A DNA stretch of 63,081 bases, counting the filler, from Phoronis australis (taxonomy: Eukaryota; Animalia; Phoronida): NCBI GenBank assembly GCA_002633005.1. It is 8 parts of 8 records of this genome, joined end to end, with 100 filler letters (N's around TTAATTAATTAA, not from the genome) between each part and the next. Parts side by side here need not be neighbours in the genome. Positions count along the whole stretch, not along the records: positions 1 to 30,301 come from NMRA01000229.1; 7 more parts are not named here. The stretch is one strand, 5' to 3'. The notes under the pieces are model-generated. The model saw only the letters and a program-made list of their open reading frames with translations. It did no database searches and had not been told where the DNA came from. The position numbers and the translations under genes were made by a program. This document shows, one piece after another, positions 1 through 63,081 of the stretch; the first letter of the stretch is position 1; each line of letters begins with the position of its first letter.

Positions 1-704
1 GAAGTGGATGGCTGACGATGATTTTACGAGTTCGACTACTCTGGCGCCTCCTAGTGGCAGTTTTGTTTTTTGCGTTCATCGCTGTGTCTCCTAAACCATA
101 TGCTGGATCTTTACTTAATTTAGTAAGTGTATTTATATGATGTTGACAACGGACGACGACGAGTTTCAGAGATCTAACTTTTGGTGTGCCCCCTAGTGGC
201 AATTTTAATTTTTTATGTTCACCCGTCTGTATCTTCAAAGGTCCTCAACAGATTTTCATAGAATATAGGCATCAATTGGTGAGATGACGCTTTCATCCTG
301 TTTTTCGATGGAATCGAGGTATTTTGCACCACTTGGTGGCCAATTTTGTTGTTTTCAAATCTTGTTTTTGGCGTCCACCCCTCGATCAACCAAGTCATTC
401 TGGGTATGGTTTTGCAAATTGGCCTATATGTTTTCAGTGTGAAGAGGACGTTTGATGAGAGCGACTGACTATTGTGGCGCCTCCTAGTGGTAGTTTTGTT
501 TTGTTCTTCGCCCATAACTGTATCTCCAAAACCCACTGCAGGATCATTAATTATTAAATTTAGTAAGTAAATTTATGTGAAGATAACAGACGATAACTGT
601 CAGGCGGATCAAACGGATGATGTGCTCACAATAGGCTACCCTCATTTTAAATATCACAATAATAAATAAATAAATACAAATTATAAAAACTTACAAAAAA
701 TCTA

Positions 705-2045
705 TCATGACACATTGATATTTTCATGTGTTAATGAGAATAGAATACATTTGTACTTAAATGTGTAAGAAAATTTGTTTAAAAATTGTGAGCTCCACAA
801 AACAATTGTTTGCAAAACGGTTCCGCATGCGGAACGGTTCCGCAACTGTCACATTGATCAACTAATTATTGTTAGTATTGTCACATTGATACTTTCAAGG
901 GACATTGATAATGGAATGCATTGTAAGTTGATTGGACAAAACAAATACCCCACAAAACCATTCTGTTTGGGAAACCGCTGCCCATGCAGAATGGTTCCAC
1001 ATGCGGAACGGTTCCTCAACTGCCACTTTTATTAATTAATTATTGTTTGGGTAGAAATTTTAATACTTTTGTTTAATGCGTGTTGCATGTTAAGATTTGA
1101 ATATTTCATCGCTTATGTTAAGGTATTACCAAAAGCGGTAAAATGGCATAGACAAAATGTCAATTTTTCCCGAGTCTGCTTGAGGTAGGTTTCTGCATCA
1201 CAAATTATTCAGAAAGTTCCCCACTGATTAATCATTGTTCATGATGACACATTGATATTTTCATGTGTTATTGAGAATAGAATATATTTCAACTTAAATG
1301 AGCAAGAAAATTTTTTTAAAAATTGTAAGCTCCAAAAAACTATAGTGTGCGGAACAGTTCCGCATGCAGAACGGTTCCGCGACTGTCATATTGATCAACT
1401 AATTATTATTAGGATTGTCACATTGATACTTTCAAGTGGTATTGTTTATGGAATGCATTTTAACTCTATTGGTCTTGAGAATTAAAAAATATGAGTGCTC
1501 CAAAAAACTATTCTGTTTGCGGAACCGTTCCGCATGTGGAGCCATTCTGCAAATGTCACATTGATTAATTATTGAGAGTGGGCACATTATACTTTCAAGT
1601 GTTATTGACAATGGAATGTACTTCATGTTTATTTGCCCAGGAGAAAATTATAAATTTTAGTCCTGTGTTAAACTTTTCTTTTTGTGGAACCCTTCTGCAA
1701 CTGTCACATTGATTTTTAAAAATAAATTATTATTTTGATTATTATTCCACAAAATATATATAATGTTTCTCTAGTCACAGTTTTCCACAAAACTTGCGCA
1801 GTATTCTGCAAGTGCATAATATTCCACAAAATGTGCGTAATATTCCACAAATTTTGCGGAATATTCCGCAGTCAGTGCGAAATATTCCGCATGGCAAAAT
1901 TGAACTTCTAATTAAGAAAGTGCTAATAGAGGAAATAAAAGTGTAACATTCTGAACATGTTTAGGGTAAGTTATAGATTTGTTTCATACCGTGTTTTATG
2001 GCCCTAAATAGATATAAAAAAGTGCGGAACCATTCCGCACACTTT
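705..2045. repeat. Diverged repeat with palindromic TTCCGCATGCGGAA / GGAACGGTTCC motifs, probably a DNA-transposon remnant
   Basis: Two related units start at ~707 and ~1244 (CATGACACATTGATATTTTCATGTGTTA). GGTTCCGCATGCGGAACGGTTCCGCA occurs at ~819, 992 and 1357, and TATTCCGCA variants at 1800-1890. Confidence 0.5.
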
Positions 2046-5001
2046 GAGACTAAATAAGATATGCTCATTTGAAAAAAATCGCCTTAAGTTTACTTTTTGA
2101 TGTTGAATTATTTGTGGAATTAATCAACAGCTCATAGAAAATATCCAAAATTTAGTCAGAATAAAATACCGTTCCCTTTTTAGTGCACCTGTGGCTGGTC
2201 GTTGATGCTGGTGCTTCTCAACATCAGGCATATTTGCAGATGTGTAGTGGCATTTTGCACATTTCAGTGAAGCACTCACTCACAAGCTCAAGCCTTTTAT
2301 CAATGTTCAGTGACAGTTTTCAAGTTTTACAGGACTGTTGATGAACATCTGCCAATAGCGCTAAAATTTTCCATGTTCACAATCAGATTCTCGTTTAGTC
2401 CTGTCACTTCAGAATGTCTCTTTTCAGTTGTTGGCCTGAGTTGATAATGTAGCTGTGTTCCACTGGCATTAGAGAGGTAAGAGACATTCTGCACCTCTGT
2501 GTTTGTCAAGCGATTAGTTTAGAAATCAGGCAGATTCATGAATGTTGGTATCTCTGGCTGTGGCTGCAGCTGCTGACTGTCTGCATTTTTTGCGCCCGTA
2601 TATTTATATGTGGACGCATTATGCCTTTATTTCTGTCTGTCGGTCCAGCGTTCGTCTGTCGTCCGCTGCCCTATCTCCAAATCCCTTTGATGTATGTTCA
2701 TAAAATTTTGCTCCTATGTTCCTTTCGGATGGTTCTGACCACCTGTGTGTAATTTTACGTTTACCTCTGTATCTTCAAAGGTTGTGTACAGATTTTTATA
2801 AAATTTGGCATATGGGCATCTACTAGTGAGGTGATGTTGTGGTCCCGTTTTTAGATAAATTTGAGGTTATTTGCGCTGTCTAGCAGGCCCGTAGGAAGGA
2901 AAAAATTATTGGGGGGGAGGGGCATAAACCAATTTGATATCGCCAACCTATCCCCTTGCAATCTTTACTGTTTTTGAGTCTGTTTTTTGGCATCCGCTAC
3001 TCAATCAATCAAACCAATCTAATGATGATTTTGAAAATTGGCATGTATGCTCATAGTGTGAAAAGAACGGTTGACAATGATTTTGACGACTAAAGGGTGG
3101 CTGACAATACGACTTGGCGATGACTTCAACTACTGTGGTGCCTCCCTAGTGACATTTTTTTGCGCTCATGGCTGTATCTCCTAAACCGATTGACGTATGT
3201 TCATGAAATTTTGCATATGTTCCTTTCGTAGATGGGAGGGCATGAGCAACTTTGGGAGGGATCTGACTACTGGTGTGCCCCCTAGTTTTTTACGTTTACC
3301 TTTGTACCTTCAAAGGTCCTCAACGTATTTTCATAAAATTTGGAATATAAGCATCTGTTGGTGAGATTACGCTATCCTCCCATTTTCAGATGGTATTTTC
3401 CACCATTTAGTGGCCATTTTTACTGTTTTCGATTCTGTTTTTGGTATCCACTCCTTTGTCAACCAAACCGCTTTAAAGATGATTGTGAAAATTGGCATGA
3501 ATATTCCTAATATGAAAGGGATGGCTTACGATGATTTTCTGATGCCAGTGTAAATGACTTGGAATTCCTAGAAAGTTTTACTTATTATGCTCTGTTTCAC
3601 TGTTGTGGTGTGTATTACTTTTCTTGTGCTGTCTTTCTTGTCTCTCTTCTAAATTTCGTTGATTTTACAAGAAGAATGTAGTTTTATTATGTGCCCACAT
3701 ATTTATATGTGGATGCATTATGTCGTCATCTCCGTCCGTCCGTCCGTCCGTCCGTCTGGTGTCCGGTGTCCGGCGTTCGCTGCTTTATCTCCAAAACCCT
3801 TTGACATACGTTCATGAAATTTGGCACATATGTTCCACTTATGAATGGGACGGCATGTGCGAACTTTCGAACGGATCAGACTACCAGTGTGCCCCCTAGT
3901 GGCAATTTTATTTTTTTACGCTTACCTTTGTATCTTCAAAAGTCCTGAACGGATTTTCATGAAATTTGGTATGTAGGCACCTATTAGTGAGATGACGCTA
4001 TCCTTCCGTTTTCAGATGGATTCGACATAGTTTGCGCCACCTAGTGGCATTTATTAGTGTTTTCGAGTCCACCCCTTTATCAACCAAACCGCTCAAAGGA
4101 TGATTGTGAAAATTGGCATGTATATGCTTACTATGTAGAGGACGGTTGACGATGATTTTCCGACGATTTCGACTACTGTGGTGCCTCCTATTGGCAGTTT
4201 TTTTTGCACCCATGGCTGTATCTCTTAAACCGTTTGCAGGATTTTTACTAAATTTAACAAGTAGGTATTTATATAATGTTGACAACAGACGATGATGACT
4301 TTCGCATGGATGGAACTGCCGGTGCACCTCCTAGTGGCAATTTTAGTTTTTTGTGTTTACCTCTGTATAAAGGTCCTCATTGTATTTTCATAAAATTGGA
4401 ATATAGGCATCTATTGGTCTGATGACGCTATCATCCCATTTTCAGATGGATTTAACGTAGTTTGCAACACCTAGTGACCATTTTTGCTGTTTTCAAGTCT
4501 GTTTTTTAGTGTAAACCTGTCTATCAAACAAACCGCTCTGAGGATGATTGTGAAAATTGGCATGTATTTTCTTACTATGAAGAGGACGGCAGATGATGAT
4601 TTTCCAACGATTTCGTCTACAGTGGTGCCTGCTAGTGGCAGTTTTTTTTACGCCCATGGCTGTATCTCTTAAACCGATTGCAGGATCTTTATTAAATTTA
4701 GCGAGTGTACTGATATGATGTTGACAATAGATGACGACGACTTTGGGATGGATCTGACTACCGTTGTGGCCTCTAATGGCAATTTCAATTTTTTACATTT
4801 ACCTGACTGTATCTTCAAAGGTTGTCAACGTATTGTCATAAAATTTGACATATAGGCATCTATTAGTCAGATAACGCTAACATCCCATTTTCGGATAGAT
4901 TTGATGTAGTTTGCATCACCTAGTGGCCATTTTTACTGTTTTCTTGTCTGAATTTTGGCATCCATTTCTCTATCAAACAAATGGCTCTAAGGATGATTGT
5001 G

Positions 5002-6303
5002 TGGGGGTCCCAGGGGGCTCGGGCCCCCCTTGGCTGCCGTAAGCAAAATGAAACGGGACGAGAGCGTGTCAAAGGTGTAAAAAGCCTGTAAAACTTGTAA
5101 AACATGACACACTTGGGTGTTAAACGTGTAAAATTTCACACGATTGTGTGTCAGTTGTTTAATAATGTGCCACGCTATCGTGTCAAACGAGTAAAATTTG
5201 CCACTGTAGCATGTCAAACGTGTAAAAAAATGAGACGATATTCCACTAGAAGACAGGAAGTACCAAAATTTAGTGCCTGCAATTCATAGCTCTGAATCTT
5301 ATAGTAAAAGATAGACATTCCCAAAAATTCCAGCCCCCATTCTTTTAGGCTTGGTGCGCTCATACAAAGTCTGAGCAAATCTCTATTGAAAACCAACAAC
5401 TTTGCACAGTTCGTCAGAAGTACCCAAGTTCTAAATAAATCTCGTTTGAGCCAGTGCTGTGGCCAAAGCTGTATAGGCCTACTAACATGCTGTATTTTGA
5501 CAATAGTCTTCACAGGTAGCTGGCACTGAGACTAGCTAAGGTCTGCCGTGGCAGTGTGACTCAGGACTAACCTGCCTGTAATTTCATGCAAGTGTATGAA
5601 TCTACCCTTGACTATATGCGGCATTTATGATTTGAACTTCGACAAGACAGCTTGCAACCGCATGCATTTACCGTTTGCCAGTGTCTGGTCTCGATCCGCA
5701 CCAGGTCCGATAGGCTGCAGTCCCGAGTCTGACAAAATGATTTCTGTCAAAATTTCTTCGCCACATGTCTTCAGCAAATTCGATAAAATTGTTTGCATTT
5801 TGATTTCATTAAAATTAAGGCGCGCTGTTTATTATTTTATCCCCGTTTGCGGGCACTGATCCGGTCGCCCTGACAGCGTTTTCTCGGCCTGGGTTCCTGA
5901 ATGAATTGTACTTCCGGGTTCGCAGCAAGTTCAAAATGGCGGTGGTTTTTCGGGTGCGAATCGTGAGTGGCACGTTCATTTAAACTTTTTTCGAGTACGG
6001 AATGTGTATTAGTTATGGGGTAGGTACTTCTTGGATCCTTATTACATCCTCTAACCATGTAATAAGAGTTAGCAATGACACAGATTACAGGCTAGCGTGG
6101 CAAAAGCGCCACGCTTGACACGCTAGTGTGGTAAAAGTGCCACACTAAACATGTCAAACGTGGAGTATTGGAACGAAAATTACACGTTTTGGCCACGTTT
6201 GACACGCTATATTTTACATGTTTGATGCTACATTTTACACGTTTCACACGCCACGCTTTACATGTTTGACACGCTGTTTTAATACTCCACGTTTTCACCT
6301 GGG
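5002..6303. mobile_element. Non-autonomous DNA element with inverted subterminal repeat arrays (EnSpm/CMC-like end CACCTGGG)
   Basis: It interrupts the HINE repeat. TGTCAAACGTGTAAA-type repeats at 5065-5227 are mirrored by TTTACA(C/T)GTTTGACAC at 6180-6275. The left end is a GGGCCCCCCTTGGCTGCCG piece that also occurs at ~53288. Confidence 0.45.
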
Positions 6304-7869
6304 CACCTTCATGAAATTGGCTGTTGGTGTGCCCCTGGTGGCAATTTTAGTTTTACGTTTACTTCTGTATCTTCAAAGGTCCTCTTAACGGAGTTTCATA
6401 AAATTTTGAGTTCGGGCATCTGTATCTCCTAAACCCATTGCAGAATCTTTATTAAATTTAATTTGTAGGTGTATTTATATGAAGCTAACAACAGACAATG
6501 ACGACTTTCAGGCAGATCCAGTGAACACTATGCCCCCTAGTGGCAATTTCATTTTATTCTGTTTTTGTTTGTTTCTCTGTAGTTCCTTGATGGATTTCTA
6601 TGAAATTTGGTGTAAAAGCTTTCTATTTAAGGAGCAATGACATATCTCGTTTTCGGATGGATTGTATGTTTTTGCGCATTCTAGTGGCCATTTTTATGAC
6701 ACAAACAACCCTAAATGCACACCATTTGTGATGCATTTCAACGCTTGGCGTTTCTTTTGTAGTATTTTACTCTTACCTCTGTATCTTTGGAGGTCGTCAA
6801 CGGATTTTCATTAAATTTAGCAGTTGGGCATCTATTAGTGGATGATTCCATCCCCTCGTTTTTGGATTGATTCAAGGTTCTTTGCGCCACCTAGTGGCCA
6901 CGTTTACTGTTTTTTGAGTTTGTTTTTTAGTGTCGACCCTTCTATCAACCAAACCACTCTGGGTATGATTTTGAAAATTGGCATGTATGTTCTTACTGTA
7001 AAGAGGGCGGCTGACAAGAATTTTTCGACTACTGTGGCACCTCCTAATTGCAGTTTTGTTTTTTTTGCACCATAGCTGCATCTCCTAAACCGTTAACAGG
7101 ATCTTTTATTAAATGTAGCAAGTATATTTATATGATGTTGACATAGAACGACGACGACTTTCGCATCGATCGGTGTACAGTTGCGCCCCCTAGTGTCAAT
7201 TATAGTTTTTTACGTTCACCGTTGTATCTTCAAAGGTTCTCAACCGATTTTCATAAAACTTGGCATGTATTATTGAGATGATGCTTTCCTCCTGTTTTCG
7301 GATGGGTTCGAGGTATTTTACACCACCTAGTTGCCATTCGTATGCACCAACATATTTATATGTGGTTGCATATTGCCGTCATCTCTGTCTGGGCGTCCGA
7401 CATCCGGCGTCCGCAGCTGTATCTCATAAACCTCTGGCAGGATCTTGATGAGAGTTGGAAGATGTGTTCCTATGATTAGCTGACGACTGATGACGACAAA
7501 TTTCGGACCTCTCCGACTACGGGTATGTCCCCTAGTGGCAATTTTAGTTTTTTATGCTCACCTCTGTATCTTCGGAGGTCCTCAACGTATTTTCACAAAA
7601 TTTAGTAAACAGGCATCTATTATTATTATTATATTTATTTATTATAGTGACATAAGGGTGCCAGTAAATACAATATCAAAGACAGAATATTCACCACACC
7701 CCTCAGCCTCAATGGGCTTACTCAGTCACCTAATGATAATTAAATCATTACATAACATTGCACGAGCTCAAATATGACCACTTCAGACTACTTCATAAAC
7801 AAACAATTACTTCTAACCTGCAAAGCGTCTTGAATGAATTTCGCTAGACCTTTCAAGTTATTTTGGAAT

Positions 7870-10061
7870 ATTTGAGGTAGGGCAGAATCCCGTATAAAAC
7901 ATGGTCGAATGTGATTATATTTTTCACAATCAAAAATGAAATGAACTTAATCTTCAATTCCATTTTTACAAACACGACAAATTCGCTCATTCACAGGAAT
8001 TCCAAAGTACCGCCCCACCTCAACCTCTAGTGGTAGAATACCTGCTCTCAATCGAGCTATGACGAACCTCTGAGACACCGGCAGACGTAAATAGTCTTCT
8101 ACACAATAGTCATTCTTAACAGATCTATATAAGTACAGTTTTGGTTTCTCAGTGATTATTTTTAACCAGTTTAACTCTTCTAACTGGAACCTGAACTTGA
8201 CCAATTACAGGAGTTCCGATGTTTAAGGTCCCATAAAAAGACTTTTTTTGCAATTCTGCTTTCATCCATTAGAACTAAACGATTCCAGAGCCTTAGCATA
8301 GTTTCATGTTGTTTGTAATGTGAATTTGGCCAACCGGAGTCGCCATAAAGTACTGCATTGGCAGCATACTTGTGGACCCCTGGAAATATACGTAGTGCTC
8401 TCGTTCTGATCATTTTGCATTTGGAGTATTGCGAATATCCCCAAATTCCAGATCCATATTCTAGAATTGAAGCGACGGACATTTCAAAACATTTACTGTA
8501 ACTGTTGAAACCCATGTTACCAATGTGTTTGTACTTGCTCACCAGAGCTCCCAATGCTCTGGAGACGGAGTCTGCCAATACCTCAGCTGTCAAATTGAAA
8601 TCCATAAACTCATTCAGAGTTACACCCAGATACTTATAGCATTCTCTTAAATTCACAATGCGATCGCACAAAATGAATTCAAAACTCGTTCTTACATGTC
8701 CCCTCTTGCGAAAATGAACCACATCAGTCTTGGAAAAATTTACAGACATTTGCCACATTGCACACCAATTACTCAATACGTTCAGTAAATCCTGTAAATA
8801 GGTTTCATTACCCGAAAAAATCACAATGTCATCTGCGTACAACAGACATGATAAATTACATACATCAAAAATTGATACCCTTGCTACATCTGTTCAAATC
8901 ATTAATCAAATTATTTATGAAAAATGAAGACAATGTAGGCGACAATGGATCCCCCTACCTGACCCCTCTTTGTACTGGAAACCAGTGGTGTAACTTGAGT
9001 GACCTAATTGTACACAGGCTTCTGTCTGCGCATACAACGATTTTACTGAGTGATAGAATTTTCCAACCACTTCTAAATCAATTAATTTTTTCAATGAAAA
9101 GTTTCTATCTAAATTGTCAAAAACCCATTCCATATCGACGAATATTGCAAACGTTGGTCTATTACAAGCTATCCTATTTCTAACACTTGACGCGAGTGTA
9201 AACACGTGGTCAAGACAAGACCTCCCCTGTCGAAAACCATTTTGTTCTTCATTCAGTTTGTGTTCGACATTCAGAAACTCGGTTAATCTCCCGTTTAGTA
9301 CATTACAATACACTTTGCTCACGGTGGAGAGCAGACTTGTCCCTCTATAGTTGGAAGGTAAATTCAAATCTCTATCTGATCCTTTCGGTATAGGGGTGAT
9401 AATCGCTTAATACCATAATGATGGAATAAATCAGTGTCAAAGACCTTCTGAAAGAGCGAGACCAAAATATTAACCATCCCTGGAGATCTCAGTACTTCGT
9501 ATGAGATACCGTCTATACCAGTGGCCTTACCCGATTTTAATTTACGAATAACAGAATAAACTCCAAAAAAAGAAAAACTTTTCCAGTACTTCTTTAACAC
9601 GACCCGAACATTCAGCATATTGCATTGCTTTCTCCAAATCCTCTACGTTTGACTTTCAGCCATTGGAATTTTCGCAAACAAATCTCTAAAACTGGCCTCC
9701 CATCTTTCTGAGGGAATAAAATTTTCATGTCTCTTCTTGAGCTGAGGTCCTAAGTTCTTGAGTTCTTCCAAAAAACATTGGGGTCATTTTCACATGATTC
9801 TTCAACCAGTGTTAATGTATTTTTCAAATACTGCCTTTTTAAAAACCTGAATCTCTTGTCAAAGTAATATCTAGAATTCTTATATTCATACAGTCGCTCC
9901 CTTCGTCGTTTAGTATTTTTTTCTTTGAGAAATACTTTTTCTTTTTGGGCCACGTTTTTCCAAAGTTGCCTTAATTCATCATTCCAAAAGGGCTTGTTTG
10001 CCTTCAATTTTTTCCTCAGATTTTTGTTACAACTTTGAGTACATCTTAAATGCAATTCCAT
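7870..10061 (-). pseudogene. LINE ORF2 reverse transcriptase and C-terminal Cys-His domain, frameshifted
   Basis: KPFWN, KATGIDGI, NYRGTSLLS, EEQNGFRQGRSC, YADD, YKYLGV and RICRVC...ED motifs are spread over several ORFs separated by frameshifts or stops. Confidence 0.9.
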
Positions 10062-10138
10062 TTCTGTTTTTATAATTTCTCAGAGGGAGTTATAAATCTC
10101 ATCAACTTCATATTGTCTTCGACACTCATTTTCTAATA

Positions 10139-10840
10139 TTAAAAGCAACTCTGCAATCGAACTTTTAAAAATCTCATAAAATTTAGTTTAAATCGTTTCC
10201 TATATCGCATATCAAAGGAGTTATTCGTACCTTGATCCTCTACAGATTCGTCACTGATATTCACTGGAACGACACTGTGATCAGGAAGTTTTGACTTTTC
10301 TGACAGTAGTCCCTGTAAATGATGTTCGTCAACTACCTCTGTACAAGCGTTGACCTCAAATTTAAGACAAGACTGGAGCGACTCATGGGGGACAATAATG
10401 TAATCTACAACCGCTCTTCCTCTATGACTTATTGAGGTGAAGTTATCTTTACCTATCTCTTTCCTACCATTCACTATGCAAGTTTTAGAGCCAAACAAAA
10501 AGTCAATCAAACTTCTACCATGACTATTTACAGCTTTATCTGTTACGACTCGTTTATTTACTTGACAATCAACATCTGGAATGTAATCATTCAAGTTACC
10601 CACTCTGGAGTTAAAATCTCCAAATATAACAATGTCATCTGCTATATCTGCATGTAAATATAGCTTGCATAATAGATGGCTATAGAAACTATCCAGACCA
10701 CAACCCCTTGAAGAGTTCTCAGGTGGTAAATAGCAACAAAATACAATTATACAATAGTCTGAGCGTATATGAGTTAGTCTTAAAGCTAATATACCATCAC
10801 ACGAGTTATCAACAATATCAATTTTAAATGTTTTAAACAA
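10139..10840 (-). pseudogene. LINE ORF2 apurinic endonuclease domain fragment
   Basis: Motifs CYLPPE, IFGDFNSRVG, NSHGRSL, VVDYIIV and PDHSVV. Confidence 0.88.
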
Positions 10841-11059
10841 ATCATTTTTAACAAATATTCCTACTCCTCCCGAACCTCTATTAGTGAGGCGACTATAGCC
10901 TTTTGCATGATTGTGAAAATTGGCATGTATGTTCTTACTCTGAAGAGGATGGTTGACGATGGTTTTCCGACGACTTTGATTCCTGTGGCGCCTGGCAGTT
11001 TTTTTGCGCCTATGGCTGTATCTCCTAAACTGTCTGCAGGATCTTCACTCAATTTAATA

Positions 11060-12390
11060 CCGTATTCGCCATAATAACTGCCCAGGGTGCTTAGAAAAGT
11101 TCAATTCAGGGGGTGGGGCGCTTATAACCCATGCTGTTGAAAACCTGTTGACTAAAAAAGGTAAACAGGGTTTATTCAGTTTGTTCAGGGCCCATGCGTT
11201 GTTTATTCACCCCTGACGAGCCCCTGCTTGCGCGCACCCGAACTCCCAAATGGTATCGGGTAGAATGTTAGGGGGAGTCATGGCCCCCTTGGCCTCCCCC
11301 TAAATCCGCCACTGGGATTAAAGGCAGGTTTAAGTACAAATCTAGGCTACATTGTGCCATCTACATATGATCGGCAACATGAGAAAAATGTTTGGACGAA
11401 CACACCTGTTGTTGTCACGTGACGTTCTGAAGTTCGTCTGCTTTGAGTAAGCGAGCGCGTGCGTGTCACCAGAGTTCATTTGCCAGAGCAGAGACTGTCT
11501 TTTGGCCACAGCCATGCAATCGAGCCACTAGTTGTGCATTGTGTCTAAAGAAATTTGCACAAGCAGTAGGCCTAAACCAGAGCATGTTTCATTCAGCACT
11601 TGCCGGTCTCATGTGCTAAAAACGTTCGACATTTGTCTCGGTAAGGCCCATATTAGTCGCCGTGTGGCTGGATGCGTACATGACAGTTATTTTTCGGTGT
11701 AAGCGTGTGTAAGCATTCATTGTCAGTGGTCATTTTATCAGATATTTGGCTTAAAAACACCAATTATGGTTAATCAAACAATTCATCTTAAAAATAACAT
11801 TTTTATAGCATTAGTAACAGTCGGAAATTAGTGCCAATTTTCATTTCTTGCCAATGCTATGCTACCCGTTTCATGAATGGATAGTTCCCAACTGTCTTTG
11901 ATGACAGGTTCATGTATGTAGCGTGCGCTTCCTGGCCACGTGCTTTTAACACTGGCCAAGCCTTTTATTAGTCTTCGATTCGCGGTTTTCACATGTACAA
12001 AGAAGTTTGGATTCCTGTTGAAAGCAGGAAATACAACGCAATCCCGTAGACAAGTACACTACGTCTGTTCTGAAAGGCCAGACCATTGGTCCTCGCAAGA
12101 TCAGCAAAACTTTGTGTTCATTTTGAGGCTTGGCAGAAGTTTGAAGTGTATAGTCATGGCTCAATACCGACATAGCGGTGAGGCTCGTGGTCTACAAATT
12201 CTGCGCACAATGATTTTTTCAGGACTGTCAGTTATTGATAAATTGTTGACGCTACTATAGAATTTTAAGACTGTAGGTAAGGCATTTTTCGCACGTACAC
12301 GTTCATGAACTGGGCGCTTATTTTAGCAAAGTCTGAAAACGCATGGGGGGGCATTTACAGTGGCATGGGCAGTTATTACAGCGAATACGG
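11060..12390 (+). mobile_element. pogo/Tc1-mariner-like MITE, copy 1
   Basis: TIRs CCGTATTCGCCATAATAACTGCCCA and TGGGCAGTTATTACAGCGAATACGG. TA precedes the element (11058-11059). No ORF. Confidence 0.75.
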
Positions 12391-15081
12391 TTAGTGAATT
12401 TATATAATATCGACAATGGACAACGACGACGACTTTTGGACACATCTGATTACTCAAGTGTGCCACTTGGTGGCAATTTTATTTGTTTACGTTTACCTCT
12501 ATATCTGCAAAGGTCCTCATCGTATTTTTATACTATTTGGCGTACAAGCATTTGTTAGTGAGGTGAGGCTATCTTTTCGTTTTCAGGTGGATTTGACCTA
12601 GTTTGCGCCACCTAGTGGCCATTTTTTATGTTTTCGAGTCTGTTTTTAGCGTCCACCCCTCTATCAACCAAACCGCTTTAAACATGATTGTGAAAATTGG
12701 CATATATGTTCATGCTATGAAGTGGACGGCTGACGATGATTTTCTGATGACTTTGGCTACTATTGCGCCTCATAGTGGCAGTTTCATTTTTTGCGCTCAT
12801 CGCTATATCTCCAAAACCGTTTGCAGGATCTTTATTAAATTTAACAATTGTGTTTATATGATGTTGACAATATAGACGATGATGATTTTGGGATGGTTCT
12901 GGCTACTGGTGTGCCCCCTGGTGGCAATTTTAGTTTACCTCTGTATCTTCAAAGGTCCTCAATGGATTTTCATAAAGTTTTGAATATGAGCATCTATTGG
13001 TGAGATGATGCTGTCCTGTTTTTGGATGGAGTCAATGTTTTTTGCGCTACCTAGTGGCCATTTTTGCTGTTTTTATCCGGTTTTTTGGCATCTACCCCAG
13101 CTTCCATCAATCAAATCATTCTAAGGATGGTTTTGAAAATTGGCTTATATGTTCTCAGTGTGAACGGGACAGTTGACGATGAAAACATTGACTACTGTGG
13201 CGCCTCCTAGTGGTAGTTCTGTTTTGTTTTGCGCCCATAGCTGTATGTCCTAAACCCACTACAGGATCTTTCTTAAAATTTGATTAGTAAGTGTATTTAT
13301 ATGAAGCTAACGCAGACAGTGACTACTTTCAGGCGGATCCAATGAACAGTGTGCCCCTAGTGGCAAATTTATTTTCCGTTTTCCTTTGTTTCTCTGAAGT
13401 TCCGTGACGGATTTCTATGAAAATTGGCGTGTAGCTTTCGATGACTATATTGAATTTCCCATTTTCAGATGGATTGTACATTTTTGCGCCATCCAGTGGC
13501 CATTTTTATGACACATTTACAACTCTAAAGCATACCATTTGCGATACATTCGTGGGTGCATTTCAACGCTCCACTGTTGCTCTTGTTACTGTTTTTAAGT
13601 CTGTTTTTTGCGTCCACTCTTCTATCAACCAAACCGTTCCAAGGATGATCCTGAAAATAAGCATATATGTTCTTACTATAAAGGGGATGGCTGGCGATGA
13701 TTTTCCAACTACATCGACCACTGTGGCGCCTCCTAGTGGCAGTTTTTTTTTGCGCCCACAGCTGTATGTCCTAAACCCTATGCTGGATCTTTACTAAACT
13801 TAGCAAGTTTTTACATGATGTTAACTGTCACGCGAATCTGACTACCAATGTGCCCCTGGTGGCAATTTTAATTTTTAACGTTTACCTCTGTATATTCAAA
13901 GGTCCTCAACGGATTTTCATTAAATATGGAATATAGACATCAATTGGTGCGATGACGCTATCTTACCGTTTTCGGATGGATTCGGCGTATTTTGCACCAC
14001 ATAGTGGCCATTTCTACTGTTTTCGAGTCTGTTTTTAGTGCCCACCTCCCCATTATGATTTTGAAAATTGGTGTTTATGTTCTCAGTGTGATGAGGACGG
14101 CTGATGATGACAGCTTCGAATATCATACTGCCTTCTAATGTTAATTTTTTAACGCCCATAGGTGTAACTTCTAAACCTGTTGCAGGATCTATATTAAACT
14201 TAGTAAGTGTATTTATAAAGCTAACAATAGATGACATCTTTCAGGTGGACGCTTTTCCCCTTGTAGCAATTTTCCTTTGTTTCTCTGAAGTTCCTTGGCA
14301 GATTTTTATGAAATTTGGTAAATAGCTCTTTATTAAAGAAGCAATGGTATCTTCTGTTTTTATATGGATTGGACGTTTTCCCCCATCTAGTGGCCATTTT
14401 TATGATAGAAATAAACAACTCTATAAGCACAGGGTTTGCGGTGCATTCGTGGGTGCAATTCGACGCTGTGCGTTGCTCTTGTTACTGTTTTCGAGTCTGT
14501 TCTTTGGTGTCCACTCCTCCATCATCCAAACGACTCTTAGGATAATTGTGAAAATTGGCATGTATGTTTCTACTCTGAAGAAGACGGCTTGTGATGATTT
14601 TCCGATATCTTTGACTACTTTGGGCCCCCTATTGACAGTTTTGTTTTTTATTGCGCTCATGTCTTTAAATCCTAAACCATTTACATGATCTGTACTAAAT
14701 TTAGCAAGTATATTCATAAGATGTTGACAACAGATGACCACGACTTTTGGACGGATCTGACTACAAGAGTGCCCCCTAGTGGCAATTCTAATTTTTCATA
14801 TTTACCTCTGTGTCTTCAAAGGTTCTTAACAGATTCATAAAATTTGGAATATCGATGATAGCGTCCCGTTTTTGGATGGAATCAAGGTATTTTGTGCCAC
14901 TTAGTGTCCATTTTGCTGTTTTTGAGTTCACCTTCTATCAACCAAAGCATTCTTAGGATGATTTTGAAAATTGGCGTATATGCTCTTACCATGAAGAGGA
15001 CGGTTCATGATGATTTTTCGATGACTAACTTCTGTTGTGCCCCTTAGTGGCAGTTATGTTTTGTTTGTGCTCATGCCTATA

Positions 15082-16556
15082 CCGTATTCGCCGTAATAAC
15101 CACTCATGCCCCTATAAGCGCCCCACACGCGTTTTCAGACTTTCCTAATATAAGCGTCCAGTCCATGAACGTTTATGTGCGGAAAATGCCTTACCTGCAG
15201 TCCTGAAATTCTACAGTAACATCTTCAATTTATGAATAATATCCGACAGTCCTGAAAAAAATCTTTGTGCGTAGAATTTATAGACCAAGAGCCTTGCCGT
15301 TAAGTCAGTATTTAGCCGTGACTATACACTTCAAACTTCCGCCATGACTCGAAACGAAAACAAAAGTTCTGCTGATATTGGGAGGACCAATGGTGTGGAT
15401 TTTCAGAACAGAAGTGTACTTCTCTACGGGATTGCTTTGTAGATATTTCCCGCTTTCAACAGAAATCCAAGTTTCTTTGTAGGCCTACACGTGAAAACCG
15501 CGAATCGAAGACTAATAAACAGGAAGCGCGCGCTACATACATGAATCTGTTATCAAAGGCATTAGTCGGGAACTAACCATTCATGAAACGGGAAGTGTAG
15601 CATCAGCAAGAAACGAATGTTGAATCTAATTTCCGACACTTTCTAATACTATAAAAGTTTTTTGCGTTATTTTTAAAACAAATTGTTTGATTAACCATAA
15701 TTGGTGTTTTTATCCGATAAAATAATCACTGACAGTGAATGCTTACACGCCCTTACTCCGAAAAATAACTGTCAGATAGTCACATACGCATCCAGCCTCA
15801 CGACGACTAATATGGCCTTACCGAGACAAATGTCGAATGTTTTTCGCACATGAGACCGGCAAGTGCTGAATGAAACATGCTCTGGTTTAGGCCTACTGCT
15901 TGTGCAAATTTCTGTAGATACAATGCACAACTAATTCGTTAGATTGCGTGGCTCTGGCCAAAAGACGGTCTCTGCTCTGGCAAATGAACTCTGGTGACAC
16001 ACACGCGCTCCCTTACTCACAAACGCAGACAACTTCAAAACAAACGTCACATGAAAACAACGTGTGTTGGTCCAGACATTTTCTCATGTTGCCTATCATA
16101 CATGTAGATGGCACGATATCAGCACAGATTTGTTCTTAAACCTGCCGTGATCCCGACTCCACGGGAACGTAAAAATCTTGGGGACTCCAAACTTGGAAAA
16201 CTTAAGGAGAATTTCAGGTAATTTGCTTGAGTCGAAACTGTATTTTTATTCAAGCATTCAAGTTGCCATATCGACAATTGCGAGGTGTGCAGTCAGCGAG
16301 TTTTCGCCCTGGGATTTCAGCACAATTTTCTGTAAAATGATTGTAATTTAGCAGCAAAGTTTGATAGCAATGCTCCACGGTTTTGTAGAAAGTCTTTCAT
16401 AGATTAAAGATATGTCACAGAGCGTAAATATAATGAATTTTAGCTTACGATTTCACCCGTTTCGGAGACCGGTTTTCAACGGCCTTGGGTTATAATAAGC
16501 GCCCCCCTGAAACGAACTTTTCTAAGCGCCATGGGCGGTTATTGCAGCAAATATGG
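15082..16556 (-). mobile_element. pogo/Tc1-mariner-like MITE, copy 2, inverted relative to copy 1
   Basis: TA-CCGTATTCGCCGTAATAAC...GTTATTGCAGCAAATATGG-TA. The interior is the reverse complement of copy 1 (for example 15847-15902 versus 11560-11616). Confidence 0.75.
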
Positions 16557-19500
16557 TATATCTCCTAAATCATTTGCAGGATCTCTACTAAATTTAGCGA
16601 GTATATTCATATGATGTCGACAACAGACGACCACGACTTCGATAGATCTGTCAGTGTTCCCCCTAGTGACAATTTTAATTTTTTATATTTACCTCTGTGT
16701 CATCAAAGGTTCTGAACAGATTTTCATAAAATTGGAATGTAGGCATCTATTAGTGAGATGACGCTATCATCCTGTTTTTGGATGGAATCGAGGTATTTTG
16801 AGCCTCTTAGTGGTCATTTTGCTGTTTTGAGTCCACCCTCTATCTAAGGATGAATTTGAAAATTGACGTATATGCTCTTACTATGAAGAAGACTTTTCAT
16901 GATGATTTTTCAACGACTTCTGTTGTACCCCCTGGTGGCAGGTTCGTTTTTTTACGCTCATGGCTATATCTCCTAAACCACTTGCAGGATTTTCACTAAA
17001 TTTAGCAAGTGCATTGTTATGAAGTTGACAACATACGACAGCTTTTGGACGGATCTGACCCTAGTGACCCTAGTATCAACTTTAGTTTTTTACATTCATT
17101 ATCTTCAAAAGCCCTCAACGGATTTTCATAACATTTGAAATATAGGCCTCCATCGGTGAGATGATGCTGTCTTCTTATTTTCGGATGGATGAGATATATT
17201 GCCCCACCTAGTGGCCATTTTTGCTCTCTGTCTCTCTATCAACCAAATTATTCTAATTGATTTTGACATTTGGGTTGTTAGTGTCAATAGAACGGTTGAC
17301 GATGACAACTTTGACTACTAAGGCGCCTCCTATTGTCAATCGTAGTTTTTTACGTTTACCTTTGTATCTTCATCGGTGCTCAACCGATTTTCATAAAACT
17401 TGGCAGATAGGCATGTCTTATTGAGATGATGCTATCCTCCCCTTTTAGGATGGGTTCAAGGCATTTTGCACCACCTAATGGCCATTTTTATGCGCCCACA
17501 TATTTATATGTGGTTGCATATTGTCGTCATCTCTGTCTGGGCGTCGGGTGTCCGCTGCTGTACCTCCTAAACCTGTGGCAGGATCTTGATGAGATTTGGA
17601 AGATGTGATCTTATTAAACTGGCGACAGACAACGACAAATTTTGTACCTCTCAAACTATGGTTGTGTCCCGTTGTGGCAATTTTTATGCGCCCACATATT
17701 TATATGTGGATGCATTATGCCATCATGTCTGTCCGTCCAGCGTCCGCTGCTCTATCTCCAAAACGCGTCGCTGTATGTTCATGAAATTTTGCACATGTGT
17801 TCCTTACATAATTGGGGCAACATGAGCGAACTTTCGGACGGATCCGACTACGGGTGTGCCCCCAAGTGTCAATTTTAATTTTTTACGTTTACCTCTGTTT
17901 ACCTCAAAAGTCCTGAAGGGATGTTTGTAAAGTTCGGTATATAGGCACCTATTAGTGAGATGACGCTGTCCTGCCGTTTTCGGATGGATTCAGCATAGTT
18001 TGCGCCACCTAGAGGCCATTTTAATGTGCCCACATATTGATATGTGGACGCATTATCCGTCATCTCCGTCTGGCCAGCCGGCAATCCGTCCGGCCGTTTG
18101 TCCGGCGTCCACTGCTCTATCTCTAAAAAGCCTTGACGTATCTTCATGAAATTTGGCACGTGTGTTCTGTTCATAAATGGGACGGCATGAGTATACTTTT
18201 GGATGGATCTGACTACCGGTGTGCCCCCTAGTGGCAATTTTTGTTTTTTACGTTCACCTCTGTATCTTCAAAACTCCTGATCGGATTTTCATAAAATTTG
18301 GTATATAGGCACCTATTAGTGAGGTGATGCTGTCCTACCATTTTTGGATTTAATGTAGTTTGTGCCACCTAGTGGCCATTTTTACTACTTTATTGTCTGT
18401 TTTTTGCACCTACCCATCTATCAACCAAACCACTCAAAGGATGACTTTGAAAATTGGCACGTATGTTCTAACTATGAAATGGATTGCTGAGAATGATTTT
18501 CCGACTATATTGACTACTGTGGCGCCTCCTAGTGGTGGTTTTGTTTTTTTTACCGCCTATGGCTGTATCTTTAAAACCATTCAAAGGATTTTTACTAAAT
18601 TTAGCAAGTGTATTTACATGATGTTGACAACGGATGGCAAGGACTTTCAAACAGATCTAACTTTTGGTGTGCCTCCTGGTGACAATTTCATCTTTTTATG
18701 TTTACCTCTGTATGTTCAAAGTTCCTCAACGTATTTTCATAAAATTTGGCATACAGGCATCTGCTAATGAGGCGACGCTATCTCTCTGTTTTCAGATGAA
18801 TTCGACCTAGTTTGTGCCACTTAGTGGCCACTTTTATTGTTTTCAAGTATGTTTTTTGGCGTTTACTCGTCTATCAACCAAACCGCTTTCAGGATAATTG
18901 TGAAAATTAGCATGTATGTTTCTACTATGAAGTGGATGGCTGACGATGATTTTACGAGTTCGACTACTCTGGCACCCCCTAGTGGCAGTTTTTTTTTTTG
19001 CGCTCATCGCTGTGTCTCCTAAACCATATGCAGGATCTTGACTTAATTTAGTAAGTGTATTCATATGATGTTGACAACGGACGACGACGAGTTTCAAAGA
19101 GATCTAACTTTTCGAGTGCCCCCTAGTGGAAATTTTAGTTTTTATGTTCACCTGTCTGTATCTTCAAAGGTCCTCAACAGATTTTCATAGAATTTTGAAT
19201 ATAGGCATCTGTTGGTGAGATGATGCTATCATCCTGTTTTTGGATGGAATCGAGGTATTTTGCACCACCTGGTGGCCAGTTTTGCTGTTTTCATATCTTG
19301 TTTTTGGTGTCCACCCCTCGATCAACCAAATCATTCTGTGTATGGTTTTGCAAATTGGCCTATATATTTTCAGTGTCAAGAGGGCGTTTGATGATGGCAA
19401 CTGACTACTGTAGCGCCGCCTAGTGGTAGTTTTGTTTCATTTTTCGCCCATAACTGTATCTCCAAAACCCACTGCAGGATCATTATTAAATTTAGTAAGT

Positions 19501-22500
19501 GAATTTATGTGAAGATAACAGACGATAACTGTCAGGCAGATCAAACGGACGCTTTGCTCACAATAGGCAATTTCATTTTGTTCTGTTTTCCTTCGTTTCT
19601 CTGAAGTTCCTTGACAGATTTTATGAAATATGGCATGATCCCGTTTTTGGATGGAGTGTACGTTTTTGTGCCATCTAGTGGCCATTTTTATGATACAAAT
19701 AAATAAGCCTAAAAGCACACCCTTTGCGATGCATTCATGGGTGCTATTGTAGTTTTTTACGCTCACCTCTGTATGTTCAGAGGTCCTCAACGTATTTTCA
19801 CAAAATTTGGTATATGGGCATCTATTTGTGAGACAACGATAGCCTTTCATTCGTTTTCGGATGGATTCAACGTAGTTTGCGCCACCTAGTGGCCATTTTT
19901 ACTGTTTTCGAGTCTGTATTTTAGCGTCTACCCCTCCATCAACCAAACCGCTCTAAGTATGAAAATTGGCATGAATGTTCTTACTATGAAGAGGACACTT
20001 GACGATGATTTTCCGATGACTTTGATTCCTGTGGTGCATCCTATTGACAGTTTTTTTGCGCCTATGGCTATATCTACTAAACTGTTTACAGGATAAATGT
20101 CCGACGCATTATGCGTCATCTCCGTCTGGCGTCCACTGCTCTATATTCAAAACGCCTTGACGTATGTTCATGAAATTTTGCACATGTTTCCCTTTCATGG
20201 ATGGGATGGCTTGAGAGAACTTTCGGACGGATCTGACTACGGGTGTGCCCCCTAGTGGAAGTTTAGTCTTCTACGTTTACCTCTGTATCTTCAAAAGTAC
20301 TGAACAGATTTTATTAAAATTTGGTATATAGGCACCTATTAGTGATCTGACGCTGTCCTGCCGTTTTCGGATGGACTCCTTGTAGCTTGCGCCACCTAGT
20401 AGCCATTTTTATGCGCCCACATATTGATAAAAGGATGCATTATGCCGTCATCTCCGTTCGTTCCGGCCTTCCGTTCGGCCATCCGTCCGTCAGGCATCTG
20501 CTGCTCTTTCTCTAAAACGCCTTGACATATCTTCATGAAATTTTGTACATGTGTTCCTACCGTAAATGGGACGGCATGAGCGAACTTTCGAACGGATCCG
20601 ACTACTGATGTATCCCTTCAAAAGTGGCAATTTTATTTTTTTTACGTTTACCTCTGTATCTTCAAAAGTCCTGATCGGATTTTCATAAAATTTGGAATAT
20701 TGGCACCTATTAGTGAGCTGACACTCTCTTCCCATTTTCAGATGGATTCGACATAGTTTGCACCACCTATTAGCCATTTTTCCTGTTTCGGAGTCTGTTT
20801 TTTGCATCCTCCTCTATCAACCAAACCACTCGAAGGATGATTGTGAAAATTGGCACGTATATTCTGACTGTAAAGTGGACGGCTGACAATGATTTTCCGA
20901 CTATTTTGACTACTGTGGCGCCTATGGCTGTATCTTCTAAACCGTTCAGAAGATCTTTACTAAATTTAGTAAGTGTATTTACATGGTGTGGACAACGGAT
21001 GGCAATCACTTTCAAACAGATCTAACTTTTGGTGTGCCACCTAGTGGTAATTTCATCTTTTTACGTTTACCTCTGTATGTTTAAAGGTCCTCAACATATT
21101 TTCATGAAATTTGGCATACAGGCATCTGCTGATGAGGTGACTCTCTGTTTTCAGACGGATTGGACCTAGTTTGCGCTCCCTAATGGCCACTTTTGTTGTT
21201 TTCAAGTATGTTTTTCGGCATTTACTCGTCTATCAACCAAACCTCTTTCAGGATAATTGTGAAAAGTGGCATGCATGTTTCTACTATGAAGTGGATGGCT
21301 GACGATTATTTTACGAGTTCGACTACTGTGGCGCCTCCTAGTGGCAGTTTTGTTTTTTGCGCTCATCGCTATATCTCCTAAACTGTATGCAGGATCTTGA
21401 CTTAATTGAGCAAGTGTATTTATATGATGCTGGCAACAGACGACGACGACTTTCAAACAGATCTAACTTTTGGTGTGCCCCCTAGTGGCAATTTAATTTT
21501 TTTACGTTTAACTCATTATCTTCAAAGGTCCTCAACAGATTTTCATAAAATTTTGAATATAGGCATCTATTGGTTGACGCTATCATCCTGGTTTTGGATG
21601 GAATCGAAGTATTTTGCGCCACCTGGTGACCATTTTTGCTGTTTTCAAATCTTGTTTTTGTCATCCACCCCTCGATCAACCAAATCATTCTGGGGATGGT
21701 TTTGAAAATTTGCCTACATGTTTTCAGTGATGATGGCGACCGACTCCTGTGGCACCTCCTAGTGGTAGTTTTGTTTTGTTTTTCGCTCATAACTGTATCT
21801 CCAAAACCCACTGTAGGATCATTATTAAATTTAGTAAGTGAATTTATGTGAAGATAACAGACGATGACTGTCAGGCAGATCAAACGGATGCTGTGCCCAC
21901 AAGTGGCAATTTCATTTTGTTCTGTTTTCCTTCGTTTCTCTGAAGTTCCTTGACTGATTTTACAAAATATGGCATGATCCCGTTTTCGGATGGAATGTAC
22001 GTTTTTGTGATACAAATAAATAACCCTAAAAGCACACCATTTGCGATGCATTCGTTTGCGGCGCATTTCAACGCTCTGCGTTGCTCTTATATTTCTTACG
22101 CTCACCTCTATCTTCGTAGGTCCTCAACATATTTTCACAAAAGTTGGTATACCCGCATCTATTAGTGAGACGACGATAGCCTCTCGTTTTCGGGTGTATT
22201 CAACATAGTTTGCGCCACCTAGTGGCCATTTTTACTGTTTTCAATTCTGTTTCTTTGTGTCTATCCCTCCATCAATCAAACTGGTCTAAGCATGAAAATT
22301 GGCATGTATGTTCTTACTATGAATAGGACAATTGATAATGATTTTCCGACGACTTTGGTTCCTGTGGCGCCTCATATTGGCAGTTTTGTTTTTTTTGCGC
22401 CTATGGCTATATCTCCTAAACCGTTTGCAGGATAAATGTGGGCGTATTAAGCCGTCATCTCCCTCCGTCCGTCTGGCCGGCGTCCACTGCTCTATCTCCA

Positions 22501-22619
22501 AAACCCCTTGCTGTGTTCATGAAATTTTGCACATGTGCCCCTTTCATGGATTGGACGGCATGAGCGAACTTTCAGATGGATATGACTAAGGGTGTGTCCC
22601 CTAGTGGCAATTTTAGTTT

Positions 22620-23683
22620 TTATGCGCCCACATATTTATATGTGGACGCATTATGCCATCATCTCTGTCCGTCCGGGCGGCGTCCGGCGTCCGCTGCGCT
22701 ATCTCCAAAACCCTTTGACATACATTCATGAAATTTGAAACATATATTCCATTCATGAACGGGACGGCATGTGCGAACTTTCAGACGGATCCGACTACCG
22801 GTGTGGCCCCTAGTGGCAATTTTAGTTTTTTACGCTTACCTTTGTATCTTAAAAAGTCCTGAACGGATTTTCATGAAATTTGGTATGTAGGCACGTATTA
22901 GTGAGATGACGCTATCTTGCCGTTTTCAAATGGATTCGACATAGTTTGCGTCACCTAGTGGCCATTTTTAGTGTTTTCGAGTCTGTTTTTGTTTGACCAT
23001 CCCTCTATCAACCAAACCGCTCAAAGGATGATTGTGAAAATTGGCATGTATATGCTTACTATTTAGAGGACGGTTGACGATGATTTTCCGACGATTTCGA
23101 CTACTGTGGCGCCTCCTAGTGGCAGTTTTTTTTTGCGCCTATGGCTGTATCTCCTAAACCGTTCGCAGGATCTTTACTAAATTTAGCAAGTGTATTTATG
23201 TGATGTTGACAACGGACGATGACGACTTTAGGATGATTCTGAGGACTGGTATGCCTCTAGTGGCAATTTTAGTATTTGCCTCTAGTGGCAATTTTAGTAT
23301 TTTACATTGACCTCTGTATTTTCATAGGTCTTCAGGTGTATACTTTGTGTTACTTCGTGACTATGAAGGAAAAGTTCCAAGTAGAAATTTGTTTCTGGCA
23401 TTCTATTGCTGTGCTAATCTCGTATGTTGGTAAATTTGTTTTTAAATCTATGTTTCTGTGGTGCTTTAAGCAACTGGTGTATAGGATGTGCTTGTATCAT
23501 GAAGATTACTCACATTTTGCCCCTAGCCTATTGAGGAGACAATGACCATGCCTTTCCATTTTGCAAAGTACAACATACTACATATATGCCCTCTACTGGC
23601 CACTTCATGGTACCAATAAACAACCCTAGAAGGATACCGTATGCGGTGTAATTGTGGGCGCATTTCAACGCTCTGCGTTGCTC
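22620..23683 (+). mobile_element. Second complete HINE copy, one 450-bp unit shorter
   Basis: Same head at 22620 and same tail (TGTGGGCGCAT 23653-23663, hairpin 23666-23680). Shares the non-repeat segment ~23320-23650 with 27422-27735. Confidence 0.7.
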
Positions 23684-26264
23684 TATCTCCAAAACGCCTT
23701 GCCGTGTTCATGAAATTTTGCACATGTGCCCCTTTCATTGATTGGACGGCATGAGCGAACTTTCAGATGGATACGACTAAGGGTGTGCCCCCTAGTAGCA
23801 ATTTTAGTTTTTTACGTTTAACTCTATCTTCAAAAGTCGTGAACGGATTTTTGTAAAATTGTGTACATGGGCACCTATTAGTGAGATGACGCTACCCTGC
23901 CATTTTCGGGTGGATTCAGCTTAGTTTGTGCCACCTAGTGGCCATTTTTCCCGTTTTGGAGTTTGTTTTTACATCCACCCCTCTATCAACCAAACCACTC
24001 GAAGGATGATTGTGAAAATTGGCACATCTGTTCTGACTATGAAGTGGACGGCTTACAACGATTTTCTGACTATTTTGACTACTGTGGCACCTCCTAATGG
24101 CGTTTTTTTTATGTTTACCTCAAAGGTTCTCAACGTATTTTTATAAAATTTGGCATACAGGCATTTGTTAATGAGGCGTCGCTATCTCTCTGTTTTGAGA
24201 TGGTTTCGACCTAGTTTGTGCTACGTAGTGGCCACTTTTACTGTTTTAGAGTATGTTTTTTGGCGTTCACTCGTCTATCAACCAAACCGCTTGCAGGATA
24301 ATTGTGAAAATTGGCATTTGTGTTACTACTATGAGGTGGATGACTGACGATGATTTTCCGACGAGTTCAACTAATGTGGTGCCTCCTATTGGCAGTTTTA
24401 TTTTGCGCTCATGGCTATATCTCCTTAAGCATTTGCAGGATAAATGTGGACGCATTATGCGGTCATCTCCGTCCGTCTGTCTGTCCGTCCGACGTCCGGC
24501 ATTAGCTGCTCTAAAACGCCTTGACATATCTTCACTCTGTGTCTTCAAAGCTTCTTCTTAAGAGATTTATAAAATTTGGAATATCGATGATAGCGTCCCG
24601 TTTTTGGATGGAATCAAGGTATTTTGTGCCACTTAGTGTCCATTTTGCTGTTTTTGAGTTCACCTTCTATCAACCAAAGTATTCTTAGGATGATTTTGAA
24701 AATTGGCGTATATGCTCTTACTATGAAGAGGACGGTTCATGATGATTTTTCAATGACTAACTTCTGTTGTGCCCTCTAGTGGCAATTACGTTTTGTTTGT
24801 GGTCATGCCTACCGGTATATCTCCTGAGTCATTTGCAGGATCTCTACTAAATTTAGCGAGTATATTCATATGATGTTGACAACACGACTTCGATAGATCT
24901 GTCTATTGGTGTGCCCCCTACTGGCAATTTTAATTTTTTATATTTACCTCTGTGTCATCAAAGTTTTGAACAGATTTTCATAAAATTTGGAATATAAGCA
25001 TCTATTAGTGAGATGACCCTATCATCCCGTTTTCGGATGGAATCGAGGTATTTTGCGCCACCTTAGTGGTCATTGACGTATATACTGTTTTAGGCTTTTC
25101 ATGATGATTTTTCAACGACTTGGACTTCTGTTGTACCCCCTGGTGGCAGGTTCGTTTTTTACACTCATGGTTATATCTCCTAATCCACTTGCAGGATCTT
25201 CACTAAATTTAGCAAGTGCATTGTTATTAAGTTGACAACATACGACTGTTACAACTTTTGGACGATCTGACTACTGGTGTGACCCTAGTATCAACTTTAG
25301 TTTTTTACATTCATTATATTCAAAGGCCCTCAAGCGATTTTCATAACATTTGAAATATAGGCCTCCATCGGTGAGATGATGCTGTCTTCTTATTTTCGGA
25401 TGGATGAGATATGTTGCCCCACCTAGTGGCCATTTTTGCTCTCTGCCTCTCTATCAACCAAACTATTCTAATTGATTTTGAAAATTGGATTTAGGTTGTT
25501 AGTGTCAATAGGACGGTTGACGATGACAACTTTGACTACTATTGTCAAACAGTTTTTTTTCAAAGGTGCTCAACCGATTTTCATAAAACTTCATTGATAG
25601 GCATGTATTATTGAGATGATGCTATCCTCCCGTTTTAGGATGGGTTCGAGGTATTTTGCATCACCTAGTGGTCATTTTTATGCACCCACACATTTATATG
25701 TGGTTGCATATTGTCGTCATCTCTGTCCGGGCGTCCTGTGCCCGCAGCTGTACCTCCTAAACCTCTGGCACAATCTTGAAGAGATTTGGCAGATGTGTTC
25801 CTATTAAGCTGACGACAGATAACGACAAGTTTTGTACATCTCAGACTACGGGTGTGTCCACTTGTGGCAATTTTAATGCGCCCACATATTTATATACAGG
25901 CATCTGCAAATGAGGCGACGCTATCTTCGACCTAGCTTGTGTCACCTAGTGGCCACTTTACTGTTTTCAAGTATGTTTTTTGGCGTGTACTCGTCTTTCA
26001 ACCAAACCACTTTCAGGATAATTGTAAAAATTGGCATGTATGTTTCTTCTATGAAGTGGATGGCTGACGATGACTTTACGAGTTTGACTACTCTGGCGCC
26101 TCCTAGTGGCAGTTTTGTTTTTTGCGCTCATCGCTGTGTCTCCTAAACCATATGCTGGATCTTTACTTAATTTAGTAAGGCTGTATTTATATGATGTTGA
26201 CAACGGACGACGACGAGTTTCAAAGAGATCTAACTTTTGGTGTGCCCCCTAGTGGCAATTTTAA

Positions 26265-27774
26265 TTATGCGCCCACATATTTATATGTGGACGCATTATG
26301 CTGTCATCTCTGTCCGTCCGTCCGTCCGTCCGGCGGCGTCCGCTGCTCTATCTCCAAAACCCTTTGACATACGTTCATGAAATTTGGCACATATGTTTCA
26401 TTCATGAATGGGACAGCATGTGCGAACTTTCGGACGGATCCGACTACCGGTGTGCCCCCTAGTGGCAATTTTAGTTTTTTACGCTTACCTTTGTATCTTC
26501 AAAAGTCCTGAACGGATTTTCATGAAATTTGGTATATAGGCACCTATTAGTGAGATGACGCTATCCTTCCATTTTCAGATGGATTCAACATAGTTTGCGC
26601 CACCTAGTGGCCATTTTTAGTGTTTTCGAGTCTGTTTTTGTGCGTCCACCCCTCTATCAACCAAACAGCTCAAAGGATGATTGTGAAAATTGGCATGTAT
26701 ATGCTTACTGTGTAGAGGACGGTTGACGATGATTTTCCGACGATTTCGACTACTGTGGCGCCTCCTAGTGGCAGTTTTGTTTTTTTGCGCCTATGGCTGT
26801 ATCTCCTAAACCGTTCGCAGGATCTTTACAAATTGTGTAAGTATATTTATATGATGTTAACAACGGAAGATGACGACTTTTGGTCGGATCCGACTACCGG
26901 TGTGCCCCCTAGTGGCAATTTTAGTTTTTTACGCTTACCTTTGTATCTTCAAAAGTATTGAACGGATTTTCATGAAATTTGGTATGTAGGCACCTATTAG
27001 TGAGATGACGCTATCCTACCGTTTTCAGATGGATTCGACGTAGTTTGCGCCACCTAGTGGCCATTTTTACTGTTTTCGAGTCTGTATTTTTGCGTCCACC
27101 CCTCTATCAACCAAACCGCTCAAAGGATGATTGTGAAAATTGGCGTGTATGTGCTTACTATAAGGAAGACAGCTGACAATGATTTTCAGACGATTTGGAC
27201 TACTGTGGCGCCTCCTAGTGGCAGTTTTGTTTTTTTGCGCCCATGGCTGTATCTCCCAAACCGTTTGCAGGATCTTTACTAAATTTAGCAAGTGTATTTA
27301 TGTGATGTTGACAACGGACGATGACGACTTTAGGATGATTCTGATTACCGGTATGCCTCTAGTGGCAATTTTAGTATTTGCCTCTAGTGGCAATTTTAGT
27401 ATTTTACATTGACCTCTGTATTTTCATAGGTCTTCAGGTGTATACTTTGTGTTACTTCGTGACTGTGAAGGAAAAGTTCCAAGTAGAAATTTGTTTCTGG
27501 CATTCTAATGCTGTGCTAATCTCGTATGTTGGTAAATTTGTTTTTAATTCTATGTTTCTGTGGTGCTTTAAGCAACTGGTGTATAGGATGTGCTTGTATT
27601 ATGAAGATTACTCACATTTTGCCCCTAGCCTATTGAGGAGACAATGACCATGCCTTTCCATTTTGCAAAGTATGCCCTCTACTGGCCACTTTATGGTACC
27701 AATAAACAACCCTAGAAGGATACCGTATGCGGTGCAATTGTGGGCGCATTTCAATGCTCTGCGTTGCTCTTGTT
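26265..27774 (+). mobile_element. Single complete, low-divergence HINE copy (~1.5 kb)
   Basis: Head subTIR at 26265-26277, inverted repeat at 26286-26296, then (GTCC)n. The internal repeats have an exact 450-bp period. 3' subTIR at 27739-27749, hairpin at 27752-27766, end CTCTTGTT. The host repeat sequence (CTGTTTTCCTTCG) resumes afterwards. Confidence 0.75.
26451..27370 (-). promoter_or_regulatory. Representative run of CTCF-like motifs (a similar motif recurs about every 150 bp through the whole 1-27.8 kb repeat)
   Basis: Minus-strand 19-mers TTGCCACTAGGGGGCACAC, TGGCCACTAGGTGGCGCAA and CTGCCACTAGGAGGCGCCA versus the CTCF core consensus TGGCCACCAGGGGGCGCTA. The central CTAG lies at 26459, 26604, 26765, 26909, 27054, 27215 and 27359. 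Binding is not demonstrated. Confidence 0.65.
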
Positions 27775-27789
27775 CTGTTTTCCTTCGTT

Positions 27790-30301
27790 TCTTGGCAGAT
27801 TTTAGTTTAGGGCCACCTGTTGTCTATTTTTGGACCTAAGAAAAGCTCTAGAAACACGCTGTATGCGTTGCTGTCGTGGGTGCAGTTCAACGCTAGACCA
27901 TGCTTTTGTTACTGAATTGTGGCAAAGCTCTGCGCCACCTGTTGTCTGTTTTTGGAACTAAATAAGAGCTCTAGAAACAAGCTATATGCGTTGCTGTTGT
28001 GGGTGCATTTCAACGCCGTGCCTTGCTCTTGTTCCTAAATTGTGGCAAATTTCTGAGCCACCTATTGTCTGTTTTTGGAACTAATCAACAGCTCAAAAAG
28101 CATGCTCCATGCAACTTTGTTGTGGATGCATTTCAGTGCTCTGCCTTGCTTTTGTTACTGAATTGTGGCAAATGTCTGCGCCACCTATTGTCTATTTTTG
28201 GAACTAAAGAAGAGCTCAAGAAGCATGCTTTATGCATTGCTGTTGTGGTAGCATTTTAACACTACGACTTGCTTTTGTAACTGAATTTTGGCAAATTTTA
28301 GCGCCATCTGTTGTCTATTTTTGGAACTAAAAAAGAGCTCTTACAAATTTCAGTGCCACCTATTGTCTACTTTCAGAACTAAACAGCTCAAGAAGCATGC
28401 TTTATGCATTGCTGTTGTGGTAGCATTTTAACCCTGCGACTTGCTTTTGTAACTGAATTGTGGCAAATTTTAGCGCCACCTGTTGTCTATTTGTGGAACT
28501 AAAGAACAGATATAGCAAATTTTAGCGCCACCTATTGTGTACTTTCGGAACTAATCAACAGCTCAAGAAGCATTCCTTATGCGTTGCTATCATGGGTGTA
28601 TTTCAACACTACGCCTTACTTTTGTTACTGAATTGTGGCAAATTTTAGTGCCACCTGTTGTCTATTTTTGGAACTAAAAAAGAGCTCTAACAAATTTCAG
28701 TGCCACCTATTGTCTACTTTCGGAACTAAACAGCTCAAGAAGCATGCTGTATGCGTTGCTGTCGTGGGTGCATTTCAACACTACGCCTTGCTTTTGTTAC
28801 TGAATTGTGGCAATGTTTAGCGCCACCTGTTGTCTATTTTTAGAACTAAAGAACAGCTAAAGCAAATTTTAGCGCCACCTATTGTCTATTTTTGGAACTA
28901 AAGAAACTGGCTGTATGCGTTGATGTCGTGAATGCATTTCAACGCGTTGGTTTTGTTACAGATTTCTGGCAAATTCCAGCGCCACCTATTGTCTACTTTT
29001 GGAACTAAAGAAGAGCTCTAGCAAATTTCAGCGCCACCTATTGTGTACTTTTGGAACTAATCAACAGCTCAAGAAGCATGCTGTATGCGTTGCTATCGTG
29101 AGTATATTTTAACACTACGCCTTGCTTTTGTTACTGAATTTTGGCAAATTTTAGCACCACCTGTTGTCTATATTTGGAACTAAAGAAGAGCTCTAGCAAA
29201 TTTCAACGCCACCTATTGTCTACTTTCGGAACTAATCAACAGTTCAAGAAGCATGCTGTATGCGTTGCTATCGTGAGAGTTTTTAAACACTACGCCTTGC
29301 TTTTGTTACTGAATTTTGGCAAATTTTAGCGCCACCTGTTGTCTATTTTTGGAACTAAAAAAGAGCTCTAACAAATTTCAGTGCCACCTATTGTCTACTT
29401 TCAGAACTAAACAGCTCAAGAAGCATGCTTTATGCATTGCTGTTGTGATAGCATTTTAACCCTGCGACTTGCTTTTGTATCTGAATTGTGGCAAATTTTA
29501 GCGCCACCTGTTGTCTATTTGTGGAACTAAAGAACAGATATAGCAAATTTTAGCGCCACCTGTTGTCTATTTTTGGAACTAAAGAAGAGCTCTAGCAAAT
29601 TTCAGCGCCACCTATTGTGTACTTTCGGAACTAATCAACAGCTCAAGAAGCATTCCTTATGCGTTGCTATCATGGGTGTATTTCAACGCTACGCCTTACT
29701 TTTGTTACTGAATTGTGGCAAATTTTAGTGCCACCTGTTGTCTATTTTTGGAACTAAAAAAGAGCTCTAACAAATTTCAGCACCACCTATTGTCTACTTT
29801 CGGAACTAAACAGCTCAAGAAGCATGCTGTATGCGTTGCTGTCGTGGGTGCATTTCAACACTACGCCTTGCTTTTGTTACTGAATTGTGGCAATGTTTAG
29901 CGCCACCTGATGTATATTTTTGGAACTAAAGAACAGCTATAGCAAATTTTAGCGCCACCTATTGTCTATTTTTGGAACTAAAGAAACTGGCTGTATGCGT
30001 TGATGTCGTGAATGCGTTTCAACGCGTTGGTTTTGTTACAGATTTCTGGCAAATTCCAGCGCCACCTATTGTCTACTTTTGGAACTAAAGAAGAGCTCTA
30101 GCAAATTTCAGCGCCACCTATTGTGTACTTTTGGAACTAATCAACAGCTCAAGAAGCATGCTGTATGCGTTGCTATCGTGAGTATATTTTAACACTACGC
30201 CTTGCTTTTGTTACTGAATTTTGGCAAATTTTAGCGCCACCTGTTGTCTATTTTTGGAACTAAAGAAGAGCTCTAGCAAATTTCAACGCCACCTATTGTC
30301 T
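27790..30301 (+). repeat. Satellite of stacked HINE 3' ends (~123-bp monomer, ~52-bp sub-repeat, ~1080-bp higher-order unit)
   Basis: The monomer contains GTGGGTGCATTTCAAC...CTTGCTTTTGTT and GCGCCACCT(G/A)TTGTC. The variant GCTCAAGAAGCATTCCTTATG recurs at 28561 and 29641. The array runs into the contig end. Confidence 0.85.
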
Positions 30302-30401
30302 NNNNNNNNNNNNNNNNNNNNNNNNNNNNNNNNNNNNNNNNNNNNTTAATTAATTAANNNNNNNNNNNNNNNNNNNNNNNNNNNNNNNNNNNNNNNNNNN
30401 N
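30302..30401. other. Artificial contig spacer (N44-TTAATTAATTAA-N44); others at 44028-44127, 47594-47693, 51105-51204, 53416-53515, 56090-56189 and 60077-60176
   Basis: An identical 100-bp N spacer with a six-frame stop insert occurs seven times. Confidence 0.98.
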
Positions 30402-30981
30402 CAGAACATACTTGACATTTCATCTTCATGTTTATGTGTAGAAACTAATAACCTTTGTACCCAAGTCTTATTTAATATCTGAATTAAAATATGTGAAACA
30501 GGCTAAAAGTGATTTAACAATGTGTATTTTTCATGACACTTAAAATGTGCTTCTGATCTCAACAAGTAAAATTCATTCTAGGTGTCAATTTTTTTCCAAT
30601 GTAATGTTACATTTACTGAATTAAGCTGAGGCTTATTCATGTTAATTGATAACTGAGCTGGTGGTCCTGGGGGTGGGGTCCACGATAAAATAAGGAAACT
30701 CACTCATCTAGAGAATTTTTTTGGAAAAAGCATAGTTTTGAAGAGAAACTGCTGTGAAAAAGTCACCCTTGACTTCTGTGCATCACGTACCATACACCTC
30801 TTATTTTGGGCGCACCCCACCCAGGACAATATGAATATGTGCTGTTAGCCTACCCGGCATCGGGTGAGTTTCCAAAAAGAAGCACTTAGTTCCACTCAAT
30901 AAAACTGTTATTCCGTTGGTTTAACTGGTGGGGATAACATCACCGAACGATGTTGATAGAAACTGATTGCTAAAAACTTAC

Positions 30982-31142
30982 CAAGTAATGTTGTGTAGTC
31001 TCCGAATGGAACTGCAGCGCATAGTCATAGAGCTCACACGGGGCTTCAGCATCCACACACTTTTTGTCAATTAGTTGACCCCGTTGACCGCAATTGTCCA
31101 CGAATATAGTAACTTTAGGTCTTTTTGGGAATTTGTGGCCAC
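30982..31142 (-). CDS. Candidate exon of an unidentified gene
   Basis: Strong donor TTG|GTAAGT. Open frame GHKFPKRPKVTIFVDNCG...ELYDYALQFHSETTQHYL. An NRF1-like GCATGCGC lies at ~31250. No homology recognised. Confidence 0.25.
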
Positions 31143-33474
31143 CTGTCGAAGACTTGCACCAGGGAAATTAGCAGTAATAAAGCTTAGCGCGACGACGTAT
31201 TTTGATAAAAATTCCATCTTTTACCAGTTGTTTACATGCAGACAGCGACGCATGCGCAATTCAATCACCACTTGTACAGCAGCGACACCGCGAGGAGAAT
31301 TCTCCGAATAGCCCCATTTTATTTTCTAAAACAGCCTTCAAAGAGAACGATTCTCCAGTTTCACTTATTTCGGGTTCTGTTCTTCAAAAAACAAAACATA
31401 CGTACAAGAAATAGCTTACATCCAATGATTGTTGAAAAATACTAATTAGCACTGGATTATTTGGTCATCTGGACTAAGGGTCACACCACACGTCTTACAG
31501 CGTCCGGTTAAACAGGACCTAATTTAGAAGCAAAGCATGCCGAAAGTGTAACAGGCAACTAGAGAGGTACACGTTTCTGTAGGCTAACAACTACATGCAC
31601 GGCATACTACTATTTCAATCGTGCCACTAATCATCCTTCACAATCAAATGCAACAAGTTCTTACACAATGGTTTGATGGAGAAGGAACATAATGTTGACC
31701 CACATTTAAATTAGGAATTCATAATTACTACGACGTCACTATGGAAGGTCTGGCTTGAATTCAGTTTCACATCTATAGCCACATAACAAAACGGCATCGG
31801 TAAAAACAGTTCAAGTCTAGGTTCAAGGTATCGGGCATATAAATCCACGCTCAGAACCACCGGTCCAGGGGTCACTTCCATTACCTGCGCCCATCAGCAT
31901 GAAACAAGTCTGTCGTAGGCAGATCTATCAGTTAAAACCATTAAATTACGGGTCCATGTAACGCATTTCCCTACAAAGCTGTCATTTTAATACGTTAAAT
32001 TTGAGCCATGAACTTAAAATTAACTTACATTTCAAAAAATATATTATATAAAAGTTTATGAGGTTTTCCTGGATGTACTGGTCTCACTTAAACCTGTTTT
32101 GCAGATGTTACTAAAAAGTGGTATCAGATTGGTTATCAAAAAAGTAAAACAGACTATTGACCAGAAAATGTTGCAAGTGGATGAAACATGACAGGATGGT
32201 GACTTACAACTTAGTGGTGGGTAGTATCTATACAAAGCACAACAATGCCCCCGCAATATGCTACTGATATCAATAAGATTCATAGAGGAATCTAACTTTT
32301 CCAGATCTCCTTCCAAGCTTTACAACAGAACGAATGGGCAGTACTTATTTTACAGTATATGACAACTTAATAGGACAAAATGACCAAATTGTGGGAGCAG
32401 CATGAATCACACAAGAGTCACAGTAATTCATTACAACCGTGAGGTGGACTGAAACGAGAGGTTTGTCCGATTACGATGTGTACTGTACACAAATCCACAA
32501 GAGTCGAGTGGAGGTTATTGATTGCAAATTGGCAAACTGGCGATTTCCGCTGCTTTGAACTTGGTCAGATTTCCTCATCCTATCACTGCACCAGCTTCTT
32601 TGTAGGTGAAAACATATGAAATGCAGTTTAGATTCAAACAATTTGTCTGATGGAATTGTCCCACGTAGTAGGCCCACACACCAACGGCAATAGGAGACTA
32701 TTCACCAGTTGGCGATAATGAACAAATGCTGCAAACATTTAGTGACATAAACTGAGACCAGAAAACCACTTATCAGCATGACGTCATCCATAGGCTAACT
32801 GTCCCACGTAACTATTTGAATGCATGGTACATTTCTAGAAGTAGGGCACTTGACGGACCGACGCCACCTAGTGAATGTCGTCGCCCATTGCCTTACAAAA
32901 TTCCGTATACCTATCCGTTTACAGAAAAATTAACGGCTCATTTCAGCAAAATCGCAACCATAGAATACTCTTTTCATATTCTTGTTTATGGTAAATTCCT
33001 GGTCATTCTCTATTATGACAAAAGGTTACTACAACAGAAAAAGTGAGATGTTCTGCACTGTGAAATAGGGTGTTCTGTCTCATACTGTGTTGTGACATTG
33101 TGCCTAAATGTAACGGCCGTGTAAGAGATGCACCAACTGGGGATAGTGTTCCAATTGAGCCTCAGTTTCAAGATAATAACCTACAGGAAGTAATGTTTAG
33201 ACAGTTCGTATGTTTCAGAGAGATTGCTGTGTACATCCCTGGACCACAACTAATGCAAGTGTTATGTTGGTACACGCATGTGTTTACGGCAGTTATTAAT
33301 CAGTGTTTTGGAAACGAAGTGAACTGTTCGTTTTAGATCACTTATCGCTATAAAATGGTTTCACATTGTTCCTTACTCAAGTGAGAAGTGATTTTTGTGA
33401 GTTAAAAGAGCAGACAGTTTGCTGTTCCAGGAGACCCAGCTCGGCTCATAAGATGACAACTCACCCAAACACAA

Positions 33475-33719
33475 CATGCGCGGACCCGGGGGGCTCAAGT
33501 GAGCCCCCCCATTTGGCGAAGTGGGCAAAAAGGTCCGTCTCAGAGAAACAAAAAGCCCGAGAAAACGAGACAAAAGTGCACTAAAAAGGCGCACACACAG
33601 AGTTCACAGTTCTGAAGGTGGTACCCCGTTTTTTTGTCCCCCGCTTTTTTGTCAGCAAAAGGTCTCCATTATTAGAAATCTGAGCCCTCCCCCCATACTA
33701 AAGACTGAGTGCGCCCATG
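33475..33719 (+). mobile_element. MITE with CATGCGC.../...GCGCCCATG termini and 5-bp TSD CACAA; partial second copy at ~48128-48310
   Basis: CACAA at 33470-33474 and 33720-33724. The internal CCCCCCATTTGGC(G/A)AAGTGGGCAAAAAG is shared with the 48.1-kb copy. Confidence 0.6.
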
Positions 33720-33751
33720 CACAAGATTGGTGTGAAGCAGCAAGGGTTTGG

Positions 33752-33909
33752 CAGTTCTTTCCTAGTCTCCATATCATCTCCAACTGGACCAAGGAACAAC
33801 TAGTCAGTTCTTTTCTAGTCTCCATATCATCTCCAACTGGACCAAGGAACAACTAGTCAGTTCTTTCCTAGTCTCCATATCATCTCCAACTGGACCAAGG
33901 AACAACTAG
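33752..33909. repeat. 53-bp minisatellite x3
   Basis: Unit CAGTTCTTTCCTAGTCTCCATATCATCTCCAACTGGACCAAGGAACAACTAGT. Confidence 0.9.
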
Positions 33910-34498
33910 AAACCAACTTCATAATAAGTGGTTCAAATTCTGTTGGTATTGTGATGGAAGGCAGGTTTAAACTACTTTAGATAATGCATGATAGCGTTGG
34001 TTAAGAAGGAAACAATTAATAAATTGGCTGATCTGAGACAAAGTTCATATACAACATATACAACAATTTCAAACTTGTTTTATCCTATCATGAAATTACC
34101 TCCAAATGTGGTCCTACTTAAGCTGCCATAAACATAAAAAATGACAAAATGCATATTTAAGAAAGCCATTCACTTTTAATGTCATAATAAAACATCAAAC
34201 AATCTATGAACACCATGTGAATATAATTTAATACAATGATGAAAATGTTTTTCAAAATCACAAGACTGAAAATTGAGTTTAACATATTCCTTTAGATCTA
34301 AGACTAATACCAGTGATGTCTATGTATGGCTCAAAAAACAGAATGCAGTCACGTCCCAGCAAATAAATTCTCAACCTACGCTCTTCCTTCATTCAAATGT
34401 CACATTTGCGTTGAACACTTGAGTTGATATAAAGTGTCACATAAACAGCAACCTTTTCCTCAAAAGATTGAACAAGTTCAGAATGTTGGGACACAATG

Positions 34499-34634
34499 TC
34501 ACCACTTGTTGATGTTGAAAATACGCACGCCGTGTAACTGTGGCAGCTTTGCAATAAGAACAAAGCCAAGAGATATGGCGTTGATGAAGAAGTGTAATGG
34601 ATCATATTGCGTGTAGAAACTTGCCAGAACAAAT
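34499..34634 (-). CDS. ORMDL: ORMDL sphingolipid biosynthesis regulator, final coding exon (136 nt)
   Basis: Translates (L)[44 protein letters not shown], the ORMDL C-terminus. Its phase matches the previous exon. Confidence 0.93.
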
Positions 34635-34860
34635 CTGTAAATAGATCATATTGCGTGTAGAAACTTGCCAGAACAAATCTGTAAATAGATCATATTGTGT
34701 GTAGAAACTTGCCAGAACAAATCTATAAATAGATCATATTGTGTGTAGAAACTTGCCAGAACAAATCTGTAAATAGATCATATTGTGTGTAGAAACTTGC
34801 CAGAACAAATCTGTAAATAGATCATATTGTGTGTAGAAACTTGCCAGATCAAATCTGTAA
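34600..34860. repeat. 44-bp tandem repeat x6 spanning the ORMDL last intron/exon boundary
   Basis: Minus-strand unit TTACAG|ATTTGTTCTGGCAAGTTTCTACACACAATATGATCTAT. Possible exon starts at 34634, 34678, 34722, 34766, 34810 and 34854. Confidence 0.93.
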
Positions 34861-36370
34861 AAGGAAGACTGCGACAGCGTATATGTGATGAACATCTGTA
34901 GCAAAAGTCTGACACACACAGTAATCTGAAACCTGCGTAACCAAACCACCTGATCCAACTGTGACATTTTCAAAACTAAGAACAAAATGCTTTTGACAAG
35001 AGGTTGACAAAATGTTGCAAAAACACATTTTTCAACTAAATTTTCTGTCAGATCATTTACAACTATTTTTTGTCAAATTTACTTCACAGTATAGGCCACA
35101 CACTACACTAATTTCTCTCACAGTTTTGGTCACACTACCATAAAGATTGACAAATTTCAAAAATAAGTTGGTTTGGGAGCTCGTTAAGGTTTTGATGGAG
35201 GCTTCACAAGAATGCGTAAAATCACGTTCGCCTCTGAATGACATCTAAGCTTAAAACCACATACATATTTTTATTAATATTGCAAAAACCTCTAAATTGT
35301 TATTGAGAAAACTTTAGATTATCCATAATTTTTATTACCCATATTATTCTAAATTTTACACAGCTAACAATGGAACAGGTCATAGATGGCATCTAGGATT
35401 AGTTTCTGAGCAGCTTAGTATGTGTATTTTAGTTTGGTTGCTGCACACAGCGGAGCAAACAACAACTTAACCCTTTCAAGGATATTAAACCTTATTTTTC
35501 ATGATTTAAAGTCCACCGTTAATGGTAACATGTGTTCGGTTGGTACTATTTGAGCATCAGTCTTGAGCATGTCATAAGTTGCCAAATGTAACATGGATTT
35601 ATTGCAAGCACATTGGCTTTCATTCATCTATCTCAACACCAGCATTCTTATGGTGTTCTATTCAAGCCCTTACTCAATACAGTTACTTTCGTTACTTGTT
35701 CTGTGCTCTAGCAGTGATGCTTTATGGTATAGGCACTCATCACTTTAACCATATGTTGCTTAAGGTTACCTAATACCCTCAAAAATGGCCGATCGGGTTC
35801 AAACAAAGCTTTCAGTAACACTGTTCTCCAAAATGTTAAAAAATGTTTTAAAGAGCCAATATGGTACGAGTGGCAATAAAATATAGGACATTATGACTTT
35901 CATGAAAAATTCAATAGTTGCATATCTAACGAAAATGAAATGATAAAAGTTAGAAAATTGTAATAGTGTCTTCTTGAAAATTTATAACAACAAATTTAAA
36001 TAACTTGGCTGTGTTATTGATGCAGTTGTTTTGCTATAAATGTGCCCTTCTCTTTTGCTAAATCTTGACCAATAGACGTGGTCATGTGACCCAATTAATA
36101 GAATATTGGTTAAGTCGAGCAACAAATTCTATAACCTTTCTACTTTCAGAAAATATAATGCTTTTACCGAATTAAATTCCACATTTCTGTATATACTTGG
36201 TTAAATACAGACTTAAGTGAGAATTGCTTAGATTACCCTGACAGTAACACATCTAATACAAACAAATCCCTTCAAGGAAAACTTTAATACAAAATTCGAC
36301 ATAACACATTATGCTACTAGAGAGTTACTATTTTCCCTTCAGAGAAAAAAGTCACCAAAAACACTTTCTA

Positions 36371-36580
36371 AGTGTGGTCGCCATGTGGTATGTCCGTAGT
36401 GTGTTCACCAGGTGGTATGTCCGTAGTGTGGTCGCCATGTGGTATGTCCGTAGTGTGTTCACCATGTGGTATGTCCGTAGTGTGTTCACCATTTGGTATG
36501 TCCGTAGTGTGTTCACCATGTGGTATGTCCGTAGTGTGTTCACCATGTGGTATGTCCGTAGTGTGTTCACAAGGTGGTAT
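36371..36580. repeat. 27-bp intronic minisatellite (~8 copies)
   Basis: Unit AGTGTGTTCACCATGTGGTATGTCCGT. It explains the repetitive ORFs in several frames. Confidence 0.92.
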
Positions 36581-36852
36581 GACACCACAACTGAAACTTT
36601 GTGGAGTTTTCAACTGGTACACAACTTTTCAGGGTTGACGAGGATTGCAAAGCGTAAGTTTTTTTAAAGCTACAAATTGATCAAGGCACAATTCATGCCC
36701 ACAAAATTTAGTTTCCACTGAATGCATCCCTGGTTTGAATGACTACCTAATACACCCCTCATTTGGTAGACTCCCTAATGCACCACTCAATTGGCTGACT
36801 CCCTAATGTACCTCTCATTTGGTCGACTCCCAAGAGTCAGTGTATGACTTAC

Positions 36853-37004
36853 AGGATGACAGGAATAAGTGTGAGAAACTTTTTGGTGGCTGTGAACTGG
36901 TTGCCGTAATCGATCTGTTCCCACTGAGTTAGGAACTGTTCCTTGCCCTGATCGCCTGTCTCCCATGGAGTTCCCTTGGTCAGATGAAGGGTGATGAATG
37001 ACAG
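36853..37004 (-). CDS. ORMDL: ORMDL coding exon 2 (152 nt)
   Basis: TTCTCTAG|[50 protein letters not shown](L)|GTAAGT, with the ORMDL KGTP...DQGK...WEQ.DYG.QFT signature. Confidence 0.95.
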
Positions 37005-37881
37005 CTAGAGAAGAACGTGCCAGTCAAACGCATGTCAATGAAGCAAATGTCAGACAAAAGGATGAAGGATATGCCACGTTTCAATACAAAAAACAATAAC
37101 TAGCCATTTAAATACAGAACCGTAGTTATCTTGAAGTCATTTTTTGCGTCAATTAGTAACCATGGAACAACAGAAACTGACATATGTGACCCACCAAAAG
37201 GCAACCATTTTGGCTCTGACAAATGACCACCAAAGACCATGTTCCACAGCGAATAGAAACAACATCGTGTTTGCTCAATGAACATGAATGCAGAACCAAA
37301 AAACCATCCTTTTGCTCGGCCACTCATGACACTTTCTATTTATGCATCAACAGGAAATACATTTATGGGAAGCAGACGGTCCCAGATGCAAATCTATTCT
37401 TGTCCAAGAAGTAGGAAAACATGTCGTTACATTTGCCTCTCCTCAGAAACGTTACGCTCATTTTTGGATTCATGGTGGAACAAATCGTATCCACTGATAC
37501 TTCCTAAGTTTATCCAACTTTCAGTACCAGAGTTACACGCGGCAGCATAACAGTAAAACTTTGCTGGCAATTGCGAATACAATTAATGCAATTAAGAAAA
37601 AAAAACCAAGGAGCCAACAAATTACATGATAAACACCAATGTTGGGAAACAAGGCCTGAGAACAACTACAGTATGTATCAACTTGTTTTTTGTATCAGAA
37701 TGTTCAGTGTTTGACCAGTTTGTGAAAACTTAATATACAGCAGACAGCAAGCTTTTATAAAATAACTTCGCACTTTCACAGATACACAGTTTACCTTTTG
37801 TTTGAAGGTCATTCCGAATGCAGTGTCACACTATCCAGGTGTATTAACTGCTATAAAAATATGTACACATTAGTCACTTAC

Positions 37882-38055
37882 CAAATTGTGTACAAGATTT
37901 GTGAGAGTCCAGACCATGGCTACGGTCAGAAACGGAATACTTAATAGAACCAAGTGCATCAGCCCGACCAGCATCACATACGTGACCCACATTCCCTTAC
38001 TGTTGAGATAGGAGTGGGTCGGGTTCTGCTCCGATGAAGCAGTTCCCACGTTCAT
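37882..38055 (-). CDS. ORMDL: ORMDL coding exon 1 (174 nt)
   Basis: [58 protein letters not shown]|GTAAGT. An acceptor lies 7 nt upstream of the ATG. The joined CDS is 462 nt, giving 153 aa, a typical ORMDL length. Confidence 0.95.
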
Positions 38056-40023
38056 CTTGAGTCTACAACATGAATTGATAAATCAATCACAATAGTGATA
38101 CCATATTCATAGACTAAGGTCAAATCAAGTTGACCTATTGTGAACTCCGCCCCTTTGCTAATTGTCAACAAACAAACAATAAGTTTTACCCGGCAATGAA
38201 TTGTTTGTCAGGTAAAATGGCGGATTGGAAACGAAGGTGTCAAGAATGTACGTTCTGATTGGTTAGTACCGTGGTCACTCAAAATCCTGGCGATAGGTCA
38301 ATTCCAAAACTCTTCAGTTAAGTTCAGAAAAGGAAGGGGTATCACTGAGTCTTTTGTAACAGAGTAGTGGGCAGTTGAATATAATTGCCTCTAGATTATA
38401 TTTTTGGCTGAATGGTTTGGACGCTCGGCCCTCATGATAGGAAAGCCAGTTTCAAGTCTCTGTGTCAGCAGATTTTTCAACATTGATGCCCAACAATGAT
38501 AGAATCGGGAGACATCAGCACTAGTCTACTCTCAGGGAAGTACGAAGCCAAGCTCCAGCAACTCCAGTGGAAACCCAGACCAGAGCCATGGCCAAGTTGG
38601 GGCAGCATGCTTGATCTGCAGGACAAGGACTCAGTGGAGTGTGACAAGTGCCTCTTGGCTGAAAAGTTTGGATGCTCAGCTCTCACAAAGGCAACCCTAC
38701 TTCAAGACTTTACCACTATCCCATAGGTAATTCATACACTAAAAGCTTTTTGCCAAATTAAGCCTCACACTTACTAAACCATCAAAGTCATGTTGCTATA
38801 AATATCTTTTTTGCATAGAAGGACTCTCTAAGAGGCCGTTGATGTCTTTAACTCTTCCCAACTCGAACAAATACACATGCAATAATTTTTTTAAGCAGCC
38901 ATATGTTCAGTTGCCCAAATCGGCAATTGGAATGTCTACATTGCTCAATTTATGACACCATATCAGCTATTAGGTAATTACTTTGCATGCCGCAGGAGTA
39001 AACAGGTGATAGTGTATCCCAATAACAAGTTGCCTATTTCAAAATACAGCATATACCATCTAATGATACATGCAGATATAAAGTTAACATATACCATGAC
39101 TAAGGAAACAATTTAGTTAACATAACTTGAACAAATCTATGAAAGACTGCCGCTGTTCCCTCGAGCTCCTTTCACCGGGTGACATTTTGACGAAGTTGAT
39201 GAAATCACGCCTGTTTATGAACAAAAGTCTACAAATTCCACTCCATATTTTCCCATCTTACTTTTTGCAAGTGTCATGCATTTCACTCAGTCTCGTACTT
39301 GTTTTTACCAAACTCATGTGACATCATCTGAAATACTTTGAGGTTACTGCACGTGATGAAAAGGTTAACAGCGATGAAAAAGCAGAGTTGCTATTCTTTG
39401 CCAATGTCATTTTATTTTCGTACATATGCACAGAACCAGAAAGAATTGCTGAAAAAAGTTATATCGCTTGGCTCGTGAGGTAAAAAATGGCCAGGTTCCT
39501 AAGGTGCCTCTCTATGCAGAAAATGTACATATAGCAGTATGAGTTTGATGACTAAATCATGTGAAGCAAAATTCAATGTAAAGCTTCTGGCGAATGGACA
39601 GACTGGGACAGCCACCGTCTCTACTGGGGTCAGTAGATGGTGGCACTGTCTAGTGGAGATTTGTGTGATCTAGATTTTGCCTTTACCTACGGAGCAAAGT
39701 CTTCATTAGGTCGGACAATAGTCGCTATTACAATTCAATTTCACAATTACAAAACAACAGTCAGACAGAGTGCAAGGCACTCGGGTTTACAGCCTCATTT
39801 TGGGATCACGAACCCACATGAGGAGTTTTCAGAGCTCAACGAGTTCAGTTGGTACTGAGAACTCTACGAAGCAAGTTGGCGTAATAGAACCAAGAAGAAA
39901 ACATACAGGTGAGCATCGGACACTCTCATGCAGAGCTAGTTAAAATTGGTCAGTTGAACTACTAAGTAATAGGCAACCACATCGCCCTGAATGCCGAAGG
40001 TATACAGGATCGATAGTACATCC

Positions 40024-42419
40024 CAAAGCTCAACGCTATTAAAATCGCTAGGTTGCATTTTGCGACCCAGCCAAAATCCCAGGTCGCATTTTCAAAATCC
40101 AGCTGGCATTCATAAATGCTAGGTCGCAAAATTTTTCCGTCATTTTACGTGCCAAATTTGATTTTTTAGATCAACGAGAAAATGTTTAGATTATGCTCTT
40201 ACCTGCAGCGTTAAATACTCACAAATTTCAGATCGCAAAATTGACTTCGTTCATGCAGGTACGGCGTTACTGCTCTTCACGACCGCACTCTAGAGCGCAA
40301 AGCAAGTTGTCGACGTAAAAGTTGAATGAGTGCTCTCTAACTGACACGTGCATTCGAGTAGCTAAGTTTGCGATGTGAAAAGCGAGAAAATGAACGTTGA
40401 AAAAGAATCCGGAATTTTGCTGGGTCTCACCTGCTACTGGCTGTCATCAAAGTCGTTAAAGATTCAAACTACATGACATAACTTGGAGTGCAAATTCCTT
40501 CCACTTTTTGTTCGCAGCCCAAATTAACTCGACATTTGAAAAACATCAGTCGAAAAAAATCCGTGAAACGATGCCCTGACCGAATGACCTATTTGAAAGC
40601 GCAGGAAAAATTCAGTGCAAATTTCACAACAAAAATGTGGAACTTATGCTGTTTACGTATTCAACAATTAGTTTACCATGAAATGAGTATAACCACGAAA
40701 TAATTCCCGACTCCCTCCGTGCGGGTTTCCATTGGGTAATGGCGAGTTTGCTCCTCAATAGCTTCCAAGTACGAGAAAAATAGGTCAGTCACAAAACGAC
40801 ACGCATTTCACTGGTGTTAACTTCTTTCAGACGTATAAAACAAAGCCGGAATTTAGTTTTTACATATTGAGAAAAGACGTTTTTAACTACTCGCGGTCAT
40901 TTGTAGTGCGCTATGATGGGCGCTAGCCTGAACTGTGGGCGCTTAATTGGAAATTCTCAAAAGTTGAGGGGGGATGCTTAGTAGATCAGTGAGCACTTAT
41001 TATGAAACACTTCAAAGGTTGGGAGTAGGCACATGCATGAGCATAGTCGTTAACCTGAGTGTTTGTGGTAATAAGATATTAAAAGACTCCAATGGTAAGA
41101 AACTTTATAATAATACGATTTTGCGAGGCAAACTCCATCTAGGAGGGGTGACTTCCTCCATATCGTTACCACCTACACTGTACCCTTTGTAGCCACCCGG
41201 AATAATTTTGTTTTTGATTGCCCGCTTCAGCCGGAACAAGATTGTTTGTATTGAGTCTGAACATTTTACGGCAATGGTGGTCCGGGGAGCGAAAAGTTGC
41301 CGGAGGGTGTATGAAGAGAAGAATAAAAAGTTCGCTAACCACAATTTTCCATCTAGTATCCATTTAGTTGCAATAGAAAAGAATACAGGATTTTGAGAAC
41401 CTTGACCTCGGGAAACAGGAAAATATCAGTTGCGGGTTATATCGGTGGTGTGGAATATCATAAGGCATCGGGTCTTTTATAACCACCGGGAATCTTTGAC
41501 TTCGTTTTCAAATAATTCACCGGGTGCATAACAGAGCCAAGCCGGTATACTCTTTCATTTAGGACTGTCGCTGTTCTCTTTTGATATGCAGCTTTGAAGT
41601 GGTGCGCACGCGCGAGTTCACGCACTTGAATCGCTGGAGTAGGCCTACACTTTACGTTGGCAACAACGTGTGAAAGACAAATCATATTTCACGCACGTAG
41701 CCTCGGAAACAAGTAAAGGGTTTGAGAATTTCTTGGCAACTGAAAGTAAAGATGTGGCCGTAGTCTGGCAATTAATAGGGTTGTTATTTTCACTTTGGCT
41801 GTCTCATGCGATAAAAACGAGACGCACATCTCTAAGTCACGATTGTCTGCCGGGACCGCTTGCATGCTAACAACGGGACCAAGCAGTGCCGCAGTGCAAT
41901 ATCAGGGATATTGTCGTGGATATTTGGTACATGAAATAAGGACATCTTACACGAAAAATAAACATATTTGTCCACCACAAACTTTGGTAAGTTGATCGCC
42001 TAAGAATTAGTAGAAACGCCGCTGTTTTGTGACGTTTTATCATGTGTTATGTAGTTGCCCGAAAATTTCTTCGGCGAATCCGGAAATTTGTAAAAGTGGC
42101 CGAAAATGTTAGCCAATGAAATGCATCAAAGATTCTGCATATCCCATGTTCACGCAACTTGCTTACAAGTCATCGAGAGGGCTGTTCTCGGTTAGTGTTC
42201 TTTTGAGCTTGGATATGGCAACAACCAAATAACGGTCAGATTAACAAGAGTTGCTTTATATTTGCCAGGTATCTGCCGAGAAGTGTAAAAACTCAGCTCG
42301 CATTCGTTGGAAATTCCAGGTCGCATTTTGCGGTTTGATACGAGCTGACAAAAATCTCAGCTCGCATTTGCAAATTTCAGGTTGCAAATGCGACCTGCAG
42401 TTCGTTATGTCGAGCCCTG
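40024..42419. mobile_element. Non-autonomous hAT-like DNA transposon with subterminal AG(G/C)TCGCATTT repeats
   Basis: Right end GTCGAGCCCTG and a degenerate left end CAAAGCTCAAC. CATCC flanks both sides. The subterminal motif clusters at 40048-40130 and 42295-42395. Confidence 0.55.
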
Positions 42420-42841
42420 CATCCCCATAAAAAGTTACTCATTTCCAAATACAGCAACTAAAATCGAATGAATCATGCATGTACAGACTCTGAGTTATAA
42501 TTAACACATACCGTGACTCTGGATACATAGTCACCTTTTTTTGAACAACAATGAAAATCTGTCGGGGTTCCCTCAAACTTCTCCAACTAGGTACCATTTT
42601 GAGGAAGTTACGTGAAATCATAGCTGTTTATGGACAATAATGTCCAAGGGACACAAATCACAAAAATTCCACCTGATATCTTCTCATGCTATTTTGCATG
42701 TGTCACGCACCAGTCTTTCCCAAACTCATGTGACTCAGTTGAAATACTTAAAAGTTATCACACGAGCGGTGAAAAAGTTAACGGTGACCAAAAAGTGGAG
42801 TTGGAAATCTTCGCCAAAACCACCTTAATTCTCGTAGCTAG

Positions 42842-43885
42842 TGTAGTGAGACGTCACTTGACCTGTCTCACTGCTGCGCTGGCCTTCTGCCGCGCGCGCC
42901 CTCTGTCGGCATCGAGAGACGACTGCGGCTCGTCTCGGACACTGCCGACGTTGGCTGTCCGGCCCATATGCCGGTAATGGCCAATGAGGGATTTTCCTCT
43001 GCCTTGAGTGGTCAGTCCGGTTTTACGACATACCCTATTTGGTTGCTGGACGCGAGAAGTTTCGGTGGGGTTCGGATCAAGACGAACCATTTGTACGCTT
43101 CAAGGTGGATTCACGTGATCTGTACCACGTGTATGGCGACACCACGTTTTGTCTCAATGGCTTAGTCGATCCGCGCTGGCGTTCTGCTGCGCGACGTTTC
43201 GTCGGTGAGCGGTTATGATCGGCGGCTCCTCAGTCATGGGCCGCATTAATTTGTCAACATGCTTCCATTGTGGCATGTCGCATGCCGTCGACTATATCCG
43301 CGCGCAACAGGTTGCGCGCAGTCACGGCGTACGTGGTGCGACTTGCCTCGATCATGCAGTCCGCCGCAGCGGGCGGCTGGGGTGCTTGAAAGGCAGTGCC
43401 TAATGCCATTAAGCGTTGCTGTTCGCCTGGTCTGGTTTCTTAGGCGTACCACTGCGGGATATCCCCTCAACACGGCATTTTTTTTTAAATTGGTGAGGGT
43501 GGTGCTATTGGGCAATTAAAATGACCATATCAGATAGCACGGAATTATACGTGCAGTAGTATTATATGGTGACCGTTAGAAATTATATGTCGCACTGCAC
43601 TGTGGCAGCGCACCGGTTGGTCACAGCTTTTAAAACTTTTTGTTGTGCAAGTGGCCAGTATAGGAATTGGCCTCATTTCGGAAATTCAAATGTTCTCCGT
43701 TACGTTTCGGCTCTATTCAAATAAAACGGAGGAGAGTGTAGTGAGACGTCACTTGACCTGTCTCACTGCTGCGCTGGCCTTCTGCCGCGCGCGCCCTCTG
43801 TCGGCATCGAGAGACGACTGCTGTTCGTCTCGGAGACTGCCGACGTTGGCTGTCCGGCCCATATGCCGGTAATGGCCAATGAGGG
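42842..43885 (+). mobile_element. Small non-autonomous LTR element (TRIM-like, 3' LTR truncated)
   Basis: The LTR runs TGTAGTGAGAC...GTCGCACTGCA (42842-43599), followed by a PBS-like TGTGGCAGCG (43601-43610). PPT GGAGGAGAG lies directly before a second TGTAGTG at 43737. The 149-bp direct repeat covers 42842-42990 and 43737-43885. Confidence 0.6.
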
Positions 43886-44132
43886 CGCATCATGAATATT
43901 AATTAAGCGGCCCTGCGGCCGATACACATGTTGGGATGCAGAGTGGCATTCGATACCCAGACCACACACCAAAGCAGAACTATTGAGCTCGACCACGGAC
44001 AACTAAGATGTAAGGTAAGACACCTTTNNNNNNNNNNNNNNNNNNNNNNNNNNNNNNNNNNNNNNNNNNNNTTAATTAATTAANNNNNNNNNNNNNNNNN
44101 NNNNNNNNNNNNNNNNNNNNNNNNNNNTGCCG

Positions 44133-44330
44133 TCATGGTATTCCCTTATTATCACAGGGACTACTAATTATTTTGATGGATGGACATTTTACTATAACAA
44201 CAGTCTCGTCACTCCCGCGTGGTGAAATACGGAAAAACCTACTTTTGACAGGTGTCACTCGACTACAATTCATCTCAGTTTCAATATCGCTCATGGCTGT
44301 TTCAATGTCAGAGATAACTAGTGCTTGAGG
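44133..44330 (-). CDS. Putative terminal exon of an unidentified gene
   Basis: TTGTTACAG| phase 0, PQALVISDIETAMSDIETEMNCSRV...NKGIP*. Phase-compatible with exon 44882-45003. Confidence 0.45.
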   Translation of the reverse strand, partial: PQALVISDIETAMSDIETEMNCSRVTPVKSRFFRISPRGSDETVVIVKCPSIKIISSPCDNKGIP

Positions 44331-44881
44331 CTGTAACAACAAAAATTGGACAAGTGATATAACAACATACAAATTGAATGTTAGAATAAAGAGAACCAGG
44401 GACAGATTATCGTCATCTTAATAGTTAATAAAGACAAATGTATCAACTCCATGACATCAGAAGAGATAGACCTGAAGTCATTACCAGACTGGTGCCTATA
44501 GATGGCACTGTTCTGATAGACCTGAAGTCAATCCATGAATGAAAATGACATTACCAGACTGGTGCCTATAGATGGCGCTGTTCTCAGAGCCAAGATCTGC
44601 CAGTAAGACAGTAAACACAATGCTGCCTGATTTAACAGTAAATTAACAGTGAAGTGAATATTCATTGTCTCAACACAATGGTGGATACACGCCAATCTAG
44701 GAGGCATCACACAACATAACTTAAAGTGAATCCTCTATTTGATCAAACTGCCCATTGTAACAAAAGATTTTATTTCGAACATTAAATTTTATTCACACAA
44801 CATGGCATTGTACATTTCACAGCTTCTAAGAAACCCTCAGGAATGACACTGTTGATCACAAGAGTTGACCATATGACTCAC

Positions 44882-45003
44882 CTGTTCAACTTCAATCGAC
44901 TGCTTGACCAGCGTGTGTCTGACCATCTTGAATGGTTCACCATGAGACAGCTGATTGGTCAAATGGAGATGAGTATGCGACATTGTGTATAAAGTGGGGA
45001 AAG
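44882..45003 (-). CDS. Putative internal exon of the same unidentified gene
   Basis: TTTTCAG|CT phase 1 acceptor, (A)FPTLYTMSHTHLHLTNQLSHGEPFKMVRHTLVKQSIEVEQ|GTGAGT. Confidence 0.45.
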
Positions 45004-45241
45004 CTGAAAACAGATGCAATAGTTTGCTGATTGGTCAAACGGAGATGAGTGTGCGACATCCTGTATAAAGTGGAGAAATCTGAAAAGCGTCAAGACATTG
45101 GAATCGAGATATCACATCAACCAAGTAATTTACTGTGAAAAATCTTCAAAACGTGCTGAAAATTGTTTAAAGGTGTCCCATTTTTGCATAAGGTATAGAG
45201 AACACTCTTAGACTTCACCTTGCATATTTGAATCAAAACAA

Positions 45242-45455
45242 ATTTGGTCAGGTTATAGTGATACTGTTTATAAATAGACAACACCATTTGGTCAGGTTAT
45301 ATTGATACTGTTTATAAGTAGACAACACCATTTGGTCAGGTTATAGTGATACTGTTTATAAATAGACAACACCATTTGGTCAGGTTATATTGATACTGTT
45401 TATAAGTAGACAACACCATTTGGTCAGTTTATAGTGATACTGTTTATAAATAGAC
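45242..45455. repeat. 44-bp minisatellite x~5
   Basis: Unit ATTTGGTCAGGTTATA(G/T)TGATACTGTTTATAA(A/G)TAGACAACACC. Confidence 0.9.
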
Positions 45456-46319
45456 CACTCCATTCGCTTAATTTTACCAAAAACAAATGGTCATAAGAGT
45501 CAATCAGTGGCAGATTGCTATAAAGTTCAAAATCATATTCTACTTGAAGAACGTTATACATATTTTCACCATCTTTTCAGAGCCCTAAAAAAACAGTGAG
45601 TGTGGTCTGATACACCGTCATTCCATCAGACGTGCGCAAACCACTCAGCAAGGCCCATTAAATTTTACAATTTGTAGATGATTCACTGAGTGCACTGATA
45701 TGCCCATTAGGTTACTCATATTATTTTAAGTGTACCATGACTGCAAAGTGCTTCTAAGACAGGTAAAACCCCACATGCTACTAAATAACCTTGTTACATG
45801 ATGTAAGATTTTGGCAAACTTCGGAACAACGTATCTTGGAAAAGGCCGATCAGATTCACGTGAAACCTTCAAACACTATGCTTCACTCACTGTTCTCAGA
45901 AACAAATCAGGAATTGTTTTTAAAATGTTCCGTTTTTGTATAAGGGGCTAGCAAACAATAGGACTTAAATGATTTTCATAAAAAAATCACTTGGCATAAA
46001 ACAACAACAAAATGATAATTAAAAAAACTTAAACAATGTTTTTGAGATTTCATCTTGAACATTTTTATCATGAGAAGAAATTTAGACATGTTGTTTTGCT
46101 GAGAATGTACTTTTTTGTTTATGCTAAGTTTTCCTAAAAAGCAAGGTTATGTGACCTCATTAGTGGCAGATTGGTATAAAGTAAGACAACAAATTCTACA
46201 AAATATCTACTTTCAGAAAATATCTACTTTTGCTAAGTAAAGTTTGGCTGAATGTACAGATAAGGTCCTGTATAACATTAAAACAGCAAGCATATATTTA
46301 TACATAACATTCATCTCAC

Positions 46320-46467
46320 CTCCACTACGCTCCTCCGGAATCTTTGCCAGTCCCTCATACTCTGTGTTATGCTGGTAGACCTCAGCTTCAGAGATTCTGT
46401 TCTGAAGAATGATCTTGTCCACTGACTCCACCCTGTGAATGGTTCCCTCATGGCTAATGTGGACTGT
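46320..46467 (-). CDS. Putative internal exon of the same unidentified gene
   Basis: TGTAG|TVHISHEGTIHRVESVDKIILQNRISEAEVYQHNTEYEGLAKIPEERSG G|GTGAGA, phase 1 donor. Confidence 0.5.
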
Positions 46468-48005
46468 CTACATTTCGACAAAAAGAAATTCATACTATTG
46501 TTCAATAACAGAGAAAATATTAAAATGGCGAGTATTAACAGGGACGAAACTGTCAAACTATGAGTTTTCAAATTGAGGGTGCCATGCAGAAACACATGAA
46601 GCTACAGTAAGTAAACAGGGTTTCTCTCAAAAAATCAAATAAGATCAATTGTCTGCATAAAACTGGTCTCCATGTTTTCTTCACTGAGATTAAGAGAATA
46701 CGGGGCTTCAGAAGACCTTACAGTTTGTTACCATGGCCAACAAGATGAGTTGACCTAATGTACGTGTACGCTGTAAGCACTTAAATAGACTGTCAGGCCC
46801 CCAACTGGCCCCAAGCCCTGAAAACAATGGTAAGTGACATATCAAAAGTTGTAAATTTTAACAAAAGGCCAGTTCACAGGATATTGAAATTGTCTTACCG
46901 AATATGTGCCATTTTATTGGGTTGCTCATCCCATCTCACTGGGGTAGTCAATTACAGTAAATCATTCAAACTTGTATTCTCAAGTGCATAACCCATATAA
47001 AGGTCATTACAAATATCCCTTCACCCCACCCTCCTCCTTACAGTTTCAAATAGACAAAAGCCATTTCAAAGATCAGATAACAACCTATCTATTGTGAAAC
47101 ATTCTCACGACCTGAGGATAGAGCTCACAAGTCACATACCAAATAGGCATCCAAGTTATCTCCCTTGGGCAACAAAACAGATACAGTATTGTTTTTGGGC
47201 AACGCTTATCAAATTTCTTCCAAGAAAACAATTCAAACATAAGTTTTCATGGGGAAATCAGTTTCAGAAGTCAAACACAGAAAAAATCACCAGTTATATT
47301 GCAGGATACTTTAGTTTATTTCAGCCAGATAAATCATTGCTAATGCAGGATTGCTCAGCTCCACACAAAGGAGGTAGATCAGTCTTACCGATATCAAAGG
47401 ATTCTTTGTACAAAATTGATGAAGTACACGTGATCCCGCAGTATGGGTCAAGAAATTTCTAATCAAAGCAATTCAGCTTAGCTTGCCTAATTATACAATT
47501 AATTTAGATTCATTAAATACCAGTGTGAAGCCCTACAAGGTGATGGTCCAGCTCAGACACCGAGCAAATGCCTAACCAAGCAATTCATTCTAANNNNNNN
47601 NNNNNNNNNNNNNNNNNNNNNNNNNNNNNNNNNNNNNTTAATTAATTAANNNNNNNNNNNNNNNNNNNNNNNNNNNNNNNNNNNNNNNNNNNNGCTTTTT
47701 ATTTTCAGTAAAAAATATATTTTCCACGAGTCTGTTTGTTATTTGTCGGAATGCACAGACTTGTTGATAAGGTCCTACATTAGCTTGATAAAATATTTTC
47801 AAATTCCTCGTCTTGTTTTAGTTCTGTTATTTTCTTATTTTCAGCTGGTATTTAACATCCCATAATAATGCCAGACCAGACCCTGGGACATATCGACGAC
47901 CGTATTTTCCTCAACAACCACCAGGTGTTCTGTGCCGTGTGTGTGCTGCCAGAGAGGGTGAATGTCTGCATGATTACGAGTATCAACTTGAACTAATACG
48001 TGCAG

Positions 48006-48022
48006 AACACCAGAGGGCGCTA
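48006..48022 (+). promoter_or_regulatory. Isolated CTCF-like motif
   Basis: AACACCAGAGGGCGCTA. Other solitary matches at ~32860-32875 (minus strand) and 44561-44580. Confidence 0.4.
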
Positions 48023-49234
48023 GACAAAAATGCAGAGAAAGACTTGCTGTTCAGCTGATTGTGAATCATAATTTTTATTCAATCATCTGATCATGTGCTC
48101 ACACTGTGTCCTGGCAAGTAGTGTAACATGCGCGCACTCGGGGGGGAGGGGGGTGGTCTCGGGAGGCCCCCCATTTGGCAAAGTGGGCAAAAAGTCTGCT
48201 TCAGAGATACAAAATCTCCGAAAAAAGTAGGAAAGGTGACAAAAGTCCACTAAAAACGCTAGAACTTCCAAAATTCTCCTAATGCACAATTCACTTTAGT
48301 TCTGAAAGTACCCTGTGAATCTTAGTAGGCTGGGTTTTTGCATGTCTAAATAACTATTGTGGTGGGACACGTGCATGTCGGCTGTCGATCTGTTTTGGTT
48401 TTGCATTTCCAAGGAATTATTTAAAGTTTTGAAATAGGTCAGTTTACTCTTCTAGACAGTTTTACACTAACTGACTGTGACCCAGTTGGCACACATAGTG
48501 TGTTACATCATCTCGGACTTGTTTTACTTTAATTTGAAATGCTGCTGTTTGGGTTATCAGAAGCATATTGTGGACTTTCACTTTAAACGATCCCTCCTTA
48601 GGCATTGTCCTGTCCTGAAGCATCGCTGTCCTTATGCATTGTACTTAATGAAAGGTTGCTACTCCTGTAAATGCTCAACACTGGCAGCAACCTCAATGTT
48701 ATTGTACTCCCTCTATCTAGATTATACAATGTAGAAGGTAGGTGGAATATCACTGTGGCCCATTTCTTTTTACTTTATACTGCAGTATAGCCTTGCTTTC
48801 TTGTCAAGGAAGGTTCTATAACCCACCAATAAATTATTACACGTTTCTGTTCACAGCTGCTAGTGAGACTGAATGTTTTGTGGTATCAAACGTTTTGAGT
48901 AGATAGCTAAGGCAAACTATGTTCTGGTGTTTTTACTCAGTTTTCAAATAGTCAGTTTCAAATATTTTACATTTTGTTTAGATGTTGATTGTTCTCTGGG
49001 AAGTATATGTTTCACCATTATTGCTGATATTGATATGGATATTACAGTGATGTTGATATTTTGCAACAAATAGATAATTATATATATATATATATCTATA
49101 TATAGTTGTGTGCCAAATGTCCAATTGGATCAATTGCTCAACAAGGTGGGTTGATATTTATGAGTGAGAATATGTGCTTAGGAGGTGTTGTTTAGCTAGC
49201 CAGCCAGGTGGATATGACCCAATGTCGAAGTTTA

Positions 49235-49538
49235 GCAAGGGTATGCTCTGTGATAAATTGACAGCATTGTACCTAGTTCAGAAATATATGTGCTTTTGAA
49301 ATCATCAGCAGTAAATTGGTTCATTTACATTTTGTTAATCTGTCGAATTAAAGCTAGGGTATGCTCTGTGATAAATTCATAGCATTGTACCTAGTTCACA
49401 AATGTTTGTGCTTTTGAAACAATCAGCAGTAAATTGGTTTACTTACGTTTTTGTTTCTGTCGAATTAAAACTAGGGAATGCTCTGTGATAAATTCATAGC
49501 ATTGTACCTAGTTCACAAATGTTTGTGCTTTTGAAACA
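49235..49538. repeat. ~116-bp tandem repeat x~3
   Basis: AGGGTATGCTCTGTGATAAATT...AGCATTGTACCTAGTTCA...GTGCTTTTGAAA occurs three times. Confidence 0.85.
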
Positions 49539-52500
49539 GTTGCATTTTTACATTATTTGCTTCTGTCACAGGATTAAAAGAATGTGTTAAACAAAAGATT
49601 GCGCTGGTGATGACTGGTCACGTGGTACCATATTAGTTGTATGACTGCTGATAACCTCGTAGCTTGTGTGTATTGGTAATTGGCCTATCGCAAGCTTCCC
49701 CCTTGAGAAAAGTCGTGTGACACCCGACAAACAAACAATAAGTTTTACCCGACAAGGTGTGCGCTCCCCATCTCCCACTCCCTCCCCTCCCCCTTTTTCA
49801 AAAAATGTGTGTTCATTCACCATGTGTAACTTCACTATAGTCCCGTTGCGTGCAAGCCCCATTTTCCCCACAAAACTCATACGTGGTGACGGATGAATGT
49901 AAACAGTGTTCTGAAACAAGTAGGCCTAGGTCTATCAACAAATCTTTGGTCAGTGAAAATGATGGCCGTCTCTCTACTCAAGTGCATGCACTTTGCTACT
50001 AAAAAAGTACAAAAAAGAAGCATAAAATAGAAACTTTATTCAATTTGACTACAAATCAGTCACAATTTCAGAAAGTTTATTTAGCGATTGGATACTCCCA
50101 CGTGGATGCCGCTTTCCCCTTGTGCAAGCAACTGGTTGCTAGTTGGGTCTTGCACGTAATACGGTGGATAAACGCGTAGTTGAAGACATTGTGGGCCCTT
50201 TGGATAGGCTTGGTGTCGTGATATCCACGAATATCCCTTGTGGACAACTTTGATGACTGAAGTGTCCTCAAAATTTTTGAATGGCATGTTCACATTCAAA
50301 GACGCTGTGATGTCTGTCTTCATGTCAAAAGGAACATCACGCTCTAACTTACCATTCGTGGCATAGACCACCTCGACATGGGAATTGAAATTCTTCGGTT
50401 CGCCGCTGTGATTTTCACTCCAATTATTATATTATAGATAGTGACACGAGCTCATGGTTCATTTTCCCTACTTTTAAAACTAAATAAACACTGACTAGAA
50501 TATCATGCTACCACAACAAAACTACTCAGCAGTACTCAAGTTAATACAACTGACAAATTCCCTTGGCTGTCCTCAACTGCTTCGCTGGCGGCCTTTGAAA
50601 ACCCATTTCATTGTTTCCTCCACCTGATGTGCATCACCACACTGGGAAAGTTTCTTTTCTTGACAGTATCCTTAGAGCAAGGCTAGGGATGGTGTTCATT
50701 TTACCCTTCCTGGGCTTTCAATGCCCTTCGTGACAACTGTCCTAAGGGTTACTTCCACAGAAGGTTTATACATAGCACGACACTCAGGTGGGTGATTTCT
50801 CACCAACAAAAGGGTATCCTATCAGTCTAGCAAAATTCTGGGAGTTACAAATTGCAAGGGGTACAATATTTACTATAAAAGGGTTTTCAATACAATATTT
50901 GTAGTTTTACATGTTCGTTTATGACAACATGATATCACCGGGCACTTAAGTTTGAGGGGTTAAAACAATGTGTCCAGGAATTACTACAACGGGGTTACGT
51001 TTGTGGAATTAAACCTGACAAAAGGGCTACATTGACTTCCCAACTTCGGACCACACACGTTACTGAATCCTAAGCAATCGGAAAATTTGGAAGTCCACAG
51101 TCTANNNNNNNNNNNNNNNNNNNNNNNNNNNNNNNNNNNNNNNNNNNNTTAATTAATTAANNNNNNNNNNNNNNNNNNNNNNNNNNNNNNNNNNNNNNNN
51201 NNNNTTGTCTGGAACTGCAGTGCGTAGATTATATTTGCTCTTTAAAATATCTCAGAACATTGGATTCTAAAACGATTATGAAAGATTTTTATCCGAATCT
51301 CTTGTACGGGATCACAATTTTGGGACGTTGGAGTATTATGACGTTTTTTCTAAATATAGTCTCAACCGAATTACAGAAATCGTGAAGTATAGCTACCGAA
51401 ATACAGCAGTATTGCATGGTTCTACATTGTCACTCTACTTTGGGCTGTATGTGCTCAGAGACTACCATTATATGTTTAGGTATAAGCACAGAATGTCTCC
51501 ATGACAACGGAATATCCTTATGCCAACTACTTGAAGTTGTAGAACAGGTTAGTAGAATAAATACTCTAGGTCTAATGCCAATAACAATCTTTGTTTCCTT
51601 AAAGCCAATGATGTTTCTAAACTGGTGCCTAATCACCTAATTTAAAACAGCTGAAAATATCGAACACTTGTAGTTGCTGGACGGACGGGAGGGGGGGGGG
51701 GCACAAACTGTATTGCACTCCCTTGCCGTACAGGTGCGCCGGGACTTTGAAGTTTGGCCGGGGGACCCCCCAGGGCCAGACGTGGTCACTAGAAACTTGG
51801 TTAGGCCCTTCTTATGTTCAACAAAATTTCACGAGGAAGGGTCACTCGGTTACCGCACGGAACAGAACACGTTACGCCTGTGGATTTTGACATTTAGGGA
51901 GAGTATTTTATTTATTTTGTTTTATTTTTTGAAAATTTGCTTTCAATTTGCTGAAACTGTGCTGCCAAGCTCACACGTTAAGGGTTTGATATTAATGTAA
52001 GCCGTAACCGCGTGGCTCCGACTTTTCCGTCGGAGATTTCCGGAGAGTAAAATACACTCATATAGGTAAAGATCACCTGTAGTGTGGCTCTGGAGAAATC
52101 AATTTAACTGTATTTGGCACTTGCTTGGTTGATAATTCCTCATCCAAGAAATTTTCCGAATTTATTAGCGTTGACGTAAATTTTGGTTCATTCCCGTGGT
52201 AGCCCCGTAGCGCCTTACAGTTTAAGAATTAGCTTTAACTCAGTCTTGAACGTTCAAAAACTTGCTCTTCTATAACGCGGACAAATGTTCAGAATGACAA
52301 AGGTGACCGGTGAAACGGCCGATTGTCATGACCTCTGTACGGAAAGGATATACATTTTCGAAAGTAAGGACTGAGCATAAATCAATGTTATCCGGCCAGG
52401 GACTACGAACCCCTCCGACACTGGTTTCGAAAGTATATTAACTCATACGTAATTTTCAAAAATCCAAAATTATTGGAGGGCAACACAAGCCTCTCGCATT

Positions 52501-53515
52501 ATTCCGGTCCTGCCAAAGGATTCCCTGAAAATTATCTCTTATTTAAAAATTTGAACCTACCTGGTTTGAAAAAAATGGTCTGTGAAGTCTTATTCGAGGT
52601 AATGTAAGATTAAGTGCGAGTGCGCGGTTTATCTGGAACCCGCCGGCAGCCAGCACATCCGGACCCCAAACAGCCACCCCGGAGGCGTGGCCGGATGCCG
52701 TGGCCGGGCCCGCCGCGGCCCGTCGGATCCACGACAGGCCTAAGTCCACAGCCAGCAGCTGTAATCTTCGCTGCTTTTCTCCAATGTCGTGCCCCTTGTC
52801 CTCTGCCCCACTGGACACTTCTTGTCCAGTCGATCGTTTCACTGTGACGCTGTCCTATAGTAGAGTCCAAGCTTCCTCAGCCGCCGCAACTGCACGGGCG
52901 CTGGCCTTGACCTAAAAGCACTTTGCAGAGGGCAATGGAAATCATTGACATGACGTCCCGGCACTACGTACAGCAGATTCGTCCCAGACTAGACAGCGAA
53001 CAATAATTTCGACATAGTCAATTTAATGTTGAGGCGGTAAGAGACTTTTTTCAGTACTAGGCCTAACCCGCGGCGAATAAGACTTCAGTGAAAGTACTCT
53101 GACGCCAGTCCGGGCAGGCCCCGCCGGGCTCTGGGTTAAGGGCAAAACAAGTTTCGGATAGCCCAGCATCCGATGTAAAAACACTGGAAAACATTGAGCA
53201 TAGGTGGATTTAGGAGGGGAGGGGCACGTGAAGCGTGAGAAAATGTAGAGTCTAGTAACTAGCATAGGCGGATTTAGGGGGGGGGCAGGGCCCCCCCTTG
53301 GCTGCCGCAAAAAAAAATAAAACACCAAGAGCGTAGGGAAATGATGAGTTTATTAATAGACCCCGCTAATTAAAATTATACGGATGAAAAAATGTGTGCA
53401 GTTTTAGTGTTGGGGNNNNNNNNNNNNNNNNNNNNNNNNNNNNNNNNNNNNNNNNNNNNTTAATTAATTAANNNNNNNNNNNNNNNNNNNNNNNNNNNNN
53501 NNNNNNNNNNNNNNN

Positions 53516-53917
53516 AAACGATCTGTGTATGAGAAACATGTGAAGCTCACGGAGCTGGCTGCACCAGAGACTAAATATGAGAAAAAAATGAAGAGGAAAA
53601 AGAAGCAAATGTGTCAGAAATTCCTGAAAGGCAACTGTAAATATGGTGCAAAGTGCAAATTTTCCCACGATTTGGGAGGCGGTGAACGGGAACAAAACAG
53701 CAATGCTGAGACCATACCGTACAACCATCAAAATCCATATAACTACGGAGGACACTTAGACAGCCAGGTTTGTGAGGATGAAGACAGTTTCACAACAAAC
53801 TCCTTTAAACGGAAACGAGTTGGCGTAACTGATAATTTACAACCGCCAAAACGAGCGTTGCAAAATCTTCAGAAACTGAGGCAAGAAGAAAGACCTTGGA
53901 CAATGCAGAATTGGTGA
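53516..53917 (+). CDS. Terminal exon of a CCCH zinc-finger protein (5' partial)
   Basis: Open from the contig start. Contains C-x7-C-x5-C-x3-H (CQKFLKGNCKYGAKCKFSH) and a basic NLS-like KRKR near the stop. Confidence 0.8.
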   Translation, partial: KRSVYEKHVKLTELAAPETKYEKKMKRKKKQMCQKFLKGNCKYGAKCKFSHDLGGGEREQNSNAETIPYNHQNPYNYGGHLDSQVCEDEDSFTTNSFKRKRVGVTDNLQPPKRALQNLQKLRQEERPWTMQNW

Positions 53918-55887
53918 TGTTTATAGGCATAAATGTGTTAAAGAGAAATTGAGAAAATGCACCCAGTTCAAGTTGCTACCTGGTGGGCGAAAATCCAAAA
54001 TCTGTGCATGTTACAAAAACCCCTTTCATACTAACTTAACTTTGGTATGAGCGAAGCGTTGATGTTAACTGCAAAGATAGTTGAACCTTTCATACCTGCC
54101 TCGGTAGTTAATGACATCGAAGTAAATGGTAGGTGGCACTGTCATCATCAAAGTAATCCCGAGCACTGATGTTTAAGGTGATGTTCGAGGTAGACTTAGA
54201 AATAGCAGGATTTTCGACCCATGTGCTTAATAAGATTTTTGTGACAAGTGGAGAATATTTACGTGTGATAATTGACTCAAAGCTAATTACACTGATGATT
54301 ATTTGAGCAAAAAATACTAGCAAATATTAGCGATGACACTACCCTTTGGTGACGATAGCAGTGGCTGCTGGCGATAACTTCAATGAGACCGAAGTTGACT
54401 GCTCATACAGCGCTACTGTTAAATCCACTTATTAACTGGCACCGTTAGCTTCGATTGAGGACTGAAGGACGTTTGTATGAAAGGGCCTTAAGAGAATGGT
54501 CAAGATTTACGAGCATACTAGCTTTCCAATTGAATTTGTATAGTCTGCTGACTGCCCCCTTGTAAAATATATTCAATTTATTCATTTCTTCAAAAATCAA
54601 TTATCTTGTTTAGATAAGAAGACCACTGCAAAACAAAAATAGATAGCGTTCCGAAGCGGGGAATGCAATAAACCGTGGAAAATTTTAAGACACCCTTGCA
54701 AATGCTTCATTAGACATTTCTGTTTCCCAGTTTGAACTGAGTTTTGTAGAATCACAGATTGGTTATGTTGTAAGAGAGGAGCCAACCTCAATGTTAAAAC
54801 GAAGGATGGTTGAAGTTGTGTTGTCTCTTTATCACTGAACAATGTGTGGCTTAACCTAAGATTGTTTTTAGAGTTTGGTTCAGTGAAAAATATACCCTGA
54901 CCATCTTGTTCAGTGTGAGATTTGTATGAACATGAAGATGGATGTCTGTTCTGAAGGTGGGGAAGCTACTTAAAACGCATGTTCACCATGGGCGATCAGG
55001 CCTACACCTCTGTAACAAGTAACTTCCCACTATGTGAATGTAGAATCTGCCCTTTTATTTGAGGTTGGACGAAAAATGCAGAGACGTTAAACGAGTGTTC
55101 ACATGTGGTTTTTGTTTAGGAAGTGGATCAGATATTTCATCTGCCTTCTACTCGAATGGCATAGAAATGCTGTTGGCACTGGGGATTTTATTTGAAACTG
55201 ATGTCTAGTATTAGCAATTTCCGATAATAGGCTCATGGCCATATATTTGGAAATGACCTTTCAAAAATTTTATGTAAAACCAAATATACACCCGGACAAA
55301 TTTTTGGAAAATGGGGACGTATTTTCGGAAAGTCATAGATAGACAAGTACGTTATTATGGTTAGTTACCAACAAAGTCGCCCAACATCTCGATAAATGTG
55401 AGAAATTGCATTCCCAAAATATGCCTTTTCAAAACCAACAAAATTTTACACCGAAAATAGGCCCATGGGCATAATTTTGGAAAATTTTCTGAAAATACGC
55501 CCATGAATGTACTTTTGAGAGGGTCTGGTTTCTGAAATTTCCGGTAGTAGGAATGCTGCACACATTTGTACACACAAACAAGAAAAATGTTATAATTAAT
55601 TTTCCTATGGCTAATGTCATCAATCTATCACATCCTGGATCTCATTTATATCTGAGACGAGAGAATCAATCTCTCACAAGATCACCCAAGGGCAAATTTG
55701 AAGACATGCAGTTGAGACAGGAAATAAATCTGCATTCTGTTGAAGAAGATAAATTTTGTTTTAGACCCCTTACCACTATAAAATTGGACTGGATGTGTTG
55801 ATTACATTCTTGAGAAGTAATTTTTGGTCTTGCAAAGAACTAAGAGTTCATTATTCCTGGAGACCATGCTTGGAAAATAATGTAACG

Positions 55888-56089
55888 TGGATGACTAGTC
55901 AACTTGCTAAGTGGATGACTAGTGAACTTGCTAAGTGGATGACTAGTCAACTTGCTAAAAGGATGACTTGTCAACTTGCTAAGTGGATGGCTAGTCAACT
56001 TGCTAAGTGGGTGGCTAGCCAACTTGCTAACTGGATGGCTAGTCAACTTGCTAAGTGGATGGCTAGTCAACTTGCTAAGTGGATGGCTA
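55888..56089. repeat. 21-bp minisatellite running into the contig end
   Basis: Unit TGGATG(A/G)CTAGTCAACTTGCTAAG. Confidence 0.92.
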
Positions 56090-56250
56090 NNNNNNNNNNN
56101 NNNNNNNNNNNNNNNNNNNNNNNNNNNNNNNNNTTAATTAATTAANNNNNNNNNNNNNNNNNNNNNNNNNNNNNNNNNNNNNNNNNNNNGGGGTAGAGTC
56201 CGGAATTCGCGGATTAACAACTCTAAGGAACTTCCGGACTCTTTTAACTC

Positions 56251-56820
56251 TTAGCTTTTATTAAGCTTACGGTAGATTGTAGCTTTAGAAATATTTGTAA
56301 TTTCACATATCTCTTTAACTGTCATGTTACCCTCATGATAAAGCTTTAAAGCATAGTTTACACCTGCATGATCTTTAGTATATTTAGGTGGTCTCCCCTT
56401 AAATTTACCTTCACGTTTAGCAATCTCTATTCCCTCTCTTTGCCTCATCTTTATTAAGTCTCTTTCTAGTTGATTGACTCCTGCCATAATTGTTATTAAG
56501 AATTGGCTATACGGATTATCTTGAGATAAGTTTAGCCAAGGTTCTTTTAAGGATATTAGGAGACTATTTTTCTGATGTAGTTTATCTACAAGCTTAAATA
56601 GATCCTTTGTACTTCTAGTTATTCTAGTTAAATCAGTTACATAGACAATGTCATTAGGTTTTAATTCCTTTAACATCTTTTGAAGTTCTTTTCTATCTGT
56701 TGTTTCTCCTGATACTTTTTCCTTATAAAGTAAATCAATTCCTATTTCTTCTAGCTGCTCTTGTTGTCTCTTAAGATTTTGACTTTTAGAACTTACGCGA
56801 ATATATCCTATTTTTCTCAA
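56251..56820 (-). CDS. tnpR: Serine resolvase (Tn1546 ORF2-like), 189 aa, TTG start
   Basis: KIGYIRVSS catalytic Ser motif, VTDLTRITRS, DNPYSQFLITIMAGVNQLERDLI and a C-terminal HTH. AGGAGG lies 7 nt upstream of the TTG at 56820. The longer ORF call starts too early. Confidence 0.95.
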   Translation of the reverse strand: MRKIGYIRVSSKSQNLKRQQEQLEEIGIDLLYKEKVSGETTDRKELQKMLKELKPNDIVYVTDLTRITRSTKDLFKLVDKLHQKNSLLISLKEPWLNLSQDNPYSQFLITIMAGVNQLERDLIKMRQREGIEIAKREGKFKGRPPKYTKDHAGVNYALKLYHEGNMTVKEICEITNISKATIYRKLNKS

Positions 56821-56843
56821 GGTAACCCCTCCTTTTATGATAT

Positions 56844-56921
56844 AAGTCTTATGAGACTTTAGAATCCTTAATTTTATTAACTTCATAAGTAGTCTCATTA
56901 GAGTATACTCTAGTGAGACTA
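56844..56921. promoter_or_regulatory. res site / divergent promoter region
   Basis: Near-perfect 32-bp palindrome TAGTCTCATTAGAGTA-TACTCTAGTGAGACTA (56890-56921) centred on TATA, plus AAGTCT-TATG-AGACTT (56844-56859), between tnpR and tnpA. Confidence 0.75.
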
Positions 56922-56955
56922 AAGAAGAAATAGTAAAAAGTTAAGGAGGAATACA

Positions 56956-59925
56956 ATGATTATATCTACAAGAGGAGGTGAGCTATTTTCACCTGAGCAA
57001 AGAAAGGAAGTTATGAAAGTTCCTGATGAAGAGTGGCTTATGGGAATCTATTATACGTTGTCTAAAGAAGATATAAAAGTTATCAACCAACATAGAAAAG
57101 AGGAAAACAGACTAGGATTTGCAGTACAACTAGCAGTTTTGAGGTATCCAGGATGGTCATATAATAATTTAAATAGTATTCCTAAATCTCTAATTAAATA
57201 TATTGCCAAGCAAATTAAAATAAAGCCTTCTCTAATAAAAAACTATCCTCAAAGAAAGAATACTCTATGGCAACACTTGAAAGAAATTAAAAATAAGTAT
57301 GATTTCAAAGAGTTTTCTGATGATGAAAATAATGCAACTTATAGCTATATATATAATTTAGCTATGGAAAATGATGATACCAATTACTTACTCAATGAAT
57401 GTCTTGATTTTCTTAGAGGAAATAAGGTTATTCTACCTGCAATCACAACTTTAGAGCGAATAATATGGAAAGCTAAATCTCTGTCAGAAGATATGATTTT
57501 CAATAGAATTTCTGATAGCTTAACCTACAATCAAAAGGTGAAAATTGATGAGCTTTTAACTACATCTTCAAGTATGAAGAAACACAGTATAACAATTTTA
57601 GGTTGGTTGAAAGAAACTATTGGCTATCCTTCAACAGAAAACTTTCTAAAGGTAGCTGATAAGCTTGAATATATTAATAAACTTGAGCTCAATCAAGATA
57701 TAACAAAGACCTTTCATTCTAATAGAATATCAAAAATATATAGAATAGGTATGAAGTATGAACCTTATGCTTTTAGAGATTTTAAAGAAAATAAAAGGTA
57801 TGCACTTATATTCATTATCTTAGCTAACCTCTCTAGAGACCTTATAGATAAAGCATTTGAAATACATGATCGACAAATATTGACACTTCTATCTAAAGGT
57901 AGAAAAGCTCAAGAAGAACTTCAAAGAAAGAATGGAAAGAAACTAAATGAAAAGGTAATTCAATTTGCTAACTTAGGTGAAGTGTTAATAGATGCAAAAG
58001 ATAAAGGAATAGACCCTTTCAAAGCTTTAGAGTCTATCTATCAGTGGGATAGCTTTATCTCTTCTGTTAAAGAAGCTAAGGAATTAACAAGACCTCTAGA
58101 TTATGACTATCTAGATCTTTTAGAAAAACGATTTTATTCTTTAAGGAAATATACTCCTAGGTTACTAAAGGTCTTAAAGTTCAAATCTAATAAAGCTAAT
58201 GAGCCTGTATTAAAAGCATTATCTATAATAGATGAGCTCAATGATAGTGGTAAACGTAAAGTCCCTATAGATGCTCCTATAAACTTTGTTTCTAAAAGAT
58301 GGAAAAGGCATCTCTACAATGAAGATAAAAGTATCAATCGTCATTATTATGAGATGTCTGCATTATCTGAGCTTAGAGAACATGTTAGGTCTGGGGATAT
58401 TTCAATTTTTGGAAGTAGAAAATATATGGACTTTGAAGACTATTTATTACCTGAAGTTGAATGGAACAAGGAGAAAAACCTCCTAGATAGCTCTATAAAT
58501 ATCTCTTATGAAGACTATATGAGTAAAAGAGTAGAGGCGCTTAATCAAAGGCTAGAGTTCTTTTTCAAGAATAAAAAGCAATTGAAAGGAATTTCTTTTG
58601 ATGATGGAAAGCTTTCTGTTTCAAGATTAGAAAAAGATACACCAGAAGAAGCCAAGGAATTAAGTAGATCTCTTTATCAGTTACTTCCTAAAGTTAAATT
58701 AACTGATATTCTTATGGATGTAGCTAAGATAACTGGATTTCATAATGAATTTATTCATGCTTCTAGCAAAAATAAACCTGATGATAACGATACAATAGCT
58801 ATTATGGCAGCTCTTTTAGGTATGGGGACTAATATAGGGCTTAGCAAGATGGCAGATGCAACACCTGGATTTTCTTACAAACAACTAGCAAGTATGTCTC
58901 AATGGAGGTTACATGAAGATTCCTTAAATAGAGCTCAAGCTTTGCTTGTTAACTTTCACCATAAGTTAACATTATCAAAATATTGGGGCGATGGAACTAC
59001 TTCTTCCTCAGATGGTATGAGAATGCAATTAGGAGTATCTTCCCTTCATGCTGACTTTAACCCTCACTATGGGTATGGTAAAGGAACTACAATATACAGG
59101 TTTACAAGTGACCAATACTCCTCTTATTATACCAAAATAATTCATACTAATTCTAGAGATGCTACTCATGTGTTAGATGGATTATTAAATCATGAAACAA
59201 ATCTCGATATTCAAGAACACTATACAGATACAGCAGGTTATACAGATCAAGTATTTGGTCTTACTCATTTACTAGGGTATAAGTTTGCACCTAGAATAAG
59301 AGATCTAGCAGAAGTAAAACTATTCACTTTAAATGGAATTGGAGAGTACAAGAACTTAAACTCTCTACTAAAGGGAAAGATTAATGAGACAGTTATTAAG
59401 AAAAATTATGATGATGTATTAAAACTTGCTACCTCTATTAAGAAAGGGACTGTTGCGGCTTCACTAATGCTTGGTAAATTAGGCTCTTATGCTAGAAAAA
59501 ATGGTCTTTCTACAGCTCTTAGAGAGATTGGAAGAGTTGAGAAGACTATATTCATCTTAGATTATCTATCCAATGAAGAATTAAGAAGAAAGATTCAAAA
59601 AGGACTTAATAAAGGTGAAGCTATGAATGGTTTAGCTAGAGCTATATTCTTTGGTAAGCAAGGCGAGTTGAGAGAAAGGTCATTACAAAATCAATTACAA
59701 AGAGCGAGTGCTTTAAATATTTTAATTAATATTATCACAATTTGGAACACTATCTACCTTGAAAAAGCTTTAGAGTATAAGAAGATTAAGGGAGATGTAG
59801 ATGAAAGCTTATTAGTCCATATATCGCCTATGGGGTGGAATCATATTAATTTTTTAGGAGAGTATACATTTAACTCAAATGAAGAGATTTCTTTAGAAAT
59901 TTTGAGAGAGTTAAATCTTTCCTAA
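56956..59925 (+). CDS. tnpA: Tn3-family DDE transposase, 989 aa
   Basis: NRLGFAVQLAVLRYPG, RHYYE, SSSDGMR, HYTDTAGYTDQVFGL and LNKGEAMNGLARAIFFGK motifs. Intact ORF with an AGGAGG RBS. Confidence 0.97.
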   Translation: MIISTRGGELFSPEQRKEVMKVPDEEWLMGIYYTLSKEDIKVINQHRKEENRLGFAVQLAVLRYPGWSYNNLNSIPKSLIKYIAKQIKIKPSLIKNYPQRKNTLWQHLKEIKNKYDFKEFSDDENNATYSYIYNLAMENDDTNYLLNECLDFLRGNKVILPAITTLERIIWKAKSLSEDMIFNRISDSLTYNQKVKIDELLTTSSSMKKHSITILGWLKETIGYPSTENFLKVADKLEYINKLELNQDITKTFHSNRISKIYRIGMKYEPYAFRDFKENKRYALIFIILANLSRDLIDKAFEIHDRQILTLLSKGRKAQEELQRKNGKKLNEKVIQFANLGEVLIDAKDKGIDPFKALESIYQWDSFISSVKEAKELTRPLDYDYLDLLEKRFYSLRKYTPRLLKVLKFKSNKANEPVLKALSIIDELNDSGKRKVPIDAPINFVSKRWKRHLYNEDKSINRHYYEMSALSELREHVRSGDISIFGSRKYMDFEDYLLPEVEWNKEKNLLDSSINISYEDYMSKRVEALNQRLEFFFKNKKQLKGISFDDGKLSVSRLEKDTPEEAKELSRSLYQLLPKVKLTDILMDVAKITGFHNEFIHASSKNKPDDNDTIAIMAALLGMGTNIGLSKMADATPGFSYKQLASMSQWRLHEDSLNRAQALLVNFHHKLTLSKYWGDGTTSSSDGMRMQLGVSSLHADFNPHYGYGKGTTIYRFTSDQYSSYYTKIIHTNSRDATHVLDGLLNHETNLDIQEHYTDTAGYTDQVFGLTHLLGYKFAPRIRDLAEVKLFTLNGIGEYKNLNSLLKGKINETVIKKNYDDVLKLATSIKKGTVAASLMLGKLGSYARKNGLSTALREIGRVEKTIFILDYLSNEELRRKIQKGLNKGEAMNGLARAIFFGKQGELRERSLQNQLQRASALNILINIITIWNTIYLEKALEYKKIKGDVDESLLVHISPMGWNHINFLGEYTFNSNEEISLEILRELNLS

Positions 59926-60003
59926 GTACTAATATTAAAGGGGTAGAGAAGAGCAGGAAAATCCTTAACGTTGTTAATCCGCGAATTCCGGACTCTACCC
60001 CTT

Positions 60004-60076
60004 CTTAGATACTTTGATTATGAATCATATGGTAGAGATATATTATTAGAAGGTCCTGAAGTAGTTGAAGATGATA
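60004..60076 (+). pseudogene. C-terminal fragment of an ArdA-like antirestriction gene interrupted by the transposon
   Basis: The flank translates LRYFDYESYGRDILLEGPEVVEDD, resembling the ArdA Y(F/I)DYE(A/S)YGRD motif. Only 24 codons are visible. Confidence 0.55.
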
Positions 60077-60176
60077 NNNNNNNNNNNNNNNNNNNNNNNN
60101 NNNNNNNNNNNNNNNNNNNNTTAATTAATTAANNNNNNNNNNNNNNNNNNNNNNNNNNNNNNNNNNNNNNNNNNNN

Positions 60177-60252
60177 GGACGCTGCTGGCTCCCCAACCCT
60201 TCTCAACTGTTTGATGTACAAGCTGTGTTATCATCGGTTTGGAGACTTGCAG
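60177..60252 (+). CDS. STT3B: STT3B oligosaccharyltransferase exon (5' partial)
   Basis: [25 protein letters not shown]|GT. Confidence 0.9.
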
Positions 60253-60584
60253 GTATACATCCAGGGAGGCATAACTTAATGATTGTGTCTTAACCTTTGG
60301 CTTTTGTTTTAATCAAGTGACAACATGCGTTTGTTTGCTCCTGGTTGTGATCATTGGTCGCAAGTGCAGTTTGTCATCATGTCAGCCAATCCTCATAAAG
60401 TTAACATGGTGTAAACGCTGTAAGCTCATTAAGATTTTTCAGTAATGACGAGCCAATCCCAATTAATTTTGCAAATATTCAAAGTTAGTCCTCTTAATGG
60501 GAAAGTGGCATTTTTCTTTGATTACTTATGGTGAGTATTGTGCACAGTAGTTGTACTGCAGTTGTACAAACTAGTGGTACAAAC

Positions 60585-60796
60585 TGTAGTTGTACAAACT
60601 GTGGTGCAAGCAGTAGTGCTGCAAGCTGTAGTGGTGCAAGCTGTAGTGGTGCAAGCAGTAGTGCTGCAAGCTGTAGTGGTGCAAGCTGTAGTGGTGCAAG
60701 CAGTAGTGCTGCAAGCTGTAGTGGTGCAAGCTGTAGTGGTGCAAGCTGTAGTGGTGCAAGCTGTAGTGGTGCAAGCTGTAGTGGTGCAAGCTGTAG
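60585..60796. repeat. 15-bp intronic minisatellite
   Basis: Unit GTAGTG(G/C)TGCAAGC(T/A). Confidence 0.92.
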
Positions 60797-60911
60797 TTCT
60801 ATTGTATTTTCAGTGGTTTCAACATTATTTGAATGCTGCAGAAGTTAAAACCCCCAATTTTCTTGCCTAATTGAACTGCTATTAACAGCATTCTGTACTT
60901 TGTACCACCAG

Positions 60912-61109
60912 CTGGACTTCAGAAGTCCGCCAGGATTCGACCGGACACGTAACGTGGAGATCGGCAACAAGAACTTTCAGCTGAACTTTGTGGAGGAGGC
61001 TTATACAACTGAGCACTGGCTGGTCAGGATATATAGAGTAAAGGACTTAGAGAATAGGGAGAGATGGGAGAAGATGGGCCGGCGCATCAGGAAGAAGGTG
61101 TCCAAAAAG
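60912..61109 (+). CDS. STT3B: STT3B penultimate exon
   Basis: CAG|[49 protein letters not shown]...KKVSKK|GTAAC, 198 nt, phase 0. Confidence 0.93.
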
Positions 61110-61904
61110 GTAACGTACCTGGAAGTGAATGTTTCTGGGGCTCATTTTATCAACTAGGACTGTAGGACCAATCGTAACCAAAGAGCAAACTGTTGCCATT
61201 GATGTTCAGTTGATAATTTTTGATATTCTACTTATTAAAGGACCATCTTCAGGAGCCATGTTAATGAACTGAGTGAAAATTAAAATCAAGTTAACAACCG
61301 TCTTAGCTAAAACCAGACTTACAACCTTTACTAAAACGGACCTCAAAAGCATGGCTGTTTAAATGTTCAGGATATTTTGTTTAGGACTGCTTTTAGAATA
61401 CATATCTCTTCAGGTACCTTCACTCCAGAGATGGGTAGGTCGGTCAGTAAATTATTGCGTGTACATGTCCATTTTTGTTTGCTAAAGTGTTATTGATTCA
61501 AGTAGTTGATAGTTAGTTGTGTCCGATTGGGATAAAAATTTCAAGTAGCTCACATCATAATTTACGGTTAGACCCATGAGGGGGAACAAGTGTAATTTTT
61601 GTTTGAGTCTTAAGACTTGCAAAAAATAAGAAAACATGATCCATTGATTAGTCAACATCATCAGACAAGTGTCAGTGGTATACTTGTGGATACTGATTGT
61701 GTTGTCCATGAGAAGTTTGATGAGTATTTTCTTGTATTGAATTGACGTTGGAAGTTAAAAAAAAACAAGTGTTTTGGTTAGGACATGTTTTGGCACAAAC
61801 GTCAACCATACTCAAGTGAGAATTCAGGAACGGCAAAACTTAGGGCTAGTTATGAAGCACCAGTCTTAGAAACAACAAATTAGTAGTTAGAGCAATGTTG
61901 GAAA

Positions 61905-62184
61905 CTTGTACACAACCTAAGCATTGAGCAAAGCTTCAGAGCGTGCTAGAGTTGTACACAACCTAAGCATTGAGCAAAGCTTCAGAGCGTGCTAGAGTTG
62001 TACACAACCTAAACATTGAGCGATGCCTGGGAGTGTGCTTGAGTTGTACACAACTTAAGCATTGAGCGATGTCTCAGAGCATAATGTAGTTGTACACAAC
62101 CGAAGCATTGTGCGATGCCTCAGAGCATGCTAGAGTTGTACACAACCTAAGCATTGAGCGATGCCTGTGAGCGTGCTAGAGTTG
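61905..62184. repeat. 46-bp intronic minisatellite x~6
   Basis: Unit TTGTACACAACCTAAGCATTGAGC...AGAGCGTGCTAGAG. Confidence 0.9.
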
Positions 62185-62276
62185 TGGAAACATGTTGTGA
62201 AGTGCTTTGTTTTTATTGAATCAAATTGTTGAGACATGATCATTTAGACTACCTTTACGTCCCCCATTACTTGTAG

Positions 62277-62381
62277 ACATCCAAGAAAAAGAAGGGTTCC
62301 ATCAAGAATAAGCCAACAGTGGTGAAAGGGAAGAGGCCAGCTGGCAGTAAGAAGGCTAAAAGTAGCAAGAAACACAAGTAA
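62277..62381 (+). CDS. STT3B: STT3B final exon (Lys-rich tail)
   Basis: TTGTAG|TSKKKKGSIKNKPTVVKGKRPAGSKKAKSSKKHK*, similar to the basic C-terminus of STT3B. Confidence 0.85.
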   Translation, partial: TSKKKKGSIKNKPTVVKGKRPAGSKKAKSSKKHK

Positions 62382-63081
62382 CTACAAGACGAGTGTAGGC
62401 TTGCAGTTGGTCGATTAACATCTTCCTGACGAGTTATGTCTTTAATCTATGCCGCTCAGTCCTCTCTCCATTCTTTGTCCTCACTGTTCCATCCTGTGGA
62501 ACTATCACTGTCTGGTTTCTGATGTTTTCTTAGACTAAAAGAATCATGTTTGTTTTTACACGCAGGACGCATAATCTGCTGTGTCTTGCTCGAGTCCTCG
62601 ACAGTTCACTGGTCCATAGTGAATACAACACAAGGCTTATAGTCTCCGGGATGCTTGAAACTTTGTTCATAGAATAAATTTTATTAGTACATGATGAGAA
62701 TGGATTCTCTGTGACATGGTGACATTCTGTGACCAATCTTGCTTGCCTGAAGTTATGACATTCTGAGAATTCAGTATTGTTATTTAACGAGGCTTCTACT
62801 GGTGGTTCGTTTTTCATAAATTGTAAAATTACGGAATTCATCATTATCACTGATAAATATTGTCTCTTGTATGTGATAAAAGCTAAGTTGTTGCGACTTT
62901 TACATACAAAAAGCACCAAAAGCTGTGACAATTGAGATTTCCCTGTGACATTTTGAAAATTTTGAGATGTAACAAAAGGTTACTTGCCATTATACACGAC
63001 TCGTCCATTCTCTTACATGACGTCACCGATATTCTTCACTCTGTATAATATGCAGTAGCACCAGTTTACAACTTTTATGCC

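Follow-up and report, generated by a model that had tools for sequence, protein, structure and literature searches.

In mammals, CTCF sites are found within transposable elements, and in nematodes Helitrons carry sites for host factors; whether such transposon-borne sites serve the element or its host is usually an open question. HINEs, the non-autonomous Helentrons, are recognized by an anatomy described in the available text of PMC4067079 and PMC7492417 for HINE, DINE-1 and Cg_HINE elements: 11-bp subTIRs, a 5' inverted repeat (IR), a GTCC microsatellite, central repeats of 140-180 bp, a 3' stem-loop, a T-rich target and a lack of coding capacity. CTCF is reported in the accessible part of PMC10658182 from molluscs, annelids and rotifers and not from flatworms, and its role in spiralians is described there as an open gap. 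The available portion of a preprint (10.64898/2026.10.19.760054) gives CTCF loop and insulation signal as absent in protostomes, and a loop-anchor role of CTCF in lophotrochozoans is at present unsupported.

Here we describe DNA from Phoronis australis, in a window of 63,081 nucleotides made of scaffolds concatenated via N linkers, the first of which ends at position 30301. We interpret positions 1-30301 as a self-nested pile of a high-copy HINE whose ~150-bp monomers mostly carry one co-oriented motif, likely a real, if putative, CTCF site that would be kept by selection among replicating copies, the pile as a whole being unlikely to have been selected as an insulator; we assign this reading a probability of roughly 0.55. 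A 58-aa ORMDL exon lies on another scaffold (best named matches Lingula 71%, Watersipora 69% and Lineus 67%; vertebrates ~57-66%), and by this one exon the host looks lophotrochozoan.

The carrier element and its nest

The features tested support the carrier as a true HINE, as originally predicted: the 11-bp subTIR pair, the IR that contributes to a 5' hairpin, the (GTCC)n tract, the monomers, the 3' stem-loop, and dispersal with fixed ends into T-rich surroundings were all found (Table 1), and this anatomy matches the published definition (PMC4067079, PMC7492417, as far as their available text goes). The A, B and C monomers (144, 145 and 161 bp; 51-67% mutual likeness) are each closed by one CTCF-like motif. 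A 6-bp 3' stem is present in all four folded tails (z -1.4 to -5.8). The element is non-coding, with one 90-aa stop-to-stop frame and no other ORF of at least 90 aa wholly within 26265-27774; the longest frames of the scaffold piece belong to an inserted LINE. With regard to an RNA gene or SINE origin, there were no Rfam matches in 1-30301. Unit-to-unit joints of the terminal 3'-end array recur in contigs of public run X1.

Table 1. Features of the HINE nest and of its reference copy (positions along the window).
Feature	Position	Strand	Remarks
Nest of HINE (non-autonomous Helentron) copies and fragments	1..30301	+ (all)	68% of scaffold piece
Non-HINE repeat-rich stretch	598..2587		17-bp palindromic repeats; type unclassified
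Further HINE heads	2590, 3689, 7342, 26267	+	
Foreign insertion	5002..6324		inverted subterminal repeats; type unclassified
Broken LINE retrotransposon inserted in nest	7623..10906	-	APE and RT pieces
Foreign TIR-bounded element	11057..12389	n/a	non-coding; related copy inverted at 15082-16551
Second copy of TIR-bounded foreign element	15082..16551		inverted relative to 11057-12389
Longest unbroken run of co-oriented motif matches	16654..30250	-	74 matches
Nested HINE heads	17488..25890	+	at 17490, 17686, 18024, 20411, 22622, 25680, 25876
Complete 1.5-kb HINE copy, reference	26265..27774	+	ends fixed by loose-ended contigs of public run X1: 274 at 5' end (26265), 349 at 3' end (27774)
5' subTIR (26267-26277) and internal inverted repeat (26285-26296)	26267..26296	+	hairpin-forming; z -4.3
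(GTCC)n microsatellite	26312..26331	+	from sequence
Central repeats	26345..27379	+	head monomer, then A/B/C monomers; 450-bp higher-order unit
CTCF-like motif type A	26450..26468	-	23.2 bits
CTCF-like motif type B	26595..26613	-	25.4 bits
CTCF-like motif type C	26756..26774	-	23.0 bits
CTCF-like motif type T	27670..27688	-	3' unique arm; 18.7 bits
3' subTIR	27739..27749	+	perfect 11-bp inverse of 5' subTIR 26267-26277
3' stem-loop	27752..27766	+	6-bp stem; intact in copies at 22069 and 23666 (z -4.5, -5.8)
Tandem array of ~123/172-bp HINE 3' ends	27780..30301	+	subTIR and stem-loop remnant; 52-bp sub-duplications; weaker CTCF-like motif per unit

The nest is not the continuous ~30-kb array that had been proposed. 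Family-derived bases amount to 20,517 of 30,301, none of them matching on the minus strand; five foreign insertions break the nest, and its six gaps total 9,544 bases; the longest intact run of motifs spans 16654-30250. Blocks within the nest are duplicated at 85-93% identity. A clean, parenthesis-like nesting of heads and tails was considered and rejected, because the 11 full heads and 7 tails do not pair; recombination and the duplication of blocks must then have contributed to the form of the nest as well.

Among the loose-ended contigs, flank agreement of ~0.4 indicates diverse, T-rich flanks, and non-self flanks end in CATTT in runs X1, X10 and X6 and in CAATTT in run X8. Within the nest, a motif lies 2-11 nt before the head in 9 of the 11 HINE heads (type B in five cases, type A in four, type C in none), and junctions fall at monomer positions +1 to +11 for nine of 11 heads and five of seven tails. 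The joint of B motif to head is present in 4 of 4 runs. In the 450-bp consensus, CA(A/T)TTT occurs only after the A and B motifs, and tails resume where heads interrupt the monomer (C+4/5, B+1 to +5), although the T-runs would mask short target-site duplications. The element inserts itself, then, at the T-run abutting its own A and B motifs. All motifs face one way because monomers are arranged head to tail and new copies land in CA(A/T)TTT at the motif edge; selection is not required for co-orientation, given the repeat geometry and the choice of target.

The CTCF-like motif and its conservation

With a CTCF matrix of MA0139.1-type counts, a vertebrate profile that may not be the host's and on which all bit scores and hits rest, 1-30301 holds 100 minus-strand and no plus-strand matches at p<=1e-5 (126 and 5 at p<=1e-4; 62 and 0 at p<=1e-6), against means of 0.43 minus and 0.2 plus in thirty dinucleotide shuffles. 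The consensus printed in the consulted part of PMC6746451, CCASYAGRKGGCRS, occurs in the same interval 24 times exactly and 59 times with one mismatch, always on the minus strand; the window's other 32.7 kb contain no exact copy and one with a single mismatch. The original prediction had estimated about 100 copies, all on the minus strand, and both the number and the strand are borne out, with the qualification that 25 of the 100 matches at p<=1e-5 fall in the separate 3'-end array (27801-30301), where the motif is weaker; the exact pattern first described occurs 30 times. That nearly every subunit carries the motif overstates the case, and 'most' is accurate: 68 of 100 aligned A/B/C monomer slots pass at 1e-5 and 84 at 1e-4.

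Between monomer types, the best 14-column window is 0.86 invariant as opposed to 0.39 overall, in agreement with the description of the motif as the best-preserved part; within types this does not hold by raw identity, since core windows rank 63-126 of 450 and other boxes are conserved equally or more. Once base composition is matched, the motif does come out as conserved (O/E 0.56-0.63). All monomer types are 51-74% alike, and A, B and C, although 33-49% diverged, retain all nine high-information positions. Six motif types differ by 15 distinct changes, at -1.4 bits per change compared with -3.8 for random changes (p 2e-4); within motif positions 4-16 the figures are -1.9 and -5.0 (p 7e-4). 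Sites that are still intact (74) have a score of 17.9 bits, where a simulation of neutral decay gives 11.6 (p 2e-4). Between-type differences fall on letters that CTCF tolerates and break the motif's hairpin, and a CTCF-type recognition code thereby gains indirect support. The core also occurs in bacterial tandem repeats (two loci, L003 and L017), and so the core alone is not proof of CTCF.

Level of selection and competing explanations

In the copy tree, motif changes along internal branches are about halved (O/E 0.52-0.58, p 2e-4 to 0.011), whereas on terminal branches they occur at close to the expected rate (0.90-0.97, not significant); the contrast has a Fisher p of 0.012, or 0.028 for non-CpG C/G only, although these p-values are optimistic, given that the trees are built on 145-bp monomers with 26-35 copies each and include duplicated blocks. 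Among 126 offsets, which overlap and amount to ~7 independent windows, the motif window ranks 1 for internal and 38 for terminal branches. Alleles in the motif tell the same story (O/E 0.87-0.99 for singletons, 0.66-0.74 for shared alleles), and neither the terminal branches nor the singletons show purifying selection on resident sites at the locus. Nearest-neighbour pairs are borderline (0.81-0.87, p ~0.05), so that a weak constraint may still act after insertion. The mismatch rate is 0.31 in CpG columns, compared with 0.19-0.21 for other C/G. Depletion on internal branches together with neutral terminal branches suggests that constraint likely acts on propagating copies rather than on the resident array.

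We propose the following scenario. An ancestral monomer would have held a CTCF site and been amplified head to tail, later giving rise to the A-B-C unit. With a RepHel acting in trans, the element would move to CA(A/T)TTT targets, always in the same polarity; because the motif's own edge supplies such a target, nests would grow co-oriented. Copies with intact sites may more often act as sources of new ones, the simplest reason being that bound CTCF would keep such source copies open or unmethylated in a genome with CpG decay, and after insertion copies would decay neutrally. That CTCF binding would raise transposition is purely inferential. A use of CTCF for the element's own benefit had been raised in the original prediction; constraint confined to internal branches fits it, CTCF binding itself being putative. 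More tentatively, and in our estimation somewhat against the odds, the rolling-circle family may have been selected, for the sake of its own replication, to bring host CTCF (putatively) to every internal repeat, with the site's edge as its preferred landing sequence. Within host transcripts it would nearly always have the same orientation. If so, thousands of oriented CTCF sites would be spread through the genes of an invertebrate, and a selfish element would be using CTCF against silencing and not for looping. Reads from RNA favour one strand of the element by ~32:1; library direction is uncalibrated, and no mechanism is argued from the ratio. Polyadenylation-signal asymmetry as a cause of strand bias found no support within the element (AATAAA, one plus and no minus; ATTAAA, none plus and one minus).

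An unlikely alternative is that the motif is a hairpin or CTAG signal for the element's HUH RepHel, or for some other binder encoded by element or host, and resembles CTCF by quasi-palindromic coincidence. In type B, TAG is indeed enclosed by a perfect stem of 5 bp, junctions gather next to the motif, and constraint on replicating lineages is what a transposition signal would produce. Five of six motif types, however, break the stem uncompensated (pairs 6-12, 7-11 or 4-14), mostly keeping CTCF-allowed letters; motif regions fold like shuffles (z -0.3 to -0.9) where terminal hairpins reach z -4 to -6; and the CA(A/T)TTT target explains the clustering of junctions. Bacterial 43-bp repeats share the core, and in one case (L003) a Y1 HUH transposase lies ~1.2 kb away, but they lack the CTCF tail and score mostly 14-15 bits (maximum 19.6), and the loci, retrieved by motif pattern, are a selected set rather than a random control. 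We consider somewhat less probable still a neutral carry-along, in which a founder monomer captured a host CTCF site and conservation reflects chance in few source lineages, gene conversion or alignment edge effects. The common ancestry of the monomer types would indeed reduce the ~100 sites to one origin, independent lineages are few and include the duplicated blocks, and many alignments stop just past the motif. Against this, edge bias should also depress terminal-branch counts, which are not depressed; strongly diverged types keep the high-information positions and vary mostly at tolerated letters (p <= 7e-4); and motif windows, where 3.2 would be expected, contain none of the 32 in-element variants among the best 40 of 378 genome-wide variant rows (p 0.03).

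The improbable reading, in our view, is the 'super-anchor' or insulator block of the original prediction, in which the host maintains the pile in the manner of DXZ4/ICCE or the IgH VH sites. The density of co-oriented matches, the overall conservation of the motif and the borderline nearest-neighbour depletion are in its favour, as are functional co-oriented CTCF arrays in mammals (available text of PMC6746451 and PMC6125249) and squid TADs of loop-extrusion type, reported without motif directionality in the accessible part of PMC10658182. Against it stand resident copies that lose the motif at a neutral rate, 32 of 100 slots that have decayed past the 1e-5 threshold, the tolerance of five foreign insertions, an orientation that is the mechanical outcome of repeats and target, and baseline loop and insulation scores for protostome CTCF in what is available of the preprint (10.64898/2026.10.19.760054); scaffold ends on both sides leave flanking genes not placeable.

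Comparison with described systems

No CTCF-bearing HINE was described in the literature searched (titles and abstract openings), and none of five terms sought is present in the text-bearing supplements of PMC4067079. CTCF-core 7-mers are sparse in the available part of the oyster array table: each of six is present at least 11-54 times in the 3.37 million characters searched, with long cells covered to 400 letters. Among metagenome contigs, an exact 24-mer retrieved no loci and a two-motif pattern 17, none of which aligns to the element. The Phoronis element is a HINE that likely exploits CTCF, as judged from its sequence; were CTCF not to bind, it would be an ordinary HINE nest. Constraint on branches that yielded new copies points to the element as beneficiary. 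With its high copy number and thousands of sites, some intact and others decayed, the family lends itself to testing the function (opening, methylation protection, transcription) of a protostome CTCF that apparently does not anchor loops.

In their available text, oyster HINE monomers likewise share short conserved boxes across families, and the Phoronis element differs from these relatives in its A-B-C higher-order unit and in the CTCF-type motif ending each monomer. Helitron-minisatellite-derived PATC insulators of C. elegans (available portion of bioRxiv 10.64898/2026.08.08.743475) similarly tie Helitron internal repeats to insulation and silencing escape, but act through DNA mechanics without a protein motif, where the Phoronis element has a putative protein-binding motif. 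Caenorhabditis Helitrons with heat-shock elements are alike in being rolling-circle carriers of tandem host-factor sites, of which one copy can hold more than 100; there the factor is HSF-1, and ChIP and RNA-seq demonstrate binding and gene rewiring (PMC6927752, as far as available), whereas in the Phoronis element the factor is CTCF-like and its binding putative, with constraint on replicating lineages. Mammalian DXZ4, ICCE, FIRRE and IgH VH sites likewise have dense, same-direction CTCF motifs that outlast their surroundings, but are single host loci with mammal-wide conservation and demonstrated binding and looping (PMC6125249, PMC6746451, in their accessible text); the Phoronis element is instead a dispersed mobile family of an invertebrate, whose resident sites decay neutrally.

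A complete HINE with co-oriented CTCF-like motifs

The copy at 26265-27774 is a complete HINE, a non-autonomous Helentron, by features published in PMC4067079 and PMC7492417: subTIRs, hairpin, (GTCC)n, monomers and 3' stem-loop are all present (see the table), bearing out the original prediction of a Helentron-family carrier. At a likeness threshold of 80%, 29,754 contigs of the public sequencing run X1 match the element; 274 contigs leave it at its 5' end (26265) and 349 at its 3' end (27774), where the flanking sequences are T-rich and diverse. Five contigs hold tail-to-head joints. The family is dispersed, high-copy and has fixed ends. In the window, scaffolds are joined by N linkers; sequence of the first piece (1-30301) also occurs in two marine metagenomes and in runs from organisms coded A, B and C. 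Near-identical pieces of the 3' arm (27203-27728; 1-2 substitutions per 150-540 bases) occur in X6 and X8, runs labelled as B and C; these organisms may be closely related, the samples may be mixed, or the pieces may have been transferred horizontally.

Scanning the first piece with a CTCF matrix (MA0139.1 counts; a vertebrate matrix) returned 100 matches on the minus strand and none on the plus strand at p<=1e-5, against means of 0.43 and 0.2 in 30 shuffled sequences, in agreement with the early estimate of about 100 copies. The consensus printed in PMC6746451 gave 24/0 (minus/plus) exact matches and 59/0 allowing one mismatch, and the pattern first described, claimed to lie always on the minus strand, does so in 30 of 30 cases. 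Matches are divided between 1-27800 (75/100) and a separate array at 27801-30301 (25/100). Most subunits, rather than nearly every one, carry the motif: 68/100 aligned A, B and C monomer slots reach 1e-5 and 84/100 reach 1e-4. The proposed ~30-kb array is not continuous; the HINE family makes up 68% of the first piece and is broken by foreign elements: a LINE, two TIR-bounded elements that are 80-97% alike by segment, and two further unclassified stretches. The remaining 32.7 kb of the window holds 3 minus-strand and 4 plus-strand matches at p<=1e-5, seven isolated ones where ~0.7 are expected, and two pairs among them sit in duplicated repeats. The best named matches of the ORMDL exon there are Lingula (71%), Watersipora (69%) and Lineus (67%), with vertebrates at about 57-66%. 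Given this single short exon and the marine metagenomes, and assuming that the scaffolds share a source, the host is likely a marine lophotrochozoan. The Tn3 scaffold is bacterial and came into the assembly either as a contaminant or from a symbiont.

Features in the window and in retrieved metagenome contigs (L numbers)
Feature	Position	Strand	Remarks
SubTIR pair	within 26265-27774		perfect, 11 bp
5' hairpin	within 26265-27774		fold z -4.3
(GTCC)n	within 26265-27774		microsatellite
Central monomers	within 26265-27774		144, 145, 161 bp; 450-bp unit
3' stem-loop	within 26265-27774		after central repeats
3'-end tandem array	27780-30301		units about 123 and 172 bp, 52-bp sub-duplications
Broken LINE	7623-10906		interrupts nest
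TIR-bounded non-coding elements	11057-12389, 15082-16551	opposite	inverted pair
Isolated CTCF-matrix matches	32859-32877, 39627, 42894-42912, 43789-43807, 44492, 44562, 48004		p<=1e-5
ORMDL gene, host exons	36850-38055	-	Pfam
ORMDL exon	37882-38055		second piece; Pfam ORMDL
CCCH zinc-finger gene, host exon	53519-53917	+	
Tn3-family transposase (1000 aa) and resolvase	56251-59925		bacterial; separate low-GC scaffold
Last exon, host, which we take to be STT3-like	60905-61130	+	Pfam search without match
Intergenic 43-bp tandem repeats	L003 1768-2344, L008 473-813, L017 1986-2546		bacterial, hairpin-built
146-bp tandem repeats	L007 1999-2444, L009, L010		co-oriented CTCF-like cores
55-bp tandem repeats	L016 1261-1597		co-oriented CTCF-like cores
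139-159-bp tandem repeats	L015 646-962		co-oriented CTCF-like cores

Nesting, polarity and the 3'-end array

No family piece in the first piece lies on the minus strand, and monomers run head-to-tail. Full heads (HINE 5' ends) begin 2-11 nt beyond a motif in 9/11 cases (five after B, four after A, none after C), a count that leaves out truncated heads at 22436, 24444 and near 20097 (the last by eye); five of seven tails resume at +1 to +4, with one in a D-type monomer (by eye) and one at an internal microhomology. Within the 450-bp unit, the edges of the A and B motifs are the sole places where CA(A/T)TTT occurs, and non-self 5' flanks end in CATTT or CAATTT in 4/4 runs examined. This short, polar target preference explains nesting and the single direction alike. 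Because blocks of 0.3-0.9 kb are duplicated (85-93% identity), the junctions are not all independent; if 6-8 events are independent, p for their clustering is 0.09-0.04 when compared with TTTT runs and 0.016-0.004 when compared with TTT. In the truncated heads the hairpin's 5' arm is missing; all come after the same monomer position, and their joint is also found in an X1 contig.

The array at the end of the piece consists of tandem 3'-terminal segments of a related HINE, a structure that repeated by-pass of the end, or renewed use of the terminus, would be expected to produce; its unit joints recur in X1 contigs. In this array's motif two positions are weakened, but position 8 carries either of the two letters tolerated there, T (15) or C (13).

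In the RNA run X10, of which 18% was read, 30,800 of 12.75 million reads fall on the element, and their first mates favour the minus strand by 32:1 (range over bins 18-59:1; one run, direction uncalibrated). Since many reads exit into diverse flanks (935 at the 5' end, 1,653 at the 3' end), most are read-through transcripts from many loci. The skew in this single uncalibrated run suggests that copies inside host transcripts are near-uniform in polarity, or it may possibly stem from capture of A-rich strands. For a library of the common type, this would mean that copies in transcripts lie almost only in element plus sense, with the putative CTCF motifs pointing back against transcription.

Recognition code and the level of selection

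The motif had been called the best-preserved part of the monomers, which holds between the A, B and C types (0.86 for the motif end, the best-kept window, versus 0.39 overall) but not within types by raw identity, where it is not the top box; its within-type mismatches are nevertheless 0.56-0.63 of those in base-matched columns. By the vertebrate matrix, 74 intact sites average 17.9 bits versus 11.6 under neutral decay, and core changes among the six motif types go mostly to tolerated letters at positions 7, 11, 12 and 16, at a mean cost of -1.9 bits versus -5.0 for random changes (p 7e-4). Two changes in the type from the 3'-end array, and type C's A at position 12, depart from this pattern. 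The hairpin is broken without compensation in 5/6 motif types. Sequence variation indirectly supports a CTCF-type recognition code in these putative binding sites. A high matrix score alone is no proof: bacterial 43-bp repeats, which score mostly 14-15 bits, hold the same core, and three GC-rich contigs contain 146-bp repeats that reach 20-24 bits. A Y1 (IS200/RAYT-like) HUH transposase gene lies ~1.2 kb from the 43-bp repeats in L003.

For trees built from 28, 35 and 26 monomer copies (rows with <75% of columns dropped), parsimony gave observed/expected motif changes (O/E) of 0.52-0.58 on internal and 0.90-0.97 on terminal branches, with the same ranges whether trees were built with or without motif columns. 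Among 126 overlapping offsets the motif window ranks 1 internally and 38 terminally (Fisher p 0.012), and shared alleles in the motif are depleted while singletons are not. The simplest reading is that selection among source copies keeps the motif; CTCF binding may benefit such copies via open or unmethylated chromatin. CpG columns of the monomers decay faster. Nearest-neighbour monomer pairs have O/E 0.81-0.87 (p about 0.05), therefore leaving room for weak constraint on resident copies, which is possible.

The original prediction went further, proposing that the element piles its motifs into a CTCF super-anchor or insulator block, or uses CTCF to escape silencing. The super-anchor reading is unsupported: resident sites decay about neutrally, the nest tolerates foreign insertions, and co-orientation comes free from repeat geometry and target preference, without selection for it. 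Published work also weighs against it, with protostome, echinoderm and lancelet CTCF sites at baseline loop and insulation scores (preprint 10.64898/2026.10.19.760054) and CTCF motifs in one annelid mostly single, promoter-located and in no directional arrangement (PMC7854359), although a squid study (PMC10658182) and an amphioxus study (10.1101/2022.01.04.475009) favour some loop extrusion.

Relation to known systems

Three ingredients are known separately: HINEs whose central repeats are ~150 bp long, Helitrons that carry host-factor sites in tandem (PMC6927752), and co-oriented CTCF arrays (PMC6125249 and PMC6746451). In the open literature we found no HINE with CTCF-coded monomers. The Helitrons share with this HINE tandem host-factor sites, here candidate CTCF-like ones, and the CTCF arrays share with this nest the co-orientation of their motifs, here read from sequence.
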